Source of the DNA: Microthyrium microscopicum
Lineage: Eukaryota
DNA: 64,000 nucleotides
Direction: 5' to 3'
Assembly: GCA_010405405.1 (NCBI GenBank)
Contig: MU004231.1
Location: forward strand, 1,042,153 to 1,106,152
A program made the position numbers and the translations under genes. Position 1 is the stretch's first letter; each line of letters opens with the position of its first letter. This document shows positions 1-64,000 of the stretch, one piece after another. The notes under the pieces were generated by a model. The model was not told the DNA's origin, ran no database searches, and saw only the letters and a list, made by a program, of their open reading frames with translations.

Positions 1-3000
1 ATATTACTTTCTCTAAGCTTTATACAATACGCTAATACTATCTTAGAATCCTTTAATATAGAATACGTTAAAGCTATAGGCTGTATACTGTCTTCTTATA
101 AAGAGCTAGGAGATTAGTAAGCATAAGACGCTTAGAATATTTATAGTTACAAACAATTGCTTATTACTCTTTAAGTAGCTTCCAGCTCCTTAACTAGTAT
201 AAAATTAAGCAGACTAAGATCTTAAATAATACGTTGCTAACTACGAGGTAGCAAATCTAAGAGAACTTCAAAATGCTATACGTAGAACCGTATAGAAAAG
301 TTAGATTATAATATTTACTATAGTTCTAATTATATTATTAATACGAGAGAGGAATATTTAGAGGCTACTATACTAGATATATTACCCAAAGTAAGTAAGT
401 ACATCTGCCTTTCTAATGCTAGCTTCTACTAATAGTCTTTAATAATACTAATAGTAATATCCTAAATTAGTAGTTACTCTTGTTTGTAGAAGCCTACATA
501 TAACTAACATCCTACTAGCTTATGTTTATTTCTCTAAAAAAGTCCCTTAATAATTTCGCGAAATTAAAAGTAGCCTAAGGTTACATTAGTAGCTTCAATC
601 GGCTAATGCTTAATATTAATAAATAGATAAAGAGAGTGTGGATTTTTTACTATGTTCTTTAGCATTTAATTAATATAATAATAAGCAAGTAAGGCAAGCA
701 TTAACGCAGGATTTTAGTTGCTAAGTAGATGACACCTTATAACTACTTTATCCTCTAAAGGATTTTTTGAATCTTTAGGCGCAAAGAGCTATATACTTCT
801 TTAATTAAACCGCTACAGTCAACCTATAGTTGTTAACAATATACTATTAACCTAAAAGTACTTACTTATATCTTTAATAGTACTATACTCCCTTAAGTAT
901 TGTAAGACTAATGCGTTATTATTATTAAAGGTCGCAAGTCTCCGTACGATAGACTTAAGGTTATTATCTATTCTATCTAATAACTTTAACTAATATTCTA
1001 AGCGCTAACGTAGTTTAATTTTAGTACAGTTAAAGGAGAGAGTAGAATAGCGATTACAAATCTAATAAAGACTTAGTTAAGGTTAAACTAGATAGATAGC
1101 TATAGCTACCTTAAGTTTAAAGTTAGCTACTTACTTTACGCTCCTTAGAAAACCATCTAATAGAAATCTATGCTTTCTAACAGCTTACGCTTTGCTTATT
1201 TCCCGTTTCAAGAGGTCAGTAGTAAGCTAAGCTAGTAGTAGAACTAAATTTTTAATGCTTTTTAAGATAAATCCTTAAAAGGAAGAAGTTAGACTCTTAT
1301 CTTCGTCTCGCAATAAATTGCCAACCGAAATATAATAAAAATTGAATTCTTAAGCTAGCAAAGCGTACTACGTCCCTTTTCTAACACCCGACCCTCCTAA
1401 AGAGAAGTTAGCTAGATTAAAATAAAGATTAATAACTAATACTAGAGACGAAGACTATAATAATATTAGCCTGCCTTCTTAGTTTCAATTTATTATATTT
1501 CTATAAATAGGCGTCTAGTAAGGGCTTAAGTTCTAGTAGAGTAATCTTCTCTTTTAATAGTATAAAATTACTTATATCTTTACCTATTCGTTCTTTATAT
1601 ATTACGGCTTAGTATATACACTCTAGCTTGTCCATCTGCTTTGCTAAAAAAGCTACTCTAGTTTTCCCTTCCTTATATTCATTCCAAAGCTCTAATATTT
1701 AATTAGCGAATTTTGAATTTATAAGGCGAATAGTACACGTAAGGAATTTAAGAGCTATTGCTTTGCAAGTATATTTCTCTTCTATACTATATTAGATAAA
1801 ATACGTTAATAGTAATAGACAACTTACCTAGGCTAATCCCGTCTAAAGGAGCAATATCCCTAATTACGGCCTCTCCTATATCGTAAACTAGTGCTATATT
1901 AGAAGCCCTTGCGGTCGTTTTATCGTCAAACTACAAATATTAGTAAAAGAAAAGAACGTAGCACGCTATTACTAAACTCTAAGCGCTACTCGACAGGCAA
2001 TAGCTACGTAATGGCTATAGTCTACAACGCTCTTAAGATTAGGAATACTGCGAATAACCTATCCACGGCAACGAGTAGTCTTTAAAGGCTTAATTCTCTT
2101 AAAGAACAAGAAGTAGGATTCTACTATTATGTAGGCTAGAATTTAATAACGAGGAATAATTTAGAAGTTAGGAGTAGACAGAGTAGTACGGAGATTAAAT
2201 GTAAGAAGAGGAAATCTAAATAGTCTATATAGCAAAATACTAAGGCCCGTAGATTACTTAAAAACATTATATAAACTAATCTAACATCCCTGCGTGCTTT
2301 GTACAATTATTTTATATTAAACTTATTAACTTCTAACTTAATCTTCTACTTAAGCTCTAGCTTAATCTTTTTTCTAGATAGAAGCCTTTCTTAAGACGCC
2401 TATTTCTTAGGTATTATAGGGAGCGAAATATAGCTACTATTACTTAGTTGTATACGCTCTATAACTAGAGCTTCCGCATTAAGAGATATAAAAATTATCT
2501 CTAAAAAGAATAACGTAGTATTAACCTTGTAGTCTTCTATAGGCTCCTCGCTAAAGAGCTATAAAAGATTAAGTAGCTTGTAGAGTGCTTTAAGATTTTA
2601 CTCTAAGGTATTCTAGATAGACTCTTCAATTTTAGGGTTTAGTTACGTAATCACCAAACTAATGCTAATAAACCGTAGGGTTATCTCCTAATTAAAGCCT
2701 TTTAGCTTTACTCCTACGGGTCCTAGAAGTAGAAAAGTTAATTAATTTAAGATACATTTAATCTCCTTTAGAACGTAATATAGATAATATAGAAGTCCTA
2801 CTAATATAGTTTTTATAAAGCTTAGTCGTATAACTACTTCTAAAAATAGCTTATTCTCTTGTATAACTACTATCTTATGTACTAGTAAGTATTCCTACAT
2901 TCCGATTTATAGGCTCTACTCTTCTTCTATTCTTTCTATAATGCATTACAAAGGTCTAGTATTACTAATAACAAAATAGACGTTAAATTATAAAATAAGG

Positions 3001-4400
3001 ATGCCTAAGAGAAGTATATTCTAATAAAAGGTAAAGTAATAAGATATCTACTAATATTAACTAGTTGTTTTAAAGTATTTAATTATAATGTTTACTATAG
3101 TAAATAATTAATTTAAGACTTAATTGAGGAGTCGTAGCAGCTAGCTATTATTTAAATATCTACCTAGTTATATATCCTAAGTTACTCTAGTTATAAAGCT
3201 AGAAGTCTAGCGCGTAGGAGGAATAATCCTACCTATATTTATTATGTAGAAGCCTAGCCCTTACCTTTACGTTTAGGACGGCTAGTTCTTAGCTCTACTA
3301 ACTATATAGTTAGTAAGATACGAGATCCTCCACTTTTCTTAGTACTAGCTAGTCTAAAACAAGACTAGCTAACTGACTGCAGTTGGAAAGAAATATTCTT
3401 TAAAAGAAGACAATTTTAAGCCCTTTCTAATAGCTATATACGATTCATTCTAAATTAGAGATCGCCTAAGGTCTATTAGTTATACTACTCGTTGTCCTTT
3501 TCTCTACTATATTTTAGGTAATAGCTAGCCTTTCCCGCCTCTTTTACTAATATTAAATTCAATCTTTTAATAGTCTTATTCCTATTTCTACTATTAATAA
3601 TATATTTATACCTATAACTATTTATGTCTAGCTTCTATTCTACTACGACTACAAATTAATCTTATTTCTTTAGGTAAACCAACTCTCCTTTATTGTATAC
3701 TAACTCCTATAGGAGTAAGCTAAGCTTCCTAACATAGGTATAATATACCTACTAAAAGTTAAGTCTAGTACCTATCCTAAGTACTAGCCTACATGATTTC
3801 TAATAGTAAAGTTTATAAATTAATAGTTTAAGGGAAGTTAAGAATATATACTAGTATTATAAAGTTATAGGCTTAAGAATTACAATTCTCTTAAGATGGC
3901 TAAGAGCCTATTAAATTACGAAAATTAACTAATACAGTTCATCCTAAATATATAAATTATATAGGTACTATAGCAAGTAAGCACAAAAGTACTAGTAAAA
4001 GGCTACGTTTTGCTTCTCTTAAGCTTAATAAGATACAAAGCGTATAGAAGTATTAATAAGATTAATTCTATTCGCATCTATCTTTAGACGTAATTATATT
4101 ATATTCTTTCTTATTGAAATTTTAATTTACTTATAGCTAGTTCCTAACGCAATTCTCAGCAAGTACTAACTCTACGTTATAAAGATACCTTAGTAAGAGG
4201 GTGTCGCAGCGAAAGAGTTACTATTCAATCTAATAAAGACTTAAATATTCTAATTACAATATTAGCAAACTTAGTCCAGATCACTATAGAGGCTAATTCC
4301 CGCTACACGCTTTATATAAATAACTATAAAGCGAATAAGGTTATAAAGCAAACAGCGCTATACGGGTATATCTTCTACTTTAATTACGTTAATAGAGTTA
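1..4400. other. Heavily RIP-mutated AT-rich region containing unidentifiable gene relics
   Basis: Strong TpA excess and CpA/TpG depletion by eye, no ORF of 60 aa or more in the track, residual intron-like signals (gtaagt near 391). Confidence 0.75.
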
Positions 4401-4695
4401 GTCTTCTTTAAATTTAAACCTAGAATAAGCCGAACTAATATAAGAATAGTAGTACAACGAGTCGAAAGAGTTATATCCTCTCTATCGCGGAAACATTATT
4501 ATTAGGTTACCTCCAACGGCAAACACTTAAAACAATGCTTGTCTCACTCTCTCTCTCTCTCCAAATCACCCTATAGATTTTCCATACCCAAATCACATAG
4601 TACGCATCGAGACCAATAGCAAACCTACTCACGCCTTTATCGAAAGACAGTTCGCGACGCCGCCATTCGCCTTCCTCCCTACCCAGGATCTCTGA
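4295..4695 (+). pseudogene. RING-H2 (C3H2C3) finger protein, RIP-inactivated (copy 1)
   Basis: Reads NSRYTLY...ALYGYIFYFNYVNR|intron|*YNESKELYPLYRG. Reversing RIP changes gives CxxC...CGHIFHxxCxxxW...CPLCR. Start not resolved. Confidence 0.6.
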
Positions 4696-4808
4696 CCGTT
4701 CATTCTCATGGCCAGGAACAAGGATAACTGTGGATATCGAGTGCCAAGCTAAGAGGTACCAAAGAGGTGGTACCTCTAGCTTTCCAGCGACGGAGGTCAA
4801 AATCGTCT

Positions 4809-5297
4809 CTATCTGCGCACCTCGCTTTTTTTGACAGAGCATCTCCTGAGAGCAGATCCCGAAGCAATCCTACTCCTCCTTATTCTGAGCAGATCGTTCT
4901 GTATGATTTCCAAGGATCGAAGATATCTTTGTACTTCGTTGAGTGCTGTCCTTAATCGTTGTGAGCTTTTTTCAGGATTGCTCGGATCTTGGAATCTCTG
5001 TACAGCCAGTTGGGCTTTTTCGGATTGAAGGTTCGCTCTGAGCAGAAAGCCATCCACTCTCTTTTGCTGTTTTCTGTTGATTTTGTTCTCCTGGAGCTTG
5101 AATGAAACCTTGATTCTTTTCGAGGGCTGTACGGTCTTTTGCCGAATGTCTTCATATCGCTTCATATTCAAAGCAAGAGACATGTCACGCAGAGCGGCTG
5201 TACCCGTTTGTTTGAAATGTATGCGTGAACTGATATGGCCAGTCCCATAGCAATGAATGAAAGCCTTCTCGCTTAAAACCTTTAGCGTACGCTGCAC
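4809..5297 (-). CDS. Hypothetical basic/coiled-coil protein
   Basis: 162-aa ORF with heptad-like C-terminus (LRTALNEVQRYLRSLEIIQNDLL); start uncertain. Confidence 0.4.
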   Translation of the reverse strand: MQRTLKVLSEKAFIHCYGTGHISSRIHFKQTGTAALRDMSLALNMKRYEDIRQKTVQPSKRIKVSFKLQENKINRKQQKRVDGFLLRANLQSEKAQLAVQRFQDPSNPEKSSQRLRTALNEVQRYLRSLEIIQNDLLRIRRSRIASGSALRRCSVKKSEVRR

Positions 5298-5567
5298 ACC
5301 GTTCTCGGTTCATTGGTCTTCCTGGCTGTGTAAAGGAGGGTAACCTTCATCAAATGGTGGGGTCGTCGGTGGCTTGCAGGAAAGCTGCACAACATTCCGA
5401 ATGCTGCCCCGATGACCTATGGGATGCATACTTCTCAAACAAGCAACGATCAAATCATTTAAATCATAAATACGTGCGTTGAATATTTCCTCATAGCTTC
5501 AATTGAGAAGCGGTCCGCACCGTAATCTGGAACAGTCTTCCCTACAAACCACAGAGTATCACATGAC

Positions 5568-6221
5568 ATGGAGCGAGACAACCCCCTCTGCGGCATGTAT
5601 GCACTTACAGCTCTAAGACTTTGTCAGATGGGATGCATCGGCCCGCACCTGCCATTCAACAGCACTGTCGTCAAGAATCTAATTTGCCTGAATCTAGTGT
5701 CATTAGATATCGGAGCCTTCGAGAACAAATTTTTGCTGGTCTTGGCCAACTGTATTGAAATTGTTCACCCTCACAACCAATCCGTCTGGGTCATCTGCGA
5801 GGCAGCTGGGCAATTCATGCGGCAACTGAATGATCCAAAAATGCGAAAAAGCGTTTATGAGATCATCACTCATGATCATTTGGCGAGAGACAAAGATAAA
5901 CTGGAAAAGGTTGAAGTGGAATATGTGACCGAAGATGAATACATCATGGAGGATGAGGACATGGACGAAGATGAGAATAAGAGTGAAAGAAGGGATGAAA
6001 AGCGAGAGCTGATCGACAATATTATAGTGCGCATTCCTAAATCGAGTCAAGAGGATACTAACACGTTCAAGGCAAATTTAGACCAAAACTTCTCCTGTCT
6101 CATATCGCACGGACAACGATTTCTGGAGAACGCTGGAGTCAACTGGCAGAACTCGACAATGGTACTCCCATGGCAGTTAGAAGCAGAGCAGAAAGTAGAT
6201 ATGAAGGGCGAGGACGGGTAA
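5568..6221 (+). CDS. Hypothetical protein with acidic tract
   Basis: Intact 217-aa ATG ORF in non-RIP sequence, containing EDEYIMEDEDMDEDE. Confidence 0.6.
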   Translation: MERDNPLCGMYALTALRLCQMGCIGPHLPFNSTVVKNLICLNLVSLDIGAFENKFLLVLANCIEIVHPHNQSVWVICEAAGQFMRQLNDPKMRKSVYEIITHDHLARDKDKLEKVEVEYVTEDEYIMEDEDMDEDENKSERRDEKRELIDNIIVRIPKSSQEDTNTFKANLDQNFSCLISHGQRFLENAGVNWQNSTMVLPWQLEAEQKVDMKGEDG

Positions 6222-7714
6222 AAGTAGGACAGGCGCGAGATTCTTGTTCCATTCCAAATACACCTTGATCTAAGTCATCCCCGCCTTGCTTTCTGCGTTC
6301 AAGTCTGCACAGTGAAAGCCCCTCTGTAGGATGACCTCGTGGTGAAAGGATCACGGGTACAAACATGTGAGCAGATCTTTTACAATACCTCTATCTAGCT
6401 TATTGGCTGGTCTGCTTCCTATGATCAAAATGACCTGACGGCAGACGGATCGGAAGGTTTCATTCGATTACTTCCTTATCTTCAATTCTCGAAGAACTTT
6501 CTTAGCGAATCCACTGCTACTTTCGTCCCCTCCACATCAATGCTCTCTTCTTTAAACAATAAAAAGCGATTGAGATATCTACACAACACCTCCAAGTTAT
6601 AATCAGTCCAGAGCGAGTCCTAAACTAGGTATAGCGAAATTCCGAGCCCAAAAGTACTATAGATAAGTAATACATTCTACTTCCAGCTCATTTTATCAAG
6701 TTTTCGTCCTTATAGGCCGTATCTAGTCTATTAATTAGGGTTCAACATGCCGTCAAAGTTCTTTAAGATATATTACAAATAATCTTAAAGATTTATAAAG
6801 TCTTTTTATTCGAATCCAAGCTGTTTAATAATATAATACTACAGATGAGCGCTCTCTAGTATAATTTTAATACATCCAAGCCCTATAGCGTACGCTCTAA
6901 CTCTAATTTACAAAATCCATTCGCCTTTGTCCCGACCTAGGATCTCTAACAGTATCTTCTTATTAATAGCTATATCTAATATTAAAAGCAAGACACTTAA
7001 TAGCAATAAGTTCTAGCAAAGTTTAATATTAGAGGCCTAGAAGAATTAGCTATCGTTCTACACTTTGTCTAGACAATTGAACTATAGCTTAATATAGAAT
7101 ATTAGTAAGATAGAATAATTCGTATTAGGAAGTGGCAAGAATATCTAGCACTTATAAGCATCTTAAGTGGCGGCCAAAGCTACGCAATAAATAAAACAAG
7201 GGTTCTACATATATATATATATATACATGCAGCCTAGGCTGATTTCATTATTTAATTGCATCCTTATAATGTAGCTGAAATCAATATTTAAAGGCTAAGC
7301 TAAAGATATAGGAAATACAAGTGCACTAACGTCGTCGTTTTCTCTTTTCCTTTGGTCCACCTAAGTTGACGCCCTCCTTACCTTAATTCTATTCCTTAAC
7401 TTTCATTTGCGAATTTTCAACCCAGTGAAGCAGGCACTCAACTACGATCCAAAAGGAGCGTACATTAAGCAATAGATACCCAAACTGCGTAATCTAGCAA
7501 TTTTAGATCTAGAAGGGAACGTAGATGCGTAGATACTACTAAAACTATATTAGCCCTATAACTTAAATACAACTAAGAGGAAGGCGATACACTTAGATAA
7601 GGCAGATTTTGTAGTTAACCTACTTATAAAGATTAAATTTTCAATTAATATAAAGCTAAGGACGAACAGCCATAGAAATAGAGTACAAGGGCGTAGTAGA
7701 TAGAGATCTACAAG

Positions 7715-8223
7715 AAGCTGGAGAGAAGCAGATACCACTGGTGTAAATGACTCGGAGAGAGGAAGGTAAGGGGGAGGGCAAGGGCGAGGACGAAGAGGAA
7801 GAATAGTTAAGGAAAATGTAACGGAAATGTCAAACGCTCGCCAGAGTAGTGATGAGGTAAGAACAACGGGAAATGAAGCACAAGATGGTGGGCCTCAACA
7901 AGAGGTAGGGAGTCCTAAAGTACTGCAAACTGGATTAGCAATAAAGAGGGCGACATCACGGCTAGCCAGCGCCGAATTCTAATCTCTCTCTTTATCGCAA
8001 CTTCGTATGCCAAGAGTGTCATCTAGTTATTTAAAGAATCCTATATAATCACCTCATGCATAATCCAAAGGCGAACTCTTCATTTCATAATTTATCGAAG
8101 TGTTCAGATAATCTCCTAGTTATTAAAGTTAGAAATAGGCCAATTAAAGCTCTGAGACGTTACCAAGTAAAGAGTTTGAAATCTTTTACGCCCCTCCTCA
8201 TTACCTATATACCTTAAGCGCTT
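7715..8223. repeat. Diverged direct duplicate of ~8986-9600, including the 3' end of the SET-JmjC gene
   Basis: Shared blocks in the same order: aagctggagagaagcagatacc; gtactgcaaactg...tcacggct/c..ccagcgccg; gataatctcctagt...gagacgttacc...tcttttacg...aagcgctt. Confidence 0.75.
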
Positions 8224-8492
8224 GCAAGTACCCTTCATCACGCTGCGCTACTAGCAATCCAAGGTGCGTGGCTGCTCGCTCATCATTTAATTCGGACACC
8301 TGAACCTCTGTTGTTACGACACATAGGCTTATCAGCAAGCAAGGCTCAGCCAGCCGACAATGGTAGGAAGCATAGCCCACTACAAGCCACCAATTACAAT
8401 TAAGGCTAGGTAGGTCGTGAAGACTTAAGAGAACCAGGTCGGCATAAATTATCTATACTCAAAAACATTCTCCTTCATCTTAAGATTCTCCT

Positions 8493-8882
8493 ATGTCTAG
8501 TCGTCGATCTTCCCAACAAGCACCTACTCTGCTCCGTAAAAGCACCTCTATAAGACAACCTCGTGGTGAAAAACTCACTATTTAAGTTAGTGAGAGTTCG
8601 GAAAACCTAGTCGCCGTATCAACAAGTTCATCCCAAATTCCAGTGGACGCCAACTCCCGCTATAGAGTTTATTTTAAGCACTACCAAGAGAGTGAGGAGG
8701 TATAACAGGCACAGCCATGTAAATATATATTCCACTTTGCGTACATCGAAAAGGCGAGTATTCCATGCTTCAGGTTTAGACTAAGCTAATACAAGAAGTA
8801 GTAGTACAAAGAGTCCAAAGAGTCTTGTCCTTTATATCGCGGGAATATCGCCATAGGGCTACCCCCAACGGCAAGCACTTAA
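8493..8882 (+). pseudogene. RING-H2 finger protein, RIP-inactivated (copy 2)
   Basis: NSRYRVYFKHYQESEEV*QAQPCKYIFHFAYIEK|intron|..KESKESCPLYRGNIAIGLPPTAST; clear nucleotide similarity to 4455-4535. 3' end uncertain. Confidence 0.65.
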
Positions 8883-9435
8883 AAGGGAGGGCGCAGGTTT
8901 TATGGTATACCCGCTTTGAAGATCCGATTGATGGAAAGCCAAGGAGGAACTACCAAAGAGGCGTGGTGGATAGAGCTCTGGAAAAAGCTGGAGAGAAGCA
9001 GATACCGCTAGTGTGAATGACTCAGGAAAAGGGGTACGAGAACGAGAACGAGAGCAAGTAAGAGGAGGAAGAGAAAGAAGAAGAAGAATAGCTAAGGATA
9101 GTAGTCGAACGCTCGTGAGAGAAGCGGCGAGAACAGCAGGAAGTGAAGTGTAGAGAGTGCTGAAGTACTGCAAACTGAGTTGGCGATAAGGAGCGTGACT
9201 TCACGGCCTGCCAGCGCCGGATTCTGGGCTTGTCGTGAAATCGTATGTCGATAATTGATCTGATTAGTCATTTGGAGAATTCTTTGCAGTCGACCTTAAG
9301 GTGCCTTCCTGTTCGTTAGTGAGATGAGCAGTTGTATCTTGGAAGAGGGTAAAGCGATGAATTTGGGAAGTCCGATTTCAAAGTGCTGTGAAACCATTGT
9401 AGCGTCTAATGAGGCCCCCTTTTTTCTCCGTTGAC

Positions 9436-11703
9436 TCATGCACGATCTGAACACGAAGGCTCCAGGATTCGTTCAAGTCTTCGGATAATCTCCTAGTCAT
9501 TAAGTCAGCAATGGGCCAGTCTGAAGCTCGGAGACGTTACCGAGCAATGAGTCTAAATTCTTTTACGGCCTTCTTCACCGCCTAGATACTCCAAGCGCTT
9601 AAGACTACTTTCGTTCTCAACTATATTTGCAATTTCTGTCCAGAGGAGGAGATCGGAATTAGTCACATCCTCGTTCGTAATTTCAGGATGTTTGAGCTGG
9701 TTAAGCATCACCTGAGCGGAATTGTGTAGCCCAGACCAACGGAAATTAAAGCCTAAAAAGGCTACCATATGTGGCTCTGATACCAAGCGGAAAACGAAGT
9801 GGATAGTCCCAGCGTAAAAGAAGACTATCTCACTTCGATTAAGAACGCGGAACCAAGCCTAGGAAGGACAGATCTGTCGTGATAGATGCCAAGCTTTGCG
9901 GTCATCATCACTTAGATCTGAGAACCAGCCATATCCAATGCGGCTGCGTTGGCAAGTGATGAAAGTGTCTTTTCCTCCCCAGTCTTCATGGGGCGGACTG
10001 AGGGCGCCGCTTTGCCCAACTAGTGCCCAATGCCTTCCGTCGGTCACACGTGTCCGACCTGCTTTGCCTTCAGAGGCGCATCGGTGGAGAGCGCGGTGAT
10101 ACACCCGAGAATTAACACCACGCAGAAATTCCGGATCGGACGACGGGATGGGATTCGCGAGCTCCAACGCGTTCAAATATTCAGTACCCTCACACCTGAA
10201 TCGTTCATAAAGCTGGCCTATGGTCATGCGGCTTGCAGTTTCGTCCGCGTTCGTTCGTAATTTCAGAGGAGTTTGGACGTCCACTGTCCATTTCATCTGG
10301 TCTGGCGAATATTCCTCGAAAAATGCCGTGAGAGGATCCGAAGCTGTCCAATTCACTAGATTTGGCGTGCTGACAAAGATCGGACCGTTGATGGGGGCAC
10401 CACTTTCGATGAGCTCTTTTGCGTCCTCTTCTGAGAGCATATGTGCCTCATCCTGGCTCGGAGGTCTCATGCTTTTGAAGAAGTCTTTCATGACCCTGTA
10501 GTCGTAACAGAGCTGGGATTCCGGGGATTGCTCCTTCAGAATACGGTCCGTCTGCTTTATGATCGCCTTTTGGAACACCTGCTCTTCTCGCAGTCGGCCG
10601 CTTCTCAGGTCTTTGCATCCTTTTGAACTCAAAGCGGGTGAGCTAGGCTGAGTACTCCCTGTACGAAGAGGCCAGAACCGGCGCAGATGCCTCACGTTGA
10701 TCGTACCAGTGGGCTTGCAGGTCGCACAAGAACAGTTCTCGTTACCTCTACCAAAAAAATCAGCAGAGTAGTACACTGTTATCTCTTCGCCTTCTTCAAC
10801 GTTTCGAACTGTAGTGAAAACGGTGTGGTCGCCCTTTGCTTCCAGCTTCGAGTTGGGCTTGCAGTCGTGGTCGACAAAACGAGCAGGTCCAGCAGTGATG
10901 TAGCGCTTCCCACATGCTCCGTCTATGCGACCCAGGCTACTGTAGGTTCCCTTAGTTGCATTGGTGACTGTCGCGTTGGCTCCCTTGAGATATTTGACTT
11001 GGGTGCCTTTCTCCATCGTCTTCTTTGCCACTACACACCATTCTTCGTGTTGCGAATATTGTTGAGTTGTTGCCAATTCGAAGGGACAGTCTGACGACAG
11101 CATATCGCAGTATAAAGCGAGTTGCATGCGGAGATCGTGCAGGTCAGGAGAGTCGAGCCCAAGGGGAGTTCGAATACTGGTTATGAGCGACGAGAGAGCG
11201 GCGACGACTTGTTCATCGTGCGCCTCGCCGGAGAAGAGAGAAATCCTGACAACGGTTGTCGCTTGGAATGTTTGATTGTACTTTGTGACCTTGCAAATGT
11301 CATCGAGCAGTATGTCCGTCACACAATCATCGGCAAGTAGAAGGTCGTCCAGTTCTGCCCCTCTTCTCACTCCCTGCGCTTCGCCATGGACATCACCGCC
11401 GTTCGTTGGTTGCTCCAAGCTCTTCCATGACCTATCAAGAGTCCCAGACGCTTTCAGCCTCCGACCTCGTCGTCGTCGCGGAACCTTACTGCACGATCCA
11501 TCCGCTTTGTATGTGCCCTGCGACGTAATTCCTGACGTGGAGCGCAACTGGCGGATTGGAATAACTTCAGTATCTTTTGTGACACGTCCAGTCTGCGTTC
11601 GTTGTTGTAGACTCTTAGTGTTGGATGTGTCATTGGTGTGTCGATTATCTGAAGCCGGTCGAAGTGGTGAGAAAAGAGCGATGACTAGATCAGAAATGAC
11701 CAC
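9436..11703 (-). pseudogene. SET-domain (Set9/KMT5-like) plus JmjC-domain fusion protein with two RIP-type TAG stops
   Basis: SET: GPARFVDHDCKPN...GEEITVYY...FFG..NENCSCATC. JmjC: SPPHEDWGG (HxD) and, in frame after the TAG at 9859, YAGTIHFVFR (distal His). Final intron GTAACG...GCTGAC...TAG, then EIIRRLERIL...*. True start uncertain. Confidence 0.75.
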
Positions 11704-11907
11704 AAAGCCTTCATGATCGAAATCATAGCCGGAAAGTTCGCTAAAACGAAGTCGAAGTCAAAGTTAAATTTGCTACTTCCACACCACCCAATTAAAGTCA
11801 GCTTCACCAAGCCATTCCCTCAAGTATTCAACGTGCTGCGTGGAAAAGGTGACGGGGGTTAACCTGTCGCAACTGGCTTTCCGCCATGGACCTATCGCGG
11901 TGATCAT

Positions 11908-12280
11908 TTAGTTCAGCTTGATGCAAGCCTTCTGCCAATCTAGCTCAGCCTTGCATGCTTTATTCGCATATCGAAGCAAATTGTAGCTCCCAGTGGCAAG
12001 GCCCAGACGAGTGACAACCGTTTCACCCCAGGCCTTCAAAACATTATGGTAGGGTGTGATACGATACTTGTACGCCTGGGTGGACCTCTTTTGGAGCTCA
12101 GAAAATTCGGACGGTAGTAGGACAGCGTCCTCCTTGTCGCAATGCTTCCCAATAAGCTGGAGAAGAAGATATGCCTTCAGATCCATCTAAAAGCTTTCTT
12201 CGAGTATGTGGGAGCATTCAATCTTGGCCAGCTCTTTTTTTACTTCAGCACTCTAGCATGAAGCGAAGGCGCTCTCCATC
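11908..12280 (-). pseudogene. Hypothetical protein, probably frameshifted and stop-disrupted
   Basis: 92-aa ORF preceded in frame by KELAKIECSHILEESF* and an apparent slip in an A-run. Confidence 0.35.
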
Positions 12281-12739
12281 CGCTGAAACTCGGGGCCGCA
12301 CACATCGTCAAGTGGCAGTGGAGGTGTTAGTGTCGCCATGGCGGAGAGGAGAACATCGGTTGGGGCAGTGGTTAGCCCGCACACGTGGGCAAACCGCGGG
12401 AAACGTGTTCGTCGTCGTCGTCGTCGCCGCTAAGGTTGTCGAAGTTGTCGAAGTTGTTGAGGTCGTTGAGGTCGCTCGAACGCGATTGAAGAAAGTGAAA
12501 CGCTTCCGGACGCGTTCACAAAGAATGACGGAGCGCGAGCGCACGGGCCACACAAGACAGTTTTGTGTGGTCCGTGCGCTCGTGGAACTCTGAGAGGCAG
12601 AGTCTGACCGACATGGGCAATCTGAGCACGATATAATGTTAGGCTACAAAGCTATGAGATCATACTGATTTTTAGGGGAGTTGTCCAGTTCACGTGCAGC
12701 GGAAAGTATATTAAAACAAGTAGCAGTCAGTCTTAATTG

Positions 12740-15117
12740 CTAGTGCCTAAAAACGCCTTCGTTTCGTCCCTAGAAAGTCAAATTCGTCAGAAACTTTCCT
12801 CTTTTGATAATCAGGGCTGCCGAAGAACGATTTCAGACGTTGTTACTTAATCAGCGTGTTGACCAAGAACGGAGAGGCGCTAATATTCCAAGTTTCAGCC
12901 TGTCCCCTCTTCAATAATATGGCAAATAAGTCGGTGGTGTTTATCTCAATACTCTTTCGAAAATTGCCATCTTTATCCCAGTAGGAAGGGTCATCAATCG
13001 AATAGATTGGGCAGCCATCCAGTAGAAATTGCGCTGATTCTGCCGAGAGCCGTTCCATTAGCTTTAGAAAGGCTTAATCTGTAACTGGTACGGAGTATAA
13101 AATGCGTCCTAAACCTACAAACTTTCCTTTATACCTATCTAAATCTCTATCTAGTTTGAAATAGAACAAGGATGCAACTAAGCTATACGCTACGTTATCT
13201 ATAGGCTTAGACATCGAGCCATCTCTATTAGCTTGCTCTTTTATTATTAGCATACTCGCCATATTATCTAGTCTTAACCTAAATCCATTAAGCGTAGTGT
13301 CAATTCGATGATACCACTCTAGAATACACTAAGTTTGGATCGCTTCTCTAATCTGCTTATTCTATAGCTTCTCCCAGAAGGCTTCACCTAGCTTACACAA
13401 AATGCTTTTATATCGTATATTGTTAGATACCCTATTAGGCACGTTAGCATGGTACGGTTCGCTAGTCCCTAAAGAGATAATAAAGTTAGGCTTGCTACTT
13501 AAAGGGAACAAAGCTGCTGCCTCAGAGAGCGCTAAAATTAATAGATTATTTACGAATGGTCCTACATCTTAAAACGTGCTAACATTACGGATGTGTTTCA
13601 GAGGAAAAAATCTGTAGCTTATTAATTAGTTACAGAACACCGGGATAAGAGTTAACGTACCCAAGTGCAGTAGAAGCTAAACGTGCTCTACATTCAGGTT
13701 GTTAGCATAGTTTTAAGCTTTCTCTACGAACTTACATTTCCTATAGCGGAACATTTCCTGATCCGTCCTTTGGCTTTATAACGCGTTCTTCTGCTCTAGT
13801 TAGGTCTTAGTCTATTTAAAGCGCGTAAGACGTACCTTAACCTTCAACTCGGTCGCCTACACCATTATAGTTCGTGAAGATACGGCGAGACGGCGTACCG
13901 CTAACAGTTACTACGGGAAGGCCGACACGTGTTCCTGTAGTTATTACATAAGAGATATCTAAGATACTCCTATCATCTCCAAAGACCTGTTTCAGCGCCA
14001 ATTCAATGTTCTTAGGCGCATAAAGTCCGTTAGCAAAGTACGATATCAAAAGTTTAATAAAGTTACAGAAGATTGGAATTTTAGACACTATCCAAGGCGT
14101 AAAAGCAACTTTAGCAAGTCGTTTAAAAGTATTAGTAGACTCCTTAATGCCCTATCCGTTAACAAACATAGCTAAACAAATAAGGCCTCCTAGAAAAGGT
14201 CAGCTATAGCTGGAGAGTCAATAAGCTAATATAGAAGAACGTACCTGAACTAATCCCAAAAGCGACTTTAAAGAATTACTAGAAGGGAATTGGTAAGCCG
14301 ATTCGATCCTATATACGCTTCATCATCCTAAGAGAAGAGGCGCCGCGAATGCTACTACTATTAAGACAAAGAATTCCCACTCTCGCTATAGGAGGATGAA
14401 TTTTGATCTTTACTTCCTTAGGCATTTCTTCTCCGCAAAGGAAACAGCGTTATATTTTATACACCTATAGGTCATGCTCGTTAACGTCCCTAAAGACTAG
14501 AACGTAGTTCTTACATAGGGTATATCTACAAAATAAGCTATACTGTAGTCTTTAACATAGACAGTAGAGACAAGTACTGCTACTTTAGATGCCGTACTAA
14601 TGCTATTTAAAGCGGTTCAAATTATTGCAGTAAATCTCTGCGGCTAATAAAGGACTATGTATTAGCTACTTAAAGAAGCTAATTAGATATTTACGGACTA
14701 GATTAATAAATCCACTACAAAGGATAATATCGTCCGAATCTAGGAAGGAAATAACCCTCTCTTTCGAAAATGCATCTTTATAGAGAGAATCTAGTACTTG
14801 CTCTAAAGTAAACACTATCGACTTATTAGATATTCCTGCACTAGTTAGGGCATTATAACCTATAGTATAAATTAGGAGGGTAGCTATCTAGCAGAAGACT
14901 AGATGTAATAGTAGAAGCTACAAAGGCGGTAAAGTTCCCAAAACTCCTAATATGCTTCATTAGGTTAGCCAAGTGCTCGTCTAAATCTTGCAGTGCCGGA
15001 TTGTCCACTCGTAAAGCCTAGATAAAGTCGAACGGCTCATATATAATTTATAAGAAGTGCTCACATGCACTCGCAAGGAACGCAGTAAAGTAAGTCATAA
15101 AGAAAAGACATCTAAAC
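12740..15117 (-). pseudogene. Patatin-like phospholipase (Starship PLP type), 3' part, RIP-inactivated
   Basis: ILCLNSSSIRG (RIP form of LDGGGIRG), FKVAFGISS (GxSxG region), RVGLPVVTV..RIFTNYNG, F*DVG (DAG/DGG), SLFYFKL, C-terminal ISASPF...FGSPDYQKRK. Confidence 0.85.
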
Positions 15118-15344
15118 TATGACGAGCTGCGGAACTTGGAGCGAGCAGATAATCAGATTATATTCTAGAATCTACGAACAGGAGAGAGAGAGAAGAAGAT
15201 CTAGAAGAGCTATAGATCTACGAGGGAAGTAAGTCTGCTTAGCAGATCCTTAGGCGCGCTAACCCCCTTAGGTCTAGCGCGTGATTTTATAATAAGATCT
15301 CTCTTATAATATCACTATAAAGCCTATAAAGAGAAATTATTATA
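15118..15344 (-). repeat. 3' LTR of the Gypsy element
   Basis: Aligns end to end with 22544-22770, differing mainly by C/T and G/A changes. Confidence 0.9.
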
Positions 15345-15419
15345 TAACCTTTTCCTTTAGTATAGCTCTCTAGGCTATAGACTACTAATTATATTTACTT
15401 TCCTAATCTATTTTATTCT

Positions 15420-15464
15420 AATCTAGTCTAGTTTGGTCTAGTCTAGTCTAGTCTAGTCTAGTCC
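15420..15464. repeat. (GTCTA)n pentanucleotide microsatellite in the retrotransposon 3' UTR
   Basis: ctagtctagtttggtctagtctagtctagtctagtctagtcc. Confidence 0.8.
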
Positions 15465-18400
15465 TATAAACTTTTAGTAATAAATAATATTTTAATCCTT
15501 CTATAGTATAATACTAACCTTATTAGTCTTTTAAAGCATCTTAACCTTTGGCTTATTAAGGTAACTATTAAGAAGCATTAACGAACCCTAAGATATTTTT
15601 AAAATACTCTAGTTCTTAAGTCCTAGTAGTCTAATAGTTAGTAATCTTATTAATATAAAGGAATTAGTAATATAATTATTTACTCTACTTAATTAGTAAG
15701 AACGCTATTAGAGTCATAATTAATATTATTATTAGTAGGCTCTAGTATTAGTAGTATCTAGGTAGGATATAGGCTTAGCTTACTAGGGTACTAAGCGTAA
15801 AACTTAGCAATAAGCTTTAGTATGTTCTTAGTAGCTGTCTAATTATGCTATTTAGCTTTATTATAACTAGTATACTTAATCTTATATTGTAGCTTCTTAT
15901 ATTAACTAGTAAAGCAGCTATTAATAATAGCGTTAATAGACTATTTATTGTTATTTATAGTTTCTCTAACGACTATTAGTAGTAAATTAGCATGCTTAAG
16001 TAGCTTAGTATCATCTATAATATAGTAAAAGACCTAGGCGTAGAAGATATTATATATCTTTATAGAAAAGGAGAGATTAAGTTTATAGGTAATAGTATTA
16101 ATTTTCTTAATTATATAAAAGGAACTTGTATTCTTATTATCTAGAGTCTTTAAGAGACGTAAAGTAGGGTAGTTCTATATATCTAAGCAAACCTAGTTAC
16201 CTAGTAGCAAATCTAGAGCTATATAGTAATAATAGTTAGTATATTCTGCTTACTAAGCTTATACCTAGATTAATTACTTTATTAAGTAATTATATATCTT
16301 AGCATAACCTTTCTATATTATATCTATATTAATAGCTTCCTTATTAGTAGCTATAGAAGCATTTATAGGTTTTGGGAGGCAATATAAGGACTTAAGGCCT
16401 AAATAAGGGTTAAATCTATTTTAAGCTTTAAAGGATATAACTCTTATAGTAGCGTTTATAGCAGAATTAACTATAAATTTAGTAAAGGGCAGAAGGGCTA
16501 TCTAGTTATCTTAATCCTAGTTAATAAACGCGTATAAGAACTACTTAAGTACAGCGACTAAGATTTCCATTATATTATTAGTTTTAGAGTAAAATGCTAT
16601 ACTAAGACAGAGTATTATACCTACGCATTTATATAAGTACTTCTAAAACGTAGAGGTGAATTAGCTACTATAGTCTAAAAAAATTATTAATAGCTAGCTA
16701 ATAAGCTTCTATACGTAGTTAATAAAGGCTAGTACTATTAAGTCTATAAATAGGTCTAGTAGCAAGATAAAATGTTAGGTCTATATATATTAGTTAATAA
16801 CTACTATAATATGTTAGTAGATTATACCTTAGTATAAATAGTAAGGTAGTAAGATAACAAAGTTAATAAAGATATTAGACTATACGTACTTAGAGAGAAG
16901 GAATTAACGTAGGAAGCTTTACTTCTTTTAGTAAATAAGTTTAGCGAATACGTATTTATAGCCTTTAATAAAGCTTTTAACGTTCTATAATATCTTAGGC
17001 TACTAGTAATCTTCCTATAAGTAGTAGTAAGTTGTTACTACTCCGCCATAGCTTATAGCTTTATAGTTATATATACTCTATATAGCGCAACGCTAAAGCT
17101 TACCTTAAGGAATAAAGATTTAGTTATAGTAGAGGATTGTCTTATTAGTAGCTACTACGTAGTCTCTAAGCTTAATCTACTCTTATTCTAGAATACTAAA
17201 GAGTAAAAAGAGCTAATAGTTAGTTTTAGCGTAGCGAATAGTAATTATTATTTTGTCGTACTTTACTATATTTATAATATCCTATAAGAACTAGTTACTA
17301 TTAAAATCTAGGGATAGATTATCTCTTAAGGGATTAAGTAGCTTACCCTTAGGCGTCTTATTATTACTAAAAGACTCTCCTATAGAATTAAGTAGCTTAC
17401 CTATAGGATTAGAAATATCTAACTTATCTTAGGCAATAGTAGTTAAGTATAGTATTAAGAGGTAGGCAAGTTTAATGAGTAATATAGCTAGCTTTATTAC
17501 GTACTCTATGTTAAATTAGTATAGGAATAGTAAAGGTTAAACTTATTAAGAGACGTAAGGGTTATTATTACTTTATAGGATATCTTATAACTAATAAGTA
17601 AGGGTATCTACCTTTCTATTAGCTATACTTAGGTAGTACTTTATTTTAAAGTAAAATTAGGAGAGGAACTTAGCCTATCTAGCTTATCGTTAAGAGAGAC
17701 GTTTTATTATTATAAATATCTAAAGGTTATAGTAATTAAAGAATACTTAAATAGGGTTAATAGAGCTAAATAGCTCTAGTTCCTATTCTTTAAATATATA
17801 GATAATAGCTAGAAGCTCTTTATCGTAAATATTATAATTATATTCTACTAGGGTTATCTTCTTTAAGAGGTACGTAACTAGGTAAAGCTTCTTATCGTTA
17901 CCTTTTTAAGAAAGGACTGTAGCATAGACCTAATCTAAGGTATCTATCTCTAGCCATATTTCTTTTATATAGTTAAAGTAATATAATATCTTAGTAAATA
18001 TAAAGTCTTACTTTAGCTTCTTAAATATATATTCCTTTAGCTTATTAGAATCCTAAAGGAAGATTACCATAGCGTCCTTCTTTATAAGTACTATTAATAG
18101 TACTATAGTCTTTGAATATTTAAGAATAAATTAGTAATAAAAGTTAGTAAAGCTAAGGAAAGCTTAAACGTCTTTTATTAAAGAGGGACGTTACTAGTTA
18201 ACTACGCTTTAAACCTTTTTTAGGTCTATCTTAATGCCTTTAGTAGTAATAATTAGGCTAAGGTATTTAACTTATTAAGTATTAAATTCATACTTCTAGA
18301 TATCTAAGTATAATCCTACTTTGCCTATTGCTTTTAAGACTAGGTAAGTATAAGTAATATAGCTAGCTTTAGTATTGTTAAAGACTAATAGATCGTCTAT

Positions 18401-21400
18401 ATAGCCTATAATAAAGTCGTCTAGGTAATTAATTAGGATATAGTTAAGATAAGCTTAAAAGGTCCTTAGGGCTTTAGTAAGGCTAAAGGGTATAACTTTA
18501 AATTTGTATAACCTATAACGAGTTAAGAATATAGTTTTATATTCGTCACTAGGTTTAATATAAATATGTATAAAGGCGGTAATAATATCAAATTTAGAGA
18601 AGTATTTTATATAATAGATATAGGTTAAAGTTTCTAGTAGCTATAAAGAAACGTTATAATTCTTCTACGTAATCTTATTAAGTCTATAGTAGTTAATACA
18701 AACTCAAATTCCTCCTCTTAGCTTATATATATATAGCATTAGTGTAGTATAATACGATTTGCTAGCTTAAACTTAGTCTTAGCTAAGTATCTAATTAATA
18801 TATTATTTAATAATAAGGAATTCCTAGTAACCTAGGCTATTATAGCAACGTTTAGAAATTATAGTATTTAGGATAATGTTAATAGAGTAATCCTATTCGC
18901 TATAGTATAGTGTAAGTTTATTGCCTAGCTTAAGATTAAAGACGTTTATATAATAGTAATATTCTTTTAGTAGGTGTTTAAGAATCTCTTCTTATAAGAG
19001 AAAAGGCTTATTATATTTCTCTTACTACTTTTTAAAGTCCTTAGGTAAGATTTTGCCTAAGTTAATAGCGACATCTTCTTTAAGCACTAGGTCTAGGTCT
19101 AGAAGTTTCTTATCCTTCTTATCTTTAAAATCGTCAAGCTAGATTTTGCTAAATTACTAGCCTTATTTAAGTAACTTAATAAAAGTAGTAGCGCTAACTA
19201 TAGTAACGTTCTTAAAGTGAGGATTAGTTAGGTTAACTAAATAGCCTTTATAATCTACTAAGATTAGATAACTAGCTAGTAAGTAGTATACTAGGTAGTA
19301 GTCTAAATTAAAGAGGATTTGTTTCTTTCCTTCTTTAAGAGTAACCTCGTAGAGGTTAATCTATAGGTTGCTAAGAATAAGGTTATAGCTAGTGACGTTT
19401 ATAATAAAGTAGCAGATCTATTTAATGTACCCTCTTAAATAAACGTTGACTATAGTAGCTTTATTAACCTTTATAATAGCCTTATTGTTAGCTAATTATA
19501 TAATTTAGGGGGCGGAGAGATTAATAGTAAGGATCCTATATTATTTAATAAAGTTAGAGTAGATAATTCCTATCGCTCTACTCTTAGTGTCTATAAGGAT
19601 ATTAATTTTTAAGTAGTAGCCTTACTTTAGAGAGAATATAATACTATAAGTAGTCTATTAATTACTTACTATAAGTGTAGTAGCTACTTCTTAAAAATAG
19701 AAATTATATACTATAGAGGTAAAGAATATCTTAATAATAGCTAGTTTAGTATTATTAAATATAATAAGCTCTAGAAATAATGCTTATTAGAGATTACCTT
19801 CTAGGTATTAGATAGTCTTATTAACCTTATGTTAGATTTATTCTTTAGAGAGAACTAGCTTAGGGTTAGGTTTATCCTTCTTCTATTACTAATTATATAC
19901 TTCTTACTTATTTAGCTCCTTTATACGTCTTTATAAAGGAGCTTTTAGTTTTCTATATCGTTACTATAATTATACTTATTGTAATTATCCTTTATAGTTA
20001 AAGACTAAGGAAATTAAGCAACAATTTAATTATAGATAGTAGTGAATTCTATAATAATAGCTATAATCTTTAGTTATATTTTAGTGTCTAATAAGGCGTC
20101 TCTATCTTTACATAGTACTTTATTTTGCTAGTAACTATAACCCTTTTTACTGTATTTTATATAGCGGTTGTCTGCCTTTAACGCATTATAAATTTCTAAA
20201 AGATAATTATGTTTAGGCTTTTATCTACTACCTTTAGCTACTAGGTAATTATTATTATTATAGCTACGTAGATTTATAGAGGAGACATATTTAATATAAT
20301 AAGCTATAGTATATAGGCTTTCTAAGAAGTTAGTAAAGGTCTTTAATTCTATAAAGAGTACTCTCTTTATAAACTTTAAAAGTAAGAGGGGTTACATTTT
20401 AATAATTTTATCTTAATTGCTTAGTTTAGCTTCGCGTAAATTCTTTAAGAAGCAAACTAGGAACTCTTTAAGTTTCTTAGTAGGCTTTATTATAGCTTCT
20501 TAACTCTTAAGCTAAGTTTTAGTAATAATATAACTATCCTTAATACTATATTTACGATCTAAATTAGACTATATTTCTATAATAAATAAATATAGGTTAG
20601 TTAACTCGCAGTTACTCTACTTATTAATAGTACTAAATACCTAGTCCTTTATTACTTCTTAGATAACTTAGATCTTAGAGGCTTTAATAAAGTAAACTTA
20701 AGTATTATTATCTAAGTAGTTTAGTACCTTACTTTTTTAAGCGTAATACTTTTATTTATCCTTTTTAGAGAAGAGTAAAGGCTTATTACCTTATACTTTA
20801 AGAAGGGAGGCACTACTAATTAAGTTAAGGTTAGAAAAGGGAGTAGTTTAACGTAAGTCTAGTACCCCTAGAGGTATATTTAAGTTAGGTTAATCTATGT
20901 CTTAAGCTAAGAAGGTTTAGCGAAATAGATTATTATCTATTAACTTGTTACGATTAAGATAAGGATTAGCTACTTTAGTAGCTAAGGGTTTCTTTTAAAG
21001 GGTATTAACTTAGGCTTAAAGAATAGTAGCTTTGTCTACCTTCTCCTATAGAGCTTTATAGTATTTACTAATTTTATTAACGTAGGTAGTGAAAGCTTCC
21101 TTAAGTAGATTATTATTATATTATAGTTTCTATACCTTTTAGTAAGCAGTTACCACTTCCTTAAGGGTAATAGTACTATCTTAAATTTACGCTTTTAGGT
21201 AAATAATCTACTTTACGCGTTTATTGTTAGTTTTAGCCAAGTCCTATATCTTTTCCTAAGCTTCTAAAGCTTCTTCCTAGAGAGTATAGATTAAGTCTAT
21301 ATTATAAGCGTTTATATTCTACTTAATTTCAAAGAGGTAAGCTATAGTTTAGGAGGCTAATAATAAGGCGTAGAGCTATATAACTAAGTTATCTAGCATA

Positions 21401-22543
21401 AACTCTTCTTTTAATAAACGTTCTAGGTTTGTACTTAATTTAATTAGGTAGTAAGAGTAGTAGTAAAGGTCTAATTGCTTTTTTTTATAATAGAGGTATA
21501 CTCTTATGTCTTTTAGCTTATTACCTTCTTTACTAGGCATCTTTTATACTTAAGTAGCTTAGAAGATTAGAAGGTTCTTATTAATAGTTAGAGTAACTAG
21601 TTAATTAAGGTTTATTACTATAGAGTAGTAAAATATTAATATAGGTAATACTCTAGGGCTTTTAGCTTACTAACGTAGTTCTATTAGCTATTTATGTATT
21701 CTAGGAAAAAGTCTAGTATTATCGTTAGGTTAAAAAAGAGCTAGTAGTTAGTTATCTCTTATGTTTATTTGGTTTAGTAAAGTTATTTAACTAGTATTTT
21801 AAGGGGCGTCTTCTAATGTTTTAGTCTTTTTACCTTTATAGCCTTATTCTAATAGATAATTATCTTTTAACTTATCTTTATCTTCTAATAACGCTCTTAA
21901 GTCTAGTTCTAGCGATTTTAATAGTCCTAAGACGTTCTCTACTAAATCTACTACTTTTTAGGTAGTATCTAGTTACACTATATCCTAGGTGTTAGGTCTA
22001 CTTTAATACTTAGTACATATAGTAGAGGGGTAACGTGATAGAGATAAATAATGTAAGCATATAGGAGATAAGAATTAATACTAATTATAAGGCTAAGTAT
22101 AAGCAACTAGGGATAGTAAGTAAGCTATATAGCTATTAACTTAAGTCTATTAAGTAGAAGCCTTATTAGCTATGGTCATAAATAATAAAGAAGGGTATTA
22201 AGAGAGAATACTTATTTATTTAGCGCGTTTTAATAGTAAGTATATTAAGTATAATTGTAGATATTTAGTAGTAGTATAGAAGATAAACTTTAGTATTCTA
22301 TAGAACTAAGGATAAGAAGTAATTAACGCTTAGACTATTAATAGGTTAAAGAGTGTTAGGAAATCCTAACGCTCTAATTAGATAAAGGGTTAGTAGGGCT
22401 AATAGATTTAGTAAATCTATAAAGGATCTTTAATAGGGTCTAAGACTACGTGTGTGGGATGCTAATCTACATGGACGCTTCTTTAGAAGTAAATTCTAGG
22501 ATACGTAGTATAAGCGCGTAGTAGTTGAATAGTTCGTAGATTA

Positions 22544-22770
22544 TATAACGAGCTACGGAACTCAGAGCGAGCAGATAATTAGATTGTATTCTAGAATCTA
22601 CGAACGAGAGAGAGAGAGAAGAAGATTTAGAAGAGCTACAGATCTACGAGGGAAGTAAGTCCGCTCGGCAGATCCTTGGGCGCGCTAACCCCCTTGGGTC
22701 TAGCGCGTGATCTTGCAACAAGATCTCTCTCACAATACCGCTATGAAGCCTGTGAAGAGGAATCATTACA
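22544..22770 (-). repeat. 5' LTR of the Gypsy element
   Basis: Ends in ...cattaca followed by the TAAAC duplication. Confidence 0.9.
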
Positions 22771-23557
22771 TAAACTACTCCCTATGCTTTCGCACTTAGT
22801 CTAATCTACTTATAATACGTTCCTTAAGCAGTCTATGGCGAGCATTAACAAAGAGTACGCCGGCGGAGAAAAGGGCAAGTATCTTAATTACCAAAACCTA
22901 CTCAAACAGGTCTCTTTTCGTTTCCTTACTCAACAGCTATAGGAAGGCCTTCCTTACCTCTTTCTCATTTTCTAAGCCTAAGGGGATTTTCTCAGTCACT
23001 ATAACTACCCGTAGGCAAGTACTCCTAAGAATTGTCGGCTCATAAACCTACTTAAGCCACATAGCAAGATGGCGGGCAACTTGCTTAAAACCACCTAGGT
23101 TATCTAAAAAGAAACAGAACACGTTAATAAAGGGATGAAGCAGCTAAGAGTAGATAGTACTAGATATCTCGCCAAGTGAGCCAGGTCTCTAGACTATCCG
23201 CTTCGTAGTTTCATGACACTTAATAGAGGGAATTTTGACCCTTAAAGTCTTTACTAGGATATCACTATTGGTAACAAGCAGAGGTCTTTCGTTAAAGATA
23301 CTAAATACTTTAACATAAAGGTGTATTTCTCCTAGAACTCGCTTTATAAGAAAACGTTAGTTTCTCTTCGCTTTAAAGAGCTTGCGCAGCGCGACTAATT
23401 TCGCTCTATTACTAATCAGTACAAAAAAGCTTAATATTTGAGAATCTAGCTCTAGAATATGAGTTTTAATGGTATTAAGGCGGTTAGAGATCACTAGATA
23501 GGTATCGTGGCCTTCAGAGCAAAGGCTTAGCTAGCTCGTGTGCTAACAGTACTTCAT
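22771..23557 (-). pseudogene. Patatin-like phospholipase, 5' part
   Basis: Begins MKYC*HTS*L. Frame RHRLLKERI..D*VRKHRE*F joins RCLF..TYFTAF at 15117 once the retroelement and one TAAAC are removed. Confidence 0.8.
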
Positions 23558-23623
23558 AATTAACGTTGATAATAATAAACTTTCGAGAGCTAGCAAATAA
23601 ACTCGAACTTATATACGTACTTA

Positions 23624-23708
23624 GGTCTAGAATTAGGCCCTCTGTTAAGACTGAGGCCCGATTTCAGTATTTACTATTACTAAGAGAGGGGGTCAAAATC
23701 TAGACCCT
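23624..23708. promoter_or_regulatory. Three RIP-altered dyad copies in the divergent promoter of patatin and the 23836 gene
   Basis: ggtct-agaatta-ggccc, ggccc-gatttca-gtatt, gggtc-aaaatct-agacc. Confidence 0.55.
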
Positions 23709-23835
23709 CTTATATTCCATTTACGCTTCCATAAAGAAATAGAGTTCACAATGTTTCGACATAACTAGAACTTACATACATACTAGAATACAAAATCTGA
23801 CAGCAATCCGAGATTGCGTTTCTATCGCAAGCAGA

Positions 23836-24378
23836 ATGAGCCGAAAAAGCCGTTCATCTACCTCGTACTATTAAGATTATCCTCTACTAGTGCTAAAAGA
23901 GAAAGTAAAAGATGCTAAAAAGCACCAAGAAAGCGAACAACTTGTGTACTTACCGGCATGCTCTCGCTGCGGCAAAAGCAGAAGACTGCGTACACGCATG
24001 GACGTAGTTGAAGCTTTAGATCAAATCATTTGCCGGAGACCAGGGTGCGAAAGACTCAAAGTTCTTATTAAGGATATGTCTAAGCTAGAAAATCTTATCA
24101 TAAACGTGAACCATTATCACTATGGCGAGTCTGTTCTAAAGGCAGTACCCTAGATTAAAGTCGCTAAGCTACCTAAAGGTAGCTCAGCCATGGGTCGGAT
24201 CGAATTACCTAACAAGCTGGCGAAATACGAGTACTTTAGAACGGAAAGGCCGTATCGACTTCGTACTATCCTTAAAGAGCCACCTCGGGTTAATCTTTCT
24301 ACGAAGCCGACACTGACAGAAATGATGTATACGATACAGCTAAAGAAGCGAGGGGCATACACGAAGGGTGCAATCTAG
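23836..24378 (+). pseudogene. Orphan CxxC / L(I/V)IN(V/I)xH protein with RIP stops; paralogue of 52227-53033
   Basis: One frame from ATG 23836 through ORFs 23890 and 24190, interrupted by TAA/TAG; LPACSRC...LIINVNHYHY...IELP. Confidence 0.6.
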
Positions 24379-24510
24379 GTTATTGTTAGTCTTCTACAAT
24401 TACTAAGTAAAGAAATGAAAACTATTAAGAGATATTCGCAGGACATTCTTGCGTGTTTAAATACTTATATAATTACATGCATTAATGCTAGTCTTTTAGA
24501 ATCTAGTAAG

Positions 24511-25006
24511 CTAAAATAACATAATATCGCAAATCAAGTTAAGATCAAGATTAGGTAGAGGAGGAAATACTAGTCCAGCTCTAGTTGAGCTCCGCAAATC
24601 CAGGTATCGGCTACCTACAATAAGGCTATTCTTCTCATCCCCTTCCATTTTATTATCTCTCTCTTTATAAGGCATCTCGATATCGCTCCCCATCTTATCC
24701 AGTAACTCGTTCTTGTTCAAGTCGTCCGATAGCTGCACCAGTCAGCCAAGGTAACGGCAACGGCGATGATGTATTACTTACAATGCTATCTATGTTCCTT
24801 AACCAGGGAATGTTACGCTTAGATCGAAGGGAATAAAACTCTTTTCTCGTTTGGTTGTTCCTGTCCACCTTCTCGAAAGCAATGAAGAGCGCTAGCTCAA
24901 CTCCAGGAAGCTCTGCGTACTCTCGGCATTTGCCTCTTAAAGGTCCGAATCGCCTTTTCTTCTTTTTGTTTAGTCTTTTACGAAGGCTGGGCTTTTGAGA
25001 AGGCAT
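24511..25006 (-). CDS. Divergent MADS-box (SRF-like) protein, 2 exons (25006-24782, 24732-24511), ~148 aa
   Basis: KKKRRFGPLRGKCREYAELPGVELALFIAF resembles the MADS core KRRxGLxKKAxELxxLxxxxVALII. Canonical intron GTAAGT...GCTGAC...CAG keeps frame. Confidence 0.6.
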
Positions 25007-25108
25007 ATCTGTTTGGGCGGTTAGCCATGTCAATGACTGCTTCAGTGAACTTATACTCCAAAGGGCCTTCGATTTCTTTAACCATCTGGAAGGAAGCACC
25101 GCCTCGAG

Positions 25109-25125
25109 GGACCATTTTCGGGACC
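25109..25125. promoter_or_regulatory. Dyad ~100 bp upstream of the MADS-like gene
   Basis: gag-ggacc-attttcg-ggacc-ctc, with complementary flanks. Confidence 0.6.
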
Positions 25126-25199
25126 CTCCCTTCCGAATGATGAAACGCCGGGAGCTGTCTGACTGCAGAAATTATTAATACGCAGTCCCTTGCTCTTCC

Positions 25200-26090
25200 T
25201 CTTCAACACTTTCGGGTGCAAATCCAGGTCACAATAGAGACTCTAGAAGGAATTACAGTGTCTGTTGGAATTATGGTTGCTCTTTCGACTCTCTAGAAGA
25301 TCATGTTATTCCTACCAGCTGAGTACGTATCTGCGGATAATCTTACTCTCTCGAGTTTATGTTCGAACCCCCACGCTTCATACCGGGCAGACAACAGGCA
25401 GCACGCGTCAATCCATTCGTTCAATTAACACTAGGAACCTTTCTTTCCATGACTCTTTTTGGTCAGAAGCGCGGAGAGTTCAGCCAATCTAAAAGCATCT
25501 CTTCGTCTAGCAAGACAGTTCTAGTCGGGTATGTGCCAGGCAGTTTGAGAGATCCATTCATCAAAAAAACTGACCATACCGCAAGGGTCGCGGACAGAAA
25601 TGCAGGAGTCATTGAAAATGCTAGACCGGTACGTTTGAGTAGATTCTCAATACATATATCTTCGCCGCGTCAAGACCTACAAAGAGCGCTCTGATACTCT
25701 TGGGGGGCGCATGGCATCCTCTAGTACAGAGAACAGTCTGTACAGGCAAGAAACGAGCATCAAGATCCGCAGAGCTGACAGAAAAATACTAGGTAAGAAC
25801 ATTGTTGGAGAGATAGACCTTCGTCCTGGACGAGAAACAACTTAGGATGGCGCTACAGCGAGATTGAACCCCGGCAAAGCAGCGGGCGCTAAACTTGAGA
25901 GTTTCATTGGATAGTTAATTGTTCCTGTCCCAAATTTAGCAAGTTCTAGCCGTTTTCCATGCATTCTGTAGATCCAACGAGTGTGGCTTAGCCGTTTTGC
26001 GGGGGTGATGCGGATCTGAAAGTTCCCGATGCACGAACCACTGGCCCTGCGACGATCGTGGCTTACAGGTCCACGTTTTGTTTCAAACAT
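25200..26090 (-). pseudogene. Hypothetical protein with several RIP-type stops
   Basis: MFETKRG... frame continues through TAA/TAG/TGA stops into SFFDEWISQTAWH...LNEWIDACCLLSARYEAWGF. Confidence 0.4.
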
Positions 26091-26243
26091 GTTTGGCTAA
26101 TGCGCGCGGAGTCTTACAAACCTTAATGCAACCACCAACGTCTGCACGCTCAACAATGTGGTGAGAACAATGACATTCGAAGCAGAAGCCTCTCTATCTA
26201 TTATTTAGACATCAAAGTGGTATTCCAAATACTCTTTGAATTT

Positions 26244-26898
26244 CTACCTCTTCACGCTTCGCTCCCTGCCTGTTGCTCTCTGCTTCAGCCTGGTTTTGCG
26301 AATACCAGCCCTCTTCTTCTGAGCTGGCAACGCAATGCAACTTGCTAGCACTGTGGTGGCATCCGTCAGTTCAGCCAGACTTCGAGCTGATTCGTCATCG
26401 CCAAATTGACACTCTTGCTCGAGTAGCTTGAGTTGTTGTTTATACGCTTCATTTTCTCTCCGCACCTCAGCAAGCTCACTACGCAACATGGAGTTAATCA
26501 TCAACACTTCTTGATTCCTTTCCTGCAGAATAAGATAAGTCCGTTGAGCATTGTCAGCCTGTTCTTGCAAGGCTTGCGAATTCTGGTCTACTCTCTGCTC
26601 GCAAGAGGCCCTCACAGAGAACATGGAGTGCCGAATTTCCCCTTCCGCTTCTTCAACTACAGCTCGCAATCCGTTTATGATTGCAGCCACAGGAGACAGG
26701 AAATGTGCTGCTGCTTGCCTAGAGATTTCCTATGCCATATTAGTAGTGCTCTTCCCTGCGCTGCGCTTGAAGCCGTACATTGTGCATGTCTTCCTCAACA
26801 GGCGAGTTGGCTATGGTCACAGTTTTTGCAGTCGGAGCTGCCGTGAAAGGAAAAGATTCGTAACTAAGTTACACTTCTTTCTTACCAGAGGGATCCAT
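26244..26898 (-). CDS. Coiled-coil hypothetical protein, 3 exons
   Basis: MDPS|GTAAG..TAG|ANSPVEEDMHN|GTACGG..CTAAT..TAG|EISRQAAAHFLSPVAAII joins the 148-aa ORF in frame. Dyad at 26938-26954. Confidence 0.65.
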
Positions 26899-27249
26899 AA
26901 TAAGTTCAAAACGAATGGATGCTATAGTCAGTTGGAAAGTCCCAATTTTGGCCCCCCCCCTCAACCCTAGGCTTCCTTCCCACTGACATAACCATTCCAA
27001 GAGCGAATTTCTGAAACCTACTGCGCCATCATGGCAATTCGGTTTCCGTCCATGCAAATATTACTCCGTTCACCGCTTCAGAATGTGAAATCATATGCTC
27101 TAACTTGAATCATGATCCTAGCGATCGAAGCGCTTCGCGCCAATGATTTGCAAGAGAGCCCAAAGACTCGAAGAGTGCATCTACGGGTAGTCTCACGTGT
27201 TTATGAATTATTCATGGGCATTATTGACGCGGGATAATGATATTGAAAG

Positions 27250-27977
27250 AGATCTAACAACGTAACAAAAAACACGCCTCAAGCCTCTTTACTCTTATTC
27301 ATCTCATGGCTTTGATCGCTAACTTGAGATTCGCCCTTCGCCTCAAGCTCGGCTATTTTGCTTGCACCGGCAGCAACCAAAGCACTTGCGTGCGTCAGTG
27401 CTTCCTCATACTTTCGGGTGATTTCAGTTATTCCAGCCATTTCAACCTCATGTTCGCGTTCAACTCTGCGGCTTTCCGCTTTAAGATAGGATATTTCCTC
27501 TTGTTAGTCCTTCATCATTTCTTCAGTAGAGCTTTCAGAAGAGGATTCCGTGTAACCATCGCTTACATCGTTACCGCTATTATACAGTAGAGACTTAAGC
27601 GACGTGATTTCCTATTCTATAAGATTATATATCTAGCGTAGCAGTTCGTGAGAGGCTGAGATGTTGGTAATATTATCCTTCAACGTCTTATTGATGCGCA
27701 TCTGTTCATAATATATGGCAAATATCCAAACAAAGTCGGCTCTAATCGAGTTGAGTTTTTGGAGAACATCCTGCACCATCGGACTAGGTGAAGGGAGAGC
27801 CATAGACTACCAGTGTATATTAGTACGCTGTTCCTGACCCCACAGAATATTATCTTACCTGTTGCCTATGCATGAGATTCGCCATTACTTGTGACTGCGA
27901 TGAATGATCTTGTACGCTATGAGGTAATTAGATATTTTGTTTAAGAATCGAATTTTCTCGCGTTGAGGCCTGGACAT
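27250..27977 (-). pseudogene. Hypothetical protein, RIP stops
   Basis: MSRPQREKIRFLNKISNYL...|GTAAGA intron|...DVLQKLNSIRADFVWIFAIYYEQMR. Two dyads at 28061-28097. 3' end approximate. Confidence 0.45.
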
Positions 27978-29199
27978 AAATAAACCGATTTTCATGAGAT
28001 ATAGAATTGATGTGCCCAATCGTGATCGACTACCGGCAAGGGAAGCTTCCGTTCTAAATGTACCCCGATTTTGGTCTCAAGGTCCTGATTGTGGGCCTAG
28101 ACGCGCTCTAGATTGGAAATGGATGTGAACTCTTCCATCCGACCAGGGCAGATAGCCTGTGGTCAGCCCAACAATAGAAAGGGGCTGTGGATGTAAATAC
28201 ATTGCTTTCATTCGCCAGAAGAATGGACTACGTAAGCGATCGACAAAACCTGGGTCCCTGGCTTGTTGCGGCTCAGCCCCTGTTTCCTGTCGCGGGGTCC
28301 CTGTCTGCGGGTCAACTGCTAGATCGTCTATGTTTCGAAACAACGCCTCCCGTGTAGGCTTAATTCAACTTCAAAGTAAAACCAAGATATAAGTTATATT
28401 TTTTGTACGTGGACTGAACAGTTGCACGAATTTATTTGATGCACTATCTTCTCTAAGGTCACTCATCCGCCACTTCGTCTTCAAATTCTGAGTTCAGCTT
28501 CTTAAAATTAACGAGTGCTTCCTAAAGAGTTTTAACCACAAGTCGAACTTCTTTAAGTAAATACATGCTAGCACTATACTTTCTTTATTAGTACTAAAGT
28601 TCTTTGCTAAGCTGAGTATTCTCCCATTCCCTTTGTTATTATATAATGGAAATATCTAGGGTAGGCATTTTCTTTGCCGACTCTATTCTTCTTAAAGGTG
28701 GATCGCTCGCCGGGTGAGTGCCCTGCTTGCAGGGAGCTTAATTAACATTGTTCTTTAGGGGCGTGTCAGTATTAGCAATAGGGCGAATCTTAAGCTTATT
28801 GTAACTTAGCATAATGTTGTAAAGATTTTCTAGTTCTAATAGTGAACAATCTTTAGGCGCAAGAATTGTAAATATTCGTAAATCAAGGGCAAGTTCAATC
28901 TCGAAGAGTTATACTATTACACACTACTTCATACTATAAAGGTTACCTGATTCTGGACCCTCGAGCCACTCTGCAAGCATTTTGTCCCGTTTTTAGGGCC
29001 CTGAGCCACGCTGTCCTGCTTAGATGTTGAACTAAGAAGAGAGAAAATATAGAGTTTCGTTCGACATAGAAGAAATAGAGGTGTCATTGCAATGATTTAC
29101 ACAGCTAAACCAACCCAAATTCTATGTAATTACATAAATACATTAAGGAATATTACCTAAGCTTATTTGACTGGCCTAACTAATTGTTTAGCGGTCAAG

Positions 29200-29742
29200 T
29201 TCATAAGAGTGTAATACTTACAAATGTTATTAAGTAATTTCTTTAACTCTTCCTAAATTTGCTCCTTACGTTATTGCATTCTTTTACATTATTAGCTAGA
29301 ACTTACGTGTACAGAAGGTAGTGTCAACATACTTAATATCCTATATCTCTTTAGCGTCTTCGACTTTTATTAGTCTCTGACACATAGCCCCTAGGCTATC
29401 TTCTATCTGCGCTAGCCTTGCTTCCATGCTATGTCTAAGCTATAGTACAGTCTCTTTGAGGCTTTCTCCGTTGGCTGCAGGTTTGCTGGAAAGATTGTCA
29501 TCCCCTAGGAGTGTTTCGATAACGAAATCATTTGGTTTAGATAGTAATAGGAAGGTAGGATTAACGCCGCTAGACTAGTCGAAGGTTGTATCGCTTAGCA
29601 TACTGAGTGCGCCAGGCGTAGTATTAAGTACAGGCTCTACTGGATCGAGAAGATCAAGAAGATTAAATGATAAGTAGCTAGGCAGAGTTGAATCTAGCGG
29701 GTTTTTAATTAGTTATGTGGAGGTTGTCCATGGACTAGACAT
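29200..29742 (-). pseudogene. Hypothetical protein with C-terminal coiled coil, RIP stops
   Basis: MSSPWTTST*L...MEARLAQIEDSLGAMCQRLIKVEDAKEI. 3' end approximate. Confidence 0.4.
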
Positions 29743-30689
29743 AGTTGCGGTGAAATGTAGGTTAAATCCTAGAGTAAAGATAAAGAAACAAGTATATCAA
29801 TGAAGAAGTATAGACACGTGCTCTTAAGGTATAAGTATGCCAATACTAGAGCTCTCTCAATAAGCTTATTTATTGGATGCGTACCATCCGTTGCTTAGCC
29901 TTTAGGACCAAAATCTGCCCCCTAATTCAGGAAGCCTAACGCCTTTAAGTGCCCTTTTTCAAACCCCCTTCTAGCTTAAGATATAGTTGAAGACGAACGC
30001 TGCTATACTATACTAATACTACTGTAATAAGTATGTAGGAGTAAATTCAACTAAGGTTACGGCTCCATTGCTCTACTCTTAGAACCTCTCGACAAAACGC
30101 TTATATAATAAGATACTCTTTAGTATGTAGTTAAGTATATTGCATGGCTACAATAGCTGTAATTATTCCAAATTGAGAGTTTTTAGCCTTAACGATAGGT
30201 AGGCTACATCGTTTAAAACAAAAGAGATAGGGTTATTAACGTTTGCAGCCTTAACCTTGCATTGATAACGTTCGCTAAGAGTTAATAGATTACAGGGATT
30301 ATATAAACTATTAATAGCCTAGCTACGTCACCCATTAATTACAGTAAGCTTAAACTATAATTTTCAATCGAATTCTATATTCCTTAACTTAAGTAGCTAT
30401 GTTTTGGAGTCTCTAAGATCTAGAGGATTAACTAATAGGGGTCGACGCTCCTATATAAATAATTCCACTCTCGCAATACTACTAAAAGCTAAAATAGTAA
30501 TAACTAATTAAATTAGAATTAGTTACTAGAATGTAACGACTTAAAACTTAACTTACGTTTTAAAATACAAGCTTAGTAAGTAATTCTTATTACGTAATTA
30601 TTTAGTTCTAAATGCTATATATATACTCATTACTTCGTCTATATAAATATAACTTCACAAGGAATGCAGCGGAGACTCTCCTATTCCAC

Positions 30690-31485
30690 AATACTATTAC
30701 TTAGCTAAATTGCATACTTTTATCTCTAATAACCCTCTTAGACTATAACTTTGCACCTCATCCTAACAACTACGATACCTCTCCCACCGTCTCAGGTTAC
30801 TAAGGATAACTAAGTAGGAATAGTACCTTACTTACCAAACAACTCTAGGCGCTCTCTAAAGCCTTACGTTATAGTTATTCTTAATAGCATCGTTACTATA
30901 GATTGTCTTATACAAACTGTATATAACTAGGTTCTTACTTATAACGCCTTCCTTACCTCTAGTGTAGAGAAATTTGAAAAAGCATACTTTGCGGAATATT
31001 ATAAATTACTATAATCGTCTAACGCAAATAAAGCTATAGGCCGAGATATTAATATTCTTCGTTAGGAGAATGCTAAATACAAAAACCTTAAAGGGCATTC
31101 GCAACAGTTAAAGGAGGATCTACTCGCATACTAAGCTAGATATCGAGAGCTCGACGAATTGAACATCTAGATTAAGAAGGAGAACAAAAAACTCTTAGAT
31201 ATTAATACAGAAATAGGGAAGATGATTGTAAGCCTCTAAGATTAGATTTCAAACTTAGAAGCTAAGCTTAACGAGGTTGGATGTTAGCTATTATATACTA
31301 CTAATAACCTAGAGCCAGCTATATAAACGCAGGCTAATGTTAAGGACGAGAGTAATCTCTCTAGCATTAGTCCTCCAAAAGTGCAATTACTAGAAACTCT
31401 TCCATTACCATTCCTAAAGAGGAAGCATAGCGCGATTAAAGATAAAGATAAAGTTAAAAATAGGCAAGGATAGCGAAAAGCTTAG
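30690..31485 (+). pseudogene. Coiled-coil protein, RIP-inactivated
   Basis: Frame ...INILR*ENAKYKNLKGHSQQLKEDLLAY*ARYRELDELNI*IKKENKKLL...; limits approximate. Confidence 0.45.
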
Positions 31486-31803
31486 CGGCACAAGTAGTTA
31501 ATAACTACCGAACGTTAGTACGTTATGCAGGGTTATATAGGATTTAGAAAGAATATATTTAGCGTATAGATTATTAAACACTATTATAATTTGCTTTTTG
31601 TAATCTATCGTTATTTACTATAATTTGAAGTTAGTCTAAAGCCTTGCTGCTCCGACCTAAGGGTCTGGAACTAATCTAACTACTTACCTTAGTCGTTGTA
31701 CAAGACCGAAACTAGACTACCTCCCTAGGCTAGCTTATAAGGAGATAGCTAGTACTCTTAATAAGTCTTTTCCTATAGAGCCTAACTTAAATATTATATT
31801 AAA

Positions 31804-32820
31804 ATAAATCGAAAGATAGCTACAGTTCTGGGCCTTATTGCCCTTACAAGCGCACATACTGTAATGGACATTCCTAAGCCTTATAACTACAAGAAAGGCT
31901 TAACGAATAGTCCTATGATACAATCCGTATTCCTATATAAGAAGAATGAAGCTCCATTTACTAACAATTATACAGGTAGTATATAGTCTAGTAACTCACC
32001 TCAGCCTCTTCATCTTGCTACCGCTGCAACCCACGGCGGAGGGTAAGTTTTTCGACACTGTGGCCATACTTGTCTAATATTTCACAGGGCCTGCTTCATC
32101 GCCATGACATACGCTTCGCCTAGCTCCCAAGAGTTCAAAGATCCCTTAAACTAGCGAAACGTATATACTATCCCTAGCGATTGTCCTACGACTACTACGC
32201 TGAATCTCGACACTATAAACAATAATAGCGACGACTATCCCTCTAAAGTACAGTATTCGTCTTCCAACTCTAACTAGATAGATTATGTACACTCCTATAC
32301 TATACCTATGCTAGACGAGTTAATGGATGGCCCTACGACTTTCACGTAGGTCTAGCTTTCTCATCTCACAGACGAGACGTATATGAATTGCGCTCCTATC
32401 ACTATCACGGAAGCAAAGAACAACGGTGGATTTAACTTACTACCGGATCTAAAGGGTTTAAGCTTCACCGGCCTTAGCGGCGGTGGCCCTCCAGAAACTC
32501 CTACTAAGAACGATGGCAGCAGTACTCCTCCTAGCCAGACGACGGCGATTCCCACTACGCTGACAAAGTCCTATCTAAATATCACAGCCACAGCCATTTC
32601 AGAAGTAAGCAACGTCGTCGTCAACGCAAATCGCCCTTCTGTGTGCCGAGAAGGGACTATACCATGCTCGTCCTTAGGATTCTTCTGCGTTAACCAGACT
32701 ACTTTTGGCGAATGCGCGCTCGGGTATGCGGTTCCGATGCAGATGTCAGCAGGAACTTAGTGCTTGGACGATGCAGTTGCATTTGCTCACCCTAAAAGCA
32801 TCAGGCGTCGCACCGACTAG
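31804..32820 (+). pseudogene. AA11-family lytic polysaccharide monooxygenase with C-terminal Cys-rich carbohydrate-binding-like module, RIP-inactivated
   Basis: Signal peptide ending ALTSA|HTVMDIPKPY (His1), ATHGGG|intron|CFIAMTY, FT*V*LSH..ETYMNCAPITI, S/T linker, CREGTIPC...FFCVNQTTFGEC..GYAVPMQMSAGT*CLD. Start ATG mutated to ATA; TGG>TAG stops. Confidence 0.75.
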
Positions 32821-33169
32821 GGACATGGAGACCTTGTTCTTACCACACACGAGCTAATTAGGATTGTTGGTCACAGAAATGCAAGTAGCTTTGGCGTAAA
32901 CTATGAATAATTATTTTAAGAAAATATTGCTTTGCACTAAGTAAGCTAAGGTCTTGGTCCAGGAGCGGCACCGCCTCCATAGCAAGCTACTCCGCACTGC
33001 CCCCGCAGACAGGGTTCCCAGAACCAGGCCCCACCTGACCCATGCAAACCTCACAGCATTCTATGCAGAACAAAAGGCGTTACTTTCCTCTCCACTTTGC
33101 TGTCGTTGGCATCAACAAACTTGCAAAAATCTCAAGTCACACGTTTTTTCACCTCTTCACCTCTTCACC

Positions 33170-34199
33170 ATGACTCATTCTTGTCACCTGTTTTTACTTC
33201 TTCTTCTTCAGGCTACAATGCTTGTCAACGCAGCCCAGATCCATACGATAAGAGTCGGATTTGCGGGAGGTCATGTTTTTGATCCGACAACGACAACTGC
33301 GGATGTTGGAGACCTAGTTATCTTTGAGTTCTTCCCAACCAACCATTCGGTAGTTCGCGGCGAATATACGGAATCCAAGGCCTGCGGGAGCAGTCAATGC
33401 AATCCTTGCGTACCCTACGAGTTGATCCATCCCGGGCAAACTAGGTTCCATTCTGAAAATTTTCTCACGCAAATAGTCTTAACTAACGGAGATGTATATA
33501 CCCTATAGTCCCGCTCACAGGAGATAACTAACGCCGACATAGGTCCCAACTTTCAATATCACTATTGGAGACAACTTTCCAATATGGTTCTATTATACAG
33601 CACTCGATTCATGCCATCCGAACGGAATGGTTAGTATGATCAATCCTGCCGAAGGCCAGTCCATCGACACACAGAAGTCTGCAGCAATCAACGCAGATTA
33701 TCAGCTTATTCCAGGCCAGTCTTGGCCGGCAGAAGGCTCTAGTCCAAGCTCGCAGCCAAACTCAACATCCCCCCCGTCTAAGAATTCGAAGAGCCAAAAG
33801 GTATCAGGTAGTGCCATTGCCGGTATAGTCATCGGCATCTTACTGGCAACAGTGCTCACCGCTGCCTTAGTCTTCTTTGTGAGGCGAACCAGACAGAGAA
33901 ATGCCCCAAAGAACCTAGAGGATTCCCTATCTTTGACTAAACGCGATGCTGAAGAACAAACGGTCCCCGTCCCAATGGAATTTGAGCCGGCCACGCCCCG
34001 CACCCAGAATGATCTCGTCAGCCCAATCTCTCCTCCGCCTCAGCGCAAGAAATCTATACTACACTTTTACAAATACCCGTTCGCGGAAAAGCCACTAGTG
34101 GCTCCAAAAGGCCATCCTGCATTGAGGTCAGGAGGAGGCCGGAACACCACAAGTGAGTTCGAGGGGGAAGAGGAATATATCGGCAGAAGCTCAAGATGA
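33170..34199 (+). CDS. Secreted cupredoxin-like, Ser-rich single-pass membrane protein (exons 33170-33493, 33543-34199)
   Basis: Signal peptide, FDPTTTTADVGDLVIFEFFPTNHSVV, PCVPY, PIWFYYTALDSCHPNGMVSMINP, Ser-rich linker, TM AIAGIVIGILLATVLTAALVFFVRR. Confidence 0.8.
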
Positions 34200-34728
34200 A
34201 CATTCAAATTGTCGTTTCTCAGATTCGCCCACTATTGTAATGCATATTTCATACGTAGAGTTTTAGTTCAAAAAGCTGATTTCTTATATCCAACCTGCAG
34301 GACTGTATTGCTGACTCTGCTCTTCCTTTCTAATGCCCCAAAATCTCAACCAATCTTCTTCAGCAGCAATATCTTCGTTGAAGCAGTGTTCAAGTGCTTT
34401 CTATAACGATTGTAAAGCTTCAAGAGCTTGTTCAAGCAATTCAAGAATTGAACACCAAAGCTTTTGATATTGCACAATGGCGTTCTGCATTGTGTTATTT
34501 TCGATTGTAAGCCTCTCTATTGTCTCAAGCTGGTGCATTCGCTGAAACTCCTCCACCCTTTAAGTTAGTAAATCAAAAGTACCAGCCTCGATCGGGGTTG
34601 GCGGATCTGAGTCTGGAAGCTCTCTGTCGTAGTCTGAATCCGAATCCATGTCAAATGTTTTGATAAGTTTGATTTGAAAGACGAAGCAGTTCTATCCCAG
34701 CTTTTACAGTGTTGACTGTAAGCCGGTG

Positions 34729-34771
34729 GTGCCCGATTTTGGGCCCTCCCTGTGAGACCGATTCCAGGCCC
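34729..34771. promoter_or_regulatory. Two dyads upstream of the GPI-protein gene
   Basis: gtgcc-cgatttt-gggcc and agacc-gattcca-ggccc. Confidence 0.6.
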
Positions 34772-34841
34772 TCTTCGCAGATTACATCTACATCACTCGT
34801 CTCAAACCTCTCATAGTCTTCGTTGCAAATTTACAGTGAAC

Positions 34842-35600
34842 ATGATGTTTGTCACAATGTTTCCTCTTTTCTTCGCCCTCGGCTTAAGCCTGCTACTCGA
34901 GCACGTAGCTTGTGCTGATATGCCGTCCAAAGCAACTCTCGCTACTTTTGGACCATCCATCGAACAGATTTCCAAGACCAACAGCAGCGAGACGAGTTTT
35001 CAACCATCTTCAACTGTATCAATAAATGAATCGAATATCAGAACGACGACCAATGCTATGAGTGTCAGCCCAGCTTCCGCGCCGACCGTGTTTGGAACGG
35101 TAATGGGACAGAGTTCGGTGTCGGGTAATAGACTGACTGTTCCAACGAGCCCGACAGCGCTGGCTTGCCCAGGCCCGACCCAGATTATAAACAGTTCCAG
35201 TACCATCGAAGCCATCGTACAAATTCAGGTTAACAATTTTGTCAGAACAGTAACTGTATTCCTCACGCAGACTGGCTCTTCCGCAATGCCGTTCGGTATG
35301 GAGTCTGTTGCTACATCTATTGCAACAACTACTACGGAAGAGGATTGTTCGCATAGCACATCCGCAAGGAGAGTCCCAGCCATCCCAAGTCAGAGCAATG
35401 GTACATCGAGCGGCTTCGCCCCTCGATCAAACTGGACTGCTAGCCATAACATAACCAATGGCTCTTCCGCCAATTCGCCCCCACCTCAAACGGCATTCAC
35501 AGTCCTTACGGCGGCTGACAGTAAATCACATAGTCACACCAACGTACCTGAAATGCTTCCGTTTTTCGCGTTCAATGTTGCTATTCTTCTCCTCCTCTAG
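34842..35600 (+). CDS. Ser/Thr-rich secreted, probably GPI-anchored cell-surface protein
   Basis: Hydrophobic N-terminus, S/T-rich body with N-glycosylation sequons, hydrophobic C-terminal tail (MLPFFAFNVAILLLL*). Confidence 0.75.
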   Translation: MMFVTMFPLFFALGLSLLLEHVACADMPSKATLATFGPSIEQISKTNSSETSFQPSSTVSINESNIRTTTNAMSVSPASAPTVFGTVMGQSSVSGNRLTVPTSPTALACPGPTQIINSSSTIEAIVQIQVNNFVRTVTVFLTQTGSSAMPFGMESVATSIATTTTEEDCSHSTSARRVPAIPSQSNGTSSGFAPRSNWTASHNITNGSSANSPPPQTAFTVLTAADSKSHSHTNVPEMLPFFAFNVAILLLL

Positions 35601-36611
35601 GAGGAATGCTACCGTATGATGCTAGATTGGCAAGTCCCTTGAGGGCTAGGGTGCAAGCAGTTTGTAATTAGACGCTCCTCAATAGTCAATTTTAAAACGT
35701 TCCCAAACGAAAGATTTATCATCACGATAAAGGAGCCACATTGTTGCGACGTTCAAGGACAAATCACCCTTTGGCTTGAGAGAGAAGGATTTGTAATGCA
35801 ATACTCTCCGTGTCCCGATTTTAGGATTCAGCAATGCCATTACCTAGCCGGATCTTGTGCCATCCGCCGCTTGCTTATAAGAGGCTTTACGCAAGGCTGC
35901 CAACAACAATATCTCCCTCTTTATTAATGATTAATCCTGCACCGTCAGCGGAACGGCTTGCATCTAATATCTTACGGTAGATCACAGGAAGAGGCTAACA
36001 AAGGCTAATGGAGCAATTGGCCAATCGGAAGATAGAATGGAAAATGTGGAGGTGGCGCTATTTAAGGTTTGGCCCCTGCGTTTTGAGGCTGTGCGTCGTA
36101 TCTGCAGCGCGATCAAGGGCGCCCTAGCCCCACGAGGATCAGGAAGGAAGGCACTAAATGAGGCTGTGAACCAAACAAACTGAGATCCAAATTTGGAGAT
36201 ATTCACTTCCCATCCCCTAGCAAAACTTGAAACGTATAGTTCTCGGTGACTTGTTGCCCGGATTGGCAACATGCATTTGATTAGATAGCCTTGCATAGCT
36301 GAACACTCGGACGAGCGCGGCTCTGCAGAGTTAGCAAAGAACTGTAGATGTACTAGTATTTCATATCGACTAGGGTGGCATATTCTTACCGTAAGTTGCC
36401 TTACACACCATACACAGCTAGACGGCTATATTTATAACTAAGGCAAGACTGGATTATCTATAAAGTTGCAAGGTAAGTTAGGCGATACTCTATATAAGCA
36501 AAACAAACTACAAACTTTATAAAGAAAAACTATCTCTTTTAACTCAAAAACCTTTCTAAACACTTTACTATAGAAATTATACCTCTGCTACAATTACCTT
36601 AAGAAGAGAAA

Positions 36612-37400
36612 ATGCACAATACTTGCGTAATAACGCCTAATGTCGCTAAGATATATAATGTCTTTCTTAATAGTAATAATAGTTTAACTACTAATAAGGA
36701 AGCTATAATTAAAGTTTAGAAGGCTATACCTAACGTTTTAAAGGTTATAGAAGAGAATTGCTTATTCCTTTATTATTACATAAGGTATATACTTAAATAT
36801 AGAATTAAGTAATTTATTAATATTAGTTCTAGTTATATTACTAAGGATAATATCTATGAACTTACTTAAGTAATTAAACTAGTAGTAAAGATTATATATA
36901 TAGACTAAAACTTAATAGTAGTTAAGAAAGAAAATAAGCTTCTTACTATAAATAGAGTAGCTATTATTATCTATACTAATATTTATAAGCCTAATAATAT
37001 TTTTAAGTATTTTAATCTTAGTAGTTTAATTAACTTTATAGAGCCTATTAGAATCTTAATAATATATATTGCCTATTTCTTAATAAATATAGAGCTTATA
37101 TATATTATATTATTAATTTAATTTATAATATATAATAATAGTTATATTATATTAATATATAATATACTTAATAGTTATCTAATAAAGAAAGAAAATATTA
37201 TTAACATTTAGGAAATCTATAATAAGACCTCTATTTTACTTATTTTTTATAACTATTAAGAAGTCTTATAAATTTTTTAAAGCTTATATCTTATAGAACT
37301 TAGAGTTATCTATTTTTATAACTAGTATATTAAATTAAATTTACTAATACTAGCTATAGTAGAATAACTTTATAATAAACTAGTAAAAAAGACCTTAATA
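36612..37400 (+). pseudogene. SAM-dependent methyltransferase of the Methyltransf_19-like (actinobacterial-type) family, RIP-erased
   Basis: Reads TPNVAKIYN.FL...IK*FINISSSYITKDNIYELT*...IIYID*NL...LINFIEPIRIL...SLYLIELRVI. RIP reversal gives ARIYN..L, IKQFIDIGSG..T.DN.HE.AQ, VYVD, LIDF.EPVG, GL.LVEPGV, YGG.A.K. Confidence 0.65.
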
Positions 37401-40400
37401 TTAGTAGTTCTTAAAGTTAGTCTATAGATATATATAAACTTTATATAGTTCTAAAAATATTTTAATACTATTATGCTTACTTCTACTTTACTTTTCTTTA
37501 TTATTTAGTATATTATTATATATCTAGCTTAGTTATTCTTAGATAATAGAGCTATTTTATTTTAGTAACTAAAAGATATAGTACTAAAATAGAATTAAGA
37601 GCTAGTTTTAAGTTTAAGAGTTTTATTATTTCTTTAAGAATAAAATACTTTATATTAACTATTATAGTAGGTAGAGTTAATACGCTCTAGATAAATACTT
37701 AGTAACTTTTAATAAATTAGATATAGGTTATACTTATTTAATATATTTTAGATATTTAATAAAGAAGATTTATTTTCTTTTATTATATAGTAACTATAAA
37801 AAGATTTTTATTTAGTTAGATTATCTATATGTAATTAAGCTTTTTTTTTTTTTAGAACTAATAAGTATTTTAGACTTTTATTTAGAGTAAGAAAAAGAAA
37901 AAGAATAATCTTATTATAAGTAGCTAATTTAAGTATTTAATTAAATATTTAAGTTATTACTATACTTTAAACTTAACTTTTTTTATATCTTTATATATTT
38001 TTATTATATTATAGCTAAGTTATTAAGTATATATAGCTAAATATAAGAGAATTAATAGCTATATATAAACTATAATCTTAGTTATAATTATAGCTTATTT
38101 ACTTAGGTACTTCTATATTTTATTTTATATAAAGAAATATTTATAACTAATATAGCTAGAGTTTTAGTATAAACCTTAAATTAATTATTATAGCTATTTA
38201 TAAATCTCTTAATATTTATAATTACTAAGTAGAGAAAATAATTAATAATACTTAAGATAAAGAATTTTAATATCTAAATATATATTAAAATTACTACTTA
38301 TTAACTAAAGTAACTCTAAGGTTAAACTTCCTACTTATTTACTATTTATATCTTTTTTTTCTTTAGAGTCTATTTTTAGTTCTCTCTTTTTTTAGCTTTT
38401 TTTATATTAGTAAAATCTAAAATAAATCTAAATTACTTTACTATTAGTAACTTTAAGTTCTATCTATATTCTTATAACTTTATTAGTAACTTTATTTAGT
38501 ATTATAAAGATAAAGTAAAGTTAAGCTTAAATATTTAATAACCTACGCTAATAAAAAACTTTTTAAATATAGTATATATAAATAGAGTAAAGTAAAAAGC
38601 TTAATTCTTAGTAGAAATTATTTAATAAGTTTTACTTATATAACTTAGTTTTTATTTTAGTTATACTTAAGTTTTATTTTATATTTTCTTTAACTAACTC
38701 TATATCTATAAAGAAGTAAATATAAAGATAAGTTTTAATTCTCTTTATATTTATTTACTAATAGTTTAATTTTATTTTTTTTTATATATAATAATAATAT
38801 ATAACTATATAAATATATATCTAAATAATATATTAATTAAAAAGAATTAATATAGTTCTAATTAAGTTAAACTATAAAATATCTACTCTTTACTTTTTTA
38901 AGATATTAATAAAAAAGTTTATATTTATAATCTAAATATTAATTTACTTTTAGAGTAGGCTAGGTAAGTTAGAAACTCTTAGAATCTTTATAAATTAATT
39001 AGTAATTATAATAGCTTCTATAAAGAAGTAAAGAATAATTATTTTTTATTCTTACTTAGGTACTTATATATTAAAACTAGAAATATTTCTAAAAGTAAAG
39101 ATATTAAGAATAAAGGAATAAATTAGAAATACTTAGTATAAGTTAGAAATATATAATACTTAGTATATACTAAAAATAGTAAATATATAATATTTAAAAT
39201 ATATTAATTTATTTTATAATTTAAAGAAGAAAAAGAAGAATAAATTAGATTAAGACTTATAAGTACTATTACTTATATTTTTACTTTATTTAACTAAAAG
39301 ACCTAAGTATAGTTTATAGACTTTAATAAATAATACTATTATATTTTTTAGTATATAAATAAAAAAGAAAAGCTTAAGAATAGTATAGTATTTAGTATCT
39401 AAGATATTAATAAAGCTTATAATAAACTTATATTCTATATTTTAGTAAAATATAAAAGCTTTAATTAGATTTATTACTTTTAGAATAAAAAATTAGAGTA
39501 CTTAATATAGTTATTTAAGAATAAAGAAATATATATAGTAAGTATAAAGAAAGTAGAGTATACTTTATAGTAATAGCTAAAAGCTTTTAGTAAACTATAA
39601 TAAAAAATATATAAAAAATAGAAGTTTCTAAGAGGCATTTTCTTTTTAAAGAATAGTCTTTATACTATTTATATAGTATACTATAATATATTAGTAAGTA
39701 AATATTATAAAGAGATCTTTAAAGTAAGAAAGTTAATTCTTAAGCTATTTAAATATAAAGATAAGAAGTATTAAGTAAGCTTATTATACTATACTTCTAG
39801 ACTAATATTTAATATATTTAATCTAGATTTTTATTTATAAAATTAGTATTTAACTATAAAGTAAAAGTATATTTATATTCTTTAGTAAAAGTTATAATAG
39901 TAATTTATAATTCCTTAAAATAGATAAGATATATATAAACTTTATATTATACCTTACTTATACTAGCTAATTACTTAATATAATTAATAAGGTCTAATAT
40001 AGTAAGTTTTATAAGCTTAATTTTATAAGTAATACTAATAAATAAAAAATATATTCTAAAATAGATAATAAATAATCTAAAAAAAGAATAAATATAAATA
40101 CTATAGGTTTTAAGCTAATTAATTAACTATATAGTATTATAAAGATATATAAAGCTCTAAGTAGTATAGTAACTCTATAGAGTAATAGTAAATAGTAAAA
40201 ATAGCTTATTCTAGTAGACTTATTTAGTAGTAATACTAAAAGTTTTACTTCTAAAAATCTTTTAAAAGACTTAGGAGGGTTAAGATAGAAGAAGCTTTTA
40301 CTTAGAGTTATTTAATAAGTTAATAGTAGTAGTAGTTACTTAATATTAAGATAATATATTAAAAAGATAAGTAGTTTATAAAGTCTTATTTAATCCTTAT

Positions 40401-41199
40401 TAAACCTTCTTATTAGTAAATTAGGCTTCTACTATATATTTTAATAATAATGAAATTATATCTTAATATAGTATTATTTAGCTTTTCTTCTAAAGAATTA
40501 AGAAATCCTTTATATAAATAGCTAGCTAGAATAATTATTATATAGAGACTAATTAAGAAATAAAGAATAATAAATAGAAAGCTTAAATTAAAAAGAGTAA
40601 GAAAGTAAGAATAATTCTTAGTAAGTTTATTAAATCTCTTTTACTAATATATGCTTATTAAATTTAGAAACTAGAAAGGGCTATAAAAAAGGATATAAGG
40701 TAAATATAAGAAGTATTTAATTATAAGTATCTTAAACGTTTATAAGAAGAGGCTAAAGTAAAGTAACTAAATAAATAAATAATTAAATTAAGATAGCTAT
40801 TTCTAGCTAACGTATTAGCTAATAATAGCTCTTAAATTATATAAATAAGTAGCTATAAGAGCTATATAAAGTTACTTTAGCTTCTTAGTAATTAAAATAG
40901 TATAAATTCTTAATTTATAAGGTTAATATACCTAAATAGCTATAGGTTATTAAAGTATCTATACTAGCTATACTTATAAGTAGTATACTACTTTTCTTTT
41001 TAGAGTTAATATTATTAGCTATTACTTATTAATAAGAGGCTTATATATATTAATTAATAAAGAGTTTATTTAATTAAATTTATACTATTTATATCTAGAT
41101 ATATTAAGCTTTCTTCTTTATCCTTACTCTTTTATCTTAAAGTTAAATTCTTTTCTTTCTTAATTATTAGGAATAAATAATAGTAATATACTAAGATAT
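36646..41199. repeat. Tandem segmental duplication, copy 1 (~4.55 kb), extreme RIP
   Basis: Colinear with 41200-45499 throughout, differing essentially by transitions. Confidence 0.92.
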
Positions 41200-44100
41200 C
41201 TAGGATATATAATACCTTTCTTAATAGTAATAATAGTTTAACTATTAATAAGGAAGCTATAATTAAAGTTTAGAAAGCTATGCTTAATGTTTTAAAAGTT
41301 ATAANNNNNNNNNNTAATCTTAGTAGTTTAATTAACTTTATAGAGCCTATTAGAATCTTAATAATATATATTACCTATTTCTTAATAAATATAAAGCTTA
41401 TGTATATTATATTATTAATTTAATTTATAATATATAATAATAGCTATATTATATTAATATATAATATACTTAATAGTTATTTAATAAAGAAAGAAAATAT
41501 TACTAATATTTAGAAAATCTATAGTAAAACCTTTATTTTATTTATCTTTTATAATTACTAAGAAGTCTTATAAATTTTTTAAAGCTTACGTCTTATAGAA
41601 CTTAGAGTTATCTACCTCTATAACTAGTATATTAAATTAGATTTACTAGTACTAGCTATAGTAAAATAGCTTTATAGTAAACTAATAAAGAAGATTTTAA
41701 TATTAGTAGTTCTTAAAGTTAGTCTATAAATATATATAAATCTTATATAGCTCTAAAAATATCTTAATATTACTATACTTACTTTTACTTTATTTTTCTT
41801 TATTATTTAGTATATTATTATATATTTAGCTTAGTTATTCTTAGATAATAAAGCTATTTTATTTTAGTAACTAAAAGATATAGTACTAAAATAAGATTAA
41901 AAGCTAGTTTTAAGTTTAAGAGTTTTATTATTTCTTTAAGAATAAAATACTTTATATTAATTATTATAGTAAGTAGAGTTAATATGCTCTAAGTAGATAT
42001 TTAGTAATTTTTAATAAATTAGATATAGGTTATATTTATTTAATATATTTTAAATATTTAATAGAGAAGATCTATCTTTTTTTATTATATAGTAACTATA
42101 AGAAGATTTTTATTTAGTTAGATTGTCTATATATAATTAAGCTTTTTTTTCTTTAGAATTAATAAGCGCTTTAGACTTCTATTTAGAGTAAGGAAAAAGA
42201 AAAGAATAATTTTATTATAAGTAGCTAATTTAAGTATTTAATTAAATATTTAAGTTATTATTATACTTTAAACTTAGCTCTTTCTATATCTTTATATATT
42301 TTTGCTATATTATAGCTAAATTATTAAGTATATATAGCTAAATATAGAAAAGTTAATAACTATATATAAACTATAGTCTTAGCTATAATTATAGCTTACT
42401 TACTTAAGTACTTCTATATTTTATTTTATATAAAGAAATATTTATAGCTAATATAGCTAGAATTTTAGTATAAACCTTAAACTAACTACTATAACTATCT
42501 ATAAGTCTTTTAATATTTATAATTACTAAGTAAAGAAGATAATTAATAATACTTAAGATAAAGGACTTTAATATCTAAATATATATTAAAACTATTATTT
42601 ATTAACTAAAGTAACTCTAAAGTTAAACTTTTTATTTATTTATTATTTACGTCTTTTTTTTCTCTAGGGTTTATTTTTAGTCTCCTTCTTTTTTAACTCT
42701 TTTTATATTAGTAAGATCTAAAATAAATCTAAATTACTTTACTATTAATAACTTTAAGTTTTACTTATATTCTTATAACTTTATTAGTAACTTTATCTAG
42801 TACTATAAAAATAAAGTAGAGCTAAGCTTAAATATCTAATAGTCTATACTAATAAAAAACTTTTTAAATATAGTATATATAAATAAAATAAAGTAGAAGG
42901 CCTAATTCTTAGTAAAAATTATTTAATAAATTCTATTTATATAATTTAGTTTCTATTTTAATTATACTTAAGTCTTATTTTATATTTTTTTTAATTAACT
43001 CTATATTTATAAAGAAATAAATATAAAGGTAAGTTTTAATTCTCTTTATATCTATCTATTAATAGTCTAATTTTATTTTTCTTTATATATAATAATAATA
43101 TATAACTATATAAATATATATCTAAATAATATATTAACTAAGAAGAATTAATATAGTTCTAATTAAGTTAAACTATAAAATACTTACTCTTTACTTCTTT
43201 AAGATATTAATAAAAAAGTTTATATTTATAATCTAAATATTAACTTACTTCTAAAGTAGGCTAAGTAGGTTAGAAACTCTTAGAACCTTTATAAGTTAGT
43301 TAGTAATTATAATAGCTTTTATAAAGAAGTAAAGAATAATTATTTTCTATTCTTACTTAGGCGTTTATATATTAAAACTAGAGATATCTTTAAGAATAAA
43401 GATACTAAAGATAAAGAAATAAACTAGGAATACTTAATATAAGTTAAAAATATATAATGTCTAATATATGCTAAAAATAGTAAATATATAGTATTTAAAA
43501 TATATTAATCTATTTTATAATTTAAAAAAAGAAAGAAAGAGTAAATTAAACTAAGACTTATAAGTACTATTACTTATATTTCTACTTTACTTAATTAAAA
43601 GACTTAAGTATAATTTATAGACTTTAATAAATAGTATTACTATATTCTTTAGTATATAGATAAAGAAGAAAAGCTTAAAGATAGTATAGTATTTAGTATT
43701 TAGAGTATTAGTAAAGCTTATAATAAACTTATATTTTATATCTTAATAAAATATAAAAGCTCTAATTAAATCTATTACCTTTAGAATAAGAAATTAAAGT
43801 ACTTAATATAGTTACTTAAAAATAAAAGAGTATATATAGTAAGTATAAAGGAAGTAGAGTATACTCTATAGTAATAACTAAAAGCTTTTAATAAACTATA
43901 ATAGGAAATATATAAAAGGTAGAAGTTCTTAAGAAGTATCTTCTTTTTAAGAAATAGTCTTTATACTATTTATGTAGTATATTATAATATATTAGTAAGT
44001 AAATATTATAAAGAGATCTTTAAAGTAAGAAAGTTAATTTTTAAGCTATTTAAATATAAAGATAAAGAGTATTAAGTAAGCTTATTATACTATACTTTTA

Positions 44101-45499
44101 AACTAATATTTAATATATTTAATCTAAATCTTTATCTATAGAATTAGTACTTAACTATAGAGTAAGAGTATATTTATATTCTTTAGTAAGAGTTATAATA
44201 GTAATTTATAATTTCTTAAGATAGATAAAATATATATAGACCTTATATTATATCTTACTTATACTAGTTAATTACTTAATATAACTAATAAGGTTTAATA
44301 TAGTAAGTTTTATAAGCTTAATTTTATAAGTAATATTAGTAAGTAGAAGATATATTCTAGAATAAATAATAAATAACCTAAAAAAAGAATAAATATAAAT
44401 ATTATAAGTTTTAAGCTAATTAATTAACTATATAGTATTATAAAGATATATAAAGCTCTAGGTAGCGTAGTATCTTATAGAGTAATAATAAATAGTAAGA
44501 ATAGCTTATTTTAGTAAACTTATTTAATAGTAATACTAAAAGTTTTACTCTTAAAAATCTTTTAAAAAACTTAGAAAGATTAAAGTAAAAGAAGCTTTTA
44601 CTTAGAGTTATTTAATAAGTTAATAATAGTAGTAGTTACTTAATATTAAGATAATATACTAAAGAGGTAAGTAGTTTATAAAGTTTTATCTAATTCTTAT
44701 TAAACCTTTTTATTAGTAAATTAGGCTCTTACTATATATTTTAATAATAATAAAATTATATTTTAATATAGTACTACTTAGTCTTTTTTCTAAAGAATTA
44801 AGAGATTCCTTATATAAATAGCTAGCTAGAATAATTATTATATAGGAACTAATTAAGAAATAGAAAATAATAAATAAAGAGCTTAAATTAAAAAGAGTAA
44901 GAAAGTAAAAGTAATTCTTAGTAAGTTTATTAAACCTTTTCTACTAATATATACTTATTAAATTTAGGAATTAGAAAAGGCTATAAAAAAGGATATAAAG
45001 TAAATATAAGAAGTATTTAATTATAAGTATCTTAAACGTTTATAAGAAGAAGCTAAAGTAAAGTAACTAAATAAATAGATAATTAAACTAAGATAGCTAC
45101 TTCTAGCTAATATATTAGCTAATAATAGCTCTTAAATTATATAAATAGGTAGCTATAGGAGCTATATAAAGTTACTTTAGCTTTTTAGTAATTAAAATAG
45201 TATAAGTTCCTAATTTATAAAGTTAATATATCTAAATAGCTATAGATTATTAAAGTATCTATATTAGCTATACTTATAAATAGTATACTACTTTTCTCTT
45301 TAGAGTTAATATTATTAGCTATTACTTATTAATAAGAGGCTTATATATATTAATTAATAGAGAGTTTATTTAATTAAATTTATACTATTTATATCTAAAT
45401 ACATTAAGCTTTTTTCTTTATCTTTACCCTTTTATCTTAAAGTTAAATCCTTTTCTCTCCTAATTATTAGGGATAAATAATAGTAATATGCTAAGATAT
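41200..45499. repeat. Tandem segmental duplication, copy 2 (assembly gap at 41305-41314)
   Basis: Starts ctaggatatataatacc as at 36646 and ends tagtaatatgctaagatat as at 41181-41199. About 260 bp present in copy 1 are replaced by Ns. Confidence 0.92.
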
Positions 45500-46773
45500 T
45501 ATATAGGGCTAGAATGCCCCTAAAGTAGCTAAATAGGAGGGGCATTAAGTAATTTTCGTATCCTTCAAATATTCCTCCTAAATTGCGCAAGCTCTGTCCT
45601 TATAGCCCTCTGATTTCTAGAAAGCTTCCTTAATCATAGATATATTCGTGATCCATGCTACAACAACCTTCCTCTTTGTTTCATTATTGCCACGCCTAAG
45701 AAGAGTGTTCTCAAGGCCGTCCAGCAGGCTTTCAAGATTCAAGCCGTGTTCACGGGATCTGTCGTTCTCGCTCTAGTATTAGTTGTCAAGAAATTTGATT
45801 TCCATCTGTAGGCAAGTGATCATGGCGGGAAAATATTCGATAGCTTCGACCTCATAACCGCACATAATGGACCCTCCAATAGAGAACGTAAGGTGAAGGT
45901 TGTACGGTGGAAGAAGCAGTGTCTGGCCGTCCCTAAGCACAACAAATACACCTCCTTTAAGCTGCTTATAGCACCCTAAAAATTTGTTTCCCTGACCAAA
46001 CTGTCCCCGAAACACGCGGAGATTCTCCTCGGTAGGAGGCCATATTGGAATGAGTTTTGGCTTCCCAAAGAGCGTCACAATCGTGTAACCGGGATCTAGA
46101 TCAATCAGTTATATGGCTAATAGCTAATCAATAGGGGAGTATACCGTAATGGATATCTATCAATGCGTATTTTGGGGTAACGTTCGCAGCCACTAGTTTA
46201 CGGTTATATATAGTAAAGTTGTCATACACTTCTCTGATACGAGCAACTTGGTCCTCCAATGACGGTAGAGGTATTTCCATTATATGCGCCTGCGGAGGAT
46301 TGTCCTCTGCATCAAATTTGTTCATGATCGTCGCTGCTTTAAAACAGTCATTTGTGAATGTTTCGGCTTCGGGCTCCCATACTTTGAGCTGTGAATTTAT
46401 CAGTTGGATCTCAAAAGAGCTAAAAAGAGAGAAATATGAGCGTACTTACAGGATTCTTGCTTTGTATCATTTCGCCAAGTGTAATATTTCGCATCTCCTC
46501 AAACGAATACGAAAACTTCCAACTTCCGACACTTGAAATGCGCGGAAGGAACTCTCCAAATGCGTCAAATCGTTCAGGATGTGCTTTGATTGCAGGCAAA
46601 TGTAAAATATCTGCGCCGCAGAGCGCATTTGTAATGGGGCTTTGGGGAACGCTGTATTCCTCGAAGACCCCAGATATGGTGGGTTTGGAGTGGTTATGAA
46701 GCCGTTCTTGATGCCGTCTCAGATGAGTTCCCCTTGAAAAGGTTCTCTTACATTCCAAGCAGATTCTGTTCAT
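45404..46773 (-). pseudogene. C2H2 zinc finger plus JmjC-domain protein; 3' part has RIP stops and lies partly inside the duplication
   Basis: CLECKRTFSRGTHLRRHQERLH. After two introns: ANVTPKYALIDIHY|DPG (HxD), KLIPIWPP, LLLPPYNLHLTFS. C-terminal CPS(Y)...F*P(Y)I.S*H is a possible second finger. Confidence 0.75.
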
Positions 46774-46844
46774 TTTTGAGGTGCTGGTGTTGGTGCCAGC
46801 AGCAGGCGTCAGGAGCGAGTTCCAGGAGCGAATGTAGCAGTTCT

Positions 46845-47045
46845 CGGGGCAAGTCGTCGGACGCAGGGGCAATTTGCGGGGCATACATGGGGCAAGTCTT
46901 GAGGCAGGTGTTGGGCAATTCTCGGGGCCGGCGTTCGGCAATTGTCAGGGCAGGGCTCGGGCAGTTGGCGGGCAGATTGCGGGGCATACATTCGGCAAAT
47001 GTTCCGACAGGGGTTGGGCAGTTAACAACATGCAGAGGCAATTGA
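46845..47045. repeat. Array of ~16 (G/C)GGCA units at 11-12 bp spacing upstream of the C2H2-JmjC gene
   Basis: ggggcaag, ggggcaat, ggggcata, ggggcaag, gaggcagg, tgggcaat ... gaggcaat; ttgcggggcataca recurs at 46874 and 46977. Confidence 0.75.
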
Positions 47046-47178
47046 CAACCGTCACTTCGTTCTTCTTCTTTATATTCTCCAATTTATTAATGGATGTTCA
47101 GCACGCAAGACGGTGAGGTATTTCAGTCAAGTAGTTTCTTTGTTGAGAAGGGACTCGAATTAAGCATCCGTCTCGGCG

Positions 47179-47195
47179 GGACCTTATTTCGGACC
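47179..47195. promoter_or_regulatory. Dyad upstream of the C2H2-JmjC gene
   Basis: ggacc-ttatttc-ggacc. Confidence 0.55.
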
Positions 47196-47760
47196 CCTCT
47201 CCGAAAAAGCGGTTTTAGGCGCGAGTAGTTGGTTTTGGTCCCCTCTCAACCTGGGTGTTGAACAAGTAATTGTGTTGTTGTCCATATAGATGAGATACAG
47301 TCTCCTACTAATATCTTTCAAAGGACTGCTATAATATTTCTTCCTCTAGTGACTAACCTAATCACTGTAACTCCCACTCTGACGGTAGCGGATCTGATAC
47401 ATTTCCACTTGTAAATTCGAACTCGTAAGCTTGAAGCCCACGAACCATGGAAGCGGTTTTAGTAGCGGTCTTGAGTAAAGCCACAAAAGAGGCACGACGC
47501 ATTCATCATCGAAGACGACAGTAACGGCCCAGTCACGATTCAGCAACACTGACGTGCAACTTTAGATCATATTAGGGTCATCACTTAGGGATGCACCAAC
47601 CACATCCATAGAAGAAGAGCAAAGCTGTGTTGTAGCTTACATTGAGAAGTTATTCAAAACGAGGTCATATCCTATAGAACTTCTACTTTATATTGTTCAA
47701 TTGCCATCTGTCAGAATCCGATAGGCATCAGGTCTGCCTTCTGCTCTCCTTCCTGAAAAC

Positions 47761-48660
47761 TCAAAACACGATAGGGGATAGTATGCTAGTTATTACCGCA
47801 ATACCGGCCAAACATAGGCTCCAAATTGTGAGTTTACCCACTTCTCCGTGCTCGACTTGAATCCAAGACGGTAGCTGCTTGGCTTTGGAGTTTAATATGC
47901 TAAGGACAACGACAGGTGCGATGAAAAGAACACAACATATCGTTCCCAGTAGAAGCAGTACACCAAATTTCACAATCTTCAATCCCAATATGCTTGACAG
48001 ACAGATCAATGGAAGAAACATTGAGCATATTGTCATAGCTGCCATGACAAGCATTAGTACCAAACCTAGCAGTAGGGCGCCATATATGGCCATGGGCGTA
48101 ATCTGCTTCAGGGCACTGCTGAGGGATTCAACATCGTTCCACTCAGGTTGGAAATACTTCTGCACATCAGTTGGGATCAAGCTAGAAATGTTAAGGGGCA
48201 AGCTATAACAAGAAACGTTGTGAGGTAATCCAATACAAAATTCCTTGGTGCCAAGCAACAAGTTTTGAGGGATCAGCTCTTCGATTGAGCTTGGAATTAC
48301 AGTACTCAAGGTACTTGCTGCACTTTGAACTTGGCTTATCGCAGCGGGAACCTCAGTTGCTACGCCAGCAGCGGCACTTTAGATACCGCCTTGGAGTGAT
48401 TGAATGATGTCTAACTCAGAGACACGTTTGACCTTAACCTTCGTTAAATAGGCTGCAGAGGCGATACCCGTAAAGTTGAACTGTGGATTCCATCACTAGA
48501 AGTTCCATAGGTCGAAGGAGCTACTTACTCAAAATGTTGCAATTCCGGCTTTGATATTGCTTTATGAGGTCAAAACTTCCAGGACCAAGGCGACAGAACC
48601 GATAAACGTGAGTAGAAGGATCCAAAGAATGCCATGTTTGATCCAATATCGCGCAGTCAT
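47761..48660 (-). pseudogene. SUR7/PalI-like four-TM membrane protein, RIP stops in the 5' half
   Basis: N-terminal TM (GILWILLLTFIGSVALVL), intron, extracellular loop with LGTKEFCIG...SC, three C-terminal TMs. In-frame TAA/TGA stops. Confidence 0.55.
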
Positions 48661-48757
48661 TTTGCTTGTGATGGCTTCAATAACTTGAAAGAATTTGGAC
48701 GGCAGAAGCTCATTCAGATGTTCCGGGAAGTGGATTCTGTTTCATTCGTGAGAGGGA

Positions 48758-48830
48758 GGTCCGGATTCAGACCCAGGGGTCCAAAATCAGGCCCTCTTAA
48801 CAATGACCACGCCATGCCTGATTTTGGACC
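48758..48830. promoter_or_regulatory. Three dyads in the divergent promoter of the tetraspan and helicase genes
   Basis: ggtcc-ggattca-gaccc, ggtcc-aaaatca-ggccc, atgcc-tgatttt-ggacc. Confidence 0.65.
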
Positions 48831-48938
48831 CCGCCGCTGCTGAGTGCTCTAGAGGCTTTTTGAAAGTACCATACGGTAGGTTATAGGTTTGAGCCGTTCA
48901 TACTTTTTCAAGTTACTCTGCTAGATCACAAGATCAAA

Positions 48939-51900
48939 ATGTCAAGCTCAGGAGTGGCCCATGAAGCTGCCACAGACCGACACGACAATGACAAAAAGAG
49001 TATCTCACAGATCGCTATTATTCCAACCGAGGGCGAGATCCGCAGTGAATGGCCAGAGTATCTTCCGGCACCTCTTCACTTTCCGCAGCATCCACTTCAA
49101 GGTGTCCAACATATTTTCGACACCCAATTCCGACTCCATCGGCAAGATGCATTCGCTAACGTCAAGCACACTATTAAGAATCTGCTCCTAAAATGTCCTG
49201 CAGGTGATACCAGGCGGAACGACGACAACGGCCGGACCAACCATCATCAGAGTGCTCGTGCCTAGGTCTATTCCGGTGCTACAATCACCCAAATGCGGTG
49301 GACAAAGAAGCATGGCCTCGAGGCCCAGATCAGATTCCAACCTCCGGCGGATGTTCAGCGGAAGACTACATCTCAGCGTCGCCGGTGGTGGAATGCCACG
49401 AAACGGCTCGAGGAAGGGGTGCTGCTCTGCTTGATAACATTCTGCGACAAAAAGGGTACGCCCGTGTTCTTCACAGTTTCTAAGAAGAACACAGACTACC
49501 AAATCGGTGATAGCTTGATCACCGAAAACGGACCAGTGATATCGGCAAAATTTACCACAACAACAACAGTCCAAGATTTGATAGCTCTTGCAGTTAGCTT
49601 TCAAAGGGCAAATAACTTGCTCGTAGAGTTTCCAGGCGTTATCCCAACAACATTTGTGCCAGTCCTTGAAAACTTGCAAGAGTTACTCGTTAGCCGTCGA
49701 TCAGCTCTGCTGAAGTGGCTCCTCAAACCAGGCTTAGGCTTTTCAAGCTCTATACGGCCTCCTGTCTATGCTCGCCTTCCTGGATTCGCATTTGACCTAT
49801 CGCCTATCATAAGCGATCCCACAATATCTCTTCATTACAAACCAGGAACCAACACTGCACGCATGGAAGAAAGTCTAAAACATTTAACAACGCTTAATGA
49901 AGGCCAGTGCAAAGCATTACTCTCTGGCCTTAGTCGCGAATTTGCACTCATACAAGGACCGCCAGGGACTAGAAAATCTTATGTCGGTACTCAGCTCGTC
50001 CGTATACTTCTCACCAACAGAGAAAGTGCTGCTCTGGGTCCTATCATTGTGGTCTGCCATACCAACCATGCTCTTGATCAGTTTCTGGAGCATCTTCTTA
50101 CTGCTGGCGTCAAGAACATGATCCGCATTGGAGGCAATGGCACATCCAGCTTACTTAAATCAAAGAATTTGCGCACCATCTCCAGGCAGAGCCTCAAATC
50201 CAGGCCACAGGCACACACATTGAGCCTCGCCTACAAGGCAAAAGAGCGTGGCGAACACATCCTGCTCAACCATCTGAAGAGCGCCTCTCGCATTCAAAAT
50301 CCAGATCCTAATTAGAACTCTATACGAGACTACTTACATCAAAACTATATTGAGATCTATGAACAATTTTTGTTTTCTGTACGAACTGGGTCCAAGGCGG
50401 GATCGAAAGTTACACCATTCGACCTTTGGTTAGCTGAATGTAGAAAGGGCTCTGTAAAGCCTATGGAGTCATTCACATCATCCAAGCTCGAAACAGTTTT
50501 GTCTTTAGCGAAGAAGAATATCTATCATCTCGAGTTTCAAGATAGAACAGCGTTAGTAAATCATTGGACGAATGAGATCACAGGTAATATCATGCGTAAT
50601 ATGTCTGATTCGCTTCAAGACATTGAGAATTCGCAGACGACCATTAGTCTCGTGCATGAAGATGTCAATCGGCGGATTTTAGGTGCTGCCGACGTCATTG
50701 GACTCACCACGACTAGCTTAGCCAAGAATGCCTCAGTCTTGCGTAGTGTCAACGCGAAGGTAGTTGTGTGTAAGGAAGCTGCGGAGGTTTTGGAAGCTCA
50801 TATGCTTAGCACGTTTATGCCCAGCGTACAGCACCTTATCTTGATCGGAGACCACGAGCAACTGAGACCGCAGATCAGGAGTTATGACTTGTTCTCCATT
50901 AAGAGCAACCAAGGAAAGCGGTATCAGCTCGATCGTAGTCTCTTTAAGCGGTTGGCTGGACAGTCAACCGGGCAGCATCGGATTCCCATTACTCAGCTCA
51001 ATATTCAACGACGCATGAGACCCAAGATCTCTAGGCTGATTCGAAATACATTATACCCCAAACTGGTGGACCATCCGGATACTAAAAGCTTACCCAATGT
51101 ACCGGGCATGAGGAAGAATGTGTTCTGGTACCATCATACGAATCCAGAAGCAAGCCCTCAGGACGGCACCGAAGGAAAGTCGCACAGCAATGACTTTGAG
51201 GTACAGATGACCTCTGCTCTTGTACGCCATATTATCCAACAGGGCGTTTACAAGAGTAGCGAGATTGTAGTCTTGACTCCTTACGCAGGCCAGCTTCGCA
51301 AACTTCAAAGGGCGCTCTCCAGATCCTTTGAAGTCATCCTTAGCCAAGCAGACAAGGTCACACGTGCGAGCACTCAGCTAGAAGAAGCGAGACCCAAACT
51401 TCAAAGCAACCATTTACCGCACCAAAGGCGAGACTCGGAGCAATCAATGCAGAGAAAGCATAAACAGGTCCTGCGAATCGCCACTATCGACAACTTCCAA
51501 GGTGAGGAAGCGAAAGTCGTCATTATATCCCTAGTACGTAGCAACATGATAAAGAGTGTTAGGTTCTTGAAAACGACAAACCGAATCAATATACTGCTCA
51601 GTAGAGCTAAACACAGCATGTACCTTATCGGCAACGCGGATACTTATGCTCACATTCCAATGTGGAGCAAAGTCCTCAACATGCTTAAAGAGGCAAATGC
51701 AATTGGGTCGGCATTTAGCCTATATTGCCCTCAGCATCAGGACACAGACATATTAGTATCTCAACCAGAAGATTTTGAATTCTACAGCCCAAATAGGGGG
51801 TGCAGAGAAATGTGTGATAGGTAAGCACAAGCATCTCCTATAATTCTGCTATACATTCTCTCAAGGTTGATCTATGCTGCTTTTCATTGCACGAATCATT

Positions 51901-52233
51901 CAAAATAGAGACATTGCTAACCAGCATAGGCCTCTGAACGAGTGTGGACACCGCTGCATGGCCAATTGCCATTCCGAACCATTGCACACGTCTTCCGAGT
52001 GTCATGAGCCGTGCGAGCGGGCTCTTGAGCATTGTGGCCACCCGTGTCGAAAAACATGCGGCGAGCCGTGTGGTCCCTGCACTGTTACCGTCTCGAACGT
52101 GCTCCTTCCTTGTGGCCATATTAAGAACGACCTCCAGTGCTATGCTGCTCAAGACCTGCGCGAAGTCAACCGCATATTCTCCACTCAGCGATGCAGTAAC
52201 ATACCATGCTCACACCGTGGATGCTCTCAATAA
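48939..52233 (+). pseudogene. ZNFX1/Hrr1-like UPF1-type SF1 helicase with NF-X1-like Cys-rich fingers, RIP-damaged
   Basis: One frame with TAG stops at 49263 and 50313. LIQGPPGTRKS (GKS>RKS), CHTNHALDQFLE, CKEAAEVLE (EEA>KEA), LIGDHEQLRP, QRRMRP, TIDNFQGEE, NRINILLSRAKH. After the intron at 51821, CGHRC..CH and CGHPC repeats. Confidence 0.85.
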
Positions 52234-53033
52234 CGGATTGCGGCACGCTCTGAGCGCATTCGACAGCCACTCGTAAATTGCTTCGCCTCTATGTCACCCA
52301 AATGTTTCTTATGCCGCACCACTCTCTCCACCAAGCTTCCAGACGGCTTCGTGGTTTCGTTGATTGTAGGCGGCGCTCGCTCATGAAGGTTATGGCTGTG
52401 GTCTAGCATTGCTTCCTCAGGATTCCGTTTCAACTCCTCTCCTGGCAACTCTGTGATACCTCTTGGAATGTCGCTGTGTCTAGGACGCTCGATGCTTCCA
52501 TTGGATGAAGAAGGCTTTGAAGGCTGGTTGTAGTAGTAGTTGTGATGGTGTATGTTGATGACTAGGTCTTTAGATGTGAGCGTGCTCTCTAGCCTAGTGT
52601 TGACCAACCGTTCCATTGGTTCGGCCTGTCTCTGTGACGTTCGACAATGGTAACACCTTTCGAATGGAAGGAATTCCTGAAGTAAGCCGTTCCCTAGATC
52701 TTGGACGTCTCTTTTGCTGACGTTATTTTGCCTTTTCCGATGTGACACAGGTCCAATGCACTCGTAATGACGGTTCTTGGTGTGACGATTCTTTCGGCTC
52801 GGTTCATCATCAAGATGTCGCTTTTCATATCGACCATTCTTCTCATTGGGTGTACTCCAGTCCGTCAAGAATCTGAGTTCGTCGATACCCTCAAGAATTC
52901 CCTCGACTCGATCGGCTCGCAAGCCGTGAATGATTTTTCTGACTGATCTTCGAAGAATTCGCAGGTTGCTATCGGCCACGCCGCGCTTCGGGGCATATTG
53001 GTTGTCACGGTTGAAGACCGACGTCCTGCTCAT
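52227..53033 (-). CDS. Orphan CxxC / LVINIHH protein, 268 aa
   Basis: Intact ATG ORF; LPFERCYHC...DLVINIHHHNYY...ITELPG. Confidence 0.6.
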   Translation of the reverse strand: MSRTSVFNRDNQYAPKRGVADSNLRILRRSVRKIIHGLRADRVEGILEGIDELRFLTDWSTPNEKNGRYEKRHLDDEPSRKNRHTKNRHYECIGPVSHRKRQNNVSKRDVQDLGNGLLQEFLPFERCYHCRTSQRQAEPMERLVNTRLESTLTSKDLVINIHHHNYYYNQPSKPSSSNGSIERPRHSDIPRGITELPGEELKRNPEEAMLDHSHNLHERAPPTINETTKPSGSLVERVVRHKKHLGDIEAKQFTSGCRMRSERAAIRY

Positions 53034-54058
53034 TTTAAGAGAATCGAGTAAGGCTGCCCCAGCTTTCTTTTAGTGCGATGGCCTATTCATGCCGTGGAGA
53101 ACACTCACATAAACGCCCGTGGATCAGGCGGCGGATGCTAGCACGACATGATAAATTGGCTAAGGATGCACATATATATCCACAGTCAGCAAAGTTCGTC
53201 TCGGCTATGTTGGTAAGAGCAGTCCACAAAAGCTCTGCAGGCGTATACCAATATGCCGCGTGTTGATGAGCTGCGCCATCAGCTCGGCTGGAGGCGTTTG
53301 CTTAGATGGATGCATTGAGTGAGAGGTGGATTTCCTGGTAGGCAAAAGGCTCAGAGGGGGCTTGGGCTTCCCAAGACTTCATCGTGCACGCATCCTGGAT
53401 TCACCGGTGACAAGACATACAACGCGGCCCTGAAAAGAGCAGTGTACCGCACGAGGGCGATGACCGACTCCAGGATATGCGGCCTCGTTCGTCCTGGGTT
53501 GGGTGTCCTGTGAGAACATATCGTTCAGATGACCTTGGGGCTCCCTTGTTGTGCTACGAGGCTGACGGGTTCATGATGAGCAGTTGTGGCAGCGACATGA
53601 ATCACCTGAAGCCCAACGAAGTGCATGAACAGATCAGCGTCAATGACAGTCTCACTTGACCTGAGGCGAAGCAGCGTCTCCTTGAAAAGCATGACACGTA
53701 GTACTAGTATACAAGAGGCGCAATCGCCTCTGCAGCACGGAATGACCCAGGAGTCTGCCACTGGGAGCTGGATATGTGCCAAAACCCGGTCATTACACGA
53801 AACATCGCCAGCCACTGAACCGTCACGAGAAGGAGGTGTCATCTAGCACTGCCGAGCATCTATGGACTCCAATGATAGTCAGGCACGTAATGAAGCCTCT
53901 GTGCATGTATTGGTATATATGCCTTCTTCTCACCTGTGATGCATGAAGTCCATCTCGTTCACGGAATACTTCAACTACCACTCTTGATTCCTGCCTTCTT
54001 CTTTGTGTGCTGAACTTCCTCGCCAGCGGAACTCTGCCTTCATTCTCGCTGTCTCACT

Positions 54059-54891
54059 ATGTGTCTCGCTACAGTTGCAACTTGTGGCCATTGCCAGCAA
54101 GAATCCTGCTGCGCGGTCAATATCTGCGCTGAAGCGAAACGATTGGGAATGATACATATTGCCAAGTCCATTCCAGAGAATCGCCCGACCATTGAAATCG
54201 CAAATACTCAAACAGATAATCCTTTCCTCAAGGTTTACCCGGTAATGGAACAAGAGCGCATTCAAGTCTCGCGCTGCAGTCATTGCGACGGGACGTCTGT
54301 TTTGAAGCAAGGACTTTTGCGTGCGGAAGAGGCCCAGCAACAGCCCGCTACAAATGATTTGGCGAACGCTTTGGACGCATTCTTCGGCTTTGACGTGAAC
54401 CGTAAGTGGTGTGCCGAGTTGATAAGCAATCTGCTAATAAATCAGTATTGCGCTTGATTCTACCAAAGCTAAATGAGCTTTCACATCATACGAACTGGCT
54501 GAGGAGAGAGAACATGGCCCTGAAAAAGGACAGTCTGATCCTCAAGAAGTGTCTTGATATCCATAGAAGAGATATCTATCAGCTCAAAGGTTCTCAGATC
54601 TTCCGGCATGTTGGAGAGCATGATGATAGACTTGATGAGGTTGATGAAGAGCTTGACGATTTAAAGGCAATACTTGAGAAGCATTCAAAGAGAATTCAAC
54701 ATTATGAGGACTTGGAGAATGCAAAGGAGAACATACGAACTGATGATTGGAAAGCAACACTTGAAAATCACTCAAAGAGGATTGAACAGCTTGAATGCCT
54801 AGAAGGCGCAATGGAGAAGATGAAAATTGATGAGGCCAAGACAGACGCGACCGATGAGGTAGAGTGGGAACATGCTAGTTTCATGGAATGA
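54059..54891 (+). CDS. Cys-rich N-terminus plus coiled-coil protein (exons 54059-54401, 54446-54891)
   Basis: MCLATVATCGHC...CSHC. Intron GTAAGT...GCTAAT...CAG joins the two ORFs in frame. Duplicated LKAILEKHSKRIQ / WKATLENHSKRIE. Confidence 0.7.
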
Positions 54892-55087
54892 CCAGATGCG
54901 CGCATCATGTTATTTGAGCTTTGGGAGGCGGAAGATGTTGTCTAGTTACTTATGGGAGTTTGGCATCTAAATGGCAGTTGATTTGAACAGTACTATGCTT
55001 CACCGGGCTCGGCTGCCTCAGGCCATCCCCTCATTCTCTCCTTGCCCAACTTCAGCCGCTCAGGGCCAACACCAACACAAAATTTCA

Positions 55088-58000
55088 TCAGCTGAGTTTG
55101 AGGAGTTTTCTTGCACTTTGTGGCACCTCAGAATCGTTTTCGTTACTGCCGTTTCCGTTGCTGCCTTTGCCATTGCTATCGTTGCCATTGTTAAGTTCCC
55201 ACTTTGGAATCAAGTATAGTGTATTCTCGCCATCTGCAATGGCATCCTCAAAACACGTCCCTACCTTTACCATTCGCTCATCTTTGGTATATGTGTATAT
55301 AGGTTCATGCTTCCTCATATATTTTACCACAAATCGCTCAAGCTCACTCGTGTCGGAAGGGTCTACGGAAAGAGTTTGTAGTAATCTCCATTTTCCGTGA
55401 TCCCTAATTTTGAAATGTATATCAACCGGCCGTTGTGTTGGTGTTTTCAGATTCGACGTGGAGGTTGAGGTGTCTCCTGCTGCTACAGCCTGAAGCTCCT
55501 GGGGAATGGCCTGCTCACCTATGTCTTCTTGGATCTGCGGCACCGAAGCTGAACTGCGACTTTCTGCCGTTTGTTGAGTCACCGATTCCGCGAGCTTGCT
55601 GAAATCAATCCTCGTCGCTCGCTTTCGGTTCTTTTGAATCGCGCTAGGAGAACTTGTAGTCTGCTTCTTGTCACTTTTGTCTCTTGCAGGGTTCGGTTGC
55701 TAATTGCCGCGCTCCTCTGCTTTTTTCTTCCTCTTTTGCTCCATCCTTGTGAGCCTCTCCTGTTCGACTTTCTGCCTTTCTTGTTCAAGTCGCAATAGCT
55801 CGAGCCTTTCGTCCTCCTCCTGCCTCTCTTGTTCAAGCCGTACTTGCTCGAGCCTGTCCTGCTCGGCCTGCCTCTCTTGTTCAAGCCGTACTTGCTCGAG
55901 CCTGTCCTGCTCNNNNNNNNNNNNNNNNNNNNNNNNNNNNNNNNNNNNNNNNNNNNNNNNNNNNNNNNNNNNNNNNNNNNNNNNNNNNNNNNNNNNNNNN
56001 NNNNNNNNNNNNNNNNNNNNNNNNNNNNNNNNNNNNNNNNNNNNNNNNNNNNNNNNNNNNNNNNNNNNNNNNNNNNNNNNNNNNNNNCTCTCTTGTTCAA
56101 GCCGTACTTGCTCGAGCCTGTCCTGCTCGGCCTGCCTCTCTTGTTCAAGCCGCAATTGCTCAAGCCTGTCCTGCTCCTTCTGCTTCTCTTGTTCAAGCCT
56201 TACTTGCTCGAGCCTCTCTTCTTCGGCTTTCTGCCTCTCTTGTTCAAGCCGCACTTGCTCAAGCCTCACTTGCTCAAGCCTTTGCCTTTCTTGCTCTTCA
56301 CGCCTTTTCTGTTCGAGTCTCCCCTGTTCCTCCCTTGCTAATCGTGCTCTCCATTGCTCCTGCTCTTGTCTATTCTGTTCCACCAGTCTTCCCTGCTCTT
56401 CCTCAATAAGTTTCTCAAGCTTCTCGCGTAAGGCGCGATTAGGCTTTCCAAAGAAAGCAAAATACACAGATCGTCGGATAAAGAAAGAGGTTACTTCATC
56501 ACTTTAATCCTCGCGAATGCTGTATAACTTCTCTAGAAACAGGGACGATTTGTCAGCTCTATATATCCCGGTCTGTAGGATTCCTTTTCTTTTCAGTGTC
56601 TTCAGGTAGCCTTCGAAATCCATCATAGTTTCGTCCTCTCTTTTTTCGGCCGTAGAGAAGAATCTGACCATCTATTCCACGAAGTTTGCAAAAGCGGCAT
56701 CATCATATTTATATCGGGTTGGGTCCCGAGCCTTAAGAAGAGCTTTACGAGCAATCTCCTCATCAAGGAAACGCTAAATCTAGTAACGAATCTCCTCAGA
56801 CTCAAATCCTAGACGGTAGGCAAGAGAGGCGAACTCGCACCCAATGCGTTCGTTTGGTTAACTCCTCAGTTTTGCTACCAGACTGTCATCCTCTTTCTCA
56901 AGGAGCATTTCGAGGTAATCACGCATAGCGCTAATCCATATCTGCAAGACTCCCAGTTCAAGTCGATCTAACCTGTTTCCTGGTATTGATATAAAAGTTG
57001 ATCCCAATCGCTGAATGATGCACCAGTCAGTCTCTTGATTGCCATCTAAGAAGATCCTTTCCAGGGCAGATGGCACAGTTTCATCCGGCCATAGTTCCAC
57101 CAGGGCTTTCACACAATCGGCTAGACCTTTCAAATAGTAAACATCTACGAAAAAGCTTAAGAGAGACAGAATTAGACGGTCGGTCGTCTCAGATAGTATA
57201 TCTGTCCATATTGCTTCGCGTTCTCGCTCGGTAAACGCGCCGAATATTTTACCGTCTCGCAATTAACCGTATAGAGATAGGCGATCTGACCTGCAAGCGC
57301 CAGGGGCTTTAAGCTCAAGAGCTTTCACGTCAGCCCGACTCACCTTTAGCATCGCTTGCCTATCTCCTCGAAAGATTTTCGTCCAGAATTCCCTAATGTT
57401 GTCATCCAGATAGGATAGCATCAACTAAAAGGTCAGTACATCCACGTAGTCATCCGGAAGAAGTCTTACCTCATGGCATTTCATCCCGAAAACCTTGTGC
57501 GTTAAGCCCAAGCTCATTCCTCCCCCAAGCCCAGGGACGTCCAGCTGAATGTCGAACGCTGCCCTGAAGTCAGGATTTCGGATAATCTGCTTCATATTAT
57601 CGGATTTATGGCTAGATATTCCATGCAAAAGAGCCCACCATCGGCTTTCAAAGTACGGGTTCCCTCCACCTCCATATCCTTGGTATTCTCGGATTTTGCG
57701 GTATATCTCGCCATCATCCGGTTTTTTTTCACATGAATATTCTTCAATCAGGGTTGTCTTGAGATCGTCACTAAGATCTGTATATACTTGGTGAGATATG
57801 TACGCAGGTTCGGAGATGGGAGCATACCTGAATCATACAAGTCGACCGTCCATCGTGTGGTTCCACGAGAAGCTTTAGCCGCAAGAGCTCGATGCTGGCC
57901 ACGGAGGCAACTCAGAAGGAATCCAGCTGTGAATTCAAGCTGCAGGTGTCCATCACGCGCTTCAAGCAGTGCTTCCGATGAGATATTCGAACGCTCCAGT

Positions 58001-58242
58001 GCGGCATCTAGCTGGTCCTGTCGTATCACAGCAGGAATGTGGTTGAAAATATCCCAATCACGACAACCTTTCTGCTTTTTGAACAGTTTCTCGAGCCTTT
58101 CGGTATTCTTTTCGTCTTCGTCTCTTATCTTTTTGAATGGAAAGTCCAGGACCGCAATATCAACGCTTGCTGTGCCTCTGAACTTGGTACTGAGCTCTTC
58201 GGCAAGCCTTCGCTCCTGTTCAACAAATCGTCGCCGTGACAT
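55088..58242 (-). pseudogene. DUF3723-type Starship-associated protein with E/Q/R coiled-coil repeat; several RIP stops
   Basis: KFRGTASV...NTERLEKLF..GC....NHIPAVI...LSCLRGQHRA...WTVDLY, EYSCEKKPDDGEIYRKIREY, LELKAPG, FAYRLGFES, YFAFFG. Frame continues through TAA/TAG into ORFs 55700 and 55088. Confidence 0.8.
55775..56290 (-). repeat. 48-bp coding tandem repeat (EQERQAEQDRLEQVRL)n spanning the assembly gap 55913-56087
   Basis: ctgcctctcttgttcaagccgtacttgctcgagcctgtcctgctcggc is repeated on both sides of the gap. Confidence 0.85.
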
Positions 58243-58333
58243 CTGGACATCAACGTTCAAAAGTACAATGACTCCGAGCTACTCCTTCCATAAGCACGAT
58301 ATAAAGCTCACTCTTCCTACCCAACGACCAGCC

Positions 58334-58365
58334 CTTAGGGGGGTCCAAAACCGGGACCCCCTAAG
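58334..58365. promoter_or_regulatory. Extended near-perfect dyad in the divergent DUF3723/pseudokinase promoter
   Basis: cttaggggggtcc-aaaaccg-ggaccccctaag. Confidence 0.7.
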
Positions 58366-58465
58366 ATGGCTTTTTAGGATCGCTCGAGCCCAGTTCTCTA
58401 AGCCTCTAGCTAGCTATTCTATATTCTCTACCGGTCACGTAGCACCGCCAAATATCAATTTCGCG

Positions 58466-59697
58466 ATGGATTCTCTCTCTGAAAAACGGCGAACACAGAT
58501 AGACTTCAGAAGACTAAGACCCGGTCCACGCCCCCAAAACAGCGTGCCCCTCGGGAACATTAAAGAGCTTAGAGATGAAGAGGAATATCATCGTATTAAC
58601 GATTCAAGGCTCAAAGAAAGTCCCGTAAACATTTTACACCGGAAGATAACTCAAGAGATTGGAGTAGCTCGTACCACAAACTCGAAAGAAGTTAAGCTTC
58701 CCGAAGTTACCCCATCCGGCGTCAGTGATCATGAGTATTTGAAACCAGCATTTGACTCCCCGTGGCAGAAGTACGAAAAGTTACATGACATTCGACTTGG
58801 GGCGGATAACCTCTACGTCACAGTGGCCGATCGCAAAGATACACACTGGAAGTCCAAGACGCGAAATGATCCTTTCCTAACCCTGGCCTTGGTGAGGAGT
58901 TTCGTAGGATCGAACTTTGAAAATAAGATTCGGGAGTTTCAGCAGATACAGCACGTGGGCATCGTCTCGGTCCTTGAGATTTTTAGGTCTCAGAGCTCTG
59001 ACGAAACTCATCACGTCGTTTTCGAATACATGGCGTATTCCCTCCACTACGTTGCCGGTAATCCTCTCCTTGATGAGAAACGGCTGGCTGCTATAGTCGC
59101 ACAGGTAAGATGTCCCTAGCGAGTAGCTATCCTCGAAGTAACTGACAGCAACAGATCATCCATGTGTTCAAATACCTGTCATCATTACAGGCATTGGATC
59201 ATGGTTCGTTGACTTGCGCTAAGCACGGGCTGTTGACCTGCTCAAGCATCCTCATTCATCCATGCGGAGATGTCAAAATTCGTCACCCACTCCTATCAAA
59301 TCATTTGTCTCCCGAAGAACGCGCCATTAGCAAGGAATGTTGTGAATTGCGACCTCATAGCAACATAGAATCTCGATACATCAGAGCATTAGGCATGACT
59401 ATTATGGAGTTGATGCAAGGCTACCCCAGAGAGGACGGAGCTGTTGGTGTCGAAGATCTATATCGTTGGCCGTCTGACTGCAACGCTGTCAGTTTCCTCT
59501 CTACAACAGTTACCGCCACTTCATTGCTTGAATTGACAAAGGTAAGTCGATTCTACCAATCAAGCCCCAGTTTGTACCAGTCTAATGTTCCGTAGCATCC
59601 GCTGTTGCGCCTGCCTTGGCGGAAGGAAATGCTCCAAGGGCTGGTGGCTTTCGTGTCCGTAGGGACCCGCATCGGCACCAGGTATCCATCTAAATAA
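58466..59697 (+). CDS. Protein kinase-like fold protein, probable pseudokinase (exons ~58466-59104, 59155-59541, 59596-59697)
   Basis: SPWQKY, IQHVGIVSVLEIF, HVVFEYMAYSL, HGLLTCSSILIHPCGDVKI, IRALGMTIMELM, HPLL. No HRD or DFG. Confidence 0.7.
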
Positions 59698-59805
59698 TAA
59701 GACAGAATTGCTTAAACTCAATCGAAGTTTGCCACATTCGTTACGTATCAATATCACGGAACGACTTCTAAAGTGTGCCGCAAGTCGTTTGGCTAGGTGC
59801 GAGGG

Positions 59806-59859
59806 TGTCCAAAACCGGGCCCCTTTACTTCACGGCACTCATGGTCCCAAATCTGGACC
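59806..59859. promoter_or_regulatory. Two dyads upstream of the FRE-like gene
   Basis: tgtcc-aaaaccg-ggccc and ggtcc-caaatct-ggacc. Confidence 0.65.
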
Positions 59860-59948
59860 CCCTGACATGCCTAAGCTCCAAAGCGTATATTTCCCATGTC
59901 AACCTCTGTTTTCATGTCCTATGATCATACTGACCCTTCCTCTCAATT

Positions 59949-61739
59949 ATGGATGTTACACAGGCGTATGCTATAGCCGCTGGCTGTGGCCTTTTCTGCC
60001 TTCTGCTCTTCAGAACCCGTCATTTGATGAAGTCGCTCTTGAAAACCGTAGAACTCAGAACTTCACAATTTCTCATCTACCCGCAGCTGGTTCGTCGGCA
60101 CCGATACCTTGGTCCTTGGAGTTGGGCTGGATTGTTGGTACCGGCCGGTTATATCGCCGTAAACATGTTTTGCGTTGGCTTCAAAGCCTCATCTCTGCGC
60201 GTGGCCAGCTTACGAGCTGCGGATCTGGCCTTGATTAACTTGATACCAGCCTTCGCCAGTCTTCACTTGAACTTTCCAGCGGATGTACTTGGGCTGACAC
60301 TGAAAACATATCGTAGATTCCATCGTGTACTTGGAGCCATGTCATGTTGCCTGCTAGCCTTTCACGTGTTTACCAGCTTAGCCAGCAGAACACCCTTCCC
60401 CTTGGACCAAATGGAGAATCTATGGGGGCTCATTGTAAGCATTTCATCTCCCATTACTCATCAAAATCTAACCTATGACAGGGAGCTTCATCTGTCGGTC
60501 TCCTCTTTCTCCTTTCTACACCTTTTCTTCGCAGATTATTCTACGAAGTTTACCTCCGTATCCATCAGTTACTAGCTGTCCTTCTCATGTATTCGATTTG
60601 GCAGCACTTGCGGCTGAAACTATGGCCTGAACAGTTTCATCCCCCTCAACTGTACGTCTATATTTCAGTATGGACATTTCTCGTCCTGTCACTTCTCCAA
60701 TTTGGGGCAATAATCTACAGAAATTGGCCAGTACGCTCGGCATATTCCCGAGCTTATATCTCTCACGTCGATGATACGGTCAAGATACGCTTGAAACTAT
60801 CTCGACATTTGAGAGTTGAACCAGGGCAATATATCTCTTTGTGGATGCCGACGATGAGCTTTTGGTCTTTTCTGCAAAGTCATCCGTTTACGGTAACTTC
60901 GTGGGCAGAAGGAAAGCAGGACTCGTTAGATCTCCTCATAGAACCCCGCGGAGGCTTCACACAAAGACTTCTTCTCAATAGCAAAGCGGCTCGAAAAGCT
61001 GGGGGCAGACTTCAACCACGTCTAGCTCTGTTCACCGGCCCGTATGGGACTAGTGCGTCCGTTAATCGATACGAGACGGTCGTCATGGTAGCTAGTGGTT
61101 TTGGCATAGCTGGGCAGCTACCTTACCTCAAGAAACTGATATACGGGTACAACACTTGCACAACTAGAACTCGACGAGTCCATCTGGTGTGGCAATTGGA
61201 AACGATTGGTAAGCCTCCAAACTCATCCATTGCGAAAACCTAACTCACATTGGTAGACATTGGAATTGCAGCACAATCCTACCTGAACGACGCTTTAACA
61301 GACGATCTGTTAGATGACGGCAATGTAAGCAACACAGATTATATCGATAACATACGTACTGACGAGAGCTAGATCCTTGGCATCTCGATATATATCAAGA
61401 TTGGGAAACTAGACAGTGCTTCCTGGGGACGCCGTGCTGTGTGGTATAATGGATCTGCAGATCTTCGCGCGATCTTACAAGATGAGATGTCAGGGAAGTA
61501 CATCAATAGGATGCAAGGTGAGGAACGAGGATCAATGCTAGTCATAGGTAAGTGTGCAACCAACTCAATTGACAAACTACTAATGCCGTATAGCTTCGGC
61601 AACGGATGAAATGAGAGACAATCTACGGGAAATAGTCCGTGGTCATTTGAAAGACAAAGTCCGCCTACTGGAACTAGAATACCAGCCGGTGACATCGGAA
61701 AGCGTAGCATCAAAGGCCACGGAAAAGTCATGGCGGTGA
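59949..61739 (+). CDS. Ferric reductase / NADPH-oxidase-like membrane flavocytochrome (Starship FRE type), multi-exon, apparently intact
   Basis: Heme His pairs RFHRVLG...AFHV and YEVYLRIHQ...WQHL; FAD motifs PGQY and QSHPFTV; NADPH motifs GPYG and VASGFGIA; C-terminal ELEYQP. Confidence 0.85.
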
Positions 61740-62105
61740 TTAATGGGAAGGCAATGAACCGCGATAGCTAGCTTGATTGTTTGATTTGTCAGTCTTCGTA
61801 GGTAACCAATTAGTTCGATCCTAGAATGTAATGTGCAAGTCCATGTTGTTCGCAAACCTTTGTGCTCCAGATACTAGTCTAGCGATGATGCCGTTTCTAC
61901 TACCGTGATTCACTGTAACGATAGGATTTCAGATTGATCGTAACTTCTCTACTGTACTGCAGGGTCCAGTTTCGGACCACTCGGGATAAACGTGGTTATG
62001 GTGGCGAAGCCAGGCTTGACAGTTCGCGGTCTTGGCATTCAAAAGGGGCCGAAACTGGGACCACCTCCACGATATAAAAAAATCCGTGTTCTTTCAATAA
62101 TGCGG

Positions 62106-62216
62106 TCAAATCAAATCAAAGCCTTGAAATGCATAGAACAACACATAAGCTAGCCAGATTGCAATAATGCATAAGGAAACTACTAGAGGAAGTAAACCAA
62201 CCGAATGAGTAAACAT
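62106..62216 (-). CDS. Putative 36-aa single-TM micro-protein
   Basis: MFTHSVGLLPLVVSLCIIAIWLAYVLFYAFQGFDLI*. Confidence 0.35.
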   Translation of the reverse strand: MFTHSVGLLPLVVSLCIIAIWLAYVLFYAFQGFDLI

Positions 62217-62276
62217 AGAGATGTGAACGAGATGTGAACGAGTCGACGGAGCTTCGCGAGTTGAAGCTGAGTCGGG

Positions 62277-62550
62277 CTCTCCACGGAGCTCCTCTCTCCT
62301 CGAAGAGTCTCTCCACAGAGATATTCTCTCCTTGAAGATCATCTCTCCTCGGCTGTTCTCTCCATGGAGAGAGTCTCTCCTTGGAGAATCTCTCCGCAGA
62401 GCTCTTCTCTCCACGGAGAGGTCTCTCCACGGAGAGGATCTCTCCACGAAGACATTCCCTCCTCGGAGACGTCTGTCCACGGAGAGAGTCTCTCCACGAA
62501 GAATCTCTCTCCATGAAGAATCTCTCCACGGACCTCATCCCTCCATGGCG
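62277..62550. repeat. Array of ~16 degenerate palindromic CTCTCC-AC-GGAGAG units (15-18 bp)
   Basis: tctctccacggagag and variants, head to tail. Confidence 0.85.
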
Positions 62551-62972
62551 ATCTATCATGTCATCATTCTCACGAGTACGCTTGATATCCGCTTATAAAC
62601 AATCTTTTGCCTTGCACATCTCCAGTCCAATCCGAGTCTCATTTATCTGCTGTTCAGCAAAATTATGACACCGCGCGATCGCGAGCTTGCTAAGTATGGT
62701 GAACCACAGAATCCCTGAATTGGATCAGGTCAAGTCATGCAGCTATTCGGAGTTCTGTAACCTTGAGGCTGCGGAATTAGCTAGCACTATCTATTTAGCC
62801 AGTTGGGGTTCTAATTGTGTCTCTTTTCCAATTGCTTCTTGGGTTTCTGCTTATAACATGCTAAAGCACCGGAGATGGGATTGCGCACTGAAATGCTAGT
62901 ATTGATCTCATTGAAAATATTTCGATACACGTGTAACACCTGAAACTCCCACCCTAGCAATTTATCTATAGA

Positions 62973-63566
62973 TTATCCCATATTCCTGCAAGTGACGGCT
63001 CCCAAAATCCTCCACATGAAGTTCACAATTCCCCATTCGCTGACCTTTCTCGCGCACAGTCTCTCGGCTTCCTGTCTGACTGCCTTGTCGAATTCGTCTG
63101 GCGACTCAATCAGAGTTATGCCGAAGCGTTCGCAAACTATCTGGACGTTGCCCTTCCGAAGAAACCCATCCGGACAGCAAACGATCAATTTTCGGTCTTT
63201 CGCATGATGACCTAATTCCAGGAGAGTAATCGGGGATAGCTTTTCGGGGTGTGGGTCGAAGTACATAGCAATGATATCACATTGCTCAAGATGGTCCATT
63301 TCCCAGTCGACTTGTTCTTTGAATTTGGGGTTTGAGATATCTTGCTTCAGGTTGGGATCGAATTTGTTGCCTTCTTGGTCACAGCGTGGATTGTACACCA
63401 CTATAGGCAAGTCTGAGAGCATCTCTGCCATCTTTCTCTGCCAGGGAGGGGCCGTCCCCATATTTATGCTCCCAGCGAGGAAGATGGAACGAAGAGGCTT
63501 CTTGGCGAGCCTGGTTGGTGGTTGAACATGCTTGTTGAAAGGCTGTTGTTGGATCTTGGCCGGCAT
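62973..63566 (-). CDS. Nucleoside 2-deoxyribosyltransferase-like protein (Nuc_deoxyri_tr2 type)
   Basis: IFLAGSI.MG.A..WQ, VYNPR, QVDWEMDHLE..DIIAMYF, SPITLLELG, VCCPDGFLRKGNVQIVC. Confidence 0.8.
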   Translation of the reverse strand: MPAKIQQQPFNKHVQPPTRLAKKPLRSIFLAGSINMGTAPPWQRKMAEMLSDLPIVVYNPRCDQEGNKFDPNLKQDISNPKFKEQVDWEMDHLEQCDIIAMYFDPHPEKLSPITLLELGHHAKDRKLIVCCPDGFLRKGNVQIVCERFGITLIESPDEFDKAVRQEAERLCARKVSEWGIVNFMWRILGAVTCRNMG

Positions 63567-63732
63567 CCTTGGGGTGTGCAAGTGGATATTTGTAGATGTG
63601 ATTTTTGACGGTTTGAGCTTCGTAGAGATTTTGGTTCTGAGTAATTATGAAGCTCTTAGATTTCGTCCAGTCCTTGCTCTTCTTATACTGACTCTGGCCT
63701 TCTGAAATCCTCGTCGTCGTGTGGCTTGCCCA

Positions 63733-63757
63733 CAGGGGTCCATTTCTGGGACCCCCT
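63733..63757. promoter_or_regulatory. Dyad ~170 bp upstream of the NDT-like gene
   Basis: aggggtcc-atttctg-ggacccc. Confidence 0.6.
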
Positions 63758-64000
63758 CTGGTGATGACTCTCTGGTTCCTAAAAGGAGGCTGAGCAACAC
63801 GGTAGCCAAATTAAACATCAGTAATCTTTCATTCATTGGCCTCATGTTCCATAGATGCAGCTACTGACTGAGCAGAGCCGATCCAGGACCAAAGCATAAC
63901 CGATGGAGGAGACGCAGTTGTTGCCAGTCCAGGCTGTTCAGCAATCCACGGTATACGGCATCAGATTGTAGAACAAGTTTACAGCCTCAGACTCTGTGGT

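Follow-up and report, generated by a model that had tools for sequence, protein, structure and literature searches.

A 17-bp motif, two GGNCC boxes held seven nucleotides apart, recurs in front of functionally unrelated genes in a stretch of 64,000 nucleotides from Microthyrium microscopicum (the window). The motif is real, non-random and fixed in its spacing. Its best explanation is a promoter-proximal protein-binding site, part of a regulon travelling with a Starship-like element; this is plausible, if unproven, and we give it a probability of about 0.5. That a protein binds the motif, which protein this is, that the genes are co-regulated and that the motif is restricted to the element are what we infer.

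Definition and enrichment of the motif

Exact pairs of GGNCC boxes with a 7-nt spacer occur at eight places in the window (starts at 25109, 28081, 47179, 48778, 58342, 59843, 62046 and 63737), against a mean of 0.3 and a maximum of two when the DNA is shuffled in 200-bp blocks. Each of the spacings 0–6 and 8–20 has zero, one or three exact pairs. Allowing up to one mismatch gives 25 places (shuffle mean 8.8, largest 17, same blocks). The narrower form GGYCC-N7-GGMCC has nine strand matches at six places where 0.03 would be expected, and 27 strand matches with one mismatch allowed against 1.94 expected and seven in the richest shuffle. In the comparison with shuffled DNA that the earlier note had proposed, the motif is therefore far above background at zero or one mismatch; with up to two (135 observed, 111 in 200-bp block shuffles) the enrichment is gone.

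That note had listed 24 starts as more than twenty copies with a fixed spacer. The enrichment bears this out, and seven of the 24 are weak: eight have no mismatch in the eight fixed letters, nine have one, four have two, two have three (23655 and 28061) and one has four (31703). The spacer adds its own signal, with an AAA/TTT run in seven of the eight exact sites (0.065 expected) and in eight of 17 one-mismatch places (1.4 expected). Given the enrichment and the A-run together, about 15 sites can be accepted independently, and some weaker ones owe their credibility solely to a strong site 20–40 bp away.

The full site is asymmetric and 17–21 bp long, (G)GGGTCC-AAAAYCR-GGVCC(C)CT. It had been described as a dyad, and as a true palindrome this description fails: the middle letters of the boxes pair in just four of 17 sites, which is chance level, and the spacer, as well conserved as the boxes, is itself asymmetric. 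Of the 24 sites, 22 have A at spacer positions 3 and 4 and 14 have C at position 6, with variants that include AAAATCA, AAAACCG, GAAACTG and CAGAAAT. With the sites masked, flanks of 100 bp on either side share matches of only 10–12 nt (E 0.05–0.8), so the motif is no part of a longer repeat, and the flanks are otherwise unrelated, as had been claimed. A literature search found no published description of the motif, and a metagenome scan for it returned chance matches only.

Position of the sites relative to genes

All strong sites are intergenic. Most sites had been said to lie 40–400 bp upstream of start codons; 13 of the 24 do precede an assignable start (DUF3723, kinase-like, FRE, NDT, helicase and others), at 79–322 bp from site centre to ATG, and the remaining 11 have no assignable gene. 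The strongest site (58342..58358, +; GGTCC AAAACCG GGACC within 12–13-bp inverted arms) is midway in a 223-bp divergent region between the DUF3723 gene (56861..58242, −; ATG at 58242), which is split over three reading frames in the window copy, and a kinase-like gene (58466..59697, +; ATG at 58466) with two RNA-supported introns. Next comes the ferric reductase (FRE) gene (59949..61739, +; four RNA-supported introns), preceded in its own sense by a one-mismatch site (59806..59822, +) 135 bp and an exact site (59843..59859, +) 98 bp upstream of its ATG at 59949. RNA introns rule out 61369-61731(−) as a gene, with FRE(+) spanning it. Two further sites thus fall 3′ of FRE (stop codon 61737-61739): a one-mismatch site (61962..61978, −) with no gene assigned, and an exact site (62046..62062, +) that precedes a region of 17/49-nt repeats and lies about 10 bp upstream of TATAAAAAAA at about 62072, the position of a TATAAA. 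The exact site at 63737..63753 (−) precedes the NDT ATG (63566, −) by 179 bp and in the same sense, with TATAAG about 45 nt downstream, so that TATA-like boxes are found 3′ of both 62046 and 63737. RNA contigs from run X5 cross sites 58342, 59806, 59843 and 63737; some sites may therefore be transcribed.

A cluster of three precedes the helicase gene (ATG at 48939), with mixed orientations: a one-mismatch site (48758..48774, +), an exact site (48778..48794, +) that precedes the ATG by 153 bp and a two-mismatch site (48814..48830, −). Another exact site (47179..47195, −) precedes the ATG (46884) of an RNA-supported C2H2-finger gene by 303 bp, in the same sense. A half-site-like copy nearby (GGGGACCAAAACC...; 47225..47241, −), absent from the earlier list, scores 13.7 bits on a matrix that is circular, having been trained on that list. 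Two one-mismatch sites, 34729..34745 (−, opposite sense) and 34755..34771 (+, same sense), are 105 and 79 bp upstream of a Ser/Thr-rich GPI-like ORF (ATG 34842), and a two-mismatch site (33015..33031, +) is 147 bp upstream of a cupredoxin-like ORF (ATG 33170). Further 5′, a one-mismatch site (26938..26954, −) sits between a coiled-coil ORF (ATG 26624, −) and ORF 27306(+), and an exact site (25109..25125, −) lies 111 bp upstream of the ATG of a MADS-box-like ORF, in the same sense.

The sites with no gene assigned also include the exact site 28081..28097 (−) with its weak neighbour 28061-28077 (three mismatches), two weaker sites in a partly AT-enriched stretch, 28943..29000 (−; two mismatches at 28943, one at 28984), a one-mismatch site at 29905..29921 (+), and the cluster at 23624..23706 (+), in which 23624 has one mismatch, 23690 two and the doubtful 23655 three. 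The four-mismatch copy at 31703..31719 (+) is a doubtful relic. Positions 30538 and 31239 may be further RIP-like relics.

Clusters of two or three before unrelated genes, as the earlier note reported, are often seen. Its statement that the motif marks most genes is roughly right for the window, with at least two RNA-supported genes lacking a site (one with its ATG at 53033(−), and a long minus-strand gene at 53109-55848). Among its gene names, patatin, LPMO and JmjC lack Pfam support, and the pseudokinase, our kinase-like gene, has no Pfam match. The convergent 3′-3′ gaps at about 51.8 kb and 62.7–62.9 kb contain no sites. On the same circular matrix, no match reaches 12 bits in 49000-58300, a stretch made up almost wholly of gene bodies, or in some 8.5 kb of GC-rich DNA within 1-23600, which includes a SET-domain gene. 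The A-rich strand of the motif matches gene sense in six of the seven sites whose context is one-directional.

Conservation between copies, read through mis-called ORFs, appears partial. In diverged copies three sites persist, one of them with changes at unconstrained letters only. Two copies of the MADS-like gene are 62–63% identical over the aligned ORF; in both, site 25109 in translation reads GSRKW(A)LEAV against GSRKWSLEAV in the window, and the next 25 or so residues are divergent, with an indel. At about 65 nt, the conserved block round this site extends beyond the motif. The sequence of a 77%-identical copy of ORF 48634-48840 would fit sites 48778 and 48814 being unchanged; at 48758 this copy keeps the boxes, with changes confined to box-centre and spacer letters. 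The linker between 48778 and 48814 is likewise conserved in the P0034 copy, which makes the footprints coarse.

A Starship-like element and a candidate reader

The region is likely to be a horizontally spreading, Starship-like element. The DUF3723 gene (Pfam E 1e-26, 6e-30 and 3e-20) adjoins FRE, which has FAD_binding_8, NAD_binding_6 and Ferric_reduct domains, and by these matches two Starship auxiliary genes are present. Parts of 56200-64000 (7.8 kb) occur in all 24 of the runs listed, with at least 16 organism labels, and the X6 contig differs from the window at 126 letters over 6.1 kb (about 98% alike). Judged from such runs, near-identical copies exist in different species, a mark of Starships. 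The earlier note's naming of a Starship agrees with these genes and copies; against it, no captain tyrosine recombinase (DUF3435) is found among the 76 ORFs of at least 90 aa in the window, which leaves Starship identity likely and unproven. The captain gene may lie outside the window or within RIP-degraded DNA, and no element ends of the kind that direct and terminal inverted repeats define can be seen in the window. According to one report on Logos h1, a Starship of A. fumigatus, a kinase, DUF3723, a MADS-box transcription factor, freB and the captain all go up jointly in one nutrient condition (10.1101/2024.06.28.601215). Two others (PMC13562431 and 10.64898/2026.07.27.740988) count MADS genes as part of the Starship cargo of A. 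oryzae and P. biforme.

The MADS-like ORF (24698-25006, −; 103 aa, a first exon at least) is small and divergent. Its nearest ESM-Atlas clusters are Ascomycota proteins labelled ‘MADS-box’ (scores 0.89, 0.87 and 0.86; 197, 195 and 186 shared features), and homologues at 81–91% identity are named from Microthyrium and Verruconis. The ORF has no SRF-TF (PF00319) match in a Pfam search with E up to 5. Eleven of 20 distant relatives have sub-threshold SRF-TF matches (12–18 bits, cut-off 26), all on profile positions 12–48. A 27-sequence profile of the family, compared with PDB at E up to 10, has only two matches, the SEPALLATA3 MADS domain 7nb0 (E 6.6e-4) and MEF2A 1c7u (E 0.38). By these profile and cluster matches, membership of a divergent MADS-box-like family, the label already proposed, is supported as a lead.

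A homodimer model of residues 1–80 scored 0.59, against 0.05 for the best of three controls; its interface is formed by a helix (residues 12–30) and a strand (33–45), runs share at least 65% of contacts and partner pLDDT is at least 70. Of proteins solved as one-chain pairs, 21 of 30 reached the mark that this model passes, and of those solved as single chains none of 23 did; the figure for eukaryotes was 17 of 29, and only one of seven where no older solved relative exists. Since MADS dimers have already been solved, the modelling may have memorised them, and its pass indicates no more than likeness. The model supports, without showing, binding. Taken on its own, the naming of this protein as the best candidate reader of the motif is tentative, possible rather than probable.

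MADS dimers bind CC-(A/T)6-GG, which the motif core CC-N7-GG resembles, and the c-fos serum response element is GTCC-ATATTA-GGAC. Like the CArG boxes read by SRF, Mcm1, MEF2 and SEPALLATA3, the motif is a promoter-located CC/GG dyad, round a centre that may count as A/T-rich; CArG boxes are read by dimers, with flanking letters adding to the site, and here the element itself has a MADS-like gene. The differences are also clear. The core is CC-N7-GG at all sites, not CC-N6-GG, and 11 of 24 can also be read as N6 through an extra C or G; exact GGNCC pairs number one at N6 against eight at N7, and the 10-bp CArG core CC(A/T)6GG does not fit. Unlike CArG, the spacer is strand-asymmetric with its sixth place mostly C, and the outer GG/CC letters are conserved as well as the inner. 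The candidate, unlike known MADS proteins, is very divergent, roughly 100 aa long and below the Pfam cut-off, and its binding is only predicted.

Competing explanations and the proposed regulon

A host transcription factor with genome-wide targets would need no element-specific regulon, the element genes merely carrying ordinary promoters. This is rather unlikely, and several observations fit it: the flanking half-sites contain AGGGG/CCCCT-like runs, which we take to resemble general stress elements, and sites precede secreted and membrane proteins besides the Starship auxiliary genes. The site-free GC-rich DNA of 1-23600 speaks against it despite the genes there, as do a plausible reader carried by the element and a conserved site before that reader's gene. 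With the stretch in runs of many organism labels, the idea also requires that every host has conserved such a factor. The sites could instead be functionless leftovers (footprints or micro-repeats) of a short sequence spread by mutation or transposition. The seven degenerate copies with two to four mismatches and the relic-like copies in AT-enriched DNA would suit this idea, which is nevertheless improbable, since flanks are non-homologous, the N7 spacing is unique among 21 tested, sites are confined to 5′ intergenic positions, and those in diverged copies are kept or altered only at unconstrained letters.

Action in RNA, as 5′-UTR stem-loops with a GGNCC/GGNCC stem and an AAAAUCR loop controlling stability or translation, is very improbable. 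The four sites covered by RNA contigs, the bias of the A-rich strand to gene sense and the folding of 58342 and 63737 (z −3.2 and −2.3 against shuffles) are in its favour, but the other six of eight folded sites do no better than shuffles (z −1.7 to +0.5), the box centres pair at chance level, single sites serve divergent gene pairs, clusters hold both orientations, and an Rfam search matched no family. Inverted boxes with a conserved asymmetric 7-bp spacer recall the core sites of tyrosine recombinases, laid out as in lambda att, loxP and FRT. Such enzymes move Starships, according to PMC10104507. Sites of this kind, read for instance by the captain and marking cassettes or internal recombination points through a 7-bp overlap, are extremely improbable: the arms are only 5–7 bp, sites cluster 20–40 bp apart and follow promoters rather than cassette ends, no captain gene is found among the window's 76 ORFs, and the motif string is absent from one supplementary text file of a Starship survey. 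Between tyrosine recombinase sites, differing spacers block strand exchange, and the spacers here do differ.

Under the regulon reading, the two boxes, 12 bp or about one helical turn apart, would each be read by one half of a dimer, to which the A-tract spacer would add by its DNA shape or by minor-groove contacts. Where two or three sites cluster, occupancy 40–100 bp upstream of TATA-like boxes would be cooperative. That the reader is a dimer is plausible, with a candidate encoded in the element; as a site precedes the MADS-like gene itself, autoregulation of that gene would follow.

Other systems offer partial parallels. Fungal secondary-metabolite clusters of the AflR type likewise hold a regulator inside the gene block and a short dyad (TCG-N5-CGA for AflR) before most of its genes. 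Here, unlike there, the block is mobile across species, the genes are functionally unrelated and the candidate reader is MADS-like, AflR being of the Zn2Cys6 type. The mimp MITEs in Fusarium effector-gene promoters are transposon-derived, about 200 bp long and homologous along their bodies; they too are repeated short sequences marking promoters of an accessory compartment, whereas only 17–21 bp recur here between unrelated flanks. Bacterial integrative conjugative elements, to which the earlier note likened the case, and phages have master-activator regulons with both regulator and operators on the mobile element, which makes the program portable between hosts. The present case differs in its eukaryotic promoter context, and the window shows no captain promoter. 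If the regulon reading is true, a giant-transposon element may carry its own gene switch between hosts.

Enrichment and structure of the motif

The earlier note had listed twenty-four starts of a word, GG(T/C)CC-N7-GG(A/C)CC, and described it as a dyad with a fixed 7-bp spacer. The word is enriched over shuffled sequence, and its spacing stands out from the others. GGYCC-N7-GGMCC gave nine strand matches at six places, against 0.03 expected from dinucleotide shuffles of the window, and with one mismatch allowed there were twenty-seven strand matches against 1.94 expected (top shuffle: seven). The exact form GGNCC-N7-GGNCC occurs at eight positions (25109, 28081, 47179, 48778, 58342, 59843, 62046, and 63737), while each of the twenty other spacings (0–20 without 7) yielded zero, one, or three places; this comparison is a control independent of the listed sites. 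Shuffling in 200-bp blocks, which preserves the strong GC mosaic of the window, produced a mean of 0.3 exact sites (maximum 2). In the same block shuffles, up to one mismatch gave 25 observed versus 8.8 (maximum 17), and up to two mismatches showed no enrichment (135 observed versus 111).

The listed sites comprise eight exact copies, nine with one mismatch, four with two, two with three, and one with four. An AAA/TTT run is found in the spacer of seven of the eight exact sites (0.065 expected) and at 8/17 one-mismatch places (1.4 expected). On this basis, about fifteen sites can be accepted independently. Several of the weaker ones are credible solely through their proximity to strong sites, and 23655, 28061, and 31703 are doubtful. 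A matrix scan of the window was circular, being trained on the listed sites, and was used for location only.

With every site written along its A-rich strand, the consensus becomes (G)GGGTCC AAAAYCR GGVCC(C)CT. The third and fourth spacer positions hold A in 22/24 sites, a conservation equal to that of the boxes. Since the reverse complement of GGNCC is again GGNCC, what makes the site a dyad is the G-run on its left together with the C-run on its right. The box centres can pair with each other at only four of seventeen good sites, which is the chance level, and RNA folding was better than in shuffles for only two of eight sites. A hairpin reading was rejected on these two counts, the other six folded sites not beating their shuffles, and searches for known RNA families and tRNAs found none. 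The site thus consists of two boxes that would be read separately, lie one helical turn apart, and enclose an asymmetric A-tract. The symmetry of the proposed dyad does not extend to the spacer or the box centres.

Once the sites were masked, the 100 bp on each side had only chance matches of 10–12 nt in common, in line with the earlier remark that they are not otherwise homologous, and the motif is therefore not part of a MITE, an LTR, or another longer repeat. Neighbours within clusters are 20–46 bp apart, except for 61962 and 62046, which are separated by 84 bp.

Position of sites relative to genes

Run X5 is RNA: twenty-seven of its twenty-eight aligned contigs are at least 99 per cent alike, and they skip stretches of 46–65 nt with GT..AG or CT..AC at their ends. 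Several gene models follow from these joints, namely the C2H2 gene (45584–46799 and beyond, minus strand), minus-strand genes at 52203–53053 and 53109–55848 (the latter with alternative joints), a plus-strand kinase-like gene (ATG at 58466, stop at about 59697), and the plus-strand ferric reductase gene, FRE (ATG at 59949, stop at 61737–61739). Pfam matches identified a SET-domain gene (9862–11757, minus), the C2H2 finger (46423–46944, minus), a helicase (49266–51821, plus), DUF3723 in three frames (56861–58278, minus), FRE (59934–61240, plus), a nucleoside deoxyribosyltransferase, NDT (62976–63644, minus), and, below the cut-off, a claudin-like tetraspan ORF (47764–48378, minus). The labels patatin, LPMO, and JmjC in the earlier note found no Pfam support, and its pseudokinase, the kinase-like gene, had no Pfam match.

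Several of these genes have features of their own. The gene labelled JmjC (45584–46884, minus) encodes a single N-terminal C2H2 finger followed by about 250 residues without a Pfam match; a spliced RNA contig with two introns spans it. The helicase frame (48864–51821, plus; AAA_11/AAA_12, ZNFX1-like) has in-frame stops at 49263–49265 and 50313–50315 and is probably a pseudogene in the window copy; a copy about 95 per cent alike is present in sequencing run X6. DUF3723 matches fall in three frames (56861–57262, 57428–57832, and 57751–58278) across a stretch spanned by an RNA contig without joints, and this gene is probably frameshifted in the window copy. Tandem arrays lie inside or beside genes at 55772–56293, 62277–62532, and 46890–46975. 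Units of 48 nt flank an N run (55913–56087), a 17/49-nt array (CTCTCCACGGAGAG...) follows downstream of site 62046, and the 5′ part of the C2H2 gene holds a 23-nt array.

Measured from site centre to ATG with curated starts, 13/24 sites lie 79–322 bp upstream of a start. They precede the MADS-like ORF (−111), a coiled-coil ORF (−322), a cupredoxin-like ORF (−147), a GPI-like ORF (−105 and −79), the C2H2 gene (−303), the helicase (−173, −153, and −117, where a tetraspan start may lie on the opposite side), FRE (−135 and −98), and NDT (−179); one further site is common to DUF3723 (−108) and the kinase-like gene (−116). The remaining eleven have no assignable gene: a cluster at 23.6 kb, the sites of a partly degraded stretch at 28–32 kb, and the pair 61962/62046. 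An ORF at 61369–61731 (minus) was ruled out as a gene since the last introns of FRE cross it, which places that pair 3′ of FRE, just upstream of TATAAAAAAA at about 62072.

No site was found in the two convergent 3′–3′ gaps of the window or in the long gene bodies of 49–58.3 kb, and at least two RNA-supported genes are without one. The A-rich strand is the sense strand of the gene at six of seven sites in one-directional contexts, and clusters contain both orientations. X5 contigs cross sites 58342, 59806, 59843, and 63737; these contigs are unstranded and can merge adjacent transcripts, so this cover does not put the sites in mRNA. Genes cannot be ranked by contig depth, and gaps in the cover (e.g. 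48586–49819 in X5) are uninformative.

Conservation and possible confinement to the element

We read conservation through gene calls on other contigs that run in frame through the upstream regions. P0008 and P0009 are relatives of the MADS-like gene, 62–63 per cent identical to it over the aligned ORF, and in both the site before that ORF is translated as ...RFI(S/H)RKEGSRKWALEAVLRP..., compared with RFIIRKGGSRKWSLEAVL-P in the window. Within the motif there is a single change, Ser to Ala, which affects the right box at its unconstrained central letter, and the next 25 or so residues to the start codon diverge, with an indel. In P0034, a 77 per cent identical copy of ORF 48634–48840, the G-run is one G shorter, and from there on the reading continues in what is the next frame of the window. 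The residues of this copy allow sites 48778 and 48814 to be unchanged; at 48758, RSGF has become RPEV, with both boxes kept and only the box centre and spacer altered. Such footprints have low resolution: at 25109 the conserved block spans about 65 nt, and conservation extends to the linker between 48778 and 48814. The block around 25109 (25060–25171, minus) reaches about 20 nt to either side (RFI.RK ... LEAVL, including CTCGAG), and constraint there may be wider than the 17-mer. The sole relative of the ORF over 58342, P0012, begins just after the site and gives no reading of it. Alignment of a contig from run X21 is broken over 58304–58371 and 61821–62018, which may reflect divergence.

DUF3723 beside FRE is the usual auxiliary pair of Starships according to PMC13562431. 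Part of the region 56200–64000 is present in all twenty-four listed runs, under at least sixteen organism labels plus sand and soil metagenomes, and one copy has 126 letter differences over 6.1 kb (about 98 per cent alike). Homologues of the MADS-like ORF at 81–91 per cent identity are named from Microthyrium and Verruconis. Together these observations fit a horizontally spreading element, and those on 56200–64000 suggest that its spread is recent. No captain was found among the 76 ORFs of at least 90 aa in the window.

The motif is unevenly spread: about 8.5 kb of GC-rich DNA in 1–23600 contains no site of at least 12 bits, where about six would be expected at the density elsewhere in the window, a hint of confinement to the element. 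A RIP-tolerant search added a minor result, two copies in a partly AT-enriched block (0.12 expected), and found none in two deep AT blocks. These blocks (14000–22500 and 36500–45500) have a GC content of 15–27 per cent and internal duplicated stretches (e.g. near 36702 and 41254, and near 41028 and 45328); they are probably RIP-degraded transposon copies that separate the gene-bearing parts.

A scan with the tight consensus GGGGTCCAAAAYCRGGVCC returned four single matches in viral contigs and sixty-six metagenome loci. Those seventy loci (428 kb) hold only three further matches of at least 14 bits (in L023, L043, and L044), which is the chance rate; judged by composition only, most are GC-rich and probably bacterial. 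The scan thus yielded no fungal relatives among metagenome and viral contigs and serves as a background rate, and a search of viral contigs for relatives of the DUF3723 and helicase loci found none. L023 is a bacterial recombinase contig. At 2560–2760 (minus), two tandem exact copies of GGGGTCCAAAATCGGGCCC and inverted GGACCCCCGGG arms around a TTTTC repeat immediately precede its large serine recombinase gene; this arrangement is a chance likeness or an unrelated operator.

A candidate reader and alternative explanations

The MADS-like ORF (24698–25006, minus; 103 aa) has no Pfam match even at E up to 5 and, falling short of the SRF-TF cut-off, is not filed as a member. Other evidence supports the label as a lead. 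Its ESM-Atlas neighbours (scores 0.89, 0.87, and 0.86; 197, 195, and 186 common features) are Ascomycota clusters named MADS-box, with SRF-TF in 43–45 per cent of their members. Twenty-three relatives came from a profile search across 1.84 billion representatives, and of twenty scanned, eleven have sub-threshold SRF-TF matches at the same profile positions, with no other family recurring. Against the PDB (E up to 10), a 27-sequence family profile matched only SEPALLATA3 (E 6.6e-4) and MEF2A (E 0.38), both MADS domains, which argues for MADS-like kinship. A homodimer model of residues 1–80 scored 0.59 (best of three controls 0.05), with at least 65 per cent contact agreement between runs, pLDDT of at least 70, and an interface of basic helix (12–30) and strand (33–45) as in MADS dimers. 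That mark was reached by 21/30 proteins solved as one-chain pairs and 0/23 solved as single chains, and by 17/29 eukaryotic proteins, but by only 1/7 without an older solved relative. Structures of MADS dimers already exist, so passing is a sign of likeness and may reflect memorised structures; the model supports binding without showing it.

Canonical MADS proteins bind CC(A/T)6GG around an A/T centre. Our site resembles this CArG/SRE box in sequence but lacks its defining 10-bp spacing, and we do not file it as a CArG member. The core is N7 rather than N6 (only 11/24 sites allow N6; the N6 pair count is 1 versus 8), a C is usually present in the spacer, and the outer GG/CC letters carry the same weight as the inner ones. 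These three points speak against the idea that the MADS-like protein, the best candidate, reads the motif, which we rate as somewhat unlikely. In A. fumigatus Logos h1, a kinase, DUF3723, a MADS-box transcription factor, and freB are reported to rise jointly on glucose/xylose, as does the captain (10.1101/2024.06.28.601215), and MADS-box genes are listed among Starship cargo in A. oryzae and P. biforme (PMC13562431 and 10.64898/2026.07.27.740988).

The site would belong to a known kind, a transcription-factor site common to the genes of a block. In the reading that we find most likely, at roughly even odds (about 0.5), it is a promoter-proximal protein-binding site that joins many element genes into one regulon, for which binding and co-regulation are predicted; the analysis as a whole draws on a single 64-kb window, one RNA assembly, and a few mis-called ORFs from relatives. 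A dimer would read the two boxes, the shape of the DNA would make the A-tract readable, and homotypic clusters would act cooperatively. The MADS-like protein might autoregulate via the conserved site at −111, and an element-borne reader would let one promoter code work in many hosts. In full, an element-borne MADS-like dimer would control itself and jointly switch on DUF3723, the kinase-like gene, FRE, NDT, the helicase, and some cargo through a new 17-bp CC-N7-GG site class, whatever the host; we consider this unlikely to hold in its entirety. The main rival, a host factor with targets genome-wide, is also somewhat unlikely in our estimate. If the motif does occur genome-wide, it would be an ordinary host factor site and the finding would reduce to a new fungal promoter motif. 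A functionless micro-repeat is improbable, an RNA stem-loop very improbable, and a recombinase core site the least probable; all three account less well for the spacing and position of the sites, the variety of spacers, the lack of pairing, and the conservation.

In the literature searched on Starships, promoter motifs, DUF3723, and MADS proteins, and by strings of the motif, we found no description of it, and the available portions of papers placing MADS-box genes in Starships mention no shared DNA motif. What is new is the class of sequence, its occurrence in what is probably a giant transposon of a eukaryote, and its link to a recurrent MADS-like cargo gene. We know of no account of how Starship genes are controlled or of the role of the auxiliary DUF3723 and FRE genes. 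In operation, the proposed regulon would resemble those of cluster-specific regulators of fungal metabolite clusters and of master regulators of bacterial ICEs, of which it would be a eukaryotic counterpart. If a common operator and an element-borne reader exist, one word or one small gene would give experimental access to the whole set, and the word could serve to recognise related elements, and the cargo under its control, by sequence. Such a system would also provide a mechanism that keeps transferred genes expressed in a new host and would explain why Aspergillus and Penicillium Starships repeatedly carry MADS-box genes beside DUF3723 and freB.
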